Assembly (NCBI GenBank): GCA_044229355.1
Contig: JBGATF010000005.1
Location: forward strand, 309,161 to 373,160
From: Limisphaerales bacterium
Lineage (GTDB): Bacteria; Verrucomicrobiota; Verrucomicrobiia; Limisphaerales; JADJPG01
Length of the DNA: 64,000 nt
Reading direction: 5' to 3'
Part shown: piece after piece, positions 1-64,000 of the stretch
Layout of the letters: every line of letters begins with the position of its first letter
How positions within the stretch are numbered: the first letter of the stretch is position 1
Notes under the pieces: model-generated
Databases searched by the model: none
What the model saw: the letters and a program-made list of their open reading frames with translations, nothing else
What the model was told of the DNA's origin: nothing
Translations under genes and position numbers: made by a program

Positions 1-2546
1 CGCCAGCTGGTGGCGCTCTTGGTCACGAGCGGCGTATAGAGGCTCACGCCCGCCAGGCCCACGAAGTCCGCACTCGCAAAATTCGGCCCGACCGTCACGG
101 GGTTGGAAAAGTACGGCCGCACGAACGAGAGCGACCCGGCGATCCGCTCCGCAGCGCTGACGTCGTAGGTTCCCGCTGCGAGCCCGGGAATGACAAAACT
201 GCCATCGGAATCACTGGACACGGAACGTGTCGCCGGGCCGGTGGCGGTGACGGTGATCCCCGACAGCGGGCGATTCTGGTTGTCGACGACATGGCCGCTG
301 ATGCGATAGACGGACGGCGTGCCGACGCGGACAACGATCGACTGCTGCGCGGTGCCGCCGCGCATGTCGCTGACCACACATCGGGCCGTGTACTCGCCCG
401 CACTGGTGAAGCTCGCGATCTGGACCGGGCTGTTGTCCATGGAAACGTGAGCGGTGCTGTCGCTGAACTCCCAGAAATAAGCGAGGGGATCGCCGTTGGC
501 ATCGGACGCGGTGGCCGTAAACGTGACGGGCTCGCCAATGGCCACCTCGGTGGCGCTGGCGGCGACGATGGCCGTCGGGGGCAAGTTGCCTGCCTGCGAG
601 CCAACCTGGATGACGACATCCATGGATTCGGGATAGGTGTGGCCTTTGCCCACGGGTGTGATGTGCACTCCGGACGCGGTGTCGCTGTAGGTGCGTCCGA
701 TGACGATGGCCGAGTCGTCCTTGCCGGAAGCGGAGCCGGGCGTCGTGTCGATCAGCTGGCTGCTCCAGCTGCCGGGGCTGCCCCAGCGCAGCCCGACGCC
801 ATTCATCAGCCAGGCATTGCCCGAGTAGAGCTGACGAAACTCCACAAAGTATTCGAGACTCCCGTCCTTCGCCACGCGCAGGCCGCGCAGGCCGGTGGCG
901 TTCGGCTGATCGTGGGCATAAATGCGGAACGTCCCCGGACTCGTAACCAGCGGAAAATCCGCGTCCGGGATCCACCCAATGCGCCATTTGAACTTGCTCA
1001 CGTAATGCCCGGCGGCAGTCCCGCTCGCGCTGCCGCTGCCCATCACGTCAAAGGGGTCTCCATATTCTTCGTTGTCGCCCGTGCCGATGGCCGTCAGGCC
1101 GGCCGTGTTCCAAAAATTCGCGTGCGGGTTGCCGAGATTATGTCCCATCTCGTGAGACGTGATGCTGGTGGATGCCCCCACCACCCACGCGCCGGGTGCG
1201 CCCACAAAGCCCAGGCCGCCAAAGTCAAACGCCGGCCGGCCCGAGCCGCTGTAGATCACGTCAAAATCGTATTTCGACAAGTCGATGCCCTGCGCCGTGG
1301 CCTGGTTTCGCACCGCGGTGCGGAAGCCGCCCGAGTCGCCATCGTAGGTGGCCGCCGGCACGCCCAGGGTGACCTGGACGATTTCAGAGCCCTTGCCCAA
1401 TGCCGCCAGCTCGGTCTTTCCGTAGGAGTTTTGGCGCCAGAACAGGTCCACCCCCGCATGGACGGAGACGAGCTGGTTGGAAGTGATCTCCGGGGTGGGG
1501 ATGTCGGAAAATGCCACGCGAATCATCACGACCCGCTTGCGCCCCTCGGTGTACGGCGACGCCAGAACGCCGCCGTCGCCAAGAAATCCGGTGCCGGGCT
1601 GGCTGGCAGCGAGCAGCAGTTGTGCGTTGAGAACTTCAGCGTGGGCAAATCGGCAAATCCAGGTGATCCGGCCTCCCACTTCCACCGGCGCAGGTTCCGG
1701 AGCGGCGACGACGCGCTCGGCGGAAACCCCGCAGATCGCGTCCCGGGCCCCGTCGCGACTCAAGCGCCGGATTTCGACCGGCTCGAGCAAACGGACCGGG
1801 TCACCGACCGCGGCCACGTTGTCAACGGCGACGCCATTGACGGGAAGTTGGCGTTGGCTCGGATGGTCGAGGCGGGCGCCATAAACGAATGCTCGGTACT
1901 CGGCGCCAGCGAGTGAAAGCGTGCGCCGCGTGGCCACGAAGCCGTCCGGCACAGCGGAGGACGCGGGATAGGCCGACATCACGGTCAGATCTCCCCGCCC
2001 GCCGAGGCGGCTTTCCAGCAGGTCATTGACCGCGCTGGGCAGCGACTCGCGAACAGCCAGCGGCACGGCAAGGTCGAGCGCCCGGCGGGGATCGCCCTGG
2101 ATCAAGTTCCGCATCGCGTCCCGCCGCTCGGCGGCGAGCTGTTTGCCTTCGGCGGCAATTGCGGGAAGGTCGCCGGCGTTGGCTTGGCGCGCGTCCGCAT
2201 AGCGCCTGGTCCAATCACGAAATCGGCCGAACGGCGAATCGGCCGGCGCTGAATCCCAGCCCGAGCCGAGAACGCGCAGCGAGCCCTGGCCCAGCGTCGA
2301 CTCTGCCGTTGAACCCGGATCGTTGGGAGGAACGGTCGCAGACGCCGGCCTGGACGTGCCGTCTGAATTCCCCCCGGCCGTTGCCGGGGCCGCGACTGCC
2401 GCCACGGATGGCGCGTGCTCCTGGGTCGATGTCCCGGATGCAGCTCCCTCTTCGAGACGTGGCTCCGTCGACTTGAGGTGAGCGAGGTGGAAGATGGTGG
2501 CCGCCAGCAGGCCGACACCGGAGATCAGGGCAAGACGAATACGCAT
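1..2546 (-). CDS. Secreted M11 (gametolysin)-like metzincin metallopeptidase with PKD and carboxypeptidase-regulatory-like domains; 3' end runs off the window
   Basis: Absent from the ORF track because it has no stop in the window. Manual translation from ATG 2546 gives MRIRLALISGVGLLAATIFH (signal/anchor), HEMGHNLGNPH (HExxHxxGxxH), EEYGDPFDVMG (Met-turn), VTFTATASDANGDPLAYFWEF (PKD) and ISGHVVD...SDSDGSFVIPGLAAGTYDV. The frame stays open to base 1. Confidence 0.85.
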   Translation of the reverse strand, partial: MRIRLALISGVGLLAATIFHLAHLKSTEPRLEEGAASGTSTQEHAPSVAAVAAPATAGGNSDGTSRPASATVPPNDPGSTAESTLGQGSLRVLGSGWDSAPADSPFGRFRDWTRRYADARQANAGDLPAIAAEGKQLAAERRDAMRNLIQGDPRRALDLAVPLAVRESLPSAVNDLLESRLGGRGDLTVMSAYPASSAVPDGFVATRRTLSLAGAEYRAFVYGARLDHPSQRQLPVNGVAVDNVAAVGDPVRLLEPVEIRRLSRDGARDAICGVSAERVVAAPEPAPVEVGGRITWICRFAHAEVLNAQLLLAASQPGTGFLGDGGVLASPYTEGRKRVVMIRVAFSDIPTPEITSNQLVSVHAGVDLFWRQNSYGKTELAALGKGSEIVQVTLGVPAATYDGDSGGFRTAVRNQATAQGIDLSKYDFDVIYSGSGRPAFDFGGLGFVGAPGAWVVGASTSITSHEMGHNLGNPHANFWNTAGLTAIGTGDNEEYGDPFDVMGSGSASGTAAGHYVSKFKWRIGWIPDADFPLVTSPGTFRIYAHDQPNATGLRGLRVAKDGSLEYFVEFRQLYSGNAWLMNGVGLRWGSPGSWSSQLIDTTPGSASGKDDSAIVIGRTYSDTASGVHITPVGKGHTYPESMDVVIQVGSQAGNLPPTAIVAASATEVAIGEPVTFTATASDANGDPLAYFWEFSDSTAHVSMDNSPVQIASFTSAGEYTARCVVSDMRGGTAQQSIVVRVGTPSVYRISGHVVDNQNRPLSGITVTATGPATRSVSSDSDGSFVIPGLAAGTYDVSAAERIAGSLSFVRPYFSNPVTVGPNFASADFVGLAGVSLYTPLVTKSATSW

Positions 2547-2769
2547 ACAATGGGTCACGAGAACGGGAATCTTCTACCTCAGAACCGCCTGGATCACAAC
2601 CCCAAGATTCTCCGCCCAAGCAGCTTTTGTGTCGCCCGCGCCACGGCGATGTGACGATTGGGCCACGCGCCGCGGCCGCCCTGCCAGCCCCGGTCTGTAA
2701 CCATTCGGGCCGGGTGCACAAGTAGGAACTGACGACCGGCGCCAGGCGCGGGTCTTGACCTGAAAATCC

Positions 2770-5430
2770 ATGAAAGCGTTGCCCATCCTTCTCGCGTTCG
2801 CCGCCGTGTCCTCCCTCCCCTGGACAACCCGCTCGGCGGAAATCGTGCCACCTCCCGCGGGCACCAATCTCATCCGCGGCGTCGTGCAGTTCACCAATGT
2901 GGACCCGGACATCCTGGCCCGGCTGGGCCCCCCGGGCGAGGAGGGGTTGGGGAGCCTGACTGTCTTCGCCTACACGGACCCACCGGACTCGCTCCAGGCT
3001 ACGAAAAATCTCACGGCTGCCGATCCACTGAGCGTGCCCTACGAGCTCACGGTCGCGGCCGATGACCAAGCGAGAGCCTATCATCTCTACGCCTACCTGG
3101 TCATGGACGGCGACACCGAGGAATATTGGACCAGCCCGGTCCTGGCGTCGGACCTCACCAGCAACTCGCCGCCAGCGACCGTCAACCTCGAGGAATGCGT
3201 CGCGTTGGTCGAAATCCAGTATCAAAGAGCCGATGGCACCCCGGTCGCTGCCAGCGGCGGGCGCGCCAATGTTTACCAGATGGATCCGCCGGCGGGCCTG
3301 CGCGCGCGCTACGGCACCCAACCGCCTGGCCGGACGGGCAATTACCTCGTCGTCCCGGCTGGGGTGGAATTACTGCTCGAGGTGGAAGTGGACAGCGGTT
3401 CCGACGCCTACGCGGACCGCGTGACGCATCGGGAGTCATTCCTGCGGACTTTTGGGTGTGACGAAAAGCCCGTGTTGATCCTGACTATCCCGGAGCCGGA
3501 GGCGTTGGGGCAGATCGTCGGCAATCTCAATCTGGTCGGCGAGCTGGAGCTGCCGACGGATGGCTACCTCGAGCTGCTGGGCCGGCCGGTGATGCGGGCC
3601 GCCGGGCCGCTCGGGAATAAACGACTGGCGGATCCCGGCGCAGAATGGCCCGGGCCCGATGCGGTGCGCACGTTCGCGCTCGCGGGCTTGGTGCCGTCGT
3701 CTCCGTCCGAGACCTGGAGCGTGGCCGGCGAGATCCAGTTTGGCCTGGGCGATCGCTTCGAATACTTCCGCACGCCCGCCCTCGGCGAAGGCACGAACAA
3801 TCCCGGGGTCATTGTCACGGCCGGAAATTCCACGGACGTGGGCGACTCCTTCGTGATGACGCCGTCCCGGCTGACGGGGACCATTACGCTGACCGGGCCG
3901 CCCGAGTTGGACGGACGGCAATCCGGCTTGCGCGGCCTGGTGCGCGCTGGCGATTACGATCCGAATTCGGACGGAATTCCGGACGGCGTGGGACCCGTAG
4001 GCATTGGGGGCAGTTATGTCTACGCCCGGGGCGTGGATGAGCTGGCGGTCGGGTCCAGTCTCTCGACGGCGGGCGGCCAGGCCCTGGCTTCCTTTGCGGG
4101 GGGCTTCGACGGAGGCTCGTCAGCTTTTGCGGGGGATTACGTTGTGACCGTAGGGGCATTGAACGACGAGCCCGGCATTTGGAAACTGGACGGGATCAAC
4201 CTGGCGATCGAACATCCCGGAACCAACAACGCCCCATTGGTCAGCGAATCGATCTACATCACCGAAGACGAACTCTGGCAGGGACCGTTGCTGCCGGGCG
4301 AGACTGTCCGTCAAGACCTGCGATACGGCATGGCCGAAGTCTGTCTGCGTTTGCGATCCCCGGCGCCGTTCTTCTATCCGCGGGTGGTGGGCAGTCTCGG
4401 TGCGTTCAACGGCATCGATTGGGAGGGGCGACCGCGCTCCTACCAATCCTACCTGAGTCTGGCCTCCGCCCCGCCGTATGCCGGGGGCGGCACGACGATG
4501 GACGCGACGATCTCCATGTATTTGCCGGAAGGTACGTATCGCTTGCAGCCGGCGATCAGCGTGCCGGATGCCGACGGCGGGGTGTCGGAGGTGCAGTTGC
4601 CTCCGGTGGACGTCACGGTCGCCGCGCGGGAACAGGTGTGCCTGGATGAATGCCTGCAGATTGTCCTGACGCCGCCCTTCTGCGCCACGAACTCGGGCTT
4701 CGTGGCTTTCGCGGAAGCGTTCTCGTGCGATTCGACCCTGACCAACCTGAGCTTGACCAGCCGGTCGCTGGATTTTCCGGGCATCCGCCTCGGCTACTCC
4801 GACATTCGAATTCTGGCGCCGGTGGGAACGCCGCGGGCGACGCTCAAGACCGGGCACGCCTTGTTCCCGGAGTTCGATTATCCAGGGCACCCGGAATACT
4901 ACTCGAACATCGTTTGGACGGCCGAAGCTCGCGACACCCGGGGTCGGATCGCCACCCGCCAATTTATCGGTCGGTATCCTTTCGCCACGCCGCCGCTGAA
5001 CTGTCCCGATATCAGCGTCCGGTCGGCCAATGGCGTGGACGCCCCCGTGGAGTTCGGGTTGGTTGCGCCGGATGGCGGATCTCTGAACTGCATCCCGCCG
5101 AGCGGAAGTGCATTCCCGGTGGGAGTGACGCCCGTGACCTGCGTGATTCGGGACGTGTGCCGCAATACCAACACGTGCACGTTTCAGGTCACGGTCTCGC
5201 CGTCAACGGGCGGGTGCGATGAACCAGCATTGCGGATCCTGCCAGCTCCCGTTTCGGCGGGCGGCAGCCCCGCACTCACGCTCACTTGGGACTGCGGAGT
5301 TTTGCAGAGCGCCCCGGATCTGGAAGGCCCGTGGGCCACGGTTCCGTCCGCGACCAGTCCCTGGACGATTTCGGCCGATGCCGACCGACGATTCTACCGG
5401 GTTTGTTTGGCCGCGGTGTGCCCGGAGTAA
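2770..5430 (+). CDS. Secreted beta-rich protein with a HYR domain and C-terminal RFYRV domain
   Basis: Signal peptide MKALPILLAFAAVSS; HYR-like CIPPSGSAFPVGVTPVTCVIRDVCRNTNTCTFQVTV; tail LTLTW..LQSAPDLEGPW...RRFYRV. Confidence 0.8.
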   Translation: MKALPILLAFAAVSSLPWTTRSAEIVPPPAGTNLIRGVVQFTNVDPDILARLGPPGEEGLGSLTVFAYTDPPDSLQATKNLTAADPLSVPYELTVAADDQARAYHLYAYLVMDGDTEEYWTSPVLASDLTSNSPPATVNLEECVALVEIQYQRADGTPVAASGGRANVYQMDPPAGLRARYGTQPPGRTGNYLVVPAGVELLLEVEVDSGSDAYADRVTHRESFLRTFGCDEKPVLILTIPEPEALGQIVGNLNLVGELELPTDGYLELLGRPVMRAAGPLGNKRLADPGAEWPGPDAVRTFALAGLVPSSPSETWSVAGEIQFGLGDRFEYFRTPALGEGTNNPGVIVTAGNSTDVGDSFVMTPSRLTGTITLTGPPELDGRQSGLRGLVRAGDYDPNSDGIPDGVGPVGIGGSYVYARGVDELAVGSSLSTAGGQALASFAGGFDGGSSAFAGDYVVTVGALNDEPGIWKLDGINLAIEHPGTNNAPLVSESIYITEDELWQGPLLPGETVRQDLRYGMAEVCLRLRSPAPFFYPRVVGSLGAFNGIDWEGRPRSYQSYLSLASAPPYAGGGTTMDATISMYLPEGTYRLQPAISVPDADGGVSEVQLPPVDVTVAAREQVCLDECLQIVLTPPFCATNSGFVAFAEAFSCDSTLTNLSLTSRSLDFPGIRLGYSDIRILAPVGTPRATLKTGHALFPEFDYPGHPEYYSNIVWTAEARDTRGRIATRQFIGRYPFATPPLNCPDISVRSANGVDAPVEFGLVAPDGGSLNCIPPSGSAFPVGVTPVTCVIRDVCRNTNTCTFQVTVSPSTGGCDEPALRILPAPVSAGGSPALTLTWDCGVLQSAPDLEGPWATVPSATSPWTISADADRRFYRVCLAAVCPE

Positions 5431-5581
5431 CGCCGGCGTCATCGGGGGCAGATGACGCGCCGCCGTGCGTCGTCGACTCGGTGCGCGGTGCGGATGAGGG
5501 GATGAAGGCGAAGGCGTCTCCCGGCCTGCGCGCCCGAGCCGGACGCCACGGGTGCGCTTGGACGTGGCGGTCACTTCTGTC

Positions 5582-5699
5582 CCGGAGCGCGGGCGTCCGG
5601 CCCGCAGCGGCACGTTTCGAAGGCGCGGCCCGAAGATTCGTTGACGCGTCGCCAAGTCTACCCGCTGCGGATCCCGCGATGGCGGGATCCGCGGCCCGA
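5582..5699. repeat. REP/MITE-like palindromic element, family A
   Basis: Left arm GGAGCGCGGGCGTCCGGCCCGCAGCGG; right arm CCGCTGCGGATCCCGCGATGGCGGGATCCGCGGCCC closely matches 37546-37582. Confidence 0.7.
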
Positions 5700-5783
5700 A
5701 TGTTCAGGTGATCGCCATTTCCGAACGCACACCTGCGCCACCTGGACTTTGACACCTTGGATCGGCGTGCGCATAGTGGGCTA

Positions 5784-7169
5784 ATGTTGCATCGCACGCT
5801 CAGGTTGGTGGGGGTGGCTGTGCTCACGGCGGGAGTGGTGTCCGGGGCGGAAACGATCGACGCCGCGTCCCCTGCGCCTGGTCCGTCTGCGGGCGATTGG
5901 CCCCAGTGGCGCGGGCCTCTCGCCAACGGAGTGGCGCCGAACGCCGACCCGCCCTTGTCCTGGAGTGAAACGAACCACGTGCGATGGAAGCTGGCGTTGC
6001 CCGGCAAAGGTCATTCCACTCCGATCATCACGGGCGATCGGGTCTACCTGACCACCGCCATTCCGGTGGGCCCGGCCCGGGAGCCGGTTTATGACCACGC
6101 GCCGGGGACGCACGACAACGTGGGCGTGACGCACCGACACCAATTCGCGTTGCTGGCGGTCGATCGCGCAACTGGGCGTGTGACCTGGCAGAAAATACTG
6201 CGGGAGGAATTTCCCCATGAGGGCGGGCACGAGACGGGCAGTCTCGCCTCGAACTCGCCGGTGACGGATGGCCGCCGGGTCTACGCCTTTTTCGGATCGC
6301 ATGGGTTGTATTGCCTGGATCGCGACGGGACCGTCGTGTGGAGCAGGGATCTGGGGCGGATGGATACGCTGCACGCGCACGGGGAGGGCAGTTCGCCGGC
6401 CTTGCAGGATGGGGCGCTGGTGATCTGTTGGGATCATGAAGGTCAGTCCGCGTTGTACCGTTTCGACGCCCCGACCGGCCGCGAGCGGTGGAAGGTTCTG
6501 CGCGATGAAAAGACGTCGTGGTCGACTCCCTTGATTGTCGCGCAGGGAGGGCGCACTCAGGTGGTCGTCAGCGCCACCCAAAAGGTACGGGGCTACGATT
6601 TCGAGAGCGGCGCGCTGCTGTGGGAATGCGCCGGCTTGTCCCGCAACGTCGTGTCGTCGCCCGTGGCCGGGCACGGCATGGTTTTCGCCGGGAACAGTTA
6701 CGACTGGCAGGCGATGCTGGCCATCCGGCTCGAAGGCGCGAAGGGCGAGATCACCGGAACGGATCGCGTCGCCTGGAAATTGAACCGCCTGACTCCGTAC
6801 GTTTCGTCGCCGCTGCTCTACGGCGACACGCTCTATTTCCTGCGCCACAACCAGAACATCCTCTCCCGGCTGGATCCCATCACCGGCCAGCCGCGGGGCG
6901 AGCCGCTTCGCCTGGGCGACCTGCGCGATTTCATTTTTGCGTCTCCGGTTGGCGCCGCCGGGCGCATCTACGTGACCGGCCGGGACGGCGTTACCGTTGT
7001 TTTGCGCCACGACCGGGAAAACGCCGTGATCGCCGTGAACAAACTCGACGACGTCTTCAGCGCATCGCCGGCCTTGGCCGGGAGAGATCTGGTGCTGCGC
7101 GGCGAGAAGAGCCTCTACTGCATTTCGGAAGCCGCGCCGGCCGTTGGTCCTGGAGCCGGGGGCCGGTGA
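5784..7169 (+). CDS. PQQ-binding-like (BamB-like) beta-propeller protein
   Basis: Signal peptide, DWPQWRGP, PGKGHSTP, and repeated SSP...G...W blades; ATG 5784 preferred over TTG 5757. Confidence 0.88.
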   Translation: MLHRTLRLVGVAVLTAGVVSGAETIDAASPAPGPSAGDWPQWRGPLANGVAPNADPPLSWSETNHVRWKLALPGKGHSTPIITGDRVYLTTAIPVGPAREPVYDHAPGTHDNVGVTHRHQFALLAVDRATGRVTWQKILREEFPHEGGHETGSLASNSPVTDGRRVYAFFGSHGLYCLDRDGTVVWSRDLGRMDTLHAHGEGSSPALQDGALVICWDHEGQSALYRFDAPTGRERWKVLRDEKTSWSTPLIVAQGGRTQVVVSATQKVRGYDFESGALLWECAGLSRNVVSSPVAGHGMVFAGNSYDWQAMLAIRLEGAKGEITGTDRVAWKLNRLTPYVSSPLLYGDTLYFLRHNQNILSRLDPITGQPRGEPLRLGDLRDFIFASPVGAAGRIYVTGRDGVTVVLRHDRENAVIAVNKLDDVFSASPALAGRDLVLRGEKSLYCISEAAPAVGPGAGGR

Positions 7170-7346
7170 ACGGGCGCGGGCGTCGGCGATGAGCCGGCCC
7201 GGTTTTGGGTTCCAACCCTACGGTTCCAAAACTACGGCTTTGCAAGCGGACGGGTTTTTGTTAGCCATGATCGCAAGCCGACGGCAGGGGACATCCGGGC
7301 GGCGGTGCGGTAATCCTTCATCACTCACCAAAAGAAAGGGCATGGT

Positions 7347-7505
7347 ATGGCTGGGCAACCACGTCGAACGACACATCGAAGCAGTGCGGGCAAAAAACTT
7401 TATGCGGTCCGGGACAAAACCGGGAAGTTCAAAGACATCCAGACCTTCGAGCGCGCGCATCGCGCGGACCTGGCCCGGAAAAGCAAAACGGAAAAAAAGA
7501 AATGA
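7347..7505 (+). CDS. Small basic hypothetical protein (52 aa)
   Basis: Not in the ORF track (too short). MAGQPRRTTHRSSAGKKLYAVRDKTGKFKDIQTFERAHRADLARKSKTEKKK; purine-rich RBS AAAGAAAGGG upstream; stop overlaps the next start (ATGA). Confidence 0.7.
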   Translation: MAGQPRRTTHRSSAGKKLYAVRDKTGKFKDIQTFERAHRADLARKSKTEKKK

Positions 7506-8305
7506 CTCCAGCCTTGCGGCAGGTGACCCGCGGATTCCGCGGGCGCCTGGTCTTCCTTCTTCTCTGGCTGACGGCAGGGATGGCCGCCGGTGGGTCGAGC
7601 GGCCGCGCGGCGGTGGTGGTGAGCGGTCCGGAAGTCCAGCCCGTGCTGGGCACCAACGCCGTGGTGACCTGGGTCACGGACGCAGCCACCCGCGGCGTGG
7701 TTCGGTATGGCCTCACCCTTGGCGGCCTGGACCAGACGGTCGAGGAAGAGACCGTCCAGGCGAAACATTCCGTGCGGCTGACCGGCCTGCGGCCGGGCTT
7801 GCGCTATCACTACGTGGTTTCCACTGCGCGGGTGCCGCTGGCCACAAATACGTTCGTCATGCCTGGCTTGATGGCGGCCAGCCCGCGCCCGGCGTCTCCG
7901 ACAGCCCCGCCCGAGGTTTCCCCGGCGACAACGCCCAGCCCGGCCCGGGAAGGGCGCGACGCGGTGCGCACGGTCAGCCCGACCCGGGCTCCGCCGACCC
8001 GGCAAACGTGGGGGCAAGTGGCGAGTTTGCAGGATCATTTCGATCGGCACGGAGCAGACTTCGCGGCCAGGGACCCGGATGATTATGCCCGGCAGGCATG
8101 GGAGTTCTTGCAGCGGGCGCGCCGCGAGGGATTGCCGGCCAAAATCGATGACGACGGAGTCGTGCGGATCTTCGACTCCCGGACCGGTGCCTTCGCGGCC
8201 TACAATCGGAACGGCACGACCAAGACGTATTTCAAACCGAACAGCCGGGGTTATTTCGAGCGTCAGCCGGGGCGTCCGATCGACGCGCGGACCTTGAAGT
8301 TTTAA
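7502..8305 (+). CDS. Signal peptide + FN3 (purple-acid-phosphatase N-terminal-like) domain + Pro/Thr linker + polymorphic-toxin-like C-terminal domain
   Basis: FN3 pattern VTWVTD...VRYG...HSVRLTGLRPGLRYHYVV; C-terminus LQDHFDRHGADF...YARQAWEF...RIFDSRTGAFAAYNRNGTTKTYFKP...YFERQ resembles RHS/CDI toxin tips. Confidence 0.75.
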   Translation: MTPALRQVTRGFRGRLVFLLLWLTAGMAAGGSSGRAAVVVSGPEVQPVLGTNAVVTWVTDAATRGVVRYGLTLGGLDQTVEEETVQAKHSVRLTGLRPGLRYHYVVSTARVPLATNTFVMPGLMAASPRPASPTAPPEVSPATTPSPAREGRDAVRTVSPTRAPPTRQTWGQVASLQDHFDRHGADFAARDPDDYARQAWEFLQRARREGLPAKIDDDGVVRIFDSRTGAFAAYNRNGTTKTYFKPNSRGYFERQPGRPIDARTLKF

Positions 8306-8308
8306 GCC

Positions 8309-8584
8309 ATGAAGCACACGTGTCCAGTTTGTCGGTATCCAGGGTTGGCCGAGGCGCCACGAGGGCAATCCGGGGGCGGGTCGTTCGAAATTTGTCCCAG
8401 CTGCGGTTTTCAGTTTGGGGTGACGGATGACGACGAGGGCGTGAGCTATCTGGCCTGGCGTAAGAAGTGGAAGGCGGCCGGCATGCAATGGTTCAGCCGC
8501 AGCCGGCGTGCGCCGGCCGGCTGGGATCCCGTGGCGCAACTGAAGCCGGCTCCGAAAGGGCGACGCAAGGAACGGGGTCCGTAG
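8309..8584 (+). CDS. Cys-rich CPCC-like protein, putative immunity protein
   Basis: CPVC...FEICPSCGFQFGVTDD...WRKKW...GMQW...WDP..QL; starts 3 nt after the toxin-like gene; no signal peptide. Confidence 0.75.
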   Translation: MKHTCPVCRYPGLAEAPRGQSGGGSFEICPSCGFQFGVTDDDEGVSYLAWRKKWKAAGMQWFSRSRRAPAGWDPVAQLKPAPKGRRKERGP

Positions 8585-8877
8585 GCCGGCCGGGCGATCC
8601 AGGAGGTCGTTTGTTCCGGGGGATTGGCGTGGCCAACGGGGGATGGCGCGCCGAAACGGCGTTGGTGGCCTGGAGCCAATTTCGTGCGGGTTGCCTCGAT
8701 TCTGTAGTTGACGCTTCGGCTCTTTTTTGGCAACCGTTGTCGGCGTCAGCGCAAAGAATAGCGGTGCCGGTGTCATAAGACAGATTGTCAGCCAGCCAGA
8801 ACTAGCGACAGATCAGAGATACTGCCAGGGCAGCAACTCCCCACTTAGTTTTTCGAGCGCCAATCCACCTCGGTGTC

Positions 8878-9231
8878 ATGAATGAGTCCCGTCTCTTCGT
8901 AGGAAACCTCGCCTATCAAACCATGGACAACGACCTGCAGGATTATTTTTCCCAGGCCGGCGTTGTCGCGTCCGTGAACGTCATGCTCGACAAGTTCACG
9001 GGTAAATCCCGCGGCTTCGCGTTTGTGGAAATGTCCACGGCCGACGAAGCCAACAAGGCCGTTGAAATGTTCCACAACAAGGAATTTCAAGGCCGCCCGC
9101 TGACCGTGAACATCGCCCGCCCGCGCGAAGAGCGCCCGCCCCGGCAGGGTGGCGGTGGCGGTGGCGGCTATCGTGGAGACCGCGGCGACCGCGGTGACCG
9201 CGGTGACCGTGGTGACCGCGGCCGGTACTAA
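8878..9231 (+). CDS. RRM (RNP-1) RNA-binding protein with Gly/Arg/Asp tail
   Basis: RNP2 LFVGNL, RNP1 RGFAFVEM; tail GGGGGGGY then RGD five times. Confidence 0.95.
   Translation: MNESRLFVGNLAYQTMDNDLQDYFSQAGVVASVNVMLDKFTGKSRGFAFVEMSTADEANKAVEMFHNKEFQGRPLTVNIARPREERPPRQGGGGGGGYRGDRGDRGDRGDRGDRGRY
9172..9225 (+). repeat. 9-bp tandem repeat (CGCGGTGAC-like) encoding RGD units
   Basis: cgtggagac cgcggcgac cgcggtgac cgcggtgac cgtggtgac cgcggc. Confidence 0.85.
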
Positions 9232-9295
9232 TTCCAATTAATTTCGCGCCGGGCCGCTTCCATCCGCGGCCGCACGCGTCCACTCCAGTTTCGCA

Positions 9296-9334
9296 GAGCC
9301 GCCTGGCCAAACCGGCCCGGCGGCTCTTTCGTTT
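9296..9334 (+). terminator. Putative intrinsic terminator after the RRM gene
   Basis: Stem GAGCCGCC...GGCGGCTC followed by TTTCGTTT. Confidence 0.6.
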
Positions 9335-9391
9335 CCCCATCGCCGCAGCCCGGCGGACCGGCCCCGGCCGAATCGGCCGCCCTGGTGTCTG

Positions 9392-10318
9392 CTATGGTCC
9401 AAGCCAACTGAAAAACCCGGCGGCCTCCAGCTCCTGGTCCAAGGCGGCGGCCTGCGTGCGATCGAGGTTCGTCTGGGGCAGGCGCGCCGGGCCGACGTCG
9501 ACGCCAAGTCGCTGCATCAGGATCTTGGCGCTGCCCATGAACCCCCGGCGCGCCAAAATCCGCACGAGCTGCGCGGACCGAAATTGTTCCAGGCGGGCCG
9601 TCTCCAAATCGCCTTTGGCCACCGCCGCCATCAATCGAAGGTAGATCGGCGCGGCGAAGTTATAGGTGCTGCCCACCGCCCCCCTCGCTCCGAGCACGAG
9701 GGCGGCCAGCAACCATTCGTCCGTGCCGTAGGGCACGTCGAAGCTCCCGTCGCCGGCCCGCAGACAAAACTGATACGCCAGCAAATCGCTGTTGGTAAAT
9801 TTGAGTCCGGCCAGGGTCGGCACGCGCGCGGGCGCGCGCTCGAGGAACTCCGGCATGGAAAAATTCACCCCGGTCATGCTCGGAATGTCGTAGAAATAAA
9901 AAGGGGTGCGCGGGGCGGCCGAGGCGATCTCTGCACAGCCGGCGATCAGCGCGTCGAGGGAGGCCGGCTTGAAGTAGGACGGCGCCAGCGCCGAGATGGC
10001 CAGCGCCCCGACCGACTCGGCGTGGGCGGCGAGCACCCGGGCGTCGGCCAGGCAGTTCGAGCCGACGTGAACCACGAATCGCAGGTCCGAGCCCCGCGTG
10101 ACTTCCGCCCAGCGGTGGGTGAGCTGCCGTCGTTCGTCGACGGTCAGCGAATGACATTCGCCTGTGCTGCCGCCGATGAAGGCCAGGCGAACCCCGGAGG
10201 CCAGCAGATGCGCCGCCTGTTTTTCGATGACGTCGAGCCTGAGGGAGCCATCCGCGTGGAAGGGCGTGTGGGTGGCGGCCACAAGGCCGATCAGGCGCGG
10301 GTGGGGCGGGAGGATCAT
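9392..10318 (-). CDS. nanA: N-acetylneuraminate lyase / DHDPS-family aldolase
   Basis: GGSTGE, YFYDIPSMTG, GLKFTNSDL, GAVGSTYN; lies downstream of sialidase-like and MFS genes. Confidence 0.8.
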   Translation of the reverse strand: MILPPHPRLIGLVAATHTPFHADGSLRLDVIEKQAAHLLASGVRLAFIGGSTGECHSLTVDERRQLTHRWAEVTRGSDLRFVVHVGSNCLADARVLAAHAESVGALAISALAPSYFKPASLDALIAGCAEIASAAPRTPFYFYDIPSMTGVNFSMPEFLERAPARVPTLAGLKFTNSDLLAYQFCLRAGDGSFDVPYGTDEWLLAALVLGARGAVGSTYNFAAPIYLRLMAAVAKGDLETARLEQFRSAQLVRILARRGFMGSAKILMQRLGVDVGPARLPQTNLDRTQAAALDQELEAAGFFSWLGP

Positions 10319-11571
10319 GGGGACTTTTTCGTTGGCGCCGAATCGGGCGCGTGCGCGTTGGGGCGGATGAGGAGCACCAGGACAATGGAAATGACAGCCG
10401 TGCCGGCAAAGACCCCGAAGATGGCATTGAGCGGGACAGCGCGATCGCGGAGGGCCCCAAACCCCCAGTCCGCCAGCCCGCCGCAGCTGATGCTCACCAG
10501 ATTCATGATGCCGTAGCCCGTGGCGCGGTGGTCCGGACGCACGATCTGGGCGAGGATGGGCATGTTGTTGCAGTCAAAAAATCCCCAACCCAGCCCGAAG
10601 AGGACCAGGAAGAGCACGGCCGTGGTGAGGGATGCGGCGTTTCCCACGCCGAACAGGGCCGGGATGATCATGGCCATGCCGAGGGCGCTGGCGTAGATGC
10701 GACCCCGGTTCGTGCGGCGCATCCAGTCGTCGGCCAGCCAGCCGCCGGCCAACGCGCCGAGGACGGCGGCCGACTGCCAATAGAGCGTGGCGGACACACC
10801 CGCCTGGCCCTGGCCCAGGTGGAACTGCTGTTTGAGGATGGCCGGCATCCAGTCGCGCACGACCCAGCCCGCCAGGGCCGGCAGTGTGAAGTAAAGCACC
10901 AGCAGAACGAACGACCCATTCGACAACAAATGGCCGAGTGTCGCCGCCGGCGAGGACGCCCGCTCGCTCGAGGCGATCCGGGGCGCGTCACGCAGCAGGA
11001 AGATCAACGGAATTGCGTAGAGGATCCCAACCAGCCCGCATGCATCAAACGCAAAGCGCCAACCGAGCGCCGGCGCATCCGCCACATACCCGCTGAAGCC
11101 GCCGATCATGACCCCCGCGTAGATCGCCATCTGATGAAAGCCGATTGCCCGCGATCGCGTGTTCAGCCCATGAAAGTCGGCAATCAACGCCAGCGCGGCC
11201 GGGATGTAAAACGCCTCGCTGATGCCCATCAATGATCGCGTCCAAAGCAGGCCCTGGTAGGTCGTCACGTGCCCGGTGGCCCACGTCACCGCCGACCAAG
11301 CGAACAGGCTCGAGCAAATGGTCCACCGCCGGCTGAACCGATCGGCCAGATATCCGCCCACAGGACTCAGAAATGCATAAACCCACTTGAACTGCCCCAG
11401 CATCCGACCCCAGTTGGCGTCCGAGGCAATCGATGGCACGTCCGTCATCACGGAAAATTTCATCGCCGCCAGCATCTGGCGGTCGAGGTAGTTCAACAGC
11501 GCCACCGGCCAGAGCAGGGCCACCACCGTCCAGGCGTAGCGGCTCAGGCTCGTTTTCGAATCCGTGCTCAT
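10315..11571 (-). CDS. MFS transporter (sugar-acid type, candidate sialic acid permease)
   Basis: LLNYLDRQ, GYLADRFSRR, many TM helices; start taken as MSTDSK at 11571 rather than 12567. Confidence 0.88.
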   Translation of the reverse strand: MSTDSKTSLSRYAWTVVALLWPVALLNYLDRQMLAAMKFSVMTDVPSIASDANWGRMLGQFKWVYAFLSPVGGYLADRFSRRWTICSSLFAWSAVTWATGHVTTYQGLLWTRSLMGISEAFYIPAALALIADFHGLNTRSRAIGFHQMAIYAGVMIGGFSGYVADAPALGWRFAFDACGLVGILYAIPLIFLLRDAPRIASSERASSPAATLGHLLSNGSFVLLVLYFTLPALAGWVVRDWMPAILKQQFHLGQGQAGVSATLYWQSAAVLGALAGGWLADDWMRRTNRGRIYASALGMAMIIPALFGVGNAASLTTAVLFLVLFGLGWGFFDCNNMPILAQIVRPDHRATGYGIMNLVSISCGGLADWGFGALRDRAVPLNAIFGVFAGTAVISIVLVLLIRPNAHAPDSAPTKKSP

Positions 11572-11630
11572 CAATTTGTCAGGGGTGTCGGCCCGCCGTT
11601 GTAAGTCGCCCCACCCGTCCGGGGCAAGGA

Positions 11631-12800
11631 TCACTTTCGACGAGCGTCCAGTTCTGACAGTCGCAACCGCACGCTGACAATGAACGGCGCCTCCCCCTCG
11701 ATCCAATGGCCGTACGTCGTGGCCACAAAGGTCCCGTCCGGCAGCACCTCGACTCCCGGATAGGCGCAGTCCGCACCGTGCTGGTTGTCCATCAGGCGCA
11801 CCCGATACTGGCCCTCGCCTCCGCTGCGAATGTCCTCGTAGCGGCCAACCCAGGCCACCCAATCGCCCCGGGTGGGGGACTCCAGCGTCGTGTCCCGGAA
11901 GCTGATGAACAGGCGTCCATCCGGCGCGAACTTTCCCACGTGCCGATCCCCGGTCAACGCGCCCGGCAACTCCCGGGGCTCCGACCACGTCCGCCCTTCG
12001 TCCTCCGAGACGATCACGTGCGAGTTCCGGCGCCGCGCGTTTTCCCGCAGGAGCACCGCGATCTGGCGGCCGTCCGGCGAACGAACCAAGCCGGGCTCGC
12101 ACAGATGCACATCGCTGCGCTTCAGCATGACTTCGGGCCGGCCCCACGTCCGCCCGCCATCGTCGGAAAAGGTTTTGTAGAGGCTGAACGCGACGGGCTT
12201 TTCCGGCGTGGGCCTGGCCGCGAAGAACCGCCCGTCGTCGTGAAACATCGCCAGGTATCGGCCCGGGGCGCTGCGCACCGGTTCGGTGAAGCCCATCACC
12301 ACGATGCCGCCCCAGTCGCCCGCCGGCTTCAGCTCGCTCCAGGTGACGCCGTCGTCCTCGCTGACCGACAGCCGCGCCGGATAAAGCCCGGACCAAACGA
12401 TGAGTCGTTTGACACCGGTCGCGTCGACGACGCGATGGATGGTGGGCGTCTCCTGGCTCGTGGCCCAGCTGGCGGGCACTGGCAGACGCTCGCTCCAGGT
12501 GAGGCCGCCGTCCAGACTCCGCTTGAGGACGATCGGACCTTTCCCATGGCCTTTCGGATACACGCACAGAATGGTCCGCCCGTCTTCCAGCAGCACAGTG
12601 GTGGGGTGGCCGAGATATTGTCCGCGTTCGCGGTCCACGACGACCTGACGCCGGGTCTCACCCGCGAGATCGATCCAGGGAATCGAATAGCCACGCGGCG
12701 GGGGAGGTGACGGCCCGGCGTTCGCCACCCCGGTTAGGCGGCTTAGCATCGATGCGCTGAGACAAAATCCCAGCGCAGCTCGGGTCAGGTGACGGTGCAT
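11631..12800 (-). CDS. Secreted sialidase-family (BNR/Asp-box) glycosidase
   Basis: Signal peptide; Asp boxes SLDGGLTW, SEDDGVTW, SDDGGRTW, SEDEGRTW; LCEP and DCAYP motifs. Confidence 0.85.
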   Translation of the reverse strand: MHRHLTRAALGFCLSASMLSRLTGVANAGPSPPPPRGYSIPWIDLAGETRRQVVVDRERGQYLGHPTTVLLEDGRTILCVYPKGHGKGPIVLKRSLDGGLTWSERLPVPASWATSQETPTIHRVVDATGVKRLIVWSGLYPARLSVSEDDGVTWSELKPAGDWGGIVVMGFTEPVRSAPGRYLAMFHDDGRFFAARPTPEKPVAFSLYKTFSDDGGRTWGRPEVMLKRSDVHLCEPGLVRSPDGRQIAVLLRENARRRNSHVIVSEDEGRTWSEPRELPGALTGDRHVGKFAPDGRLFISFRDTTLESPTRGDWVAWVGRYEDIRSGGEGQYRVRLMDNQHGADCAYPGVEVLPDGTFVATTYGHWIEGEAPFIVSVRLRLSELDARRK

Positions 12801-12921
12801 GCCGCGAGCGTGGGGGAGAACCGGCGCGCGAGCCAGAACGTTTCATCGCTCGACAACTTGCCGGTGCGCCGGCCGACCCCGTTTGTACTTTTCCGCCTTT
12901 TAGATTCCATTAAACCGGGTG

Positions 12922-12950
12922 TTGACAAAACCCGGCCCATTCCCAATCTT
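12922..12950 (+). promoter_or_regulatory. Putative sigma70 promoter of tRNA-Lys
   Basis: Perfect TTGACA at 12922; only a weak -10 (CAATCT/AATCTT) 16-17 nt downstream. Confidence 0.4.
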
Positions 12951-12965
12951 CTCCGCCTCTTGGTT

Positions 12966-13041
<76 letters not shown>

Positions 13042-13160
13042 ATTTTTTTTCGATCATGGAGCGCAGATATCCCGAAGATTGGTCCACGCTCGATCGCCAA
13101 TTCCAACGTTCTTGCACGCCGGCCAACGCTGCCCCATGGACCAGCTTCCACCTCCGGGCG

Positions 13161-13323
13161 CATCCTCCAGTTGTCGGCGACACTGCGTCCGATGGTCCGG
13201 ACCGCGGGCATTTTGCCCGCAGCAGCTCGAATCGGCGGCCGCGCGTTGGTCCGTTCGCAATGCGTGGCCGTTTACGGCCGCTGCGGGTTGCAAACCCGCG
13301 GCCCGAGCCGACAACTTCGGGAT
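13161..13323. repeat. REP/MITE-like element, family A, with imperfect terminal inverted repeats
   Basis: Ends CATCCTCCAGTTGTCGGC ... GCCGACAACTTCGGGAT; the body aligns with 37457-37599. Confidence 0.75.
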
Positions 13324-13356
13324 CCACCCTCCTGACTTCCAGCTTCTGGCTTCCAG

Positions 13357-16300
13357 CTACTGCAGCCGCGGCGTGACGAGGCGGTAAAAGCGGCGCGGTC
13401 CGCCGGGCGGTCTGGGATCCATCACCTGCACCGGGTGATCATTCGTCGTGGCGACGACATCGGCGACCCGGCTCCAAGCGCCCTGCGTGACGTTTGTGGT
13501 GCCGATCACCGTGTAGGTGCGTCCGGCAACCGCATTGAAGTCCAGCCGCACGTTGGGCGCCGGGTTGGCCTCGGACGAGGCGCTGGTGATGCGGAGGTAG
13601 CTCTGGGGATCGCGCGGGTCGGTTCCGGCAATGAATTCGTCACGGTTTGACGAGCCATCGTGGTCCAGGTCCTGCAGTGCGTCAGCGGCGCTGTTGGTGT
13701 TCATGCCGGAGGCAGCCTCCCAGGAGTCGGGAATGCCGTCGCCGTCGAAGTCAGCCACCGAGGTGATGGTGGCGAACAGGGACCCGACTCCGCTGGGGCT
13801 CGCCGCGTTGCGGACGACGACCCGGTAGTTTTGGTTTCCGAGCGTAGTGGGTGCCGGAAAGGTGTAGAAGTCGGTCGTGGCGTCGGAGTAGTTGGTGGAA
13901 ACGGGCGTGGAGCTGCGGCGCCATTCGTAGCTGAACGGGGCAGGGTGCCCGTCGATGCTCACGCTCAACGTGACGGGAGCGCCGGCGGCGACGATCTGCG
14001 AGACGGGCTGCACCAGAATCCTGGGTGTGACCAAAATGCTGAGCGTGACGGCGTCGCTGAGCGTGGGTCCGATGTCATCCTGGACGCGCACGCGGTAGAC
14101 TCCCTCATGCGCGAACTGGACGTCGGTGATGACGAGCTGGGGCGCGGTGGCGCCGGGGATCGGGACGTCGTTAAAGAGCCATTGGTAGCGAAGGGTGCCC
14201 GTGCCGATGGCCACAACCGCGAAGACTGCGTTCGTGGGGACGGGCCCGAGTCGGACCGCGACATTGGTCGGCTGGGTGGTGACGGTGGCGGGGATGAGCA
14301 CCGCGAGATTGGCGCTCGCGCTGAGAACGGACCCGGCGCTGTTTTGGACGAGAACGGAATAGGCGCCTTCCTGGCTGCTCTGGACGCCGACCAGCGTCAG
14401 GGTCTGATTGGTGGCGCCGGCGATGGCGCCGCCGTTGTAGCGCCACTGGTAGGTGAACGGTGGCGCGCCCGCGAGCGACACGGTAAAGGTGGCGGACTGA
14501 TCGCGAATGGCGGTGACGGGCTGCGGGTCGATCGCGATGACGGGCGGGAACTGAACGACGAGCAGGGCGCCGTCGCTCAAGGCGCTCCCGGCCGCGTTGG
14601 CGACGGAAACGCGATAGGTGCCGGCGTCATCTTCGCGAAGGTTGGCCAACGTGAGCGTGGCGTTGGTGGCACCAGGAAGCGGACCGCCGTTGTGTTCCCA
14701 CTGAAAGGCAAAGGGAGGAGTTCCGCAGACCGCGACCGTGAACGTGGCGGTGCCGTTGGTGGGCGCGACGCGTCCGCGGGGTTGCAGGGTAATGGTCGGG
14801 AGACCGGCCGGGAGATTGGCGCGTCCACGTCCCGGAGTTGAGGGCTCGGAAGCCCAGTTGAACGGCTGGTTGCCGGCAGCAGAGGCGTTGACCCGTTGGA
14901 GCGAGTTGCCGGTGCCGTCGGCACCGCAGGGCCACGGGGACTGGTCGGCGTAGAGGACTTCGTCGACGACGATCCAGCTGATCGCGTCGCCCGGCAGATC
15001 GGGGGCCTGGGGTTTTTCCAGCGCGACGCGGTCGCTGCGGTTCGCCAGCTTGCCCAGATACGGACCGACGATCTGCAAGGCCGGATCGGTGACGCCGTAA
15101 CGGGTCTTGAACGCTGCCAACTGCGCGGGGTTCGCCACCGGATCAAAGTTCACCACGATCAGGCGTTCGTCCGCGGCCAGCGTGACCGGGCCCTGGAAGT
15201 CGAACGAAACCCCGCCGTTCAGGCGCCAAACCCCATTCGAGTTCGCCAGAAGTACAGGGCTGGGGGCCACGTTCTGCAGCTCGACGAACTCCTCGACGGA
15301 ATTGTCGGTCGGAACGCCGTTCACCAGGATGTCCTGCGGATGAAATTGAATTTCGCTGATGACGATCGACGGGCTGGGGGCGGCGTTGGCGGCGTTACGC
15401 GTCCGGGGTGCCAGCGCGAACCAGTCAGGGCCGCCATCCGGGTAGCGTCCGAGCGACCAGTCGTTTTCCTGGGCCTTGAAGCTGACGGCATCGACGACGC
15501 GGTCGGCAGCGGTGCCGGGGAGATAAGAAAGGAAAACCTGTTCGCCCGCCTTGTTGAGGCCGAAGCCGATGTTCGTTGGGTTGTGAAACCCGGTGACTTC
15601 ATCGAACGAGACCCAGCCGTGGGCGGGAATCGTGGTGGTGGCCGGGACGGCCCATTTCTTGAGCGCGTCGTAGGTGGCTCCGTCGTCGCTCAGGTACCAG
15701 CCTGGACCGAGGGTGAGGGGAATTTCGGCCGGGTTGTAGAGCTCGATCCAGTCGTTGGAATCGAGCTCGGCGGTAAAATCGGTGTGCGCCACGATTTCGT
15801 TCAGCAGCGGAGCAGCGGGAGGCGGCGGATCGGCGTGTCCGGGCGATCCGCGCAGATACGCGCTGGAGTGCCAGTTGCCCGGGTAGTCAGCGCTGCCGGC
15901 GTTTTCGGCGGACACGGCCGACTCGGCGAGAACGAGGGAGTGGCCGGCTCCGTCCGCGGCCGGCGGCCAACCGCGGCCGTCGCCATAAGTGAAGTTGAGA
16001 ATGTCAGTGCCGCCGGCGCTGGTCCGGAGGACGAGCTGTTCACCGCCGTTGTTGAGGCTGCCGGAGTAGGGGCCGTAGACGGCGACCGTGCCGGGGATTT
16101 GGTAATAGGCACGAAAGGCGGAGAGATCGGCGGTGCCGGCCAGCACGAGGTAAGCGCCGGGCGCCAGCGAGGCGCCCGCGGCAAATGTGTAGTCGATGCC
16201 CTGGGTGAACTTCACGCCGCCGAGTTGGAGCGTAAGGGTCGAGCTCGCGTTGTAGAGCTCGACGTATTCGAAGCCGCCCGGCGCCGGGTTGAACATGATT

Positions 16301-19300
16301 TCCGTCAGCCGGAGGTTATCGATCAGGTCCGGCTGGTTGAGCGGCTCGCCGCAGGTGAACTCGAACGGCGCGGACCAGTTGCTGTTCCGCCCGGTCTGAT
16401 CCGTAAAGAGGACGCGGACGCGATACCGGTTGCCCACCCGGAGGAACTGCGGCGGAATTTGGACGGTGTCGAAGAAGGGGGTGATGTCGCCACTTTCCCA
16501 GACGGGCTCGATTTCGTATCGGCGCGGCTCGCCGGGGGCGGCGGTGATCTCGCCGAGGCGCCAGCGCAGGGAGCGGAAGGGGTTGGCGCCGGCGTAGGCG
16601 GAGCAGCGGAACGTGAGCTGGTTGAGCGGCAGTTCCACCGGCCCGGTGTAGGTGAGGGTCGGTCGCGCCGGCCGCGCGTCATCGCGCGCCATGGTATCGA
16701 GCGAAAAGACGGCGTTGGTCGAGCGATAGTCGACGTAGCTCTTCATCAGCTGGATGCCGCCCGCGAAGGTCTTGGGCAGGTTGGGCGGATTGGGCGTCTG
16801 GGTGGGCCATTGGTAATAGCGGCCTTGTCCGGCCTTGGCGGTGGGATTGGCGGAGTAGACGGCGTCGATCATCTTGGGGTTGTAATCCCACATCGAACGA
16901 TCGGCATCGAGGATGGTGGGGGCGTTGGTCGGCCCGCGCAGCAGGGCGGCGTATTCGTCGATCAAGGTGTAGGCCTGATCGTTGTTCCAGAGCAGATCAC
17001 GGATCTCGCGGACCCGATTGCGGAACTCGACGTTGATGGTGGGCAGGCGCCCGGGGCTGGCGAAGTTGTCGAGCAGCCGGCTCTTGAGCGGCTCGTCGCC
17101 GCCGGTCTGGCCGCCGCGATACATGTTGTCGGCCCAAGTCAGATCCAGGTCCCAGGTGCAGGTCTGCCAGAGGCGGGTCTGCGGGTTGCGATAGAAGAAA
17201 TAGTTTTTGCCGTCGGCGATGTCGTAGTGATGGATGCCTTGAACAATGGCCTGATAACTGTAGTGGCTCGGGAGGTTCCAATTGGTGCGCCACCATTGTT
17301 CGGACGCGCTCGTGTAATTGGCCTGAAGAAAGTTGAGATCGGATTTGTCGGTCGGGCCGAAGGGCCCGACGTTGTTCAGCTCGCCGGTGCCGCCCTCCAT
17401 CTTGTAGAGGTTGCCGTCGGGCAGGTCGTGCTCTTCCAGGAACCGGCCGTTCTCCTGCTCGAGGGCGAGATACACGCCCCAGAAATCCCCTTCGAATTGG
17501 GACGTTGTCGCGGCCTCTGCCGCCTCGTCGACGACGCGGAAGGTGCAGAAGGTCGATTTGGGCGCGGCCACGCCGGCGAGATTGAACAGGCGAAAGCCGA
17601 CGGACTCGAACATGCCCTGCTCGCCGCGGTGGTTGAAGTCGCCCTGCTGGATGCTGGCGCCGAGGTTGAGCTTGGACCACGGCACGGCGTACTTGCGGCC
17701 CCAATTGTCGCGCATCTCCAGGTCATGACCGCGGTTCAAATCGAATTTCCACATGTTCTTGCACATGGAATAACGCCAGACGCCGCCGCGCGCCCGGTAG
17801 CGGATGTGGTCGAGCACCTGGCCGTCGTAGACCAGCGTGCCCAGCCACTGGTAGGCATCACCCCCGTAGCGGCTGAACCACGTGGCTGTCGCAATCGTAT
17901 TGCTGCGCCCAATCAAGTGAAAGACCGGCAGGCGCCCCATCGTGTTGCTCGAGTAATTGACCACCGTGCCCAGCGCGTCCGCGGCGCCGGGCCGGACCGC
18001 CCCGCGCCAGGCCGGGACGCCGTCATACACGAAATAGGCAAAGTTCGGCTGGGCATCTTCCGCGTAAGGGACGGTCGCCGATTTGCCGAGCCGATCGGTG
18101 ACGGTCAGGCGGTAACGGACAAGCCGGCGGTGTTGCTGCACCGAGGCGGGGATCTGCGCGGAGAACGTGTCGTCGTTGGGGGTGGCGTCGCCGTTGATCC
18201 CCGCGTCGTTCATCGCCACGACAATCCAATTCGCCGCGTTGGTGTAGGCGGCGTCGGTCAGCTCGATGTACTGGCCCGGATTCACAATTTGATAGGCGAG
18301 CGAGACGCTGCCGACGCCCTGGGGATCGGTGACTTTGGCGGTGATGGTGACGGGGCTGCCGCTGACGGGCTGTCTGGGGGTGTGATCCACCTGCCGGACG
18401 CTGGGCGGCGCGTTGGTGGCGAAGACCGTGTTGACGCGACCCGGCGTGGGTCCGGAGCCGCCGGTGGCGCCGATCTGGCCGATCAGGCGCGCGTCGAAGA
18501 AGAAGTCGCTGCTGCCGGCGAGCGAGGAGTTGTGCGCCTGGACGGCCAGCGTGTTGACTCCCGGGACGAGCAGGCTGCCGGGCAGCCCGGCCAGGTTGAA
18601 GGCGACATAGTTGAGATTCTCGAGCGCAGCCACGGCGGTGCCGCTGAACGGGACTTCGCCGGCCGTCATGTTGGCGCTGCCGTCGATGACGAGGACGCCA
18701 TTGATCCAGGCCTTGAAGCCGTCATCGTATTGCGCCTCCAGCAGCAGCGAGTTGAACTGGGCCGGGTTGTCGATGGTGAATTGTTTGCGAAGAAAAACCG
18801 AGGTGTAGCCGCCGGACATGTCGGGCAGCGGGGTGACGATGAAGGTCTCGCCGTAGCCCAGGGGAAGGCTGGCCTGTTCCCAGCTGGAGTCGTTGAAGGC
18901 CGGCTGGCGCCAGCTCGTGACCGGGGTGGAGGCCTCGTTGGTTCCGCGGACAAATTTCCACGAGGCCAACGCGGGAACCAGGGTGATGTTTTGCGCAGGT
19001 GTTCCGCCGGACCCTGACCCCGATGGGCGCCAGCTGCTCCCGAGATCGTTGTCGAGCCCCGGGTGAATCAGCTCGATCGATTTGCCCGCGCCCACGGTCG
19101 TGGCGTCCCCGACGATCGGCCAGGGAAAGGCGGCTCCGTAGGATACTTCGTCAACGATGGCTCCCGCAGCGTCCCGCAATGTGATCGTGTCGCCGCGTCC
19201 ACCCAGGCTCGAGTAGCCGTCCGGGCGAATGGGTCCCAGCGCGCCGGTCGCGGCGAACTTCGATTGGAGGAATGCCGGGTTTTGGGCCACGACGACAAAC

Positions 19301-19542
19301 CCGCCGGGAACCACGTTGGTCGCGGGGAAGGTGAAATCCAATCCGTTGGAGAAACGCCAACCGAGGAGGTTGATGGCTTGCGGGCCGGTGTTGTAGAGCT
19401 CGATGAACTCGGCCGGCTCGGTCTTCACGTCCGGGTTGTAGTGAATTTCGTTGATGACGATGCCGGCGGAGGCAGGGTGCGCGATGGCATTGACCAGGGA
19501 GGCGACGGCGACGAGGCGGGACGAAATACGGCTGAACTTCAT
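13357..19542 (-). CDS. Giant secreted CotH-kinase / lamin-tail-domain / Ig / TSP3-like protein
   Basis: Signal peptide MKFSRISSRLVAVASLV (ATG 19542); LTDs (INEIHYNP..EFIELYN, four copies); CotH (GVYLALEQ, KNYFFY, WDLDLTW); Ig repeats (YQWRYNG); DFDGDG/DLDHDG; ends RRFYRLVTP. Confidence 0.88.
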   Translation of the reverse strand: MKFSRISSRLVAVASLVNAIAHPASAGIVINEIHYNPDVKTEPAEFIELYNTGPQAINLLGWRFSNGLDFTFPATNVVPGGFVVVAQNPAFLQSKFAATGALGPIRPDGYSSLGGRGDTITLRDAAGAIVDEVSYGAAFPWPIVGDATTVGAGKSIELIHPGLDNDLGSSWRPSGSGSGGTPAQNITLVPALASWKFVRGTNEASTPVTSWRQPAFNDSSWEQASLPLGYGETFIVTPLPDMSGGYTSVFLRKQFTIDNPAQFNSLLLEAQYDDGFKAWINGVLVIDGSANMTAGEVPFSGTAVAALENLNYVAFNLAGLPGSLLVPGVNTLAVQAHNSSLAGSSDFFFDARLIGQIGATGGSGPTPGRVNTVFATNAPPSVRQVDHTPRQPVSGSPVTITAKVTDPQGVGSVSLAYQIVNPGQYIELTDAAYTNAANWIVVAMNDAGINGDATPNDDTFSAQIPASVQQHRRLVRYRLTVTDRLGKSATVPYAEDAQPNFAYFVYDGVPAWRGAVRPGAADALGTVVNYSSNTMGRLPVFHLIGRSNTIATATWFSRYGGDAYQWLGTLVYDGQVLDHIRYRARGGVWRYSMCKNMWKFDLNRGHDLEMRDNWGRKYAVPWSKLNLGASIQQGDFNHRGEQGMFESVGFRLFNLAGVAAPKSTFCTFRVVDEAAEAATTSQFEGDFWGVYLALEQENGRFLEEHDLPDGNLYKMEGGTGELNNVGPFGPTDKSDLNFLQANYTSASEQWWRTNWNLPSHYSYQAIVQGIHHYDIADGKNYFFYRNPQTRLWQTCTWDLDLTWADNMYRGGQTGGDEPLKSRLLDNFASPGRLPTINVEFRNRVREIRDLLWNNDQAYTLIDEYAALLRGPTNAPTILDADRSMWDYNPKMIDAVYSANPTAKAGQGRYYQWPTQTPNPPNLPKTFAGGIQLMKSYVDYRSTNAVFSLDTMARDDARPARPTLTYTGPVELPLNQLTFRCSAYAGANPFRSLRWRLGEITAAPGEPRRYEIEPVWESGDITPFFDTVQIPPQFLRVGNRYRVRVLFTDQTGRNSNWSAPFEFTCGEPLNQPDLIDNLRLTEIMFNPAPGGFEYVELYNASSTLTLQLGGVKFTQGIDYTFAAGASLAPGAYLVLAGTADLSAFRAYYQIPGTVAVYGPYSGSLNNGGEQLVLRTSAGGTDILNFTYGDGRGWPPAADGAGHSLVLAESAVSAENAGSADYPGNWHSSAYLRGSPGHADPPPPAAPLLNEIVAHTDFTAELDSNDWIELYNPAEIPLTLGPGWYLSDDGATYDALKKWAVPATTTIPAHGWVSFDEVTGFHNPTNIGFGLNKAGEQVFLSYLPGTAADRVVDAVSFKAQENDWSLGRYPDGGPDWFALAPRTRNAANAAPSPSIVISEIQFHPQDILVNGVPTDNSVEEFVELQNVAPSPVLLANSNGVWRLNGGVSFDFQGPVTLAADERLIVVNFDPVANPAQLAAFKTRYGVTDPALQIVGPYLGKLANRSDRVALEKPQAPDLPGDAISWIVVDEVLYADQSPWPCGADGTGNSLQRVNASAAGNQPFNWASEPSTPGRGRANLPAGLPTITLQPRGRVAPTNGTATFTVAVCGTPPFAFQWEHNGGPLPGATNATLTLANLREDDAGTYRVSVANAAGSALSDGALLVVQFPPVIAIDPQPVTAIRDQSATFTVSLAGAPPFTYQWRYNGGAIAGATNQTLTLVGVQSSQEGAYSVLVQNSAGSVLSASANLAVLIPATVTTQPTNVAVRLGPVPTNAVFAVVAIGTGTLRYQWLFNDVPIPGATAPQLVITDVQFAHEGVYRVRVQDDIGPTLSDAVTLSILVTPRILVQPVSQIVAAGAPVTLSVSIDGHPAPFSYEWRRSSTPVSTNYSDATTDFYTFPAPTTLGNQNYRVVVRNAASPSGVGSLFATITSVADFDGDGIPDSWEAASGMNTNSAADALQDLDHDGSSNRDEFIAGTDPRDPQSYLRITSASSEANPAPNVRLDFNAVAGRTYTVIGTTNVTQGAWSRVADVVATTNDHPVQVMDPRPPGGPRRFYRLVTPRLQ

Positions 19543-19644
19543 GGTTTCACAACGCGGATTGAGCGCCAAAAGTCCGGCACGGCCGGCCGGTTGGCAAGTG
19601 GCGATTTCGGGACGCCGGGGAAAGACCCAGACCGAGGCGCTTCT

Positions 19645-19674
19645 TTGGGCCGCGGGTTTCCAACCCGCAGCGGC
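19645..19674. repeat. Single REP arm, family A
   Basis: TGGGCCGCGGGTTTCCAACCCGCAGCGGC is a near-exact reverse complement of 13277-13306. Confidence 0.7.
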
Positions 19675-19765
19675 GGATGCCGATCTGGCCATGCATCGGT
19701 TCCGGCGCAGGTCGACAGCGGGGGGGCCTCCCAATCGAGCCCATTGGCGGGGTGTTGCCGCCCGG

Positions 19766-20887
19766 CTATTTCCACGAAGCAGACACGGAAGCGGCCAGAG
19801 CTTCGAGCCAGCGGGCCGGTTCGCGGAGGGCGGACTCCTTGTCCGTGATGCCGGTCAACGCGTGAACGCCGGCGAAAAGTTTCTGAGCTTCCTCTGGTTT
19901 TGGAACGACGCCCGCCAGAGCCACGCACGGGACGCCCAGCTTTCGGCAAACCATGGCAACTTCCCCCACGCCCTTGCCCATCAGTGTCTGGTCGTCGAGC
20001 GCGCCTTCACCGGACACCACCACATCCGCGCGACGGATGCGCTCCTCCAGCGCCGCGGCTGCGGAAAAGATCTCAAAGCCCCGCTGGAAGCTGCCGCCCA
20101 GAAAACTCATCAAGCCGAAGCCGAGGCCGCCGGCGGCGCCGGCGCCGGGCACGTCGGCCGGGCTCGACTGAAAGTCACGCCGCCAAAGTTCGGCCAGGCG
20201 GCCGAGGCAGTCCTCGGCGTAGTCGAACTCCGTGAGGCCTTTTTGCGGGCCGTAGATGCGCGAACAACCGGATGGCCCCAGCAACGGGTTTTGCACATCC
20301 ACGGCAATGATCAGCTGCTCGAAGAGAAAGGAATGGGCGGGCGGGCGGATGCAGGCGAGATGGTTGAGCTGCGTCCAGCGGGTGATGTTCTCTTCGTGAT
20401 CGTTGTGGAACTGCCAGCCCAGCGCGCGGGCCAGGCCGAAGCCCGCGTCGTTGGTGGCGCTCCCGCCAATGCCGACGTAGCAACGGCGGGCGCCGGCGGC
20501 CGCCGCGTCGCGCAGCAGCGCCCCCAGCCCAAACGTGTCGAGCTCGAACGGATGAAACTTGCGGGGAGGGAGCAGCGCGAGACCAATCACCCGGGCGGAC
20601 TCAATGATGGCGGTGGCCTGGGCCGGACACCACCACCAGTCGGCGTCGATGGAACGGTGAGCGGCATCCACCGTGCGGGTCGTGCGTCGTTCGGCACCCA
20701 GCAAATCCCCCAGCACCTCGCCAAAGCCGTCGCCGCCATCGCTCATCGGGACCAGCTCCAGCTGATCCTCCGGACACGCTTGGCGCCAGCCGCTGGCGAT
20801 GGCGTCGGCGGCGTCCCGGGCGGTCAGGGTGCCTTTGAACTTGTCGGGGACAATCAGGACGTTGCGCGCCACGGCTGGAGTGTCCAT
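19766..20887 (-). CDS. glxK: Glycerate kinase (GlxK/GarK family)
   Basis: PDKFKGTL, PMSDGGDG, GIGGSATNDAG, YGPQKG, GAGAAGGLG, SGEGALD. Confidence 0.93.
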   Translation of the reverse strand: MDTPAVARNVLIVPDKFKGTLTARDAADAIASGWRQACPEDQLELVPMSDGGDGFGEVLGDLLGAERRTTRTVDAAHRSIDADWWWCPAQATAIIESARVIGLALLPPRKFHPFELDTFGLGALLRDAAAAGARRCYVGIGGSATNDAGFGLARALGWQFHNDHEENITRWTQLNHLACIRPPAHSFLFEQLIIAVDVQNPLLGPSGCSRIYGPQKGLTEFDYAEDCLGRLAELWRRDFQSSPADVPGAGAAGGLGFGLMSFLGGSFQRGFEIFSAAAALEERIRRADVVVSGEGALDDQTLMGKGVGEVAMVCRKLGVPCVALAGVVPKPEEAQKLFAGVHALTGITDKESALREPARWLEALAASVSASWK

Positions 20888-20973
20888 CGCAGCTGCACTG
20901 TGGTCAACGTTCGTAAACCCGAACCGAGCCGAGACTTGACGGGAGGGGTCTGGTTTACAAAACTTGCTCCACT

Positions 20974-21312
20974 ATGAGCAATTTGAAGATCGTCGCCTAC
21001 TTGAAGCCACAATGTGGTTGGAGCAACGGGGTGCGGGCCATCCTGCGCAAATACGATCTGGCCTACGAAGATCGGGACATCATCAACGATCCGGTGCAGC
21101 GGCAGGAGATGATCCAGAAGAGCGGGCAGATGTTGAGTCCGTGTGTGGAGGTGAACGGCCGGATGCTGGCCGACGTCTCGGGCGAGGAGGTGGAGGCGTA
21201 TCTTCTGGCCAATTCATTGGTCCAGGCGAACCAGCGCACGCCGGATGCCCCCACGAACCAGCCCTGCGCGCACGAAATGCCGGGCGGGGCGCCGATGCAG
21301 TTTCAACGCTGA
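20974..21312 (+). CDS. Glutaredoxin family protein (monothiol-like CGWS)
   Basis: YLKPQCGWS, KSGQMLSPCVEVNG. Confidence 0.85.
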   Translation: MSNLKIVAYLKPQCGWSNGVRAILRKYDLAYEDRDIINDPVQRQEMIQKSGQMLSPCVEVNGRMLADVSGEEVEAYLLANSLVQANQRTPDAPTNQPCAHEMPGGAPMQFQR

Positions 21313-21528
21313 GCGACGGCCCAGGCCCCGCGAATCGTATCGGGAATGGAGGGGCCGGCGATTCCGCCGGGGCTTGCTTCGGGCGTGCCTTCGCGGCTTC
21401 CAGCCGGGGTGCCCTGCGGATGGCTAAGGAGAACGGCCCCGGATGCATCCGGGGGCGGTCGGCGGGGTTCGGTTTGACTTGGCCGGGCCTTTTTCCCAAT
21501 CTCCGCCTCGCAAAACGCATTCACCACC

Positions 21529-22767
21529 GTGCTCTATCCCGCGCCTGTTTCGTCCCAGCCAACTCCGCGAGTCGTAGTGACCGGACTTGGGATGGTGACG
21601 GCTTTGGGGGTCGGGTATGAGGCCAACGCTGCGGGATTTCGATCCGGGCGAACGGCATTTCGGCCGGTGACGTTGTTTGATGTCAGCGGACAGCGCGTGA
21701 AGCGCGCGGCCGAGGTGGATCTCCCGACCGAACTGCCCGCGTCGAAGCTGGCGGCGCGCAAGGTGTCGCGCCTGGACCGAGCGGGTCGGCTGCTCTGGCT
21801 GGCGGCCCACGAGGCGTGGCAGCAGGCGGGCTGGCAGGCTGGCCCCTTGCCGATGGTCCTCGGAACCACCAGCGGGGGCATGAGCATGGGCGAGGCGTAT
21901 TATCGACAGGCCACGCGCGAGCCGGCGCGCCATCGCCACCAGGCCAGCCGGGTGGTGGAATACCAGGCGCAACGTCAAGGAGTCGAACTGGCCGAGGCGC
22001 TCGGCGTTCGCGGACCACTGACCATCATCGCCAACGCCTGCGCCTCCGGAGCCAACGCGGTCGGGCACGCGTGGGATTGGATTCGGTCGGGGCGGGCGGA
22101 GCGGGTGCTCTGCGGAGGCTACGATGCGCTCAGCCAGCTGGTGTTTGCCGGATTCGACTCCTTGCAGGCGTTGTCGCCGACGTGTTGCCGTCCGTTCGAC
22201 GCACATCGTGATGGGCTGGCCCTGGGCGAAGGCGCAGCGGTGTTGATGCTCGAGACCTCCCGGGAAGCCGAGCGGCGCGGCGCCGAAGTCCTTGCCGAGA
22301 TCTGCGGATACGGGGCGGCCACCGACATCCATCACCTGACCCAGCCTCATCCGCAGGGAGATACCGCCTTGGCGACGATGACGGCCGCATGTCAGGAGGC
22401 CGGGATCCCCCCGGAGGCGATTGGGTACGTAAATGCCCACGGGACGGGCACGCCCTTGAATGACCGCGCGGAAGCGGCGGCCATCGTCCGCTGGGCGGGG
22501 CCGCGGGCGGCGACTCTGCCGGTCAGCTCAACCAAGGCAAGCATCGGGCATTTGCTCGGGGCGGCCGGGGCGGTGGAGGCGGGGATCTGCGTGATGGCGT
22601 TGCGGGGCCAGTGGCTGCCGCCGACCACGACGTTTGAGGTGCCCGATTCCGCGTGCGGCTTTCCCGTGGTCTCGCGGTCCCAGGACGCGACGATTGACTA
22701 TGCACTGACCAATTCCTTCGGTTTCGGTGGCGCGAATGCGTCGTTGATTTTTCGGAGGGCGCGATGA
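21529..22767 (+). CDS. Beta-ketoacyl-ACP synthase (FabF-like KS)
   Basis: VVVTGLG, NACASG (catalytic Cys), NAHGTGT, GHLLGAAG, NSFGFGG. Confidence 0.93.
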   Translation: MLYPAPVSSQPTPRVVVTGLGMVTALGVGYEANAAGFRSGRTAFRPVTLFDVSGQRVKRAAEVDLPTELPASKLAARKVSRLDRAGRLLWLAAHEAWQQAGWQAGPLPMVLGTTSGGMSMGEAYYRQATREPARHRHQASRVVEYQAQRQGVELAEALGVRGPLTIIANACASGANAVGHAWDWIRSGRAERVLCGGYDALSQLVFAGFDSLQALSPTCCRPFDAHRDGLALGEGAAVLMLETSREAERRGAEVLAEICGYGAATDIHHLTQPHPQGDTALATMTAACQEAGIPPEAIGYVNAHGTGTPLNDRAEAAAIVRWAGPRAATLPVSSTKASIGHLLGAAGAVEAGICVMALRGQWLPPTTTFEVPDSACGFPVVSRSQDATIDYALTNSFGFGGANASLIFRRAR

Positions 22768-23834
22768 GCGGGATTTGGGTGCATGGGTTGGGGGCCGTGT
22801 CGCCGGCAGGCTGGGGTCTGGGCGCGCTGTGCGAAGCCGTGTCGCGGGGCGACGCGCTGCCCGGCCAGGCCCTGGACCGTCCCGGGTGGAGCCGGCCGCT
22901 GAATGTGCGCAAAGTGCCGGCGCCTGCGGCGCGCCCGGCGTTCCTGGCGCACCCGCGTCTGCGCCGCACCAGCGCGATCAGCCATTATGCGGTGGCCGCG
23001 GCGCTCGAGGCGTTGGGAGCCGACGCGGAGCTGGTGAAGACGGGCCAGCTTCGGCTGGGCATCATTCTCTGCGTCATGTCCGGCTGCGTTAATTACTCGC
23101 GCCGCTTTTACGACGAGGTTTTGCGCGAGCCGGCGACCGCCAGCCCGTTGGTCTTTCCGGAGACCGTCTTTAACGCGCCGGCGAGCCATCTCGGTGCGCT
23201 GCTCGGAACCACCGCGATTGACTATACCCTCGTGGGTGATCCGGGTTCGTTTCCGTTGGGGTTGGTCATTGCAGCGGACTGGCTGAGTAACGGGCGGGTG
23301 GATGGCTGCGTGGTGATCGGTGCGGAGGAGTTGGACTGGCTGACCGCCGATGCGTTTCGTCTTTTCACCCGCCGCATGGTCATCAGCGAGGGCGCCGGGG
23401 CGTTTTATCTGCGCGCCGGGCGGGGCGGAATCGGAGTGAAGCTGGGGGCGGTTTCCGAAGCGTGGATGTTTGCCAACCGGCGCGAACGCGTTGACGCAAT
23501 TCGCTCGGCCAGCGCCCAGGCGAGGTCCTGGCTGGGCGAGGGTCGGGGCAATTTATTGTGCGACGGGCTGCAGGAAGTGCCGTGGCTGGACGAGCCCGAA
23601 CGCGCGGCGTGGAGCGGCTGGAGCGAGCGCCGGCTTTCGCCGCGCCGCGTGCTGGGGGAAGGCCTGATGGCATCCGCCGCGTGGCAATGTGTCGTGGCTG
23701 CGGATTCCGTCGGTGCCGGCGGACCGGGGGTGACGCCGGGAGGTGCTCCCGCTTCGCGCGGGGTGGCCATGGTCTCGGGGATCAACGAACACGTGATGTG
23801 GGTGGGATTTGAGCGGGCGGCCACGGCGACCTGA
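22764..23834 (+). CDS. KS-like protein lacking catalytic residues (chain-length-factor-like)
   Basis: IWVHGLGAVSPAG, ASPLVFPETVFNAPAS, SEGAGA; no Cys-His-His triad visible; ATGA overlap with the KS gene. Confidence 0.8.
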   Translation: MSGIWVHGLGAVSPAGWGLGALCEAVSRGDALPGQALDRPGWSRPLNVRKVPAPAARPAFLAHPRLRRTSAISHYAVAAALEALGADAELVKTGQLRLGIILCVMSGCVNYSRRFYDEVLREPATASPLVFPETVFNAPASHLGALLGTTAIDYTLVGDPGSFPLGLVIAADWLSNGRVDGCVVIGAEELDWLTADAFRLFTRRMVISEGAGAFYLRAGRGGIGVKLGAVSEAWMFANRRERVDAIRSASAQARSWLGEGRGNLLCDGLQEVPWLDEPERAAWSGWSERRLSPRRVLGEGLMASAAWQCVVAADSVGAGGPGVTPGGAPASRGVAMVSGINEHVMWVGFERAATAT

Positions 23835-23849
23835 GCTTTTGCCTTTCCG

Positions 23850-24578
23850 ATGAGCAGATCGATCTTGATTACAGGCGGGAACGGCGGCCTGGGGCGGGCG
23901 ATGGCCCGCACGTTTCTTGGCGAAGACCCGGCGAACCAGGTCTGGCTGGGTGTGCGCGCGAGGCGCGACGCCGCCGAAGAGATGGCCGCGTCAGCCCCGG
24001 AACGATGCCGGTGCATCGAGCTGGACGTCTGCAACCCCGCGGCGTGGAAGGACGCCGTCGGCCGGATTCTCGTTGCCTCCGGTCGGATCGATGTCCTGGT
24101 GAACAATGCCGGCAGTCACCAGGACGCATTGCTGGCCACGATGCCGGTGTCGGCGTGGGAATCGGTCTTGTCGGCCAACCTGGATGGAGCGTTTCATGGA
24201 TGTCAGGCGGTCTTGCCGGCGATGATCAGCCAGCGGCACGGCCGAATCGTCAACATCGCCTCGTTGAGCGCGTTGCTGGCGCCAGCCGGGCAAACCAACT
24301 ACGCGGCCGCCAAGGCCGGGCTGGTGGCCCTGACCCAGTCGCTGGCCAAGGAGGTCGCGCGCATTGGCATCACGGTCAACGCCGTCTGCCCGGGCTACGT
24401 CGAGACGGAGGCGGTGGCCGCGTTGGGGCCGGACGAACGGCGGGCAGCGCAGCAGCGGATCCCCATGCGCCGCTTTGGCCGTCCGGAGGAAGTGGCGGCG
24501 GCGGTTCGATTTCTGGCTTGTCCCGATGCTTCCTACATCACAGGCTCGGTTCTCAAGATCGATGGCGGGGTGTTTTGA
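23850..24578 (+). CDS. 3-oxoacyl-ACP reductase (FabG-like SDR)
   Basis: TGGNGGLG, NNAG, YAAAK, PGYVET. Confidence 0.92.
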   Translation: MSRSILITGGNGGLGRAMARTFLGEDPANQVWLGVRARRDAAEEMAASAPERCRCIELDVCNPAAWKDAVGRILVASGRIDVLVNNAGSHQDALLATMPVSAWESVLSANLDGAFHGCQAVLPAMISQRHGRIVNIASLSALLAPAGQTNYAAAKAGLVALTQSLAKEVARIGITVNAVCPGYVETEAVAALGPDERRAAQQRIPMRRFGRPEEVAAAVRFLACPDASYITGSVLKIDGGVF

Positions 24579-24593
24579 ACGACAGGAATTGAG

Positions 24594-24872
24594 ATGGAAG
24601 AGATTCAGGACGCGGCGGCGTTAAAACGGCGAATCAAAGAACTGATGGTGGAGAACCTGATGTTGCAGGTCGGCGTGGGCGAAATCGGAGATGCGCAACC
24701 TTTGTTCGGCCCGGACAGCCTCGGGCTGGACTCCGTGGACGCCCTGCAGCTGGTGGTGGCGTTGGACAAGAATTTTGGCCTGAAGATTCCCGATCCGGGG
24801 GCGGCGAAGGAAATCCTGCAGAGCGTGGATACCATCGCCGCCGCCGTCCAGAAACATCAGGCGGCCAAGTAA
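24594..24872 (+). CDS. Acyl carrier protein
   Basis: LFGPDSLGLDSVDALQLVV phosphopantetheine motif. Confidence 0.92.
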   Translation: MEEIQDAAALKRRIKELMVENLMLQVGVGEIGDAQPLFGPDSLGLDSVDALQLVVALDKNFGLKIPDPGAAKEILQSVDTIAAAVQKHQAAK

Positions 24873-24896
24873 CGGTAATCGACCCGGTCCCGCTGG

Positions 24897-24922
24897 GTAG
24901 GGCGCGCACTCCGCAGCGCGCC
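24897..24922. repeat. GTAG-type REP hairpin
   Basis: GTAG GGCGCGC ACTCCGCA GCGCGCC between convergent genes. Confidence 0.55.
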
Positions 24923-25027
24923 GCCCGATGCGGACAACGAGCCGGACAACCGAACCGGCTGACGACGGCTTCGGCCGCCGCAGCTCTGAGCGAAGGCAGG
25001 AGCGCCGCCCCTGATTGCTGTGCTTGG

Positions 25028-28000
25028 TTAAGGCGCGGGCGCGGGGCCTGGCGTGACGAGACGATAATAACGGGAGGCGTTGCCGGCGGGATCTCCGACG
25101 GTGACCGCACGATCAGCCGTCCCGGAGGGAACTTCCGCCAGCCGCGTCCACGACCCGCTCGGGAGGTTGTCCGTGTATTGAATCACGTACGTTCGTCCCG
25201 CCTTGGCGTTGAACTGCACCTGGAGAGGCCCCGGACCCGTGGTGGCGACGACTCGCAGGTAACTCGTGGGATCATTCGGGTCGGTGCCCGCAATGGTTTC
25301 CGCCAGATTCGACATGCCGTCGCCATCCAAATCGCCCTGGGCGTCGGCGGGGTTGTTTTTGTCGAGATGCGGCGTGGCATCTTCGACGGAATCGAGGATC
25401 CGGTCGCCGTCGGTGTCGGTGGCCGTCGTGATGTTGGCGAAGGCGGTCGCGAAGCCGGGTGAGATGAAGAACGCGTTGGTGACCACGGCGCGGTATTGGA
25501 CGTTCTGGCCGGGCGGGTTGGTGGCGAAGACCGTGAACACGCTGACGGGCGCGTCGTTGGCGAACAGGGCCAGCGGAACCGAGCCGCGGCGCCATTGGAA
25601 GTAGAACGGCGGCGGATACCCCGTCACGACGCAGCTCAGGCCGACCAGCGTTCCGGGCGCGACGATGTTGGACACGGCCGGTTGCTGGGCGATGCCGACC
25701 TGGATGACAGGGTAGAGAACCGCGTTGGAGCTGTAGATGGTACCGATGGCGTCCGTCACCGCGCACGAAAGGGCCCCGTAGTCATTGGTCGTGACATTGA
25801 CCACCGTATACGTGTTCGCCGTGGCGCCGGGAATCTCGGCGCCGTTGAACCGCCATTGATACGAGAGCGGCGGGTTCAGCGTTGTGGCGCCCACGGCAAA
25901 CGTGGCGTTGGTGGTGGGAGCCGCCTGGGCGTCCGGCTTGATGCGGACGAACACACTTTGCGGGTGCGAGACGATGCTGGCCGGGATTTGCACCGTCAGG
26001 CGGGCATCCTGGCTGAGGGCGGCGCCGGACGCGTTCAAGACGGCGACGGAATAAAGGCCGGCTTGTTCCGGGGCGACATTGGCCAGCGCGAGGATGGAGC
26101 TGGTTTCGCCGGGGATCGGGCTGCCGTTGTAGCGCCACTGATAGGTGAACGGCCCGGGGCCGGTGGCGATCACGCTGAAGGTCGCGGTGAGCGTGGCCAG
26201 GACCGTGGAGTCGATCGGTTGTTGGGCGATCACCGGCGGGTTGCCGCCGCCGAATCCGGCGCCAGCGGTGCGAGCCGCCGCCACCCAGTTGCCGGCATCG
26301 TTGCCGTAGGCCGCCAGGTTGCGCCGTTGCAGCGATGGCCCAATGCCGTCCGCCGCCGCGGGCCAGGGCGTGGTGTCGGTATAGCGCACCTTGTCCACGA
26401 CAATGTAGGGCACGGAGTTGGTGTCGGGCACATCGGGCCGGACCAGCTCGACGCTGTCCGTCGAGTTATCCAACTGGCCGGAGAACGGTCCGTAGAGCGC
26501 GACCTGGGCCGGCACGTTGTTGCGGGCGCGGAAGGCATCGGCCTGCGCCGGATCGGTCGGATCGATCGGCACCACGAGCACGTAGGCTCCGGCCGGGATC
26601 GTCGTGCCCGGCGGAAATTCATAGTCCACCGCATCGCGCAGCCGCCAGGAATTGGTGGTGCTGGACAACTCGACCGGCGACGACGAGTTGTTGTGCAGCT
26701 CGATGTATTCATCGATGCAGTTATCCACCGGGCCGCGGCCGAGCAGGACGTCAGGCGGATGGTAGTTGATTTCGCTGATGACGATGGGCCCGACCAGCGG
26801 GCCGGCATTGGCCGCACCGAGCGTGGGGCTGACCTGGGTCACGAATTGGTCGGAGCCGGTGCTGTTGACGAAGCGCCCAAAGGTCGCGCCGCTGGCCTGC
26901 GCCCCGAAATCCCAGCCGTGGACATATCCCGTGAGCGCGCCATCGGCATCCGCTGAAAACAGGTACACCTGATCGCCTTTGCCGCCGAAGGCGAAGGCAT
27001 TCGGGCCGACACCAAACGTGTCGCCTTGATTCAGCACCAGGTAGCCGCCCGCCGCGATGACCGTGCCCGCCGGGATCCGGTATTTCTTCGGCGTACCAAA
27101 ATCGTCGGTGAGATACCAATTGCCGACATTCACGTCGGCTCCGGTCGGATTGTGGAGCTCGACGGCGTCGTTCGGCAGCGGGTCGGTGTGGGTCAGGATC
27201 TCATTGACGAGAATCGGCGCGATGGCGGGGTCGCCGGCATCGGCGGCTCCGGGATTGCCGCTCAGGTTGGCGCTCGGGCGCCAGCTGCCGGCGTCATCCC
27301 ACGATGCTGTCGGAAGCGCGTCGTTGCGAATCACCAGCGAGAAGCCCGCCCCATCGGTGGTGGGATACCATCCATCTTTATAGGTGAAGTCGAGAATGGG
27401 CTCGTGGGCGCGGCCTTCGAGGACAATGTGGTCGCTGTCGTTGGCGAGATTGTCGTTCGTGTAAACTCCGAGGATCCGTGGGGCCGCCCCGTAGCGGGAG
27501 GCAAAGGCGGCGGCGTGCCGGACGATCACGGCATACTCGCCGGGAGCGAGGGTGACGTTCGGGAAGTCGAAGTCGACTCCGCCGCGCAGGCGAAAGCCAT
27601 TCACATTGAGGGGCGCGGTGTCGGTGTTCCGCACTTCGATGTATTCGAAGTTATCCGCGTCGTTGGTATTGCCCGCGGGCGCGGCCGGCGGGTTGTACAT
27701 GATCTCCGTGATGCGCAACGCGGGCGTCGCCGTGTAGAACGTGCGGGCGCTCGGGCCGGACCAAATGCTGTTGATCGGCGGGTTGTTCGGCCCGGTGAGG
27801 TTTTTGTGGGATGGGTTATACGAGCGGGCGACGATACGCACGTTGCCGTTGATGGTGACGGTGACCGGGGCGTTGTTGGAGAGCGCGGTGGGCGACACGA
27901 AGCCGTTGGGCAGCCGGGGATCGGTGCCATCGAGGGTGTAGATGATGGAACTGCCCGGCTTGCCGGCCGGGATGAGGGTGACCTGGGTGCCAGGAGTGAC

Positions 28001-30991
28001 CAGCCCGCCGGCACTGCCAATCACCGGCATGTCCAGGAAGTTGGTGTCCATGAAATTCAGCCGGGCCCGGTACCAATGCTTCTTCCACGTGACCTCGTCG
28101 AGATAGGTCCCGCTCCCGCTGCCGTTGGTCCCGCGAGTCGTGACATTCCAGCGGGCGCGCTCGCGCGGCTGGGCGTCCTTGAGCTGGTTATAGAGCTCGT
28201 CGATTCGCTTCATGATGTTGTCCGTCGAGAGCGAACGACCGGGCTGGCGCTCGGCCTGATAGCGGTCGATCCAGGCCTGCCAGAAGTCCGGGGCGCGCAG
28301 CAGCGTTCCCCACCACGGCGCGAAGTTGAAGAAGTCCGTGCCGAAGTCGCCGGTTTGCGATCGCCAGGTGCGCGGATTGGCGTCACGGCCGTCGGTGGAG
28401 CCTTGCGTCCGATCGTAGTCCCAAGCCGGGCCGTATTCGATGCGCTTGTTGCGGTCCTTGAACAGATACCCGCTCAGTCGCAGGGCATCCACGTTGAACG
28501 TGAGGACCTCGTGCACATGGCGGCGGACCCATGACTCGGGGTCAATGTAGTACGAGTAATGGTTCGTGTTGGGCGCTCCGCCCGCCAGCGTTGCGTTCGT
28601 GAGGTTGGCCCCGTTCAGTCCGGCGGCAAACGCATTGAAGTAACTCTGCACATAGGCGCGCTGCGGAGCGCGCACCGCGTTGGTCCAGTCGGTCCAGCCC
28701 GGCTCCAACGGATTGAGCGCGCCGCCGGTCACGCTGACCGTGCCTTTGCCGGCGTCGGTCCGGTCGATGCTCAAGAGGTAGCCTCCGGTCACCTCGGGAT
28801 AGTTGACGTGCTCCGGCTCGAGCTTCTGGATGTCGACGCGATTCTTGTCGCGCTTGATCTTTTCCTCCAGCACGTAGATGCCGTGGTAGTCGCCGTTGGC
28901 GGAGGTGAACCCCGACGAGGTGATGGGGCCGGGATTGCCCGTGTCGTCCTTGAGAAACAGCTCCACGAACTGGTAGCGGGACGCGTATTCGCCGCCGTCG
29001 CGGGCCAGTTGATGGGCGAGGGGATTGTGGAACAGCGCCGGCTCGAAACCGTTGGGCGCATACAGAACCCAGTCGGATTCCGCGGGTAGCCCCAACAACG
29101 GGACGGCCCGGTCGTCATCGAGTTCGTCCCGCACCTCCAGGAAGAACGCGGCCTTGCCGGCGGAGCTGGTCTGGGTGCTGGAGCCGCGGGTGTGCATGAT
29201 GCCGCGCGCCGACAGCGTCGGCTGGTTGGTCATCGACGCCACCCCGCACGGATTTTCAAACGTCTGCAGGTAGACCCAACGTTCGCCGGTGGCCGAGCTG
29301 TCCGCGGGGAAAACGCCCTGGCCGAAATTGTGCACGATCATGATCGGCAGCTCAGAGGCGAAATTGAGGACGTTCGTTTGCGTGGTCAGGGCGAGGTACG
29401 CCTTGCTGACGATGGGCCCGGGCAACTCGCCCGGAGCAAAGGCCCGGGCGCGAATCACGGTGCTGGCGTTCACCCGAATCGGGGTGGTGTAACGAAACGA
29501 CGTGGCGCTGACATTGGAGCCCGGCAGGTTGGTGCCAAAGCTGTAAAAGATCGCCGAGGGGACTCCCGGCGTGCTCAGCACCAGGTCGAACGGCTGATTG
29601 GTCGGGAACGTGCCGTGGTCGCGCGAAAAGGTGACCGACGGGGAAATGCCGCTGCCGCTCGTCGCGTTAGCCGCCCGCGGCGTCGGCGTTTGAAAGTAGC
29701 CCGTGATGGATGGGTTCAGCCGGTCGCGCCCATAGGAGACGTCGGAGGTCTGTGCCGGGTAGGTCGGGGAAAACGCAGAGATGACATTTGTCTGCGGGTC
29801 GACCAGGGCGAGATATTCCCCCGTGTTGTTGAGCTGAAAGCTCGTGTGCAAAAAGGCCGGGTTGTTCGTCTCGTTGCGCCCGGAGGCAAACACCACGAGG
29901 TACTGCCCGGCGTCAATCGTCCGCGCGGGAAAGCGCCACTTGGTCAAATTCGCCGGATCATCGGTCAGATACCAGCCGAGCAGGTCGCCCGTGGACTGTC
30001 CCGGGTTGTAGATTTCGATCCAGTCGGATTGATTTCCGTAATTGTCGTTCAGCGTCCGGGTGTTTTGAGCCATGAATTCGCTGATCAGGAACGTGGACGG
30101 AAGAATGTTGGGGTTGACGATGTAGGTCCAGGAGGCACCGGCGAACGCGTTCGGTGCGGGCGCCAGATCGGTGATTCCGTGCCCGCTGGCGAAGGCCACG
30201 GTCACGGCGCCGGTCGGCGGGGGCGGAAAGGTGAAGATGAACTGGCCAGGAACGCCAAAAACGATATTGGTCGCGGGCTGGCCGTTGATCAACAAGTCGG
30301 CGGCGTCGACGCCCTGGACCGGCTCATTGAAGATCAGCTCGATCGAATCCAGGGAGCGCACGATGCCATTGGCCGGCGGCCCGATCGTCTGGAGAACCGG
30401 CGCTTGGGTGTCCGCCTCCGCCGTCAGTTGCATCGCAAAGCTGATGTCCGAACTCGTGCCGTTACCTTGATGCATCTCAACGGCAATGACGTTGTTGCCC
30501 GCCTGCAACGCCCCCACCGGGATGGTCACGGTCTCGGGCGAGTAGTCGCTGGCCGTCGTGGCCAGGGTGGCGCCGGTCACAGGCCCGTCCGGCAGATTGA
30601 TCCGGTAAACTTCGACTCCGTTGACATAGACGGCCGCGCCGTCGTCATAAACGAGCGTCATGCTCACCGAACTGAACGCGGCCGGGTTGGAAATGTTAAT
30701 CGACTTGCGAAACCACGTGGTGATGAACTTGTTGTTGGAATCCGGGCCGAAGCTGACCACGGTCGTCTCATCGCTGTCGCCATAGCCCAATTCGGCCGCG
30801 CCCGTCTTCCACGCGCTGTCGTCGAAGCCGGCGCCCGTCCAGCTGGGCAGCGGGTCGATGCCCGTATCCAGGTAGCTCCAGGTGGCATTTAATGGAATGA
30901 GGGTCTGGACTTGCGCGCGCGCGTCGGGCGCAGCGGCGAGGGCCAGGACGGCAGCAAGACCGGTCAACGACACGGTGAATTTGGTCTTCAT
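25028..30991 (-). CDS. Giant secreted CotH / LTD / Ig protein, tandem paralog A
   Basis: Signal peptide ending ARA-Q; jelly-roll-like N-domain (FDDSAW..G.AELGYG, DDGAAVYVNG); LTDs; CotH (RGSS, GIYVLEEKIK, WDYDR); IYTLDGTDP; Ig; DLDGDG; ends RYYRLVTP. Confidence 0.9.
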   Translation of the reverse strand: MKTKFTVSLTGLAAVLALAAAPDARAQVQTLIPLNATWSYLDTGIDPLPSWTGAGFDDSAWKTGAAELGYGDSDETTVVSFGPDSNNKFITTWFRKSINISNPAAFSSVSMTLVYDDGAAVYVNGVEVYRINLPDGPVTGATLATTASDYSPETVTIPVGALQAGNNVIAVEMHQGNGTSSDISFAMQLTAEADTQAPVLQTIGPPANGIVRSLDSIELIFNEPVQGVDAADLLINGQPATNIVFGVPGQFIFTFPPPPTGAVTVAFASGHGITDLAPAPNAFAGASWTYIVNPNILPSTFLISEFMAQNTRTLNDNYGNQSDWIEIYNPGQSTGDLLGWYLTDDPANLTKWRFPARTIDAGQYLVVFASGRNETNNPAFLHTSFQLNNTGEYLALVDPQTNVISAFSPTYPAQTSDVSYGRDRLNPSITGYFQTPTPRAANATSGSGISPSVTFSRDHGTFPTNQPFDLVLSTPGVPSAIFYSFGTNLPGSNVSATSFRYTTPIRVNASTVIRARAFAPGELPGPIVSKAYLALTTQTNVLNFASELPIMIVHNFGQGVFPADSSATGERWVYLQTFENPCGVASMTNQPTLSARGIMHTRGSSTQTSSAGKAAFFLEVRDELDDDRAVPLLGLPAESDWVLYAPNGFEPALFHNPLAHQLARDGGEYASRYQFVELFLKDDTGNPGPITSSGFTSANGDYHGIYVLEEKIKRDKNRVDIQKLEPEHVNYPEVTGGYLLSIDRTDAGKGTVSVTGGALNPLEPGWTDWTNAVRAPQRAYVQSYFNAFAAGLNGANLTNATLAGGAPNTNHYSYYIDPESWVRRHVHEVLTFNVDALRLSGYLFKDRNKRIEYGPAWDYDRTQGSTDGRDANPRTWRSQTGDFGTDFFNFAPWWGTLLRAPDFWQAWIDRYQAERQPGRSLSTDNIMKRIDELYNQLKDAQPRERARWNVTTRGTNGSGSGTYLDEVTWKKHWYRARLNFMDTNFLDMPVIGSAGGLVTPGTQVTLIPAGKPGSSIIYTLDGTDPRLPNGFVSPTALSNNAPVTVTINGNVRIVARSYNPSHKNLTGPNNPPINSIWSGPSARTFYTATPALRITEIMYNPPAAPAGNTNDADNFEYIEVRNTDTAPLNVNGFRLRGGVDFDFPNVTLAPGEYAVIVRHAAAFASRYGAAPRILGVYTNDNLANDSDHIVLEGRAHEPILDFTYKDGWYPTTDGAGFSLVIRNDALPTASWDDAGSWRPSANLSGNPGAADAGDPAIAPILVNEILTHTDPLPNDAVELHNPTGADVNVGNWYLTDDFGTPKKYRIPAGTVIAAGGYLVLNQGDTFGVGPNAFAFGGKGDQVYLFSADADGALTGYVHGWDFGAQASGATFGRFVNSTGSDQFVTQVSPTLGAANAGPLVGPIVISEINYHPPDVLLGRGPVDNCIDEYIELHNNSSSPVELSSTTNSWRLRDAVDYEFPPGTTIPAGAYVLVVPIDPTDPAQADAFRARNNVPAQVALYGPFSGQLDNSTDSVELVRPDVPDTNSVPYIVVDKVRYTDTTPWPAAADGIGPSLQRRNLAAYGNDAGNWVAAARTAGAGFGGGNPPVIAQQPIDSTVLATLTATFSVIATGPGPFTYQWRYNGSPIPGETSSILALANVAPEQAGLYSVAVLNASGAALSQDARLTVQIPASIVSHPQSVFVRIKPDAQAAPTTNATFAVGATTLNPPLSYQWRFNGAEIPGATANTYTVVNVTTNDYGALSCAVTDAIGTIYSSNAVLYPVIQVGIAQQPAVSNIVAPGTLVGLSCVVTGYPPPFYFQWRRGSVPLALFANDAPVSVFTVFATNPPGQNVQYRAVVTNAFFISPGFATAFANITTATDTDGDRILDSVEDATPHLDKNNPADAQGDLDGDGMSNLAETIAGTDPNDPTSYLRVVATTGPGPLQVQFNAKAGRTYVIQYTDNLPSGSWTRLAEVPSGTADRAVTVGDPAGNASRYYRLVTPGPAPAP

Positions 30992-31207
30992 GGGGGGGCG
31001 GCGGATTCTGACTCTACAGCTTGGGTTGGGAAGGCTGGGCGCTCACGGTCCTGCGGGAGGCTCCAACCCAGGCTTCGCGGGGCGACAGCACGGACGAATC
31101 GGCGAGGCGCCTGATCAATCCAGGAACGTCAAAACCCAAGCCCGGGCAAGACATGCCAGAGTACAGCAACGTCATAGGCAGCTTCCGTAGTGGAGTGGAC
31201 ACCGGGG

Positions 31208-31236
31208 TATATAGGCGACAACTGCCCGCGGGACAA
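31208..31236 (-). promoter_or_regulatory. Putative sigma70 promoter of paralog A (TTGTCC-N17-TATATA)
   Basis: Exact 17-nt spacing; the same layout is conserved upstream of paralog B. Confidence 0.65.
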
Positions 31237-31456
31237 CAAAAATTCCGATCGCCACCGGGGAACCACTGAACGTCGGCTCGCGCTCCGGACGGTTCCGGTC
31301 CTACAGCAAACAAGGCGGACGGGCGATGAGCCACGAACCCGGGGTGCGGGGTTCATTTTTGAATGGTGACTGGAGATATTTGATTCGGGATGTCCGCGTC
31401 CGACCATCCGCGCTCGTGAATCAATACTCGTCAATCAGAGCTGTCCTGAGCTCAGC

Positions 31457-31493
31457 AAAAGCAAAACCGCCGCCGGGCTGACCCGGCGGCGGT
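31457..31493 (-). terminator. Intrinsic terminator of paralog B
   Basis: Minus strand ACCGCCGCCGGG-TCAG-CCCGGCGGCGGT-TTTGCTTTT: perfect 12-bp stem plus U tract. Confidence 0.85.
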
Positions 31494-31549
31494 CGCGGAA
31501 TCGGTTTCCAGTTTGGGTTACCGGTGATGCTGAGCCCTTGTCCCGGGCT

Positions 31550-34500
31550 TCATTGGGCCGGAGCCGGCCCCGGCGTCACCAGGCGATAATACCGGCCGGG
31601 GCGGCCGGTTGCATCGTCGAGGGTCACCGTGCGGTCGCTGGCGCCGGTCGGGACGTCGGCCAGGCGCGCCCAGATGCTGGCGGAGAGGCTGTCGGAATAT
31701 TCCACCACGTACGTGTGCTGGGCCTTGGCCTCGAACTGAACCCGGACGGCCCCGGTGACCGGCGAAACGCTGACGCGCAGGTAACTGCTGGAATCGTTGG
31801 GGTTCGTGCCGGCGATGATTTCCTCGAGGTTCGTCATGCCGTCCCCGTCGAAATCTCCGGAGGCGTCGGCCGGGTTGTTTTTGTCGAGACCCGGCGTGGC
31901 ATCCTCAACCGCGTCGAGGATTAGGTCCCCGTCCGTGTCGACAGACGTGGTGACGTTGGCGAAGGCCGAGGCGAAGCCGGGCTGGGTGAAGAACGCGTTC
32001 GTGACCACCGCGCGGTATTGGACGTTTTGTCCAGGAGGGTTGGTGGCGTGGAGGGTGTAAACGCTGACGGGAGCGTCATTGGTCTGGACGGCGATTGTCA
32101 CGGAGCCGCGGCGCCATTGGAACATGTAGGGCGGGGGGTATCCGGTGACGACGCAGCTCAAGCCGACCAGGCTGCCTTGCGCGACGATGTTGGAGAGGGC
32201 GGGTTGCTGCGCGATGCCTACTTGAATGACCGGGTAGAGCACGGCATTCGAGCTGTAGATGGTCCCGATGGTATCGGAGACAGCGCACGAGTAAGCGCCA
32301 TAGTTGTTCGTCTTCACATCCACCACCGTGTAGGTGCTGGCATTGGCGCCGGGAATGTTCGCCCCGTTGAACCGCCACTGGTACGAAAGCGGCGGATTGA
32401 GCGTCGTGACGCCGACGGCAAACGTGGCGTTTGTGGTTGGCGCCGCCAGTGCATCGGGCTTGATGCGCACGAAGACACTTTGTGGATGCGAGACGATGTT
32501 AGCCGGGATAAGTACGGTCAGCCGTGCTTCCTCGCTGATGACGGCGCCCGACGAGTTCAGAACTGCGACGGAATAGAGACCGGCCTGTGAGGTCAGCGCC
32601 CCCGGAATGCTAAGGATCGAGCTGGTTTCGCCCGGGATCGGTGTGCCATTGAAACGCCATTGGTAGGTCAACGGGCCAGGTCCGGTGGCGATGACACTGA
32701 AGCTCGTGGACAGTGACGCGATGACCGTGGCATCGATCGGTTGTCGCGTGATGGTCGGCGCAAGCCCGCCACCATAGCCGGCGCCGGGCGTTCGTCCGGC
32801 CGCCACCCAATTGCCCGGGTCGTTCCCGTAGCCCGCGAGATTACGCCGTTGGAGCGAAGGCCCGAGCCCGTCGGCCGCCGCGGGCCAGGGGGCGGTCTGA
32901 GTGTAGCGCACCTTGTCGACGAGCAGATACGGCACCGAAGTGGTGTCGGGCACATCCGGCCGGACCAATTCGATGCTGTCGGTCGAGTTGTCCAGCTGTC
33001 CCGAAAAGGGTCCGAAAAGTTGAACTTCAGCCGGGACACCATTGCGTGCGCGGAACGCCGCCGCCCGGCCCGGATCGCTGGGGTCAATCTGCACCACGAG
33101 GATATAGCCGTGGGGCGGAATGGTCGTGCCGATCGGGAATTCATAATCCACGGCATCGCGCAACCGCCAGCTGTTGGTCGTGCTGAAGAGCGCGACGGAA
33201 GCGTCGGAATTGTTGTGCAGCTCGATATATTCATCGATGCAGTTGTCGACCGGGCCGCGCCCAAGCAGAATATCGACGGGGTGATATTGCACTTCGCTGA
33301 TGACAATGGGTCCAACCAGGGGGCCGGAATTGGCTGAGCCCAGGGTCGGGGAAACCTGGGTTGGGAATTGTTCGGAGCTGGCGCTGTTGACGTAACGCCC
33401 AAACGTGGCGCCGCTGGCTTGCGCGCCGAAATCAAACCCATGCACGTAGCCGGTCAAATTTCCGGCCTCGTCACCGGAGTAGAGATAAACCTCATCGCCT
33501 TTGGCTCCGAACGAGAATGCATTGGGCCCGATTCCAAACGAGTTGCTTTGGTAGAGCACGACATAGCCACCGGCGGGAACGACGGTGCCGGCCGGCAAGC
33601 GGTATTTTTTTGGCGAGTTGAAATCGTCCGTGAGGTACCACGAGCCGATGTCGACCGCCGCGCCGGTCGGGTTGTAAAGCTCGACGGCGTCTCCGGGGTT
33701 GGGGTCGGTGTGCGTGAGAATCTCGTTGATGACAATTCCGGCGACGATGCGTTCGCCCGGGTCGGCGGCGCCCGGCGTTCCGTTCGGCGTGCCGCTGGGC
33801 CGCCAACTGGCGGGGTCACCCCAGGCCGAGGTGGGGAACTGATCATTGCGAATGACCAGGGAGAAGCCCGCACCATCCGTGGATCGGAACCACTGATCGG
33901 TATAGGTGAAGTCGATAATGGCTTCCCCAAGGCGTCCGATGAGCACGAGGTGGTCGGAGTCGTTCGCCAGGTTGTCATTGGTGTAAACGCCCAGAATGCG
34001 GGGGGCCGGACCGTAGACCGAGGCGAATGAGCCGGCATTTTTGACAATGACGGCATACTCACCCGCGGCGAGCGTCACGCTCGGGAAATCGAAGTCGACG
34101 CCGCCGCGGAGGCGGAAGCCGCCGACGTTGAGCGGCTGATCGCTGGTGTTGCGGAACTCGACATATTCGAAGTTGTCCGCGTCGTTCGTGTTACCGGCCG
34201 GCGGGTTCGCGGGGTGATACATGACCTCGGTGATGCGCAAGGGCGGAACGCTCAGGTAATAACTGCCCGCCACCGGCCCGGACCAGAAGCTGTTCAAGAG
34301 CGGCTTGCCGACTTCGTTGCCGCGGTTCACCAGATTCGAGTGGCCCGAATTGTAACTCCGCGCATAGAGCCAGATGTTGCTCGTCACGTTCAGGTCCAGC
34401 GGGCCGGCACTGAGAATCGCTGTGGGCGAAATGGCGCCACCTGGCAGCCGCGGATCCGTGCCGTCGAGCGTGTAGTAGATAACGGATCCCACTTCTCCGG

Positions 34501-37120
34501 CAGGCAGGACCGTGACGCTCGTGCCCGCAGTGACCTGGCCGCTCCCGCGGCTGAGGGTCGGCATGGCCACGAAATTGGTGTCCATGAAGTTGAGCCGATC
34601 CAGCAGCCATTTCTTTTGGAAGGCGACCTCGTTCGTGAACCGGCCGCGACCGAAATTGTCGTTCGGACCGAAATCGAAGGTGTAGCCGTTTACCGTCTGC
34701 AGACCGGATCGGGGCCAGGTGAAATTGGCCGACCCGCCCCATTTCGCCTGCTCGCGCACCTGGGCCTCTTTGATCTCGTTATAGAAGTCATCGACCATCC
34801 CCACGATGGAGTTGTTTGAGAACTGGTTGGTGCGCAGCTGCTCGTAACGATCGATAAACCTCTGCCAGAAGTTTGGGTCGCGGAACAAAGCCCGGAACCA
34901 GTTCACGCCCACGTTGGAGACGCCGAAGAAGTCGGTGCCGTTGTCGGTGTTCACGTCCGTCGCAGGCAGTCGCCAGAAGAGTGGGCTGAAGGCCCGGTTG
35001 TCGGCATTTGGCGTGGTCGTGCCGCCCGTGCCGAGGCAGCGGTCGCAGTCCCACAGGGGTCCCTGCATCAGCCGGCCGTCGATGGTGTCGCGATCCTTGT
35101 AGATGTAGCCGCTCAGCCGGTAACCATCGACGTTAAACGGGATGATATTGGCGATGAGATTATCGACCCACTGGTCCGGGTCGATGAACTTGGCGTAACC
35201 GGTGACTGGGTTGGTGTAGGTCGCGCTGGCGAGATTCGTCACGAATGCTCCGATGAAGCCTTTGAAATAGTTGGCCTGGGCGACCAGCCGGGGATCCGTG
35301 GTGCCTTGCAGGATCTTTGGCTCCTCGAGGTTGATTGGCGCCGGCGTGTTGCCCACGGTGCCGACCCCGGGCACCGGGCTGGCCACGCCGGTCGGAGTCC
35401 AGTTGTAGTAAACCCCCGTGCGATCGATCTTCGCCATGTAACCTCCCGTGATCGCCGGCGAGTTGGTCTGGTCAGGCTCCAGGCGGGCGATATCGAGCCG
35501 ATCCTTGCCCTGCTTGGGCGTCTCAACCGCGAGATAGAGGCCGAAGTAATCGTTGGTGGTCACCGGCCCAGCGTTGATCTTGCGGAAGACCTCCACATAT
35601 CGCGTCCGAGGTGAGGTCTGGCTGGGCAATTGCCGTCCCAGCCAGTAGAAAATCGCATTGTGCATCAGGCCCGGATCGAACTGGTTGATGCCGTAAAGCA
35701 CCCAGTCCGAATCGCTCGGCATGCCGGCGAAGCTATGGCTGTCGTCCTGATTGAACTCGTCCCAGAACTCCAGGCGATAATTGGACTTGGCGTTGCCGAG
35801 AGTGCTGGAACCGCGGATATGAAAGCCCATGCGCGTGGCGACGTCAGGCGAGTTCGTAATCGAAATGCGTTCACAGTCGGCGTCGAAGATCATCATCATG
35901 CCGGCCTGCGTGGTGGAGGGGACGGCGCTTCCATTCAGGTTGTGGACAATGCAAATCGGTAGCTCCGAGGTGAAATCCCGCACGTTGGCCGCAATCTCGA
36001 TGAAGATCTCTGTCTTCGGCTCGCCGGGGAGGAGACCGTTTTCAAAAACCCGCGCCCGTACCTGGCACGAAGTGGTTATCGTAATAGGACCGGTGTAGAG
36101 CGGCGAGCTGGCTGTCGGGACATTGGTCAACGACGCGGCAGCCTGGGTCGCGTTGGTGATCAGAATGTAGCGAATCGATCCGCTGCCCGAGGCGGTGGAC
36201 AGAGCCAGTTGAAACGGTGAGTCAAACGTGCCGCTCTTCTTCGAGAAAATGACGTCGGAGGCAAACCCTTGCGACCCGCTCGTGGCGTTGGCCGCCCGCG
36301 GCGTCGGCGTCGAGTAGTAACCTGCGATGGTCGGGTCCAGGCGATCCCGCCCGTAGGAGACATCCGCCTGTTGAGGTGGATAGACCGGAGAGAATGCCGA
36401 CACAATCGTCGATCCGTTCGGCAGGACCAAAGCCAGATATTCGCCGTTCTTCGACAGCTGGAAGTCCGTGTGCAACGACGAAAGATCCGTCTTGCGATTC
36501 TTCCCGGACGCCCAAACGAGCAGGTAGCCATTTCCCGGAATTTCCACGGGCACGTTGGTCGGAAACTGCCAGCCGCGCAGCGCGGCGGCGTTGTCGGTCA
36601 GATACCAGCCCGACAGGTTGATGGGCGTGGCAGCCGCATTATAGATCTCGATCCAATCCTGGCGGCTCCCGTCCTCATCGCGGATGCCATTTTGATTGTC
36701 GGCCATGAACTCATTAATTCGAACCTGGGCAAAGGGGGCATTGGGATCGAGGGTGTACGTCCAGCTGCCTCCCGCGAAATCGTTGGCGGGCGCGTCGAGG
36801 TCAGTGATGCCGTGAGCCGGGGCCCAAGCGACGGTGACGGTTCCGGTGGCAGGCTGGGGAAACTCAAACACGTATTGCCCATCGACGCCGAAGGAAAGAT
36901 TCACGGCCGGCGTGCCGTTGATCAGAAGATCGCCGGCGTCCACGTTTTGGACCGGCTGATCAAAGATTACTTCCACCTGACTCAGTTCCGCGACCACGGT
37001 CGCAGGGGCCGGGTTGGTGACGGCAACCGTCGGCGCGGCGCCGCGGGCACGAGGCGTGGCAACGAGGAACAATAAACTGGCCAAGGCAACAAATAATCCG
37101 TGGCTGCGCAGGTATTTCAT
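31550..37120 (-). CDS. Giant secreted CotH / LTD / Ig protein, tandem paralog B
   Basis: Signal peptide MKYLRSHGLFVALASLLFLVATPRARG (ATG 37120); CotH (RGSS, GLYLAVE, WDCDR); C-terminal half closely similar to paralog A; ends RYYRLVTP. Confidence 0.9.
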   Translation of the reverse strand: MKYLRSHGLFVALASLLFLVATPRARGAAPTVAVTNPAPATVVAELSQVEVIFDQPVQNVDAGDLLINGTPAVNLSFGVDGQYVFEFPQPATGTVTVAWAPAHGITDLDAPANDFAGGSWTYTLDPNAPFAQVRINEFMADNQNGIRDEDGSRQDWIEIYNAAATPINLSGWYLTDNAAALRGWQFPTNVPVEIPGNGYLLVWASGKNRKTDLSSLHTDFQLSKNGEYLALVLPNGSTIVSAFSPVYPPQQADVSYGRDRLDPTIAGYYSTPTPRAANATSGSQGFASDVIFSKKSGTFDSPFQLALSTASGSGSIRYILITNATQAAASLTNVPTASSPLYTGPITITTSCQVRARVFENGLLPGEPKTEIFIEIAANVRDFTSELPICIVHNLNGSAVPSTTQAGMMMIFDADCERISITNSPDVATRMGFHIRGSSTLGNAKSNYRLEFWDEFNQDDSHSFAGMPSDSDWVLYGINQFDPGLMHNAIFYWLGRQLPSQTSPRTRYVEVFRKINAGPVTTNDYFGLYLAVETPKQGKDRLDIARLEPDQTNSPAITGGYMAKIDRTGVYYNWTPTGVASPVPGVGTVGNTPAPINLEEPKILQGTTDPRLVAQANYFKGFIGAFVTNLASATYTNPVTGYAKFIDPDQWVDNLIANIIPFNVDGYRLSGYIYKDRDTIDGRLMQGPLWDCDRCLGTGGTTTPNADNRAFSPLFWRLPATDVNTDNGTDFFGVSNVGVNWFRALFRDPNFWQRFIDRYEQLRTNQFSNNSIVGMVDDFYNEIKEAQVREQAKWGGSANFTWPRSGLQTVNGYTFDFGPNDNFGRGRFTNEVAFQKKWLLDRLNFMDTNFVAMPTLSRGSGQVTAGTSVTVLPAGEVGSVIYYTLDGTDPRLPGGAISPTAILSAGPLDLNVTSNIWLYARSYNSGHSNLVNRGNEVGKPLLNSFWSGPVAGSYYLSVPPLRITEVMYHPANPPAGNTNDADNFEYVEFRNTSDQPLNVGGFRLRGGVDFDFPSVTLAAGEYAVIVKNAGSFASVYGPAPRILGVYTNDNLANDSDHLVLIGRLGEAIIDFTYTDQWFRSTDGAGFSLVIRNDQFPTSAWGDPASWRPSGTPNGTPGAADPGERIVAGIVINEILTHTDPNPGDAVELYNPTGAAVDIGSWYLTDDFNSPKKYRLPAGTVVPAGGYVVLYQSNSFGIGPNAFSFGAKGDEVYLYSGDEAGNLTGYVHGFDFGAQASGATFGRYVNSASSEQFPTQVSPTLGSANSGPLVGPIVISEVQYHPVDILLGRGPVDNCIDEYIELHNNSDASVALFSTTNSWRLRDAVDYEFPIGTTIPPHGYILVVQIDPSDPGRAAAFRARNGVPAEVQLFGPFSGQLDNSTDSIELVRPDVPDTTSVPYLLVDKVRYTQTAPWPAAADGLGPSLQRRNLAGYGNDPGNWVAAGRTPGAGYGGGLAPTITRQPIDATVIASLSTSFSVIATGPGPLTYQWRFNGTPIPGETSSILSIPGALTSQAGLYSVAVLNSSGAVISEEARLTVLIPANIVSHPQSVFVRIKPDALAAPTTNATFAVGVTTLNPPLSYQWRFNGANIPGANASTYTVVDVKTNNYGAYSCAVSDTIGTIYSSNAVLYPVIQVGIAQQPALSNIVAQGSLVGLSCVVTGYPPPYMFQWRRGSVTIAVQTNDAPVSVYTLHATNPPGQNVQYRAVVTNAFFTQPGFASAFANVTTSVDTDGDLILDAVEDATPGLDKNNPADASGDFDGDGMTNLEEIIAGTNPNDSSSYLRVSVSPVTGAVRVQFEAKAQHTYVVEYSDSLSASIWARLADVPTGASDRTVTLDDATGRPGRYYRLVTPGPAPAQ

Positions 37121-37368
37121 GTGAGTTGAGGGGTTTGCAATGCGGCCCGGGCTGGACCGTTTCTGGGGCCACACAGGGCCGGAACCATGTTGGACACGCC
37201 TCGGGACTGCTTCAGAGCCGGCGGAGGACAAGGACCTTGCAGATGCTGCTGGTCCCGGATACCCGCGCCCATCTCCGCCATTCCCATCTGCCGATCCCTT
37301 CCGTGAAGGGACTTGCGAGAGTACGACAATAGCATACGACGTGTTTAGCGACCGTGTGGACACACTTT

Positions 37369-37397
37369 TACATAGGCCATCACGGGCGAGTGGACAA
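37369..37397 (-). promoter_or_regulatory. Putative sigma70 promoter of paralog B (TTGTCC-N17-TATGTA)
   Basis: Same -35 hexamer and spacing as 31208-31236. Confidence 0.65.
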
Positions 37398-37456
37398 TAC
37401 TTAAAATTCCAGGTCCTCCCGGGCCGCACAGAAAAAGTTCGGATTGGAGGTGGCTT

Positions 37457-37599
37457 TGTCCGATGTCCGGACCGCAGGCATTTTGCCCGCAGCGGCTGGA
37501 ACCGGCGGCCCCAGAGTAAAGTTCGAGCCGCGTGACCGCTTTGGGCCGGTGCGGATTCCGCGATGGCGGGATCCGCGCCCCGGGCCGACAACTTCGGGA
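37457..37599. repeat. REP/MITE-like element, family A
   Basis: GTCCGATGTCCGGACCGCAGGCATTTTGCCCGCAGC...GCCGACAACTTCGGGA aligns with 13187-13322. Confidence 0.75.
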
Positions 37600-37673
37600 G
37601 GCAACTGCCTGCAAAAGGACGCATTGTGTGGGCTTGCCTTTGGGGGCCCGGCCACGTTAGCCATAAGCCGAAA

Positions 37674-39011
37674 ATGAATTTTGATCCCCGCGAACCCCGG
37701 GCGCCGCGCGAGCCGCGACCATTCCGCGACCCGGTCCAGCCCCGCGAGCGGCGCGAACCGTATGAGCCCCGCGAGCCGTATGAGCCGCGCGATTCGCGGG
37801 AGCCCCGTGAGCCGCGCAGCAAGGCGCCGCCGCCGGAGAGTGAGCACTGGCCCAAACCCTGGGTGCAAATGCGTTATTACAGCTTCCACCCCTGCATCTA
37901 CAAATCGATGCTGGGTCCCGCGTCCTCCGACGCCAAGGCGGGCGCGCTCGTGGCCGTTTATGACAAGGAGGGGAAGCCCTTCGGCACCGGCCTGTTTAAC
38001 CCGAAAGCCCGCGTGCCGCTTCGCGTGCTCGACCACGGCGAAACGCCAGTGGGGGAGGAAATGTTTCTACAGCGGATCGATCAGGCCATCGAGCTGCGGC
38101 TGAAGGCCCTGCATCTGGCCGATCAAACGGATGCGTTTCGCGTCATCCATTCCGACGGCGACGGGCTCAGCGGGTTGGTGGTCGACAAGTTTGGCGATGT
38201 GCTCAGCATCGAAGTGCACAGCCTGGGGATCTTTCAGCGCCTCCCGAAATGGTTGCCCCTTTTGCACGAACGGCTCGGCACGCGGCGGTTTGTTCTGGAG
38301 GTGGATGACAAAGTGGCGCGGCTCGAGGGAATCTTCCCGCGCACGCTGCCGTGCGATGCGGTCAAAACCGTCCGCATCCGCGAGAATGGAATTCGCTACG
38401 AGGTCGATTTCGAGCAAGGCCACAAGACCGGGTTCTTTTGCGATCAACGTGAGAACCGCCGCCGCCTCACCGAGTGGACTGCCGGGCGCTCGGTGCTGGA
38501 CCTCTGTTGCTACACTGGCGGCTTTGCCCTCTCTGCCGCCGTCAACGGGAATGCCGCCGACGTGACCGGGGTGGACCTCGACGAGAAAGCCGTCGAGTCG
38601 GCCCGCCGAAACGCCAATCTCAATCAGGTTCGCGTCGAATGGGTCCACTGCGACGCCTTCAGCTACTCCCGACAGGTCCAGCAGAACGGACGGTTGTGGG
38701 ATGTCGTGGTGCTCGATCCACCCAAGTTGATCTTCACGCGCGAGGACGAGGATGACGGGGCGCGAAAATACGAAGACTTGAATCGCCTGGCGCTCCGTCT
38801 GTTGCGGCCCGGAGGGACGTTCGTCACCTGCTCCTGTTCCGGGATGCTTTCCGCCGAGAACTTCGAACGCCTCGTCGTGAGGGCCGCGCACAAGGAACGC
38901 AAACGGCTGCAGTTTCTCGACCGCACCGGCCCGGGCGCCGATCACCCGGTCATGTCCAACTGCGCCGAGAGCCGCTATCTCAAGGTGCTCTGGGGACGGG
39001 TCTGCAATTAG
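37674..39011 (+). CDS. rlmI: RlmI-like class I SAM-dependent rRNA methyltransferase
   Basis: SDGDGLSGLVVD, GHKTGFFCDQRENR, VLDLCCYTGGF, LDPP, TCSCS, GADHP; ATG 37674. Confidence 0.85.
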   Translation: MNFDPREPRAPREPRPFRDPVQPRERREPYEPREPYEPRDSREPREPRSKAPPPESEHWPKPWVQMRYYSFHPCIYKSMLGPASSDAKAGALVAVYDKEGKPFGTGLFNPKARVPLRVLDHGETPVGEEMFLQRIDQAIELRLKALHLADQTDAFRVIHSDGDGLSGLVVDKFGDVLSIEVHSLGIFQRLPKWLPLLHERLGTRRFVLEVDDKVARLEGIFPRTLPCDAVKTVRIRENGIRYEVDFEQGHKTGFFCDQRENRRRLTEWTAGRSVLDLCCYTGGFALSAAVNGNAADVTGVDLDEKAVESARRNANLNQVRVEWVHCDAFSYSRQVQQNGRLWDVVVLDPPKLIFTREDEDDGARKYEDLNRLALRLLRPGGTFVTCSCSGMLSAENFERLVVRAAHKERKRLQFLDRTGPGADHPVMSNCAESRYLKVLWGRVCN

Positions 39012-39018
39012 ATTTAAC

Positions 39019-39043
39019 CGGAGTGCGGGCGTCCTCGCCCGCA
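39019..39043. repeat. REP-like hairpin related to family A, between convergent rlmI and topB
   Basis: CGGAGTGCGGGCGTCCTCGCCCGCA resembles 5583 CGGAGCGCGGGCGTCCGGCCCGCA. Confidence 0.55.
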
Positions 39044-39176
39044 GAGACTCAGAGTTGACTGGAGGGGGGGAGGCTCCCAGCCGTTGGCAATACCGCCATT
39101 GGCCTTTCACGAGTCCGGCGATCAAAAATCCCAAACCAAAAATCCTGCCGGTCTTCCGTTTCCTGGACGGAAGCCG

Positions 39177-41996
<2,820 letters not shown>

Positions 41997-42194
41997 GACG
42001 AGTCGCGGACTATTACAGGCGTCCGCCGGCCGATGCAACCCCATGTTTATCGTCGAGAGACCAACCCTCTTAACCTTCCGTTTCGCGGCGGAGAGCGTTG
42101 CGGGCGCGGAAAAACCGGGCTGCGGCGCGGTCGGAGGGGGGTGCCTGTCCGTGATTGACCCGACACGGCACGGGCGGCCTCTGGGTCCATAATT

Positions 42195-42521
42195 TTAACG
42201 TTTCAGCCCGCAATATTTCTTGAACTTCGAAGGCTCCACGGTATAAGTGAGGCCAATCACTCCACAGCAGGCGAGCGACTTATCGACGTAATGATATTGA
42301 TGCTTGGACTTCCAAAAAGGCTTCTTTAACTCCTCCTCACAAACCCTGACCCAGGCGACAAAACGGCGTAGCAGCTGGTCGCCGATCGGGGTGAACGCGG
42401 GGCAGGGGACGGCGGCGGGGAAGTTCAATCGGCGATTACTCTTTTCGCGGATAACAGCAATCAGTGCGGCGTGGTAGGCCCCGGGATTGTGTCGCCGCTG
42501 GTCAGCGCATGCGTTGACCAA
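42195..42521 (-). CDS. Hypothetical protein, lower GC
   Basis: Only sizeable ORF in the gap; protein-like composition with Cys and Lys; start uncertain. Confidence 0.4.
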   Translation of the reverse strand: MVNACADQRRHNPGAYHAALIAVIREKSNRRLNFPAAVPCPAFTPIGDQLLRRFVAWVRVCEEELKKPFWKSKHQYHYVDKSLACCGVIGLTYTVEPSKFKKYCGLKR

Positions 42522-42621
42522 CTTGGCGAATGGGCGGGCTGCCGTGGGCGTTTTTACGGCGGGGCAACTGCCAATGCCGACCCTAACACCGCTGAGAGGC
42601 TGGGTTTAACAACTCAGCCTC

Positions 42622-43839
42622 TCATCGTTTTTCGGGACGGTGCGCGGATCCACCGGCGATGCCTCGACACCACACCTGCTCGATCCGCGGCCATCCGTCT
42701 GAGTCCAATTCCAACAGGCAAAGGTCCCCCGGGGCCCCCGCCTCCAAACCTGCGGGCATCCCCACCAGGCGCGCGGGAACCTGACAGTAGTGATCCCAGC
42801 AACGAGCCCACGGCAACCCCAGCATCGTCGCCGCGCGCCGAATCCCGTCGATCGGCCGCAACGCGGAGCCAGCGAAGTTCGGTTGGTCCGGAAGCCGCAC
42901 CACTTGATCCGCCCCAACCTCCAGCGTCAGGCCCCCCAACCGGTAGGTCCCTGGCGGCGCGCCGGCCGCCGCCATCGCGTCGCTGACATAGAATATCCGT
43001 CCTGCGTCGATCAACCGATGGAACAGTCTGAACAGCGGGCCGGACACATGAATCGCATCCGGGATCAGGCCGATCGCCAGTCGTTCCTTCTCCGGGAGAT
43101 CCAGCACGCGCCACAGAATGTTGTCGTGCCGATCCAACGCGCGAGGACAGCCGTTCCCGAGGTGGGTAAACGCCTGCGCCCCGGCCTGGGCAGCTTCGCC
43201 GAGGCGTGCGGCTCCGGCGTCGGTGTGCCCCAGGCTGACGATCATGCCGGCCGCGACCGCCGCCCGGATGCACGCGAGAGATCCCGGCCGCTCCGGGGCC
43301 AGCGTCAGCAACACGCGATCCTCCCCCGCCGCCGTGCGGAGTTCGGCGATGTGGCGTTCGCTTGGATCCACCATCAAGGTCGCGGAGTGCGCCCCACGAA
43401 AGCCCGCCTCCGCGGAGAGAAAGGGCCCTTCGACGTGCCATCCCGCAATGGCGTGGCTCAGCTCCGACGACGCCTGGCGCAGGCGTCGCAGATGCCCCAG
43501 CCGCGCGATCAGCTTCGGCCAATCGTCGGTAATCAACGTGAGGAACCAGCGCGTGCAGCCGTCCCGCGCCAGCCCGCGCGCCGCCGTGATCAGGTCGTCC
43601 TCGGAGAGGCCGTCGCTCTGAAAGTCGACCCCGGCGTAGCCGTTGACCTGGAGATCCACGAGCGCCGGGGCGACATATCGCTCCCGCGCCGAAGCCACCG
43701 GGGCGGCGGCGGGCGAGCACGCGACGATCCGGCCGTCCGCCCAGCGCACGGACACGTATTCGCCGGTGGCGTAGTGCCGCGCGACCAGCTCGTGGTGGGG
43801 TTCGTTGGTCATGGCGATGGAGACCCGGGTCGGCGTCAC
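42622..43839 (-). CDS. nagA: N-acetylglucosamine-6-phosphate deacetylase
   Basis: DLQVNGYAG, HVEGPF, GAH, TLAPE, LGHT, THLGNG, DAIHV, SDA, AGS; start at GTG 43839 or ATG 43812. Confidence 0.88.
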   Translation of the reverse strand: MTPTRVSIAMTNEPHHELVARHYATGEYVSVRWADGRIVACSPAAAPVASARERYVAPALVDLQVNGYAGVDFQSDGLSEDDLITAARGLARDGCTRWFLTLITDDWPKLIARLGHLRRLRQASSELSHAIAGWHVEGPFLSAEAGFRGAHSATLMVDPSERHIAELRTAAGEDRVLLTLAPERPGSLACIRAAVAAGMIVSLGHTDAGAARLGEAAQAGAQAFTHLGNGCPRALDRHDNILWRVLDLPEKERLAIGLIPDAIHVSGPLFRLFHRLIDAGRIFYVSDAMAAAGAPPGTYRLGGLTLEVGADQVVRLPDQPNFAGSALRPIDGIRRAATMLGLPWARCWDHYCQVPARLVGMPAGLEAGAPGDLCLLELDSDGWPRIEQVWCRGIAGGSAHRPEKR

Positions 43840-44645
43840 GGGGTCGGAGCTTCCGGGGTGGGCGCGGCCGGGCGTTCTCTTTTTGTCTTCCGATAGACCG
43901 TGTCGAGCACGTTGCGCACGTATTGTTCATCCGTGATCGAGCCGATCGATTCCTGGGGGAAGGCGACTTTCTGTCGGAAATGCGCCGCGAGTTCGGCAAA
44001 GAGCTCGACTCGCGCCGATGGCTTGAGGCTGTCGCGCCGCGCCAGCGCTCGCACGGCCACGGCGGCCTCCTCGGCGGACACCCGCTGGCGCAGGCGGGCT
44101 TCGAGGTGGGGGTGTTCGCGGAAGGAGTTGAATTTGCCGGCCACGACGAGATCGACATTGGGCGCGGTTGGCCGCGGCAGGCGGACGACGACCGTGTTGG
44201 CGGCGAAATCCCCGAGCCGCTGGGCGCGCCGGCTGAGCACCGACGCGAGGCCGCCGACCAGGTAGAAGAACGGCAGCATGTCCACCGCCCGCAGCAGATT
44301 GCGGATCACGATCTGGTTAAACTTCAGGCGCAGCCCTTCCGCGTCGACCACGCGCAGGCGCATGATGCGCTTGCCCACCGTCTGCCCGCGCCAGCGCCAT
44401 TCAAAGTAGATGGAGTATCCCAGGGTGAGGACGAAATAGAGCAACAGATTCAAGGCGGCGATGAATTCCCCGCCAATCAGGCTGAGCACGCTGAGCAGTT
44501 TGCCGATCAGCATGGTGGCCCCCGCGAAGATGACGAAGTCCAGCAGCCACGCGATGCAGCGGGTGACTGGTCCGGCCAGCGCCTGGGAAAACACCACTCC
44601 CTCAGGCGTGCGAATCTGCAGGGTCTGGGTGCGTTGGCCGGCCAT
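43836..44645 (-). CDS. RDD family membrane protein
   Basis: TPEGV, R..A.LLD, GQTVGK, RNLLR.VD, QRLGDFAANTVVV. Confidence 0.9.
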   Translation of the reverse strand: MAGQRTQTLQIRTPEGVVFSQALAGPVTRCIAWLLDFVIFAGATMLIGKLLSVLSLIGGEFIAALNLLLYFVLTLGYSIYFEWRWRGQTVGKRIMRLRVVDAEGLRLKFNQIVIRNLLRAVDMLPFFYLVGGLASVLSRRAQRLGDFAANTVVVRLPRPTAPNVDLVVAGKFNSFREHPHLEARLRQRVSAEEAAVAVRALARRDSLKPSARVELFAELAAHFRQKVAFPQESIGSITDEQYVRNVLDTVYRKTKRERPAAPTPEAPTP

Positions 44646-44672
44646 GGATCGCAGGGGTGCTGGGTGGTGAAG

Positions 44673-45710
44673 TCAGGCGGGGCTGGTCTCGAGGTCAGCG
44701 GCGCGGCGATCGGCTTCCGCCGACCTGCCGCACTGGCTCAGGTAGGCGACGAACAACACGAGCTCGGTGCAGCCAAAGGCGATCTTCACTGAATAGGGAA
44801 TGACCGGCTGGTGATATTGGGAAAAGAACGCCTCGATCAGCCCGGCCCAAACCAGGAGCAGCGCAATCCCGAAGATGAGCGTCACCACGTCGCCCGAAAC
44901 GGCCCGCAGGCGCGCGCGAATCGGCTGGTTCTGGCCGCGCCCGATCAACGCGCGCGCCAGAATCAACCCGGCCTGTCCGCCCATCATCACCGCCGGAAGC
45001 TCGATCACGCCGTGCGGCAGCAGCCAGGCCAGCAGAAATTTCAATTGGCCGGCCAGGACGTAGTCGACGGCCACCACACCCAGGATGACCCCGTTGTAGA
45101 ACAGCAGGATGATCGTTCCCAGGCCGTAGGTCATGCCAAACGCCATGGCGCGGATGGAGACGGAGATGTTGTTCACCATGAGCTGGGCGGAGAAGGTCGA
45201 CATGGCGCCGGCTCCCGGGTGATCCGGGTTCGCCTCCTCGCGCGCCACGCGCTCGGCCGGATCGTTGAGATGGCTGGCAAACATCTGCGGCAGCACGTCG
45301 CCCTTCGCCTCGGGATCAAACGCCACCGCCAGACCGCCAAACAACGCCCCGGCGAGCGTGATGCCGAACGCCACCCAGAACGCGGCGGCATGGCGCCGAA
45401 ACGTGATCGGCAGGGTCTGCAAAAACCAGCGCGCCAGCGACAGCCGCGGCGAGCGCCGGCGGGTCTCGTGGATCTCGCCATAGGCCCGGGCCACGAGGGT
45501 CTCCAGAAAGCGCCGCGTCTCCGGCTCGGCCGCAAAGCCCGCCAGCTTGGCCAGCCCGGCGGACGCCCGCTCGTAGAGGTAATGGAACCGGCGAAGCTCG
45601 TCGAGTGCCCGCACCCGATCCGGGCTCCGCTCGAGCTCGTCCAGCTGCCGCTCCAGCTCCACCCAGAAGGGCTGCTCCGTCGCCGCAAATCGTTGGAGAT
45701 CGACGATCAT
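44673..45710 (-). CDS. Stage II sporulation protein M (SpoIIM)-family membrane protein
   Basis: NNI.V, YNG..LG, LPHGVIEL, AGLIEAF. Confidence 0.88.
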   Translation of the reverse strand: MIVDLQRFAATEQPFWVELERQLDELERSPDRVRALDELRRFHYLYERASAGLAKLAGFAAEPETRRFLETLVARAYGEIHETRRRSPRLSLARWFLQTLPITFRRHAAAFWVAFGITLAGALFGGLAVAFDPEAKGDVLPQMFASHLNDPAERVAREEANPDHPGAGAMSTFSAQLMVNNISVSIRAMAFGMTYGLGTIILLFYNGVILGVVAVDYVLAGQLKFLLAWLLPHGVIELPAVMMGGQAGLILARALIGRGQNQPIRARLRAVSGDVVTLIFGIALLLVWAGLIEAFFSQYHQPVIPYSVKIAFGCTELVLFVAYLSQCGRSAEADRRAADLETSPA

Positions 45711-45717
45711 GGTTTCT

Positions 45718-47097
45718 TCAAATGAGCTGCCGCTGCTTCACGTTGAGGTATTGGCCGACCAACTCCGCCGCCAGCCGTTCGTTCTGCACCAGGGAATACC
45801 GCACGCCCCGGTGTTGCAGCGCCCGCTGCATCTCCTGCAGCCGCTGCCAGTGGAGGTGCCCGCCCAGATGCCGATAGAGGTCGTCCAGTTCCCGCACGTC
45901 CGCACCCGACGAGAATAACGGCGCCACGCCGGCCGGCTGGATCTGGTTCACGAGCACGAGGTGCTGGCGGGCCAGGAGCGTCATGTTCCGCACAAATCCC
46001 TCCGCCAGCACCGGGTCGTCCAGCGACGTCAGAAACACCAGCAGCGCGCGCCGGCGCAACCGCGTGCGCAGGAACGAGACGATCTCGTCGAAATCGGGCG
46101 ATACATTTTCCGCCTGCAGCGTGTAGAGCGCATCGCGGCAGGCCGCATAGTGGGCGTGTCCGTTGCGGGCCCGCAAAAAGTTCCCGGGCTGGCCGGTGAA
46201 GGTCACCAGGCCGAACAGGTCTCCCTGACGCTCGGCCGCCTGGGCGAGAACGAGGGCGGATTGGATGAATCGTTCCAGTGTGTCGGGCGCTCCCGGGGCC
46301 GGGCCGGCCGACGGAGCCGACGATCCTTCCGGTCCATCCGCGGCGGTCGCCGGCCGGGCCGAAAGTCGGGAGGCGTCGATCACGATGTAAACCTCCTGGG
46401 TTCGCTCAATCTGAAAGATCTTCGTGACGGGATGGTGCCGCTTGGCCGTCGCCTTCCAGTGGATCTCGTCGTAGCTGTCGCCCGGGATGTATTCGCGCAG
46501 CTTTTCAAAATCCCGGCCCTTGCCAATCTGGCGTTGCGCGTGCAGCCCCACGGTCCCGCGGTGAAGGAACAAGCCGGCCAACTGCCTGCGCTCGCGCTGC
46601 AGGTCGGGATAGATGCGCAGCTCGCACGACACGGGCAGCCACCGGCGCACTCCCCAAAAGCCCAGACGGGAGGGCCCCTCGATGCGCGCGCGCCGAATTT
46701 GAAAGCGGCCGCGCCGCACGCCCTCAACCGGCCACGCCACCGCCGACCGCTCGGTGGCGGCGGGCAGGCGCACCGTGCGTTCCTCGTCGGCCGGGCGCAA
46801 CGCCCGCGGCCACTCAAGCCCGATTCGCAACGGCAGCGAACGGCCGGCGGGATTGACGATCGACAACTCGAGCGACGCGGCGCGGTGCACCGAGAGGCGC
46901 ACGACGCCCGGCAGCGCCACGGTGATCTCCGCCAGCCGGCCCGCGGCGAGCCCGGCGTCCAACGCCGCTGTCAGGAGGAATCCCAGGATCAGCAGCACGG
47001 TCAACAGCTGCGCCTCGCGGTGGACCGCGCCGAGGGCGGAAAACGGCAGCACCACCACGGCGAACCACAGCAGAAACTTTCGGGTGGGCACAATCAT
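45718..47097 (-). CDS. DUF58 domain protein
   Basis: GRDFEKLREYIPGD...IHWKATAKR, IDASR. Confidence 0.9.
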   Translation of the reverse strand: MIVPTRKFLLWFAVVVLPFSALGAVHREAQLLTVLLILGFLLTAALDAGLAAGRLAEITVALPGVVRLSVHRAASLELSIVNPAGRSLPLRIGLEWPRALRPADEERTVRLPAATERSAVAWPVEGVRRGRFQIRRARIEGPSRLGFWGVRRWLPVSCELRIYPDLQRERRQLAGLFLHRGTVGLHAQRQIGKGRDFEKLREYIPGDSYDEIHWKATAKRHHPVTKIFQIERTQEVYIVIDASRLSARPATAADGPEGSSAPSAGPAPGAPDTLERFIQSALVLAQAAERQGDLFGLVTFTGQPGNFLRARNGHAHYAACRDALYTLQAENVSPDFDEIVSFLRTRLRRRALLVFLTSLDDPVLAEGFVRNMTLLARQHLVLVNQIQPAGVAPLFSSGADVRELDDLYRHLGGHLHWQRLQEMQRALQHRGVRYSLVQNERLAAELVGQYLNVKQRQLI

Positions 47098-47128
47098 GAA
47101 CGGGCGGGTCGGCGCGGCCGTGGACGGA

Positions 47129-48088
47129 TCAGCGCGGCACCGGGATCTGTTGGAGAATGCCTTGAATGACCTCGGCGATCGTCAGGCCTTCAATCTCCAC
47201 TTCGGGCCGCAGGATGAGCCGGTGCTCCAGGACCGGACCGGCCATGGCCCGGACGTCATCCGGCGTGACGTAGTCGCGCCGTTGCAGGGCGGCTTGCGCC
47301 CGGCTCGCCAGCAGCAACGCCTGGGTGGCCCGCGGGCCCGCGCCGACCAGGACGTTTTCCCCGGCGCGGGTGGCCCGCACCAGGTCAACCACGTAGCCCA
47401 CCAGTTCCTCGCGCACCGTGATCTGCTGCAGCTCGGCCCGCAGCGTGGCCAGATCCTCCGCCTGGACCACCGCGCTCACGTGGCCGCCGGCCAGCGTCGC
47501 CTCCGGCGAGTCCGCGCCGAGGGTCCGCTGCGCCAGCGCAAATTCCTCGTCGCGCGCCGGCGCGTTCATCGTGATCTTTAACATGAAGCGATCCTTCTGC
47601 GCCTCGGGCAGCGGATAGGTGCCCTCATACTCGATCGGGTTTTGCGTGGCGAACACGGTGAAGGTCGGGGGCAGGGCATGGGTGTCCCGATCAATGCTGA
47701 CCAGCCGCTCCTGCATGGCCTGCAACAACGCCGACTGCGTTTTGGCCGGCGCGCGGTTGATCTCGTCCGCGAGCAGGAACGACGTGAAGATCGGCCCGCG
47801 GATCAGGGTGAACTCGTTCCGCTGCAGGTTGTAGATATTTGTCCCGGTGATGTCGGCCGGCATGAGGTCCGGCGTGAACTGGATGCGCGCGAACGGGCAG
47901 CCGAGCACCCGCGCCAGCGTGCGGACCAGGAGGGTTTTCGCCACGCCCGGCACCCCCTCAATCAGGGCATGCTGGTTGGTGAAGACGCAGATCAGGCACC
48001 GGTCGATGACGTCGGCCTGGCCGATGATGACTTTGCCGATCTCGGCGCGGGCGGCGGCGAGAACATCCTTGAGGTGGTCGGTGCTCAT
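47129..48088 (-). CDS. moxR: MoxR-family AAA+ ATPase
   Basis: EGVPGVAKT, RIQFTPDLMPADITG, DEINRAPAKTQSALL, ATQNPIEYEGTYPLPEAQ. Confidence 0.95.
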   Translation of the reverse strand: MSTDHLKDVLAAARAEIGKVIIGQADVIDRCLICVFTNQHALIEGVPGVAKTLLVRTLARVLGCPFARIQFTPDLMPADITGTNIYNLQRNEFTLIRGPIFTSFLLADEINRAPAKTQSALLQAMQERLVSIDRDTHALPPTFTVFATQNPIEYEGTYPLPEAQKDRFMLKITMNAPARDEEFALAQRTLGADSPEATLAGGHVSAVVQAEDLATLRAELQQITVREELVGYVVDLVRATRAGENVLVGAGPRATQALLLASRAQAALQRRDYVTPDDVRAMAGPVLEHRLILRPEVEIEGLTIAEVIQGILQQIPVPR

Positions 48089-49356
48089 GTTCGTTTGGCG
48101 AGGATTTCGCAGAAGCGTCGATAGGTCGCGACCGGCTGGCGCCGGCGGGGTTCCAGGGCGTTTTGTTCGTCAATGAGCTGCTGCATGTCCTCCAGGCGGG
48201 CCCGCGGCGGCTTCCGCCCGGACGTGGACGCGACCGTCAGCTTCCATTGCTCGAGGCAGGTCTTGAGGATGTCGGCCGGTGCGATGTGGCGCCGGAGCAG
48301 GTTGACGAACCCTTCGGTGGAATCGCGGCCCGCGACCTGATGCGAGTTCTCGGCGCCCTGGTCCTCGTCGGAACTCGGCAGAAACGTGGCGGCGCTTTGC
48401 CAGATGAAAAGGAGCGCGAGTATCACGAGAGCCGCGGCCAGGGCGTGCAGGTGATACCGCCGGGCCATGGCCGCGATGCCGGGGTCTCCAGCGGTCCCAA
48501 GATGGGTTTCGTCGAAGACGACCCGCGCGCGCCCGCCCACCGTCCAGGTGAGAAGAGCCGGCTGTCGATCCCGCCGCAGCGCTTCGTTGCTGAACGGGTA
48601 GGCGTCGGCGACGAGCACGAGGCTGCCCTTGCCGAAGGCTCGCTCCAGCACCACCGGCCATTCGTTGGTTCCGTCCACACGCTGATAAACGGTTCGCCAG
48701 GCGGGGTTCGCCGGCTCGAAGTAGCGCGCACTGTGAATGGCCAGCTCGCGGGGCAGCGCGCTTTCCCCGGGGCGCGGATCCCCCAGCCGACGCGCGCGGG
48801 CGGGTTCATAGGCGCCGCTCCCGCTGGCGCCGCGCGCCAAGGTCTCGTGCTTGAAGGCGACTTCCCACCGTTCTTCCACGGAGACTTCCGCCTCCCTCAC
48901 CCGGGGCCCCAGTCCCGCCCGACGCGCCGGTGGCCCGTTCGTCCCCGACGATCCCCGGCCAGCCATCGTGGAACGGCCGGCCCCGAACCGATTGGTGCGC
49001 GGCGCGGCAAACTCCGGCTGCAAGGCGAAAACCAGGCGGCCGCCGGTTCGGAGAAAGCGCTCAAAGACTTGGAACTGGTTGGTGGTGAAGGCGAGCTCCC
49101 CCGCACCGGAGCCAAGATGGAGCAGCGCTGTCCCGCGACCGTCATCGAGGCGCTCCAACGGTCGGAAGTTGCGTTCCACCTGGGTCAGCTCCGCCAGGCT
49201 GTCGTGCAGCGCACGCGCCCCCAACGGATCCGACCGCAGGGTCGAATACGGCGGATACACGTCGCCCGCCTCGAAACGAAGGTTGAACAGATGCAGCAGT
49301 CCGCCGACAAACAACAGGCCCAGCAAAATCACCAGGAGCGCAGCCGCGTTTTTCAT
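48085..49356 (-). CDS. DUF4350-like membrane-anchored protein
   Basis: N-terminal TM, YST....P.G..AL, G.G.LVL, FSN..L, VVFDETH, second TM; standard position in MoxR loci; ATG 49356. Confidence 0.8.
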   Translation of the reverse strand: MKNAAALLVILLGLLFVGGLLHLFNLRFEAGDVYPPYSTLRSDPLGARALHDSLAELTQVERNFRPLERLDDGRGTALLHLGSGAGELAFTTNQFQVFERFLRTGGRLVFALQPEFAAPRTNRFGAGRSTMAGRGSSGTNGPPARRAGLGPRVREAEVSVEERWEVAFKHETLARGASGSGAYEPARARRLGDPRPGESALPRELAIHSARYFEPANPAWRTVYQRVDGTNEWPVVLERAFGKGSLVLVADAYPFSNEALRRDRQPALLTWTVGGRARVVFDETHLGTAGDPGIAAMARRYHLHALAAALVILALLFIWQSAATFLPSSDEDQGAENSHQVAGRDSTEGFVNLLRRHIAPADILKTCLEQWKLTVASTSGRKPPRARLEDMQQLIDEQNALEPRRRQPVATYRRFCEILAKRT

Positions 49357-51002
49357 GGTGCGGCCGGCTCCTTCATCCGCTCCAGGTTGCCCGTGAATTG
49401 ATCGATCTCCGCGGCGGACACGGCATGGTTCCCATACCACGCCCCTTCGAAGAGCAGCAGGTTGTCCCGGAACAACTGCGGCACCGCCCCAAGCGCGTGC
49501 CCGCGCCAGCCCAGCTCGCGCGCGTAGTCATGGTTGGACTTCCCTCGCGCCAGCACAATCAGGCGGCGCTCTCCCAGGTGCGCCAGCGTCGCAAGAAAAA
49601 ACGCCCGCAGCGCCAGCCGGAAATCGCCCTTGCCCAGCCACTCCCGGCCCAGTTGAATCCACCCGTCTTCCGGCAGCTCATCGGCCCGGACATTTTCGTC
49701 CCGAAGATCAGGCGCCCCGGGCGCGGCCTCGGCCACCGTCGGCGCAAGGGCCGGTCGGTTCTGCCAGACACGAATCAGCACCCACAGCACCACGCCGAGC
49801 AAGAGCGCGCCCAGCAGGATCAAGGCTGTCTCCATGGCGTCGGCCAGGCCGCTGCCGCCGCTGGCCGCGCGGGAGGTCCGCCCGGACAGCTTGTTCAGGA
49901 TCCACTCCACCACATCCTGCACCCAGTGAGCGATGGCCTTGACCGCGCTCTCCAGATGCCGCTGGAGCCGGGCCATCAGGCCATCCTTGTCCGCCGGACT
50001 CTCCCCCGGTTCCGGGGGAAGTCGCCAGCTGAACTCCCGCCGTTGGATGGTGCGCTCGACCGCCCGGTTCAATTCCTCCGCCGAAAGGCCGGGCGTCGCC
50101 GCCGGACCGGCATCGACCGTGGCCTCAGCCGCCGCGGCCCGGCCCGCCACCGGCCCGAAGAACAGGCCCACGGCCAGCAGCGCCATCAGCGCCGCCGGCG
50201 CGACCGCGCGCACCCCGGCTAGTTCCGTGCGCAAGTCCTCGCCGCTCGTCAGCGAATCCGATCGAAAACCGCGCAGGACGTAGGCGGCTTTGAGCACCGG
50301 GTCCAGGCAGAGATACGTGAGCGCGAGTTGGGCCATGAGCAGCGTGCTGTTCATGGCCGCCCACGGGCTGCGGGTGAAGACGGACTCGATCCCCAGCAAC
50401 GACTTGATCAGGTAGGGCACGCCCAGCAGGGCGGTGAGCAGGTTGACGAACACGAACGTGCCGAAGAGGGTGAGCAGGGAAATCAGGTAATGATTTTGCA
50501 GCGGCCAGACCACCGTCTGCCGCCACGCCCGCCCAAGGGCCGAGCGCAGGTTGGGACAATCGCCGCCATGGACCACCGTCGCCGCATTGAAAAAAGCGCA
50601 CGCCCAGCCCAGCGGCACCATGACCACCGCCGCCACCGGCAACACGAACAAACCAGCCGGCTGCACGATCGCCTGATAAAGCGCGGCCCGGGCAAATGAC
50701 CGCCACCTCCAGGCCGGCGCCGACTCGCCCCCAAGCCGCGCCAGCAGGTGGCGGCAATACACGGACTGCCAGGCTTTCATCCAGACGAACATCCCGGTCA
50801 AGACCAGCGTCCCGGGCACCAGACGTTCCTGGGCGAAGGCGCTCCGCGCCATGTCCGACCAAAAATAAAGAAAGGCCAGCGCGAACGGCAGCGTTCCGAG
50901 ATAATACGGCGCGAGGCCTGCCACTCCGGAGACGCGCACGAGGTGGATCGACTCCTCGATCAAGTCGAACGGCGATGCCTCGGGCTCGTTCCTCGGCTTC
51001 AT
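49353..51002 (-). CDS. Multi-TM protein with C-terminal DUF4129-like domain
   Basis: Several TM helices; GDFRLALRAFF...KSNHDY...FEGAWYG. Confidence 0.8.
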   Translation of the reverse strand: MKPRNEPEASPFDLIEESIHLVRVSGVAGLAPYYLGTLPFALAFLYFWSDMARSAFAQERLVPGTLVLTGMFVWMKAWQSVYCRHLLARLGGESAPAWRWRSFARAALYQAIVQPAGLFVLPVAAVVMVPLGWACAFFNAATVVHGGDCPNLRSALGRAWRQTVVWPLQNHYLISLLTLFGTFVFVNLLTALLGVPYLIKSLLGIESVFTRSPWAAMNSTLLMAQLALTYLCLDPVLKAAYVLRGFRSDSLTSGEDLRTELAGVRAVAPAALMALLAVGLFFGPVAGRAAAAEATVDAGPAATPGLSAEELNRAVERTIQRREFSWRLPPEPGESPADKDGLMARLQRHLESAVKAIAHWVQDVVEWILNKLSGRTSRAASGGSGLADAMETALILLGALLLGVVLWVLIRVWQNRPALAPTVAEAAPGAPDLRDENVRADELPEDGWIQLGREWLGKGDFRLALRAFFLATLAHLGERRLIVLARGKSNHDYARELGWRGHALGAVPQLFRDNLLLFEGAWYGNHAVSAAEIDQFTGNLERMKEPAAP

Positions 51003-51325
51003 GGCACCTGGTCCAGCCAGTTTCCGCGCCAGAGCGTGCCGTCATGGAACGAGGCCGGCAGGCTGAGCAGCGTTTGCCCCAGCCAGTAAAAGAAGATCAG
51101 CGCGACCACCAGGCCGCCCGCCATCTGTCCCAGGCGCAACACCCAGACAAATGCCGCCCGCCGGCTCGACCGAACGGCCGCCAGTTTTTTCAGGCATCCG
51201 GCACAGACCACCCGGCCGTCGTGTTCGGTCACGCACTCCCGGCAGAAATACTCGCGACACTCCAGACAGCGCGCCGCGGCTTCCCGGTGCGCGTGATGAA
51301 AGCACCGTTGATGCGCAAGGATCAT
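50999..51325 (-). CDS. B-box-like zinc finger + TM small protein
   Basis: CFHH..REA.ARC.EC...FC.EC.......C..C followed by one TM. Confidence 0.8.
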   Translation of the reverse strand: MILAHQRCFHHAHREAAARCLECREYFCRECVTEHDGRVVCAGCLKKLAAVRSSRRAAFVWVLRLGQMAGGLVVALIFFYWLGQTLLSLPASFHDGTLWRGNWLDQVP

Positions 51326-51957
51326 CCCGGGTTATCCAAGATCGGAGGCGCGTCATCCGCCCCCGCCGCCGCCTGTGGCGATGGGGGGGCGGTCGGGGCC
51401 GGCGGTGATGGCGGCGGAGGAGGCGGCGGCGGTTGGTCCGGGCTGGTGGCCGGGCTCCGTTGGAGGATGTCGCCCGCTCCCGCCGGCCAGTCACCCTGCG
51501 CGGCCGCAATCAGCGGCCGGAGCCGGTCGATGACTTTTTGCGCGCGTGGCATCCGGCTGAGGGATGGCAGCTTCGCGGTCTGCACCGCGGTCGTGATGTA
51601 ACAATAGCAGGTGGGACCCTGCGCAAAATTAACGAGGAGCACGATGAGAAGCACCGTTGCGGGAATGCCAAAGCCGATCATCCCGCCGACATCTCCGGTG
51701 GCGAGCCCGCCCAGCAAAAACACGGCCGCGCCGCAGGCGAGGATGATGTTGATCACGCGGCCGAGGATCGTGTGGTAGAGCGCGATCGCCTGAATGTCCT
51801 GGAAGTAGTAGCGCTGGTAGGTCTCGGCGAACCCGCCCGAGGTGACCTGGAGCAGATGATCCGGGCCGAGATACAGCCGCACATATTGCACCGCCCGGGA
51901 CCCCTGGCCGGGCAGCTTTTGGTAGCGGACTCGCGTTGGGTTTGGGTCGGCCATCAC
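51322..51957 (-). CDS. Hypothetical 2-TM membrane protein with Pro-rich tail
   Basis: Fits the operon with 4-nt overlap; PH-like E.Y.R.YF.DIQAI segment, two TMs. Confidence 0.75.
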   Translation of the reverse strand: MMADPNPTRVRYQKLPGQGSRAVQYVRLYLGPDHLLQVTSGGFAETYQRYYFQDIQAIALYHTILGRVINIILACGAAVFLLGGLATGDVGGMIGFGIPATVLLIVLLVNFAQGPTCYCYITTAVQTAKLPSLSRMPRAQKVIDRLRPLIAAAQGDWPAGAGDILQRSPATSPDQPPPPPPPPSPPAPTAPPSPQAAAGADDAPPILDNPG

Positions 51958-51958
51958 A

Positions 51959-52531
51959 TCAATGGTTCCAGAGCGCCAGCAGTCCGTAGATCCAAAGCGC
52001 CAGCTCCACCCCGCCGAGGAGGATGCCCAGCACCGCCCGGACGGGGCGTCGCCCGAGAATGCTCGCGGGGCGGAAGAAGGAGAAGATCCCGCAGCCGATC
52101 GCAGCGGGCGCGGTCACGAGCGAGATCGGCCAGATCAGGATCGGCAGCACGGCCAGCATCAACGCCGCCTGATCGTAAACCAGGCGGCGCGTTTCCAGGC
52201 TGGGCTGGTTGCCTTGCAACCGCTGCTGCTCGAGGCAGGCCGGACAAAGCCGACGGCCATTGAGTTCCAGCTCGCACAAACTGCACAAAAACCGCCCGCA
52301 GCTTTCGCACGTGGCCACGGCCTTTTTGCCTTCGTGGTTGAAGCAGCTCGCCACGCCCGACTCGATGATCGCTTCGGCCGGACGGGCGCGGGCGACCGGG
52401 CGAAGGTACGCGGGAAAGACGGCCAAGATCACCTGCCGGTTGCAGCCGGGGCAGGGCAGGGGCTGGGGCGCGTTCCAATAGTTGCCGGGCAGCGGCAGCC
52501 GGCAATTGGGACACGGTAATCCAACAGTCAT
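51959..52531 (-). CDS. Zn-ribbon + B-box-like zinc finger membrane protein
   Basis: CPNC, CPGC, CFNH..KKA.ATCESCGRFLCSLC......LCPAC, C-terminal TMs. Confidence 0.8.
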   Translation of the reverse strand: MTVGLPCPNCRLPLPGNYWNAPQPLPCPGCNRQVILAVFPAYLRPVARARPAEAIIESGVASCFNHEGKKAVATCESCGRFLCSLCELELNGRRLCPACLEQQRLQGNQPSLETRRLVYDQAALMLAVLPILIWPISLVTAPAAIGCGIFSFFRPASILGRRPVRAVLGILLGGVELALWIYGLLALWNH

Positions 52532-52538
52532 GACCCCA

Positions 52539-52988
52539 CTATTTCGGCAGGCTGCAGCAAAGGTAGACCCAGTTTAGGAGGGCGAGCGCCACCAAAACCC
52601 ACGGCGACACCCAGCCTCGCCAGCGAGGCGAGGCGGGCTCACCAGCCGAATCCTCCGATCCACGACAAAGCCGGGCGAACGCCCAAACCGGCATGGCCAC
52701 GGTAAAGAGGAAGAAGAGCGGATTGAAACGCAGCGCGGACACAGGGTCCAGATGGGTCCACGCCAGGAGGCTGCGGGTGCAGCCGCAGCCCGGGCAGGGA
52801 ATGCCGGTGGTCGCCCGCAGCAGGCAGAACGGGAGCGGCAGGCCAAGGGCCACAGCGCCCCGGACAACGCCCGCCCCGGCCGCCAGCAGCCCGACCAGAA
52901 GGATCGCCCGCCAGCGCCGGGGAATTCCCCCAAGCCAGGCCGGCAGCAGAGCCGCCGCCCGCGCCTCGTTCGCCGCCTTCGCCCTCAT
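52539..52988 (-). CDS. DUF2752 family membrane protein
   Basis: CLLRATTGIPCPGCGCTRS...ALRFNP. Confidence 0.88.
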   Translation of the reverse strand: MRAKAANEARAAALLPAWLGGIPRRWRAILLVGLLAAGAGVVRGAVALGLPLPFCLLRATTGIPCPGCGCTRSLLAWTHLDPVSALRFNPLFFLFTVAMPVWAFARLCRGSEDSAGEPASPRWRGWVSPWVLVALALLNWVYLCCSLPK

Positions 52989-53812
52989 TTGTAAATCACC
53001 CGCGTGCTGCAGATGTGGTCGTGCAGCGCCCGCTTCTCGGAATCAAAGGCCGCAATGATGTAGCCGATCGAACACAGCAGGCTGCTCAATTGATCCGCCC
53101 ACGCCCGCCCAAACGCGCGCCCCCACGTCAAGGGCGCGCCTTCGGCCGTCACGACCTTCACGCCCACGGCCATCTTGCCCGGCGTGGCGCCAAATTTTCC
53201 AATGAAGAACGTGTTGTAAGCCACGGCCACCACGATCGAGCTCAGTTGAATCACCACCTGAAACATGATCCCCACCTCGGGGCCGGGTCCTCCCCGGCCC
53301 GCCGACTTTATGATCGGCAGGATCATCGCAATCACCGGGATGGCGAGGATGAGGGAGAAGATGAGGCCATCGATGATTTTGGCCCCAAGCCGAATCCAAA
53401 ACCCGGCGTATTGCATCGCGCCCGGCCCCGACCCGGGCCCCAGATTCGCCCCCTCCTTCAGCTTCTGCACAAAGCTCGGCTTGCACGACGCACACACCCA
53501 CGTGGTCCCATACTGAATCGCGTTGTCCTTCGTGAACCGCCCCCCGCACTCCACGCAGACGATCTCGTTCGGGCTGGACGCACCCGCGCCTGCGCCCGCC
53601 GCTGCCGCGCCACCGATCACCGGCGGCGCGCCCGGCGTCAACGGCGGGGCGCCGGTGCCCGGACGCACCGTGCTCAGCGGCTGCCAGTTGGCCATCCCTT
53701 CCTTCCAGACCAGATCCGCCGGTTTGATCTGCCCCGCTTGGATGAGCGCTTCAAATTGGGCGTCATCGACCGGACCCTGTTGTTGACCTCCCGAGGCGTA
53801 GTACCAGCTCAT
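52985..53812 (-). CDS. GYF_2 (DUF4339) + Zn-ribbon + RDD protein
   Basis: WYY...GQQQGP...LVWKEGMANW; CVEC...CASCK; YAGFWIR.GA.IID, ATPGK, ALHD; ATG 53812. Confidence 0.88.
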   Translation of the reverse strand: MSWYYASGGQQQGPVDDAQFEALIQAGQIKPADLVWKEGMANWQPLSTVRPGTGAPPLTPGAPPVIGGAAAAGAGAGASSPNEIVCVECGGRFTKDNAIQYGTTWVCASCKPSFVQKLKEGANLGPGSGPGAMQYAGFWIRLGAKIIDGLIFSLILAIPVIAMILPIIKSAGRGGPGPEVGIMFQVVIQLSSIVVAVAYNTFFIGKFGATPGKMAVGVKVVTAEGAPLTWGRAFGRAWADQLSSLLCSIGYIIAAFDSEKRALHDHICSTRVIYK

Positions 53813-53972
53813 AACATTTGGATGTTCCGTGGACTCGTTCCTGCCTGCAGCGTCCATAGATGTTTTGGCCGCAGGGCGATCGGAGAGTGAAAGTCACCCG
53901 CCGAAATTGCAAAAGAAAAAGTCGCTCCGGGACGCCTTGAATTATTTGCTCCGGGACCGAGTCTGGCCGCGA

Positions 53973-55427
53973 ATGAAAATGTTTTTCCGCACCTTGATTC
54001 TCGGCCTGGCGGGCGTCGCCAGCCCGCGCCTGCCCGCGGCCGAAATCCCCGTGGTGTTTGACCGCATCGACGCCGACCAGGCCTCGCCGACATTCTCGTT
54101 CCGCCGGGTGCCGCCGCCGGTCAAAGGGGACGCCGCCGAGCGCGCGACCTTCGAGTTGCTGGCGGGCGAGCGCGACGCCAATGGCGGACCGCTGGATTGT
54201 CTGCACGATGGAAAGGTGGCGCGGGAGGCCGATCAGCCGTCGGAGAATTTTTTCTTCCGGGCCGGAAGCGCCGGCGGGCGCGTGCGAATTGATCTGGGCG
54301 CAGCCACCCGGCTGCGGCAAATCAATTCGTACTCCTGGCATCCGGGCACGCGCGCCGCGCAGGTTTACACGGCCTACGGCGCCAGCGGCACGGCGGATGG
54401 ATTCGTCGCCCGGCCAGCCGGCGACTCCGCCCCAACGAACGGCGGCTGGACCCTGCTGGCGAAGGTCGACACCCGGCCCTCCGGCGGCCAGCCGGGCGGA
54501 CAGTATGGCGTGAGCATCGCCAGCGCCGGCGCCCCCCTCGGCCCGTATCGCTACCTCCTCTTTGACTTCGACCGGACGGAGGCCGGCGATCCGTTCGGCA
54601 ACACGTTCTACACGGAGCTCGATGTCGTGGCGATGGACGATGTCGTCACCGCGCTGGCGCCGGACGCCGCGGCCCGGCCCATCACAAAATCCTTCGCCAC
54701 GGCGGATGGGCGCTACCATTTCGTGGTGGACACGACAGTGGCCCCGGACCTGACCACGTGGGCGGACGAGACGCTTCGCCCGCTCGTGCTGGAGTGGTAT
54801 CCCAAATTGATCGCCCTGCTGCCGAGCGACGGCTTTTCGCCGCGGACCAACTTGACTCTCCGCTTTCGTGACAACATGGGCGGCACGCCGGCTTCCGCCG
54901 GCGGAGGTTTCATCAACTGCAACGCGGGCTGGTTTCGTCGCGAGCTGCAGCGCGAAGCCTCCGGCTCGGTGGTTCATGAGATGGTCCACGTCGTGCAGAA
55001 TTACCGGCGCGGCCCGCGCGGCGAACGGGACTCGGGCAGCGCGACGAACAGTCCAAATTTCACCCGGATCCCCGGCTGGCTGGTCGAAGGCATCCCCGAC
55101 TACATCCGCTGGTTCATTTACGAGCCGCAGACTCGTGGGGCGGAGATCACGGCGAAGAATCTGCCCAAGGCGAAGTACGATGCCAGCTATCGGATCACCG
55201 GCAACTTCCTCAATTGGGCCACCACGCGCTACGACTCGAATCTCGTCGCCAGGATCAACGCCGCCGGCCGGCAGGGAAAATACCGGCCGGAGCTCTGGAC
55301 GGAACTGACCGGCAAACCGGTGGAAGAGCTGGGCCGGGAATGGAAGCAGTTCCATGAGACCCGCCTGGGAACCCGGGCCCAGCCCGAGCCGGCCGCCCCC
55401 GAGGAGAAGAAAAAGGAAAAGCCCTGA
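53973..55427 (+). CDS. Secreted protein with discoidin-like N-domain and basic secretory protein (BSP) HExxH peptidase domain
   Basis: Signal peptide MKMFFRTLILGLAG; VVHEMVHVVQ, PGWLVEGIPDYIR, SYRITGNFL. Confidence 0.85.
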   Translation: MKMFFRTLILGLAGVASPRLPAAEIPVVFDRIDADQASPTFSFRRVPPPVKGDAAERATFELLAGERDANGGPLDCLHDGKVAREADQPSENFFFRAGSAGGRVRIDLGAATRLRQINSYSWHPGTRAAQVYTAYGASGTADGFVARPAGDSAPTNGGWTLLAKVDTRPSGGQPGGQYGVSIASAGAPLGPYRYLLFDFDRTEAGDPFGNTFYTELDVVAMDDVVTALAPDAAARPITKSFATADGRYHFVVDTTVAPDLTTWADETLRPLVLEWYPKLIALLPSDGFSPRTNLTLRFRDNMGGTPASAGGGFINCNAGWFRRELQREASGSVVHEMVHVVQNYRRGPRGERDSGSATNSPNFTRIPGWLVEGIPDYIRWFIYEPQTRGAEITAKNLPKAKYDASYRITGNFLNWATTRYDSNLVARINAAGRQGKYRPELWTELTGKPVEELGREWKQFHETRLGTRAQPEPAAPEEKKKEKP

Positions 55428-55443
55428 AGACAGGTCCGGTTTG

Positions 55444-57513
55444 TCAACGGCCGGGGTCGCGCCCGCGTTCCAACCGGCGAATCGCAATGCGGGCGGCCAC
55501 GCGAACTTCCGCGCGGGAATCTTGCAGCGCGTCGCGCAGGGCTGGCAACGCGGCCGGATCTTCGAAGAACAAAAGCATGCGCGCGGCGTAATGCCGGAAG
55601 TCGGCCGAGCCGCGGCGAAGGAGGTTCGTCAGCGCCGGCCCCGGCCCGTGCGCCAACCCAGCGCGAACGTAGTCCTGCAGATACTTGTTTTGATCGCCGC
55701 TCATCTTCGCCAAGCGTTGCCGGGATTCGGCAGTGTTTAATCGCAGGAACAGCGTGGCCGCCGCAAACCGCTGCCAGTCGTCCCGGTGACGCGCGGCGAT
55801 CGAGAGCTGCGGCAGGACGCCGTCGGATCCGTGGAAGGCCAGGCTGCAGGCCGCCGCCGTGGAGACCCTGGGTTCGGGATCGGCGAGAAGTTTTTGCAAG
55901 GCCGGCATCAGCGCCTGGTTGGTCAGGCCCACCAACGAGAAGGCCGCGGCGAAGCGGACGGAAAAATTGGTGTCGCCCAGCGCCTGCAACAGCCAGGGAA
56001 CCCCGGCCGGATCGCCGACGTGACCGAGCGACCAAACCGCCTGGGTGCGCAGGTCCTCCTCCGGGTCCTGCAGCGCCTCGGCCAGCGCGGGAACGGCCGA
56101 CGCGTCGCCAATGACCCCAAGCGCCTCTGCCACCTGAAGGCGACGATCGGAAGACGCTCCTCCCGCCCATTCGCCCAGCAGATTGGTCAGGACCGTTTTG
56201 TCCCCGATGTACGCCAGGGCGGTTGCAGCCGCGATCCGCTTGTCCCGCTCGAACGAGTGCAGCAGGCTCGTGAGCTCGGCGACCAACGAGTTCTGTCCCA
56301 GGGTGACCAGGGCGTCGGCGGCTTGCCTCGCCACCGCCGGTCGCGCCGTGAGCAGCGCCTTCAACGCGGGCACCGCCCGCGGGTCGCGCAACGACGTGAA
56401 CGCTTCGATGAACTGGGTCAGCTCATGGTCCTCCACCATGTTGGTCAACGCTTGCAGCAACAGGGGCGTCGCCCGCTGATCTCCGATCGTCCCCAGGGCT
56501 CCCGCCAGGACCAGCAGGTCGGACCTGTGATCGCCAGCGCCGCCCGGCGGCATCGGTGCGGAACCGGGAGTGCCCGGTGCCGGCCCGGGCCAGCCCGCAG
56601 GCCCCGCGCGGGCCGGCAGCGTCGCATCGTTGGTCAGCACGCCCGAAATCAGGGCCATCAGGGCGGGCGCCGCCTCGCGATCTTGCAGCTGGCCCAGGGC
56701 CTGCACGGCGGCGAAACGCACCGCCTTGTTCGTGGAGTTGAGCAGTTGGCGGAGCGCTGGCGCCGCCCGCATGTCCTCCAGGACGCCCAGCGCGTTGGCC
56801 AGGCATGACTCGACTTCCGGCGCCGGGACCTTGGCCAGGACGTCGAGCAGCGCGGGCACGGCGTTGGTGGACTGCACCGTGCCCACCGCACGCGCGATCG
56901 CTTCGAGCGCCCGGGTTCGCCGCCACGGAGCGGGTATGCCTGCCTCGGGCTGGGCTACGAAGCGCGCCTCGCGGGGCAATGCCGCCAGCAGCCGCGGCTC
57001 GGCGGCGACGGGATCCAACTGGGCCAGACCCTCAGCGGCCGCGGCCCGGAGATCCACATCGGGGTCCGCCTCCAGGATCGAGACCAGCATCGGCCACGCA
57101 TTCGTGGCTCCACCTTCGGACAGGACCCGAATCGCCAAGGTGCGGACCCCCGCGCTCCGATCGTCTTTTGCCAGATCGAGCAGGAACGGATGGGCCGGTT
57201 CGCCCAGCTTCGCCAGCTCGTCGCCCGGATCGGAATCGCGCGCGGACGCGGCGCCGGGTCCGCCCAGCCACGCGCGCAACGCCTCCAGCCCGCGCCACCA
57301 AAACGGCGCCGATGCCTCCTGCAGCCGCACGGTGTCCATGATGCGGTTCACCGCCCGCCCCACCGGATCAAACCCGCGGACGATCAAGAACAGGACGAAC
57401 CCGCCGAGAAGCAGCACCAAGCCGATGACGGGAAGCCGCCAGCCGCCGCGCCGGATTCCCTCCGGTGGACGATCGGCGGCAGTCGAGCTCTTCGTCTTCG
57501 AATCAGGGCTCAT
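55444..57513 (-). CDS. Membrane-anchored HEAT-repeat protein
   Basis: N-terminal TM; many VR..AA.ALG.IGD..AVP.L..AL.D repeats. Confidence 0.88.
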   Translation of the reverse strand: MSPDSKTKSSTAADRPPEGIRRGGWRLPVIGLVLLLGGFVLFLIVRGFDPVGRAVNRIMDTVRLQEASAPFWWRGLEALRAWLGGPGAASARDSDPGDELAKLGEPAHPFLLDLAKDDRSAGVRTLAIRVLSEGGATNAWPMLVSILEADPDVDLRAAAAEGLAQLDPVAAEPRLLAALPREARFVAQPEAGIPAPWRRTRALEAIARAVGTVQSTNAVPALLDVLAKVPAPEVESCLANALGVLEDMRAAPALRQLLNSTNKAVRFAAVQALGQLQDREAAPALMALISGVLTNDATLPARAGPAGWPGPAPGTPGSAPMPPGGAGDHRSDLLVLAGALGTIGDQRATPLLLQALTNMVEDHELTQFIEAFTSLRDPRAVPALKALLTARPAVARQAADALVTLGQNSLVAELTSLLHSFERDKRIAAATALAYIGDKTVLTNLLGEWAGGASSDRRLQVAEALGVIGDASAVPALAEALQDPEEDLRTQAVWSLGHVGDPAGVPWLLQALGDTNFSVRFAAAFSLVGLTNQALMPALQKLLADPEPRVSTAAACSLAFHGSDGVLPQLSIAARHRDDWQRFAAATLFLRLNTAESRQRLAKMSGDQNKYLQDYVRAGLAHGPGPALTNLLRRGSADFRHYAARMLLFFEDPAALPALRDALQDSRAEVRVAARIAIRRLERGRDPGR

Positions 57514-57619
57514 GCCTCAGTTGTGGTTCCGGAGATTGCTCCGGGGATCCGTTCCACGCGAGCGTTTTGTCGACAACTGTTCCGTTGTGCCGTCCGCCAA
57601 CGCCCGCTACGGTCGGCCC

Positions 57620-60379
57620 ATGCAAGCACCCAAATGTTGCCTGATGGTCGGGTTGTCCGTCGCCTGCGCCGGCCTCGCTCCCGCCGTCACGGCCGCCAAT
57701 GCCATCCCCGCGTTGTCCATCGAAATCCCCTACCACCGTTACACGCTGAGCAACGGGCTCACGCTCATCGTGCATGAGGACCACAAGGCGCCCATCGTCG
57801 CCGTCAACGTCTGGTACCACGTCGGCTCCAAAAATGAAAAGCCGGGCAAAACCGGCTTCGCCCACCTGTTCGAGCACCTGATGTTCAACGGGAGCGAGAA
57901 TTTCGACGACGACTTCTTCAAGGCCACGGAGAAGGTCGGCGCCACCGACATGAACGGGACGACCAGCGAGGACCGGACCAATTACTTCGAGAACGCCCCG
58001 AAGGATGCGCTCGATCTCTTGCTCTGGCTGGAGAGCGATCGCATGGGGCATCTGCTCGGCGCGGTGACCCAGGCCAAGCTCGATGAGCAGCGCGGCGTGG
58101 TGCAAAATGAAAAGCGCCAGGGCGAAAATCAGCCCTACGCCCTCGCCCGAGAGCTCATCCAGAAAAACACCTGGCCGGTCGGCCATCCGTATTCATGGAC
58201 GGTCATCGGCTCGATGGAGGATCTCAACGCCGCTTCCCTGGGCGACGTGAAGGATTGGTTCAAGACTTACTACGGCGCGGCCAACGCCACCCTGACCATC
58301 GCCGGCGATGTCCAGGCCGAGGATGTGCTGGCCAAGGTCCAAAAGTATTTCGGCTGGATCCCGAGCGGACCGCCCATCGCCAAACACGTGGCCTGGATCG
58401 CCAAACGCACCGGCACCCACCGTCAGCAGGCCCAGGACCGCGTCCCGCAGGCCCGCCTCTACAAAGTCTGGAACATCCCGCCCTACGGAACCCGCGCCGG
58501 CACCCTGCTCAACCTCGCCAGCGACGTCCTCGCCCAAGGCAAGTCCTCCCGCTTCTACAAACGCCTCGTCTACGAAGACCAAATCGCCACCGACGCCCGC
58601 GCCTCCGTTGACTTGAGCGAGATCGGCGGCCAGTTCCACATCACGGCGACCGCCCGCGCGGGTGTGCCCCTCGAAAGGATCGAAAAGGCGTTGGATGAAG
58701 AGCTCGCCCGCTTCCTCAAGGACGGGCCAACGACGGACGAGCTGGCGCGGGCCAAGGCGCAATATGAAGCCGGCTTCGTCCGCGGGATCGAGCGGATCGG
58801 CGGCTTCGGCGGCAAGTCCGACATCCTCGCGCAGAATTCGGTCTTCCTGAACCAGCCGGACTATTACAAGACGGAGCTGAAAGAGACGTTGGAGGCGACA
58901 GGCGAAGACGTGGCCGGCGCGGCGCGGGAATGGCTGCGCGACGGCGTCTACATCCTGGAGGTGCATCCGTTTCCCAAATACGCCGAGGGCAGCGCCGACG
59001 TCGATCGCAAGTCCGTGCCGTATCCGGACCTGAAGGCGACGGTGAATTTTCCGGCGCTCGAACGCACGCAGCTGGCCAACGGCTTGAAGATCGTGTTCGC
59101 CCGGCGCGAGGCCGTCCCGACGGTGTCCTTCAACCTGCTTGTCGATGCGGGCTATGCCGCCGATCAATTTGGCATCCCGGGCACGGCCAAGCTGGCCATG
59201 CGCATGTTGGAGGAGGGCACCCGCCGGCGCAGCGCGCTCCGCATCAGCGATGACGCGGCGCGGCTCGGCGCCAACATCAACAGCGCCGCCGATCTCGACA
59301 TGTGCTCGGTCTCGCTCAACGCGCTGACCAGCCGGCTCGACGAATCGCTCGAGCTCTTCGCCGATGTCGCGCTCAACCCGTCCTTTCCCGAGGCGGACTT
59401 CGCCCGGCTGCAAAAGCAGACCCTGGCCGCCATCGCCCGCGAAAAAACCGAGCCCAATGCCATGGCAATGCGCGTCTTTCCCGGACTCTTGTTCGGCCCC
59501 GATCATGCCTACGGCAATCCGCTGACCGGCTCGGGCACCGAGGCCGGCGTCAGCCGGCTGACCACCGCCGACCTGCGCAAGTATTACGAAACCTGGGTCA
59601 AGCCCAACAACGCGACCATGATCGTCGTGGGCAAAACCACCCTCGCGGAAATCGCGCCGAAGCTCGAGCAGCTGTTCCATGGCTGGAAACCCGGCGAAGT
59701 GCCGAAGAAGAACATCGCCACCGTGTCGGCGCCCGCCGCCCGGCCCGGCGTTTATCTCATCGACCGCCCGGGCTCGATCCAATCGCTGATCTTCGCCGGC
59801 GGCATCGCTCCCCCCAAGAACAACCCCGAGGAGATCGCCATCGAGAGCATGAACCATATTCTCGGAGGCGACTTCACCTCCCGCCTGAACATGAACCTGC
59901 GCGAGGACAAACATTGGAGCTACGGCGCGCGCACGTCCGTCGCCAGCACGCGCGCCCAGCGGCCGTTCCTCATGATGGCGCCGGTCCAGACCGACAAGAC
60001 CCGCGAGTCCCTGGCTGAGGTTTTGCGGGAGGCGAAGGGCGTGCTGGGCGATCGGCCCATCACCGAGGCTGAGCTGAAGAAGGCCCAGACCAGCCAGACC
60101 CTGCGCCTGCCCGGCGCGTGGGAAACCGCCGGCGCCATCGCCGGAGCGCTGGGCCAGTTGACCCGGTTCAACCTCCCCGATGATTACTTCACCACCTATC
60201 CCGATCGCGTCCGCGCCCTCACCTTGACGGACCTCGCGTCCGCCGCCAAAACGGTTGTGCATCCGGACAACCTCATCTGGGTCGTCGTCGGTGACCGCTC
60301 CAAGGTGGAAGCCGGCATCCGCGAGCTGAACCTCGGCGAGTTGCACCACCTGGACGTGGACGGGAAGCCGGTGAAGTGA
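57620..60379 (+). CDS. M16 family zinc protease (pitrilysin/PqqL-like, two-lobed)
   Basis: Signal peptide; VWYHVGS.NE..GKTGFAHLFEH (HxxEH), LESDRM, LREDKHWSYG; ATG 57620. Confidence 0.92.
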   Translation: MQAPKCCLMVGLSVACAGLAPAVTAANAIPALSIEIPYHRYTLSNGLTLIVHEDHKAPIVAVNVWYHVGSKNEKPGKTGFAHLFEHLMFNGSENFDDDFFKATEKVGATDMNGTTSEDRTNYFENAPKDALDLLLWLESDRMGHLLGAVTQAKLDEQRGVVQNEKRQGENQPYALARELIQKNTWPVGHPYSWTVIGSMEDLNAASLGDVKDWFKTYYGAANATLTIAGDVQAEDVLAKVQKYFGWIPSGPPIAKHVAWIAKRTGTHRQQAQDRVPQARLYKVWNIPPYGTRAGTLLNLASDVLAQGKSSRFYKRLVYEDQIATDARASVDLSEIGGQFHITATARAGVPLERIEKALDEELARFLKDGPTTDELARAKAQYEAGFVRGIERIGGFGGKSDILAQNSVFLNQPDYYKTELKETLEATGEDVAGAAREWLRDGVYILEVHPFPKYAEGSADVDRKSVPYPDLKATVNFPALERTQLANGLKIVFARREAVPTVSFNLLVDAGYAADQFGIPGTAKLAMRMLEEGTRRRSALRISDDAARLGANINSAADLDMCSVSLNALTSRLDESLELFADVALNPSFPEADFARLQKQTLAAIAREKTEPNAMAMRVFPGLLFGPDHAYGNPLTGSGTEAGVSRLTTADLRKYYETWVKPNNATMIVVGKTTLAEIAPKLEQLFHGWKPGEVPKKNIATVSAPAARPGVYLIDRPGSIQSLIFAGGIAPPKNNPEEIAIESMNHILGGDFTSRLNMNLREDKHWSYGARTSVASTRAQRPFLMMAPVQTDKTRESLAEVLREAKGVLGDRPITEAELKKAQTSQTLRLPGAWETAGAIAGALGQLTRFNLPDDYFTTYPDRVRALTLTDLASAAKTVVHPDNLIWVVVGDRSKVEAGIRELNLGELHHLDVDGKPVK

Positions 60380-60386
60380 CGGCAGC

Positions 60387-60616
60387 GTAGCGCACGCCTC
60401 TGGCGTGCCGGTGAGGCGGCGTCCCCGCCGCCCGGTGAGCGGATAAGGGAAGCGGACTGGATTCGACGACGCCAGGAGGCGTCGTTACTTGCACGCGGGG
60501 ACGCGTGCGCTACGTAGCGCACGCCTCTGGCGTGCAGGTGAGGCGGCATCCCGGCCGCCCCTGGCCACGGGCTGGTCGCGAGACCGAGCAGGCGAAGCAA
60601 ACGTCGCTTCCGCTAC
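60387..60616. repeat. Two tandem GTAG-type REP doublets (REPIN-like)
   Basis: GTAGCGCACGCCTCTGGCGTGC at 60387 and 60514; inverted GCACGCGGGGACGCGTGCGCTAC ending 60513; degenerate ...CGCTAC ending 60616. Confidence 0.85.
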
Positions 60617-63600
60617 GGCCCTGCCCGCTTCAGGCGTTCGATCATCCTCGCGATCCGATCCCGATGCTGCAGCAGCGGCCGCGGGTCCGTCGTGAAATGG
60701 GTCAGATCCCGGGACACATCCGGCGGAACCTCCAACAACGCCTCTGCCTCCCGCAGCAAATCACCGCCACCCGGCCGGGCCTGCGCACGCCCGATCGCCT
60801 GCCGCAGCAGCCAGAAATATTCGTAGTCTTCCATTCCGTCGCGCAGGTTTTCCCACCGGACCGAGTTGACCGGCTCGTCCAGGACCGGCCCTCCGTCCGC
60901 ATCAGCGTCCCCGCCGGCGCCGCGGCGCGGTGGATAAAGGAAGCGACCGTCGCCGTTGCCCCAGTAACCAACGTGCCCCGGCTGAAAGTCGTAGCCGCTC
61001 ACGTAGCTCATCGGATCCGCCCAGGGATCCTGGTGCTGCGGCGTGGGGAAGGCGGCGGGACTGTTCCAGTACACGGTCGCCCAAACCAGGATCCCTTCGA
61101 CGCCATACTGCCACGACTGCCAGGGCCACAACCGCAACTCTGTCCCCGGGTGATCGATGAACTCCGTCACGTAGGGCGCCTTCGGCCCGGTGCAGATATA
61201 CCACCAAACTTCCTCGCCGGCCGCGCGGCGGGCCTGGACTTTTTCCCGCGTCCATTCCGGAGTCAGCCCGCACCAGATGTCGACGTGGCCCAGCAGCGCC
61301 TTCTCGGGCTGCTCCGTCAGCATCCGGCGGACTCCCGGCGCGGCGGCCTTGATGCGCTGCATACCGGCCACGACGAAGGCGTAGTCCTTCGGATCCGGCT
61401 CATCGAACCAATAGGTGAACGCGTGATCGAGCCAACCTCGCTGTCTGAGGTGTTTCTGGACCTGGCTCAGGTAATCCTGAAACAGCCGCGCGTGCTCCGG
61501 CGTTCCTTCCTCAAATCCCTCCAGCCGGCCCAGGTGCCGGCTCTGAAACGTGCCGCCACCCAAGCCGCGCAGCGGCAGTTGAAAGGTGCTGAAGTGATGT
61601 TGATCGAGCCACGTGGAGGCGGCCTGGTCGAATTTCGTGAAGTCGATCTGCGCGTGCCGGTTGGTTCCCGCGCCGACAAAGCGGATGTCGATCGGCGCGT
61701 AGTCGTAAAAGGAATACGGGCTGATCCGATGCTCGGCGAAGTTCTTCAGGTATTTCTCAAACACCCGGCGCTGGTCCTCCGCCCGCGACAGCCGGTGATA
61801 GCGATTGATCTCGGCCGTGCCCAGGCCCAGCGCGCTGCGCAGGTGCGTCTGCTCCGGCATCTCGAAGTCGTAAACCTGCACCACCAGCGGCAGCCGCCTC
61901 TCGCCCAACGTCGTGTCCAGTTTCAGCTCCGCGCCATACTCCCCAGCCTGGATCCCGCGCGGCACCGCGAACGTCAGCCAAAGCGGCTGGTTCTTCCCCG
62001 CGGCCAATGACAATGGATATTTTAAGGGCGGCAACGGATCCGGATAAGAGCCTCGCAAACTGGATTGGTCGGTCGGGCGGGTGACCGGCACGTAGGCCAC
62101 TTCATCGATCTGCACATCAATGGCGGCTGCGGCGCCCTGCCCGTTGCGAAATGGACCGACGGTGGCCCCAAGCAGTCGACCATCGCGCTCCGGCCTCAGG
62201 ATGACTTGCGCTGCCTCAAACTCCCCGCGGGCCGCTGACACCCGCACAGGCCGCGGCCGCCCGTCGGCCGGTCGTTCCGGCATGCCGCGGTCGCGGCCGA
62301 TCTTCCAGCCGCTCTCGCACCACCACAGGCCCAGGCCGGCGCCGGCCATCAGCCACCCACCGGGCCGCGGGTCGCTGAGAAATCCCACCCGCACTTCGGC
62401 CCGGCCCGCAAACAACGCCCGCCCGGTGTCGTCCTCCAGCAGCACATTCACGAAATGAGTGCCGGGCTCTCCGAGCGGGCTGCGAACATTCAGCCGCCCG
62501 TCGGTCGTCAGGGTCAGAGATTCGCGCTCGATGAACGCCGGCGGAGTGTCCGCATCCAGCCAGGCGGAGCCGCGCAGGTTCAACGGCGTTCGCGAATGGT
62601 TGGTGACTAATAACCCAAACTCCCAGCGGCTCTCGGGATCGACCTCGCGCAGGTCCGCACAGCGGACTGCCAGCCGATCGGGCGAGTCGTGCAATAGTTC
62701 GAGGAATTCGGTCGCCCCCTCGGCGTCGGGCGGCGGATCGGCCAGCGTGGCTTCATAGCTGAACGCACTCATCTGCAAGCTGGCTTGCTCACCCCGGGAG
62801 GACAGGCGGAGAAAAATCTCCCGCGCTGGAAACAGCGTCGCGGGCAGGGGCACAGGCCCGCCACGCTGGCCGGCAGCGTGGTTCGTCACCGTTGTCCATG
62901 TCGTGCCGTCGCGGCTGGCCTCCAAGGCCAGTTCGCCCGCGACATGATGAACCGTCGCCATCCGGACTTGGGCGCTCTGTTGCAAGACAGCCCCGACCTG
63001 AAAGCGGTAGATCAACAGCGCGCCCGGCGAGAAAAGCCAGCGATCGGAGTTAAATCCGGCCCGGTTGACCACGAGCGGTCGATGCGCGTTGGCTCCCTTC
63101 CAGCCGAAGTTCGGTTGAAATCGGTAGACGCCTGCCCGCACACTCTCGCCTTCGCCCAGTCGCAACCCTTCGCCCGGCGATGCATGCACCGCTTGCACAG
63201 GCGTCAGGGTCGCCCGCGCGAAGGCAAGGCGCCCATGGGCGTGCCACTGACCCAGCCGAACGAGGTCGTTCGTGACATCGCTCGGGACGGAGAAGATATA
63301 ACTGTTGTCCTGCCATTCCTGGTCCAGGCCGAAGTCGCGGTTCACCCGCGTGGTGCCCGCCACCGCTGCTCCGCCACTGGCGCCATCAACACGGTGCCCG
63401 CGAAACTGCAGCCGATATAATCCCGCCGGTTTGAATCCGAGACGCTCCGACTGCCATGCGCTTTGATCGTCACCGGTCCCGTTTACCTCCAACGCCGCCG
63501 CGTTGCCCGGAGCAGGGGACTGCCAGCGTCCGGATCCGTTCACCAGGCTCCAACCCCGCGGCGTGCCGGCGCCTTCGCCGAATTGCGGGTTTGGCAGAAG

Positions 63601-63669
63601 ATTCTGGGCGGCGAGTGTGAACCCGGTGAGGCCACAGGCGCCAACGAGGGCAACCATCCAGTGAGACAT
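60613..63669 (-). CDS. Secreted DUF4091 / GH123-like glycoside hydrolase domain protein with CBM-like N-domains
   Basis: Signal peptide; NLLPNPQF; AARGEFEAAQ, NQPLW, YWFDEP, WWYIC, GDG..LYP, SVRWENLRDGMEDYEY; start 63669 or 63750. Confidence 0.82.
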   Translation of the reverse strand: MSHWMVALVGACGLTGFTLAAQNLLPNPQFGEGAGTPRGWSLVNGSGRWQSPAPGNAAALEVNGTGDDQSAWQSERLGFKPAGLYRLQFRGHRVDGASGGAAVAGTTRVNRDFGLDQEWQDNSYIFSVPSDVTNDLVRLGQWHAHGRLAFARATLTPVQAVHASPGEGLRLGEGESVRAGVYRFQPNFGWKGANAHRPLVVNRAGFNSDRWLFSPGALLIYRFQVGAVLQQSAQVRMATVHHVAGELALEASRDGTTWTTVTNHAAGQRGGPVPLPATLFPAREIFLRLSSRGEQASLQMSAFSYEATLADPPPDAEGATEFLELLHDSPDRLAVRCADLREVDPESRWEFGLLVTNHSRTPLNLRGSAWLDADTPPAFIERESLTLTTDGRLNVRSPLGEPGTHFVNVLLEDDTGRALFAGRAEVRVGFLSDPRPGGWLMAGAGLGLWWCESGWKIGRDRGMPERPADGRPRPVRVSAARGEFEAAQVILRPERDGRLLGATVGPFRNGQGAAAAIDVQIDEVAYVPVTRPTDQSSLRGSYPDPLPPLKYPLSLAAGKNQPLWLTFAVPRGIQAGEYGAELKLDTTLGERRLPLVVQVYDFEMPEQTHLRSALGLGTAEINRYHRLSRAEDQRRVFEKYLKNFAEHRISPYSFYDYAPIDIRFVGAGTNRHAQIDFTKFDQAASTWLDQHHFSTFQLPLRGLGGGTFQSRHLGRLEGFEEGTPEHARLFQDYLSQVQKHLRQRGWLDHAFTYWFDEPDPKDYAFVVAGMQRIKAAAPGVRRMLTEQPEKALLGHVDIWCGLTPEWTREKVQARRAAGEEVWWYICTGPKAPYVTEFIDHPGTELRLWPWQSWQYGVEGILVWATVYWNSPAAFPTPQHQDPWADPMSYVSGYDFQPGHVGYWGNGDGRFLYPPRRGAGGDADADGGPVLDEPVNSVRWENLRDGMEDYEYFWLLRQAIGRAQARPGGGDLLREAEALLEVPPDVSRDLTHFTTDPRPLLQHRDRIARMIERLKRAGP

Positions 63670-63758
63670 GCCCGAAGGGTTGCTTCGCCAGCGGACGGCG
63701 CCCTTGATGCAGATCAAACGGAGGCAAACGCGGACCCGCCGGGTTTTCACAGCCGTCC

Positions 63759-64000
63759 CTACGGCTTGCCCCGGGTCAGGGCGGTGACCGCATCGAAGAA
63801 CGCCGTGACGTGCCGTTGCGCGTTGGTCCGGCCCGGCTCGTCCACCGCCGCCGAAGCCACGAGCGACTCCAGGGCGGGCCGTTGGCCCACAAAGCGATCC
63901 CGCGCCACGTTGAAGGTCGCCGGGCCCAATTGCTGCTGGATTTGTTCCAGATCGTAGCGGGCCTGCCGGTCCGCGTCGGCCAGTTCCGGATGATAGTCAA
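63759..64000 (-). CDS. 3' end of an unidentified protein that starts beyond the window
   Basis: Manual frame DYHPELADADRQARYDLEQ...FFDAVTALTRGKP* with strong GC3; differs from the 63776 track ORF. Confidence 0.7.
   Translation of the reverse strand, partial: DYHPELADADRQARYDLEQIQQQLGPATFNVARDRFVGQRPALESLVASAAVDEPGRTNAQRHVTAFFDAVTALTRGKP

Follow-up and report, generated by a model that had tools for sequence, protein, structure and literature searches.

Four exported proteins encoded in the window (the whole 64,000-nucleotide stretch of Limisphaerales DNA analyzed here) end in one and the same uncatalogued domain, which also closes ∼7% of the genes of the genome and marks 17.6% of its coding residues. 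This tail is a diverged fibronectin type III (Fn3) module of ∼55–80 residues and six strands that ends after strand F. Judged from its sequence and distribution, it probably tethers or sorts surface proteins, and the reading that we prefer, with a probability of roughly 40%, is that of a cell-proximal docking or retention module. In Verrucomicrobiota, enzymes, adhesins, and giant repeat proteins that leave through Sec end with this domain by the hundreds. On the docking reading, their catalytic or binding parts would lie N-terminally and Ig or TSP3 spacers would form a stalk. We infer that the terminal domain would keep the protein non-covalently on a component of the envelope. Members of this phylum contribute greatly to polysaccharide degradation in soil and water, which raises the question of how they position their enzymes and giant adhesins at or beyond the cell surface. 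If the docking or sorting role is true, the tail would be the phylum’s functional counterpart of the C-terminal domain (CTD) of the Bacteroidota type IX secretion system (T9SS).

The first of the four proteins, P0001 (2770–5430, forward strand), is an exported protein of 886 aa with a Pfam HYR domain at residues 777–809. Its tail (5221–5427, forward; residues 818–886) belongs to a short subtype, with the HMM match at 5221–5403; the short-subtype profile covers its core, residues 831–878. The other three are CotH/LTD/Ig proteins on the reverse strand. P0002 (13357–19542) probably starts at MKFSRISS, residue 65 of a longer frame (13357–19734); P0003 (25028–30991) has 1,987 aa and was assigned with Pfam; and P0004 (31550–37120) probably starts at MKYLRSHG, residue 246 of a longer frame (31550–37855) whose upstream extension is overlapped by a methyltransferase gene on the forward strand (37563–39011). 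Their tails, all on the reverse strand, lie at 13360–13599 in P0002 (from YLRI to the final residue; HMM match at 13369–13626, i-E 7e-19), at 25031–25261 in P0003 (i-E 9.7e-21; this copy heads alignment A1 and is the one modeled with AF2), and at 31553–31783 in P0004 (HMM i-E 2.1e-19). Directly before the tail, P0002 (13609–13752, reverse) carries two DxDxDG calcium-binding-like (TSP3-like) repeats followed by AGTDP. The same arrangement precedes the tail of P0003 (25271–25417, reverse), and P0004 has a TSP3-like repeat with AGTNP (31793–31855, reverse) and, immediately N-terminal to it, one more DTDGD repeat. All three show the DxDxDG motif, with TSP3_bac (PF18884) scores of 18.2, 22.2, and 22.6 bits in P0002, P0003, and P0004 that fall under the cut-off of 25. 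By Pfam, the domain order in these CotH proteins is enzyme, three to four Ig domains, TSP3, and tail.

These features agree with the initial annotation, which had described signal peptides on all four proteins, a shared C-terminal R(F/Y)YR(L/V) domain with a shorter copy in P0001, and DxDxDG...AGT(D/N)P repeats ahead of the CotH tails. Read by eye, each likely start shows a basic residue and then a hydrophobic stretch, and the alignments place the motif at the end of all four proteins. The P0001 tail is marginal against long-form leave-one-out profiles (E 0.41 and 0.0042) and a solid member of the short subtype (E 2.1e-15 and 55 bits against a short-subtype HMM built without P0001).

To place the fold, AF2 was applied to 24 aligned tails and returned six strands (DSSP) at a pLDDT of 86.5. 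With hhalign, alignment A1 matched the PF00041 units of P0007 and P0025, which are bona fide fn3 arrays, at a probability of 88.8% (E 2.5e-6), compared with 0.3% for a reversed control and 0.2% for Ig units. The tail’s RFYRV pairs with the fn3 RHYRV, and 14 template columns, which make up the FG loop and strand G, have no counterpart in the tail. Canonical Fn3 domains consist of strands A, B, C, C′, E, F, and G. Since the module in the tail stops right after strand F, RFYR(L/V) makes up its tyrosine-corner strand, and strand G is missing. Profile–profile and fold similarity thus place the tail in the Fn3 superfamily, and its six strands, with an alignment that stops after strand F, set it outside the canonical seven-strand topology.

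Like Fn3 domains (PF00041; bacterial modules such as 3mpc), the tail is a β-sandwich with a Trp in strand B and a Y-x-[VL] tyrosine-corner strand, and it forms tandem arrays. Unlike them, its units are ∼20–25 residues shorter and lack the FG loop and the G strand (tandem period of 71–79 aa versus ∼99 aa in canonical fn3 arrays), and it is lineage-restricted and strongly biased to the extreme C terminus. Structure searches returned Fn3 chains at Z 5.6–7.0, a range that the tool rates as common. Profile matches in the PDB included neuroglian Fn3 (E 0.019) and the bacterial Fn3-like 3mpc (E 0.036); the top PDB sequence match was a partial one to a carbohydrate-binding discoidin module (E 9e-4). 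Pfam fn3 (PF00041) matched 0/24 tails even at E values up to 10, and it gave no match on the tails of the four full proteins. No Pfam or NCBIfam model covers the domain, a search of the ESM Atlas gave unnamed clusters only (Verrucomicrobiota being the commonest taxon), and a literature search that took in few subscription journals found no description of it.

Across the 9.9-Mb Limisphaerales genome (G000; 95% complete), an HMM of the four tails matched 105 of 87,451 stop-to-stop frames. Iteration raised this number to 396 open frames; in 349, the domain lies no more than 10 residues from the stop. Long and short subtypes together occur in 388 of 5,639 called genes, at the C terminus in 339, and genes of at least 1,500 aa carry the domain in 110 of 196 cases. 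An HMM-free count over the 4,177 genes of at least 200 aa gave 286 occurrences of the word [FYVI][YF]R[LVAI] among the final 12 residues, where 9.8 were expected at the body rate; the shared C-terminal motif is therefore far beyond chance. Overall, 87–88% of the copies sit at the extreme C terminus. The nonterminal copies (47/396 frames, ∼12%) are N-terminal or internal and precede DUF1800, FGE-sulfatase, esterase, M23, OmpA, or cytochrome domains.

The cargo is unrelated from protein to protein and extracellular in type, with GH9, amylase, astacin, S8, M36, GH16, pectate lyase, and CotH domains among it. By a crude heuristic, signal peptides are enriched on the C-terminal carriers (268/349 versus 2,062/8,397), as the initial annotation had led one to expect. 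Calcium-binding-like repeats precede the tail in 62 of 303 carriers. Lipobox-like starts, found on 20/343 carriers and on 239/5,296 other genes, were uninformative.

The domain is present in 85 of the 182 genomes searched within the phylum and absent from 97 (30 of 31 from the order carry it and 55 of 151 from the phylum sample), and it occurs in none of 61 Pseudomonadota genomes, a lineage-restricted range. It is common across the order. Its profile can be used directly to mark the phylum’s exported surface proteome computationally and gives experiments a concrete handle. In relatives, it forms tandem arrays in which RFYRV is kept in every unit, and some proteins consist solely of such units. 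Among the best 150 library proteins, 149 were multi-copy, and 128 still ended in a copy. The chain end itself is constrained: 4–5 residues follow YR in 216 of 334 tails, and the final residue is Pro in 181/334 (10.8% in the background). The best-conserved positions of the tail are W, Y/F, and R, which may be mere fold-core residues because every tandem unit keeps them. Neither the pI of the tails (median 8.3) nor their Cys content (at least two in only 11/303) was informative.

Occurrence at either end of a protein and in tandem arrays of relatives is modular behavior typical of binding and anchor modules, and anchoring is supported as well as sorting, or better, as a candidate role. SLH domains, dockerins, cell-wall-binding repeats, and carbohydrate-binding modules (CBMs) anchor or dock secreted enzymes non-covalently. 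The tail resembles them in being modular, mostly terminal, single or tandem, and attached to many unrelated enzymes. Unlike them, it belongs to none of these families by sequence or fold and has no known ligand or cohesin-like partner. Docking would also fit the results for this genome, where searches for a T9SS, C25, or sortase gene able to process a tag found none. The docking reading draws as well on the C-terminal position and abundance of the domain, the partial discoidin match, the conserved W, Y/F, and R, the extracellular type of the cargo, the enzyme–Ig–TSP3–tail order of the CotH proteins, and the retention of the tail in 108 of 119 CotH relatives. Against docking weigh the lack of a known partner, the chance that the conserved W, Y/F, and R only serve the fold core, and the sharp chain end, which would suit recognition of a free C terminus by a machine equally well. 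In a comparison of 39 CotH orthologues, moreover, the tail ranks last in conservation (median identity of 38% versus 41–58% in other segments), as would be expected of a spacer no less than of an anchor.

The initial annotation had read the tail as a sorting tag comparable with T9SS and PEP-CTERM signals. In its T9SS form, this would mean that a candidate outer-membrane translocon recognizes the folded β-sandwich and moves the cargo across, possibly with cleavage and attachment afterward. The T9SS CTD, a small folded β-sandwich, forms the extreme C terminus of unrelated Sec-exported enzymes and adhesins, which number in the tens to hundreds in a single genome, and its sequence is poorly conserved except at a few motif positions. 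The tail shares its size, its β-sandwich class, its C-terminal place on unrelated exported cargo, and its sparse conserved motif positions. The tight chain end, the attachment to hundreds of unrelated exported proteins in one genome, the enrichment in signal peptides, and the phyletic range also speak for such a signal. However, the T9SS CTD is strictly C-terminal and single copy, whereas ∼12% of the tail copies are nonterminal, tandem arrays and proteins made only of the domain exist, and RFYRV is a structural strand that internal units keep as well. The tail also has no sequence match to the CTD, of which the type A form in Bacteroidota (Por_Secre_tail, PF18962) is treated in PMC5445135 and PMC4560394. 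Por_Secre_tail matched 0/24 tails. Among the matches listed, fold searches gave only generic Fn3/Ig-like chains and no T9SS CTD chain, and a similarity of fold to the CTD may still exist.

The machinery that such a signal would need was likewise not found in this genome. SprA_N, the T9SS translocon domain, and Por_Secre_tail had no match in the whole genome, an absence that is weak because the control genomes were silent too. A C25/PorU-like peptidase was considered as the processing enzyme and rejected for this genome, which has none, though such peptidases occur in 27/151 genomes of the phylum. No sortase was found either, with a control that was positive in three genomes. Among the 999 neighbors (±2 genes) of 343 carrier genes, no family was strongly enriched. 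Moreover, by the crude heuristic, 32 of the 85 signal-peptide-positive genes of at least 1,500 aa lack the domain. PEP-CTERM, LPXTG, GlyGly-CTERM, and MYXO-CTERM are short tripartite signals that combine a motif, a transmembrane helix, and a basic cluster (bioRxiv 10.1101/2023.06.07.544157). The tail is like the PEP-CTERM/exosortase type in being a C-terminal element common to unrelated exported proteins but differs in being a soluble folded β domain that lacks the hydrophobic helix, and none of 33 PEP-CTERM-like frames carried it, a lack of coincidence that favors a separate signal. The sorting-tag proposal is thus supported in part, by the terminal position, the constrained end, and the unrelated exported cargo, and given the nonterminal copies, the arrays, and the machinery that was not found, we regard an export or sorting signal of the T9SS kind as rather unlikely.

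Similarly doubtful is that the tail is a passive structural module, a terminal cap or Fn3-kind spacer spread through the phylum by domain shuffling, with no targeting or binding role. Fn3 members are often linkers in bacterial enzymes. Membership in this superfamily, the tandem arrays, and the rank of the tail as the fastest-evolving segment of the CotH orthologues would all fit a spacer, as would the failure of the neighbor, L099, C25, and sortase searches to find a partner or machinery. However, a spacer at the very end of a protein has nothing to space, and yet, 87–88% of the copies are terminal. The constrained chain end also argues against passivity, as does the retention of the tail in 108 of 119 CotH relatives, and the 17.6% of coding residues that reside in carrier genes is hard to square with no function.

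Much less probable is that the tail, as an incomplete Fn3 lacking strand G, is completed by a strand that an envelope protein or another carrier donates, so that carriers dock or polymerize by strand complementation: the six predicted strands, the fn3 alignment that stops after strand F, the short units (71–79 versus ∼99 aa), and the free chain end directly after an edge strand would suit this mechanism, by which ∼7% of the genes would feed one previously unknown, Verrucomicrobiota-specific route of surface display or matrix assembly, but six-stranded sandwiches can be stable alone, AF2 was confident in the monomer, no donor sequence is known, and the open groove that the mechanism calls for is hypothetical.

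Two further candidates were considered. L099, which joins an N-terminal tail domain to a C-terminal OmpA domain, was rejected as a general anchor, with only 4 of 31 related genomes having it. Secretin had eight matches in this genome and three in a tail-free relative (G018); it therefore does not discriminate between genomes with and without the tail. The neighborhood of the carrier genes gave a modest signal for an ECF-sigma-like family (14/34, p 0.002), and the other modestly enriched families were large exported proteins. With three exosortase genes and a few PEP-CTERM-like tails also present in the genome, sorting systems of that type exist side by side with the tail domain.

The four proteins sharing the C-terminal domain were borne out as initially annotated by their translations and Pfam domains. 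P0001, the HYR protein (886 aa; window positions 2770–5430, +), carries its HYR domain near the C-terminal end. The three LTD/CotH/Ig multidomain proteins lie on the reverse strand: P0002 (13357–19734 as the long frame, likely start 19542), P0003 (25028–30991), and P0004 (31550–37855 as the long frame, likely start 37120). Relative to the likely signal-peptide starts, the long frames begin 64 (P0002) and 245 (P0004) codons further upstream; in P0004 this extension contains many SRGS repeats and overlaps a divergent methyltransferase gene (37563–39011, +). Consistent with the signal peptides originally assigned, all four likely starts, read by eye, show a basic residue and then a hydrophobic stretch. 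The final 60–85 residues of these proteins had no match in Pfam or NCBIfam. The DxDxDG...AGT(D/N)P repeats noted ahead of the CotH tails are present before all three and score slightly below Pfam's TSP3_bac cut-off. A fifth carrier, a PKD/CarboxypepD_reg protein (3–2558, −), is cut by the window start; its full gene occupies 305242–311718 of contig C60, with a short-subtype tail (aa 2098–2157) outside the window.

The genome to which the window belongs, G000 (9.93 Mb, 60 contigs), was searched as 87,451 stop-to-stop frames. An HMM built from the four tails matched 105 frames, and four more rounds yielded 402 domains in 396 frames, 349 of which have the domain at most 10 residues from the stop. 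Independently of any HMM, the word [FYVI][YF]R[LVAI] was counted 286 times within the C-terminal 12 residues of 4,177 genes of at least 200 aa, versus 9.8 expected at the body rate; the shared domain proposed from four proteins is therefore real and well above chance. In the 5,639 rough gene calls made for this analysis, the long-form profile found 343 carrier genes, 303 of them terminal, with TSP3-like repeats ahead of only 62 of these terminal copies. Long and short forms together gave 388 carriers (339 terminal) that account for 17.6% of all coding residues, and 110 of the 196 genes of at least 1,500 aa carry the domain.

The P0001 tail scored marginally against leave-one-out long-form profiles (E 0.41 and 0.0042). 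Tails missed by the long profile clustered into a short subtype of ∼55 residues, and a profile of this subtype built without P0001 matched P0001 at E 2.1e-15. The HYR tail, already described as a shorter copy, is thus explained by the short subtype; the two forms merge when the profile search is iterated. G000 belongs to the Limisphaerales (Verrucomicrobiota), and its TopA shares 90% identity with the TopA of a MAG carrying that label. The tail-domain profile matched 30 of 31 Limisphaerales genomes (17 to at least 150 matches each; the exception is G018) and 55 of 151 genomes in a Verrucomicrobiota sample at E ≤1e-6, with no matches in two Nitrosomonas isolates or 61 genomes of the Nitrosomonas phylum. 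Among 1.84 billion representative library proteins, 52,144 matched at E ≤0.001 and 6,463 at E ≤1e-10; clusters in an Atlas search were all unnamed, with Verrucomicrobiota the commonest taxon.

AF2 modeling from 24 diverse aligned tails predicted six strands (pLDDT 86.5), and the matches listed by fold searches were all generic Fn3/Ig-like sandwiches. Foldseek found nothing at E ≤0.001, and the highest VIA Z score was 7.0; Fn3, Tencon, and monobody chains reached Z 5.6–6.5, a range that is common according to the tool. A sequence-profile search of the PDB matched a carbohydrate-binding discoidin module partially (E 9e-4) and Fn3 domains at E 0.019 and 0.036. Two partially matching library proteins are true PF00041 arrays, and hhalign of the tail alignment against PF00041 array units gave a probability of 88.8% (E 2.5e-6), compared with 0.3% when the alignment was reversed and 0.2% against Ig units taken from the CotH proteins themselves. 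RFYRV aligned to the fn3 strand RHYRVSA, which we take to be the tyrosine-corner strand F, and the tail stops there, leaving over 14 template columns that correspond to the FG loop and strand G. The tail is thus an Fn3-derived domain that is cut short after strand F, and its RFYRV "motif" is a structural strand. Tandem units of the tail family span 71–79 residues, versus ∼99 in canonical fn3 arrays.

Our preferred reading, to which we assign a probability of roughly 40%, is that the tail is a cell-proximal docking or retention module. Enzyme or binding parts come first, Ig/TSP3 spacers follow, and the tail is last, an order characteristic of cell-anchored surface proteins; likewise, placement at either terminus and in tandem arrays is typical of binding or anchor modules. 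The initial annotation had proposed a C-terminal sorting tag for a secretion or anchoring route. Its mostly terminal placement stood, and the chain end is constrained: 216 of 334 tails have 4–5 residues after YR, and 181 of 334 end in Pro, versus 10.8% of other long frames. The cargo is diverse (345 parts form 89 groups when any local similarity counts and 234 when similarity must span half the length), with GH9, amylase, astacin, S8, M36, GH16, and pectate-lyase domains in relatives. On a crude test, signal peptides were enriched, as anticipated (268/349 carrier frames versus 2,062/8,397 other long frames; 228/343 carrier genes versus 1,446/5,296 others). No PEP-CTERM-like frame of the 33 in G000 carries the domain, and the genome has three exosortase genes. 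The tail ends 108 of 119 CotH relatives, most exceptions looking cut by contig ends.

Several features do not fit a strict export tag. The domain lies elsewhere than the C-terminus in 47 of 396 frames (∼15 directly after the N-terminus, ∼15 internal), where the chain ends in DUF1800 (three cases), FGE-sulfatase, esterase, M23, OmpA, lipase, metallo-beta-lactamase fold, or multihaem cytochrome domains. Among the best 150 library proteins, 149 have several copies, with RFYRV kept in every unit, and some are a signal peptide plus tail-type units only; a copy still closes the chain in 128. The tail is also the least conserved segment across 39 CotH orthologues (median 38% identity versus 41–58%). 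An export signal resembling the T9SS CTD seems unlikely to us. That the tail is a passive cap is equally improbable, and it is a long shot that the tail, lacking strand G, acts as an acceptor in strand complementation.

Four paralogous G000 frames (e.g., C7:73317–75335) have an internal tail domain directly before a C-terminal FGE-sulfatase (PF03781); the T9SS protein GldK/PorK belongs to this fold family. In another frame (C7:197354–202270), the domain (aa 1140–1197) is followed by an N6_N4_Mtase DNA methylase (aa 1380–1594), which may reflect loss of a stop codon, misassembly, or gene fusion.

The search for co-occurring outer-membrane or peptidase genes, suggested at the outset, yielded no partner: Peptidase_C25 is lacking in G000, versus present in 27 of 151 phylum genomes, and secretins, rejected as tail-specific partners, also occur in tail-free G018. 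SprA_N and Por_Secre_tail had no match in G000, the control genomes being equally silent, and no sortase was found there. An OmpA-bearing carrier, present in only 4 of 31 relatives, was rejected as a general anchor. No gene family beside G000 carriers was strongly enriched; an ECF-sigma-like family, assigned solely on the N-terminal sequence of a single member, was modestly enriched, with 14 of 34 members within two genes of carriers (P = 0.002, uncorrected for multiple tests).

A literature search whose coverage excluded most subscription journals found no paper on the domain. New here are the whole-genome census, the short subtype to which the HYR tail belongs, the constraint on the Pro-rich chain end, the assignment of RFYRV to strand F with strand G lost, and the catalogue of non-terminal architectures. 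Also new are the negative results on C25, sortase, overlap with PEP-CTERM, and neighboring genes.

RDD and SpoIIM-like membrane proteins adjoin a run of MoxR AAA ATPase, DUF58, DUF4350, and DUF4129 genes in the window (45718–51002, −); this conserved cluster is ordinary and has no relation to the tail finding. Outside the window, a 4,045-aa frame without the tail domain (G000 C38:88527–100664, −) encodes a giant secretin that combines GspD N0 with Secretin_N (PF03958; 36 stretches, 1,138 bits) and has its Secretin domain at the C-terminus (aa 3823–3988). Ordinary GspD has about three Secretin_N-type N domains. The relative G011 has a secretin match within a 4,142-aa frame.

Follow-up and report, generated by a model that had tools for sequence, protein, structure and literature searches.

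Barnase, a small Sec-exported RNase of the wider BECR assemblage, is paired with barstar, a cytoplasmic inhibitor that protects the producer. Colicin D and its immunity protein ImmD (PDB 1V74, 1TFO, 1TFK, 5ZNM) also combine an RNase of BECR fold with a cytoplasmic protein inhibitor that is encoded next door, and colicin D carries translocation and receptor domains and has no signal peptide. Its His611, located on an alpha-helix, is the general base of a reaction that cuts the anticodon loops of tRNA-Arg (PMC9990079). In the contact-dependent inhibition complex of E. coli O32:H37 (PDB 8EY4; immunity protein alone, 8EY3), the toxin is a CdiA tip that is named 'PT-VENN domain-containing protein' and delivered by type V secretion, and the immunity chain is a small four-Cys zinc ribbon that belongs to the Cys_rich_CPCC proteins. 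Literature searches found no paper on 8EY4 or on the O32:H37 contact-dependent system, and no relevant paper on CPCC/PF14206 immunity. Finally, Zhang et al. 2012 (PMC3482391) described a 'T2SS/Sec-dependent' class of toxins that is defined by a signal peptide, to which lineage-specific N-terminal domains are added in some cases.

A locus near the start of the window, which is the 64,000-nucleotide stretch of a Limisphaerales bacterium contig (JBGATF010000005.1) analysed here, has parallels to each of these systems. It is probably a two-gene module in which a Sec-exported protein joins an FN3 domain to a colicin D-type tRNase toxin and a zinc-ribbon protein provides immunity. Its features are as follows:

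7347..7505, + strand: small ORF of 52 aa, Lys/Arg-rich, with a 4-nt overlap (ATGA) with the toxin start
7502..8305, + strand: toxin gene, 267 aa and a TAA stop; precursor with signal peptide, FN3 domain, linker and predicted colicin D-like RNase tip
7502..7609, + strand: signal-peptide-like N-terminus, aa 1-36, a heuristic reading of the sequence
7619..7861, + strand: FN3 domain of the purple-acid-phosphatase N-terminal type, aa ~40-120, from PF16656
7862..7996, + strand: Pro-, Thr-, Ala- and Ser-rich linker, aa ~121-165, assigned by composition
7997..8302, + strand: toxin tip, aa 166-267 (~100 aa), predicted BECR fold of the colicin D / CdiA-CT(O32:H37) type
8309..8584, + strand: immunity gene, 91 aa and a stop, separated from the toxin gene by a 3-nt spacer (8306-8308); cytoplasmic four-Cys zinc ribbon of a CPCC-related subfamily

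When the ORFs are read again, they reproduce the layout given in a preliminary description of this DNA: a signal-peptide-like start, FN3, a Pro/Thr linker and a tip, with the 91-aa gene following after 3 nt. That description also remarked that the toxin protein itself has no RHS, hemagglutinin, PAAR, LXG or MafB module, and the Pfam search agrees, as FN3 is the sole domain present besides the tip. NCBIfam and PADLOC give no meaningful match for any of the three ORFs. The next gene downstream of the pair encodes an RRM protein, and there is no lysis gene. Thus, the pair does not conform to a colicin-type bacteriocin, for which translocation and receptor domains, the lack of a signal peptide and a lysis gene are characteristic.

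The tip contains the motif HF.RHG.DF ... YN.NG.TKTYFKP ... YF.RQ, and it shares the pattern H..[KR]HG.[DE]F ... T.FKP with the 8EY4 toxin. Matches with E<=1e-3 occur in 1161 representative clusters. Among the 150 matches listed, the tip lies at the C-terminus or within ~70 residues of it in proteins that range from 80 to 3155 aa, and 58 of these proteins begin with a signal-peptide- or TM-like segment according to a crude rule. A scan of 26 long representatives found 16 of RHS type, two with DUF637 (CdiA/hemagglutinin), two with a WXG100/T7SS signal and six with no match. PT-HINT and phage-portal contexts also occur, the latter through a match to the C-terminus of a PHROG portal protein (E 1.3e-4). 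Judged by this sequence homology, the tip is a real toxin domain that is common to the ends of RHS, CdiA and LXG proteins. Pfam toxin models, including Colicin_D (PF11429), do not match the tip at E<=10, and the whole toxin protein has no match to Colicin_D at E<=1. The Ntox41 ([RK]H, [KR], [ST]xxP) and Ntox26 (KHxx[DE]) motifs, as they are given in PMC3482391, resemble the tip in a comparison of motifs only.

Structure prediction leads in the same direction. A model of the tip (pLDDT 96) has helices at residues 17-31 and 36-53 and then four strands, with an N-terminal alpha-helix on a four-stranded antiparallel beta-sheet that can be superposed on colicin D. The model aligns with the 8EY4 toxin chain (8ey4_A) with Z 12.3 and an rmsd of 1.6 A over 83/88 residues at 26% identity (VIA-align). 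This is the comparison with CdiA-CT structures that had been proposed for the tip, and Foldseek returns the same chain with E 3.6e-5; the sequence match has E 0.0076. The colicin D tRNase chains give VIA-align Z scores of 7.1-8.3 over 80-90 residues, at 18-20% identity, and the next match scores 4.9. In this model, then, the tip has a colicin D-type BECR RNase fold, and the fold and the homology together substantiate the resemblance to RHS/CDI C-termini that was suspected earlier from the motif. If the fold is considered along with the CPCC-related partner, a nucleic-acid target, which had also been suggested, would fit well.

Conservation within the tip is consistent with an active site of this kind. 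H27 (tip numbering; adding 156 gives the full-protein number, H183) is invariant across 114 tip proteins from varied contexts, and H23, K58, R66, T84, T86, Y95 and Q99 are at least 90% conserved in the same set (H179, K214, R222, T240, T242, Y251 and Q255 in the full protein). H183, on the first helix of the tip, may be the equivalent of colicin D His611, a correspondence drawn from the end-points and ranges of the alignments rather than from a residue-level superposition. Colicin D and related CdiA-CT toxins suggest by analogy that the most likely substrate of the tip is a specific tRNA, which it would cleave with His183 as the catalytic base and with assistance from K214, R222, T240/T242 and Y251.

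An exported RNase with an intracellular inhibitor could also be a tool for nutrient scavenging, similar to barnase and barstar, that degrades RNA outside the cell or in the periplasm, perhaps together with secreted purple-acid-type phosphatases that have the same FN3 domain. In that case the zinc ribbon would only guard the cell's own cytoplasm. Barnase is a non-specific RNase without an FN3 fusion and with an unrelated inhibitor, and the structural match of the window tip is to the colicin D branch. We consider a scavenging role improbable. The close structural relatives are all substrate-specific tRNase toxins and not bulk RNases (PMC9990079), and RHS, CdiA and LXG toxins use this domain as their warhead. 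Other observations discussed below agree with scavenging.

The 91-aa protein has CPVC at aa 5-8, EICPSCG at aa 27-33 and no hydrophobic N-terminus. C5, C8, C29 and C32 are invariant in 52 sequences and make up a four-Cys zinc ribbon, and the family is further marked by the motifs GGSFEICPxCGFQFGV(S/T)DDD and W..GM.W. Its earlier designation as a CPCC immunity protein is correct with respect to relationship, but it does not extend to family membership. The score against Pfam Cys_rich_CPCC (PF14206) is 13.9 bits, which is under the cut-off of 24.5, and 'CPCC' consequently denotes a relationship rather than inclusion in the Pfam family. One two-domain family member (P0270) does pass this model with 26.1 bits, and some members have precomputed PF14206 hits.

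Only the zinc-ribbon half is common to the window protein and the canonical CPCC proteins of the 8EY4 type. The C-terminal half that is seen in the 8EY4 immunity chain (WEDD ... GGAN..SL) is absent, and the window type has FQFGV(S/T)DDD ... W..GM.W ... P..W in its place. When the family profile is compared with canonical CPCC by hhalign, the probability is 93.9 (E 1.6e-7) over 30 columns that comprise the zinc ribbon only. The genes that follow the toxin genes in Leptospira (probability 99.3, E 3e-20) and Salmonella (probability 98.3, E 2e-14) match the profile closely, and the 8EY4 immunity chain gives E 5-8. A Foldseek search of the PDB with a model of the 91-aa protein finds no significant match, the best being the O32:H37 CdiI structure 8ey3 (E 2.5), and among solved structures the sequence matches generic zinc ribbons only.

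Gene order shows that the two genes are linked. Of 80 verrucomicrobial loci, 79 have a gene of the 91-aa type directly beside the toxin gene, and the remaining locus stops at a contig end. The two genes overlap by 4 nt in 21 loci and are 1 nt apart in 17, and this close spacing suggests that the immunity gene is probably translationally coupled to the toxin gene. A zinc-ribbon gene is also found beside the tip in eight of nine contexts examined that lack FN3. It is of the window's type in Rhizobium, Ochrobactrum, Salmonella and Leptospira and of the CPCC type in Lactococcus, E. coli O32:H37 and the genomes G154 and G367; the signal-peptide and tip gene of genome G127 has no zinc-ribbon ORF nearby. 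Within the same phylum, a CPCC gene that overlaps a gene for a signal peptide and tip matches the 8EY4 immunity chain with E 4.7e-22. Pairwise identities of immunity protein and tip are correlated (r 0.63). This linkage and the homology of the tip to RHS/CdiA/LXG ends bear out the toxin-immunity pair that the preliminary description proposed.

A model of the complex between the tip and the 91-aa protein, which had been suggested as a check on the pair, scores 0.91 in three runs, compared to 0.51 for the best of three controls. The mark for such models is reached by 58 of 80 solved complexes and by 2 of 110 mismatched pairs. At least 95% of the contacts are common to the runs, and the partner has a pLDDT of at least 88. 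The modelled interface covers H23, R26, T86, P90 and Y95 of the toxin (tip numbering), and the conserved SFEI and DDD (aa 40-42) segments of the immunity protein are predicted to lie on the putative active site. The model supports binding of the 91-aa protein over this site, though part of the score may come from the model's memory of 8EY4. If the immunity protein neutralizes the toxin in this manner, then it would guard the producer if toxin molecules fold prior to export or re-enter the cell.

The toxin precursor starts with an Arg-rich segment, followed by the hydrophobic stretch LVFLLLWLTAGMAAG and then GRA/AV. This N-terminus resembles a signal peptide by eye and by a crude hydrophobicity rule, with a cleavage site guessed to be near GRA/A and with no lipobox Cys. 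The N-termini of homologs have the same layout of n-region, h-region and small-x-small residues. The Sec pathway may thus export the precursor, and the mature toxin would consist of FN3, a flexible Pro/Thr linker (mean pairwise identity in the family of 25.6%) and a ~100-aa RNase domain that is likely to be metal-independent. Sec alone delivers proteins only to the periplasm of a diderm. The host genome has eight secretin-domain matches, which means that outer-membrane channels exist. The region from FN3 to the tip has no recognisable domain for receptor binding, translocation or entry, and an antibacterial role is consequently left without an import route. Even so, the most likely interpretation of the module is an antibacterial RNase that is released or exposed on the cell surface.

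Because Sec export by itself would take the toxin no further than the periplasm in a diderm, the protein might instead be kept there or on the surface. It would then be directed at the producer or its kin, for instance when the envelope is damaged or a phage attacks, and the pair would serve for addiction or in a manner similar to abortive infection. The two genes travel as a tight unit among unrelated neighbourhoods, as such a device might: flanking genes are common to at most 15/80 loci, and the best real neighbour, a cytochrome c-domain protein, reaches this number. ORF clustering over the 80 loci finds no conserved third gene. Two larger ORF clusters that run antisense over the toxin and immunity genes were dismissed as an artefact of high G+C content. 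However, the toxin would be separated by compartment from its cytoplasmic target, and there is no match to a PADLOC defence model and no mobile-element or defence-island gene adjoining the pair in the window. Action on the producer is, on balance, very improbable, and an antibacterial RNase is still the preferred interpretation.

The FN3 domain is matched by Pfam Pur_ac_phosph_N (PF16656) at aa 51-110 with 36.6 bits (cut-off 30), and the general fn3 model gives 21.6 bits, under its cut-off of 25. It is ~31-33% identical to the N-terminal domains of verrucomicrobial proteins that consist of a signal peptide, FN3 and a metallophosphatase (L088, L092), an affinity that a scavenging role would explain. 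Other FN3 matches examined in the phylum are phosphatases or large proteins. The activated-sludge and bioreactor metagenomes in which the organism is found, according to run labels, and the lack of a recognisable import domain are likewise compatible with scavenging.

The same domain could be the key to soluble delivery if it binds a receptor on the target and, with the linker, brings about uptake of the tRNase, as in a minimal colicin-like bacteriocin. With a binding module first, then a linker and then a cytotoxic domain, the protein would be reminiscent of bacteriocins. FN3 accompanies the tip in 80/80 loci, and every full-length homolog among the 120 matches listed covers the tip; the identities of FN3 and tip also co-vary (r 0.61). 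Full-text literature searches found no description of such an architecture. If this were true, then Verrucomicrobiota would release a tRNase on an FN3 'handle' as a self-sufficient device for targeting and uptake, and a Sec-based route would exist for a toxin that acts in the cytoplasm without dedicated injection machinery. We nevertheless regard it as unlikely, since nothing in the protein resembles the translocation domain of a colicin or the entry domain of CdiA. Forms with a signal peptide, linker and tip but no FN3 exist (L093, L094), which implies that FN3 is not needed to deploy the tip domain. Furthermore, toxins with only a signal peptide and a lineage-specific N-terminal domain have already been described (PMC3482391).

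There are 477 full-length homologs with FN3 and tip in 260 species. The tip is the best-conserved part, with a mean pairwise identity of 65.5% versus 45.8% for FN3. This is the opposite of the diversification that is usual for interbacterial toxins, and immunity that is widely common would blunt competition among carriers. It is doubtful that the toxin is a soluble bacteriocin that has stayed conserved, and not become polymorphic, because it is aimed at other phyla and not at kin. Conservation without diversification, in single copy, is what a scavenging enzyme might exhibit. In contrast, the patchy spread of the module, with full-length matches in 5 of the 401 genomes that were sampled from the phylum and tip matches in 3/31 close relatives, better fits an accessory weapon than a metabolic enzyme. 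The same counts caused us to drop a phylum-wide housekeeping core gene, which the 260 species and the strong conservation had suggested. In a quick family tree of 80 of the 81 rows (one of <200 aa was dropped), order labels are clustered, with 11 changes versus 21.9 in shuffles; these labels were assigned by the submitters and are doubtful in some cases.

Two claims of the preliminary description do not hold. The toxin had been called polymorphic, but FN3 and tip are fixed together in all of these homologs. A search with FN3 alone, which was word-based and of limited reach, found four proteins that all carry the same tip, and so signal-peptide and FN3 proteins with different tips, for which a search had been suggested, did not appear. 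The host assembly (9.93 Mb, 95% complete) contains one match each for tip and immunity protein and none of the paralogues or orphan toxin and immunity cassettes that accompany polymorphic systems. Varied N-terminal modules on the toxin domain and a downstream immunity gene are features of polymorphic toxins that are present; alternative C-termini on a constant N-terminal part are not found among the homologs listed or in the FN3 search. In this lineage, the module is a fixed, non-polymorphic, single-copy accessory module.

The locus had also been considered an undescribed delivery class, but the T2SS/Sec-dependent class was already defined by Zhang et al. 2012 (PMC3482391). As that paper presents them, members with N-terminal domains such as MafB-N, Microscilla-N and APD1/2 have, like the window pair, a signal peptide, a lineage-restricted domain, a C-terminal toxin and downstream immunity. 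They differ in having a constant N-terminal domain with a polymorphic C-terminus, several paralogues and orphan cassettes per genome, whereas both ends of the window toxin are constant and it exists in one copy. The purple-acid-phosphatase-type FN3 is not among the N-terminal domains given in the available text of PMC3482391. The window tip is likewise placed behind a signal peptide and FN3 rather than in a CdiA protein as in 8EY4, and colicin D has an immunity protein unrelated to the window's. The FN3 carrier adds a new architecture to a known toxin-immunity type and does not amount to a new delivery class.

These results provide a putative function for ~477 FN3-tip proteins and ~1679 zinc-ribbon proteins, which are named 'hypothetical' wherever a source name is given, and link both sets to the solved complex 8EY4. 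They indicate that a colicin D-like warhead and a CPCC-type partner travel together through RHS, CdiA, LXG, phage-portal and plain signal-peptide carriers. The verrucomicrobial form stands out because it is fixed and not polymorphic. With proteins of 267 and 91 aa and cultivable carriers, among them Brevifollis gellanilyticus NBRC 108608 (L050) and Verrucomicrobium sp. BvORR106 (L068), the module is a small, tractable system for learning how a toxin with a cytoplasmic site of action gets to its target after Sec export, or whether it has another purpose.

A promoter and terminator scan of positions 6900-9300 yielded nothing usable on the + strand. One metatranscriptome contig of 213 nt has the same sequence as positions 7936-8148, although it could be DNA carry-over. 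Position 7347, where the preliminary description began the locus, is the start of the separate 52-aa ORF, which was not mentioned there. This ORF is a neighbour outside the conserved module. It is beside the toxin pair in one of the 80 loci (L001), and the copies in 3/31 genomes of relatives are 81-100% identical, with the one in G419 distant from any toxin gene. Searches of Pfam, NCBIfam, PADLOC and PHROG give no match for it, and its Atlas feature matches are hypothetical proteins of 54-58 aa.

Three ORFs that share one orientation occupy positions 7347-8584:

7347-7505, + strand: 52-aa basic, Lys/Arg-rich protein
7502-8305, + strand: 267-aa toxin, whose ATG overlaps the stop of the 52-aa ORF (ATGA, 4 nt)
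8309-8584, + strand: 91-aa zinc-ribbon protein, starting 3 nt past the toxin TAA

At its N-terminus the 267-aa protein has an Arg-rich segment followed by a hydrophobic core and a GRA/A site; by inspection, this stretch looks signal-peptide-like. A purple-acid-phosphatase N-terminal (FN3-type) domain follows at aa 51-110 (36.6 bits; Pfam cut-off 30), and a Pro/Thr/Ala-rich linker then leads to a tip of about 100 residues that matches no model in Pfam, NCBIfam or PADLOC. The 91-aa protein contains CPVC and EICPSCG motifs. The preliminary description of these sequence features (ORFs, FN3, linker, tip and CPxC/EICPxCG motifs) is accurate.

The tip belongs to the colicin D branch of toxin domains. 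It recurs in 1161 representative clusters in an exhaustive search (E <= 1e-3), and in all 150 matches listed, from proteins of 80-3155 aa, it lies at the C-terminus or within about 70 residues of it. Among 26 long representatives scanned, 16 carry RHS-type domains, two carry DUF637 (CdiA/hemagglutinin proteins), two have WXG100/T7SS signal domains and six have no domain match. PT-HINT, RHS and phage portal domains are also seen in shorter tip-bearing proteins (n = 114), and the C-terminus of a PHROG portal family matches the tip. A structure model of the tip (pLDDT 96; input alignment of 114 sequences) has one Foldseek match at E <= 0.001, the toxin chain of a solved CDI toxin-immunity complex from E. 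coli O32:H37 (8ey4_A), with colicin D tRNase chains next. In VIA-align 2 the model superimposes on 8ey4_A with Z 12.3 (rmsd 1.6 Å, 83/88 residues) and on colicin D chains with Z 7.1-8.3 across 80-90 residues. Below these, Z falls to 4.9 for a Pseudomonas CdiA-CT, 4.4 for a ribonuclease C-terminal domain that we take to be colicin E5, and 3.6 for HigB1. This search against BECR/CdiA-CT structures, which had been proposed, and the RHS and CdiA contexts bear out the claimed resemblance to nuclease-like C-termini of RHS/CDI toxins.

Toxin residue H183 is invariant across tips from varied contexts, and conservation reaches 90% or more at H179, K214, R222, T240, T242, Y251 and Q255. Colicin D, according to a passage in a review (PMC9990079), cleaves the anticodon loops of tRNA-Arg, and a helical residue, His611, acts as general base; a passage on related CdiA-CTs gives their catalytic residues as Lys-Tyr-Thr plus His and Arg (PMC9086364). 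Set beside the conserved residues of the tip, this chemistry makes a specific tRNase the most likely activity, for which we infer the substrate and catalytic-residue equivalences.

A homologue of the 91-aa protein lies directly after the toxin gene in 79 of 80 loci fetched from Verrucomicrobiota genomes, and the 80th locus stops at a contig end. The intergenic gap is -4 nt in 21 of the 80 loci and +1 nt in 17. Outside the FN3 lineage, eight of nine tip-bearing contexts examined have a zinc-ribbon partner, either canonical CPCC or of the window type, the CPCC-related subfamily like the 91-aa protein. The window type is found downstream of a Salmonella IncC-plasmid RHS protein and a Leptospira TIGR04388 protein and, as unannotated ORFs, after a Rhizobium hemagglutinin-repeat protein and an Ochrobactrum orphan tip. 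A canonical CPCC protein follows a Lactococcus orphan tip and two signal-peptide + tip genes from within the phylum, in genomes G154 and G367; the G154 protein matches the 8EY4 immunity chain, itself named 'Cys_rich_CPCC domain-containing protein', at E 4.7e-22. No zinc-ribbon ORF was found near the signal-peptide + tip gene of genome G127. Over the nine contexts, the partner of DH[FY].RHG.DF tips seems to be of the window type and that of HW[EG]KH..EFPEY tips canonical CPCC. Illustrative loci are L093 (1221-2026), L095 (888-1835), L081 (~2780-3038) and L099 (1453-2041).

The adjacency and the CPCC partner in 8EY4 favor the earlier assignment of a CPCC immunity protein, but the 91-aa protein reaches only 13.9 bits against Pfam Cys_rich_CPCC, below the cut-off of 24.5. 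The profile of its family aligns at full length with the Leptospira (probability 99.3, E 3e-20) and Salmonella (98.3, E 2e-14) proteins and with canonical CPCC over the 30-column zinc ribbon only (93.9, E 1.6e-7), and a single family member, with two domains, scores above the Pfam threshold for CPCC. From these alignments and this member we conclude that the 91-aa protein belongs to a CPCC-related subfamily. The top matches of the immunity-family search (P0270-P0279, ~175-200 aa) appear, judging by length and score, to carry the zinc-ribbon domain duplicated in tandem. In four loci (L030 4768-5718, L075 2668-3609, L079 4723-5664 and L024 4738-5508) the zinc ribbon continues in frame into a further domain, a short-chain dehydrogenase in three (Pfam adh_short checked in L030 only) and a NUDIX domain in one; either true fusions or missed stop codons could explain these ORFs.

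The proposed complex modeling of the tip with the 91-aa protein gives 0.91 in three runs versus 0.51 for the best of three controls; 58 of 80 solved complexes attain the mark set for this score, as do 2 of 110 mismatched pairs. At least 95% of contacts are common to the three runs, and partner pLDDT is at least 88. The predicted interface comprises immunity residues 25-28 (SFEI), Q35, V38 and 41-44 (DDEG) and toxin residues H23, R26, T86, P90 and Y95 (tip numbering; add 156 for the full protein). The model supports binding, and its toxin contacts suggest that the immunity protein covers the active site. Because the distantly related complex 8EY4 is solved, the score may come partly from the model's memory of it.

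The proposal that this toxin is polymorphic is not supported. A near-length search yields 477 homologs, and every complete homolog among the 120 matches listed covers both FN3 and tip; a genome scan finds matches in 260 species-level genomes, and all 80 loci that it returned are titled Verrucomicrobiota. Mean pairwise identity is highest in the tip (65.5%), followed by the immunity protein (57.4%), FN3 (45.8%), linker (25.6%) and signal region (22.7%), and both genes are single-copy in the source genome. The suggested search for signal-peptide-FN3 homologs with different tips, scored on toxin aa 1-125 alone and word-limited, returned four proteins, all with this tip. The other FN3 matches inspected from the phylum belong either to large proteins or to signal-peptide + FN3 + metallophosphatase proteins. 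Interbacterial toxins do not usually have so strongly conserved a warhead, and the pattern is compatible with a scavenging RNase and its inhibitor, a weapon directed outside the phylum or a self-directed role. A toxin-immunity pair with a colicin D-like RNase is the reading we consider probable, and the bare claim of a cognate pair deserves greater confidence still.

Nor is the delivery class undescribed, as had been suggested: a section of Zhang et al. 2012 (PMC3482391) already lists a signal-peptide-defined 'T2SS/Sec-dependent' class in which lineage-specific N-domains (e.g. MafB-N, APD1/2) sometimes follow the signal peptide. By a crude rule, 58 of the 150 listed representative tip proteins have a signal-peptide- or TM-like start, including 140-215-aa forms made of signal peptide, linker and tip. 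The FN3-tip protein is a variant inside a class already known. A literature search found no report of a purple-acid-phosphatase-type FN3 as a pre-toxin domain, and in this role it appears to be new. Two Verrucomicrobial proteins, in loci L088 (1411-2769) and L092 (1468-2964), combine a signal peptide, this FN3 type and a metallophosphatase; they share 31-33% identity with the FN3 region of the toxin, and derivation of its N-terminal module from such proteins by domain shuffling is plausible.

The module is accessory. Of the 401 genomes sampled from the phylum (each at least 90% complete), 5 have full-length toxin matches, and the tip occurs in 3 of 31 close relatives. The five carriers are the window's own genome and all four sampled genomes of one other family; the module is absent from the sampled genome of the same family. 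No flanking genes are conserved across the 80 loci, and the commonest real neighbor is a cytochrome c-domain gene (15/80). In the window, the pair is surrounded by genes for an HYR-domain protein, a PQQ/BamB-like propeller, an RRM protein, a DHDPS-family enzyme and a BNR protein. As previously described, no secretion system was found near the pair; eight secretin-domain matches lie elsewhere in the genome. Several studies contributed activated-sludge and bioreactor metagenome runs that contain identical pieces of the stretch. Positions 7936-8148, within the toxin gene, are matched exactly by a 213-nt contig of a sludge metatranscriptome library; this is at most a hint of expression, since DNA carry-over is a possible source.

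Only one of the 80 loci, L001, shares the window's 52-aa ORF and its RRM gene. The 52-aa ORF matches no family, has 81-88% identity to sequences in two relatives' genomes, and in one of these two, G419 (L098), lies before a gene for a membrane protein, with no toxin pair in the vicinity. The RRM-type RNA-binding protein (8878-9231), just downstream of the pair, has a Gly/Arg/Asp repeat tail; it is 97% identical in L001, but none of the remaining 79 loci has it linked to the pair.
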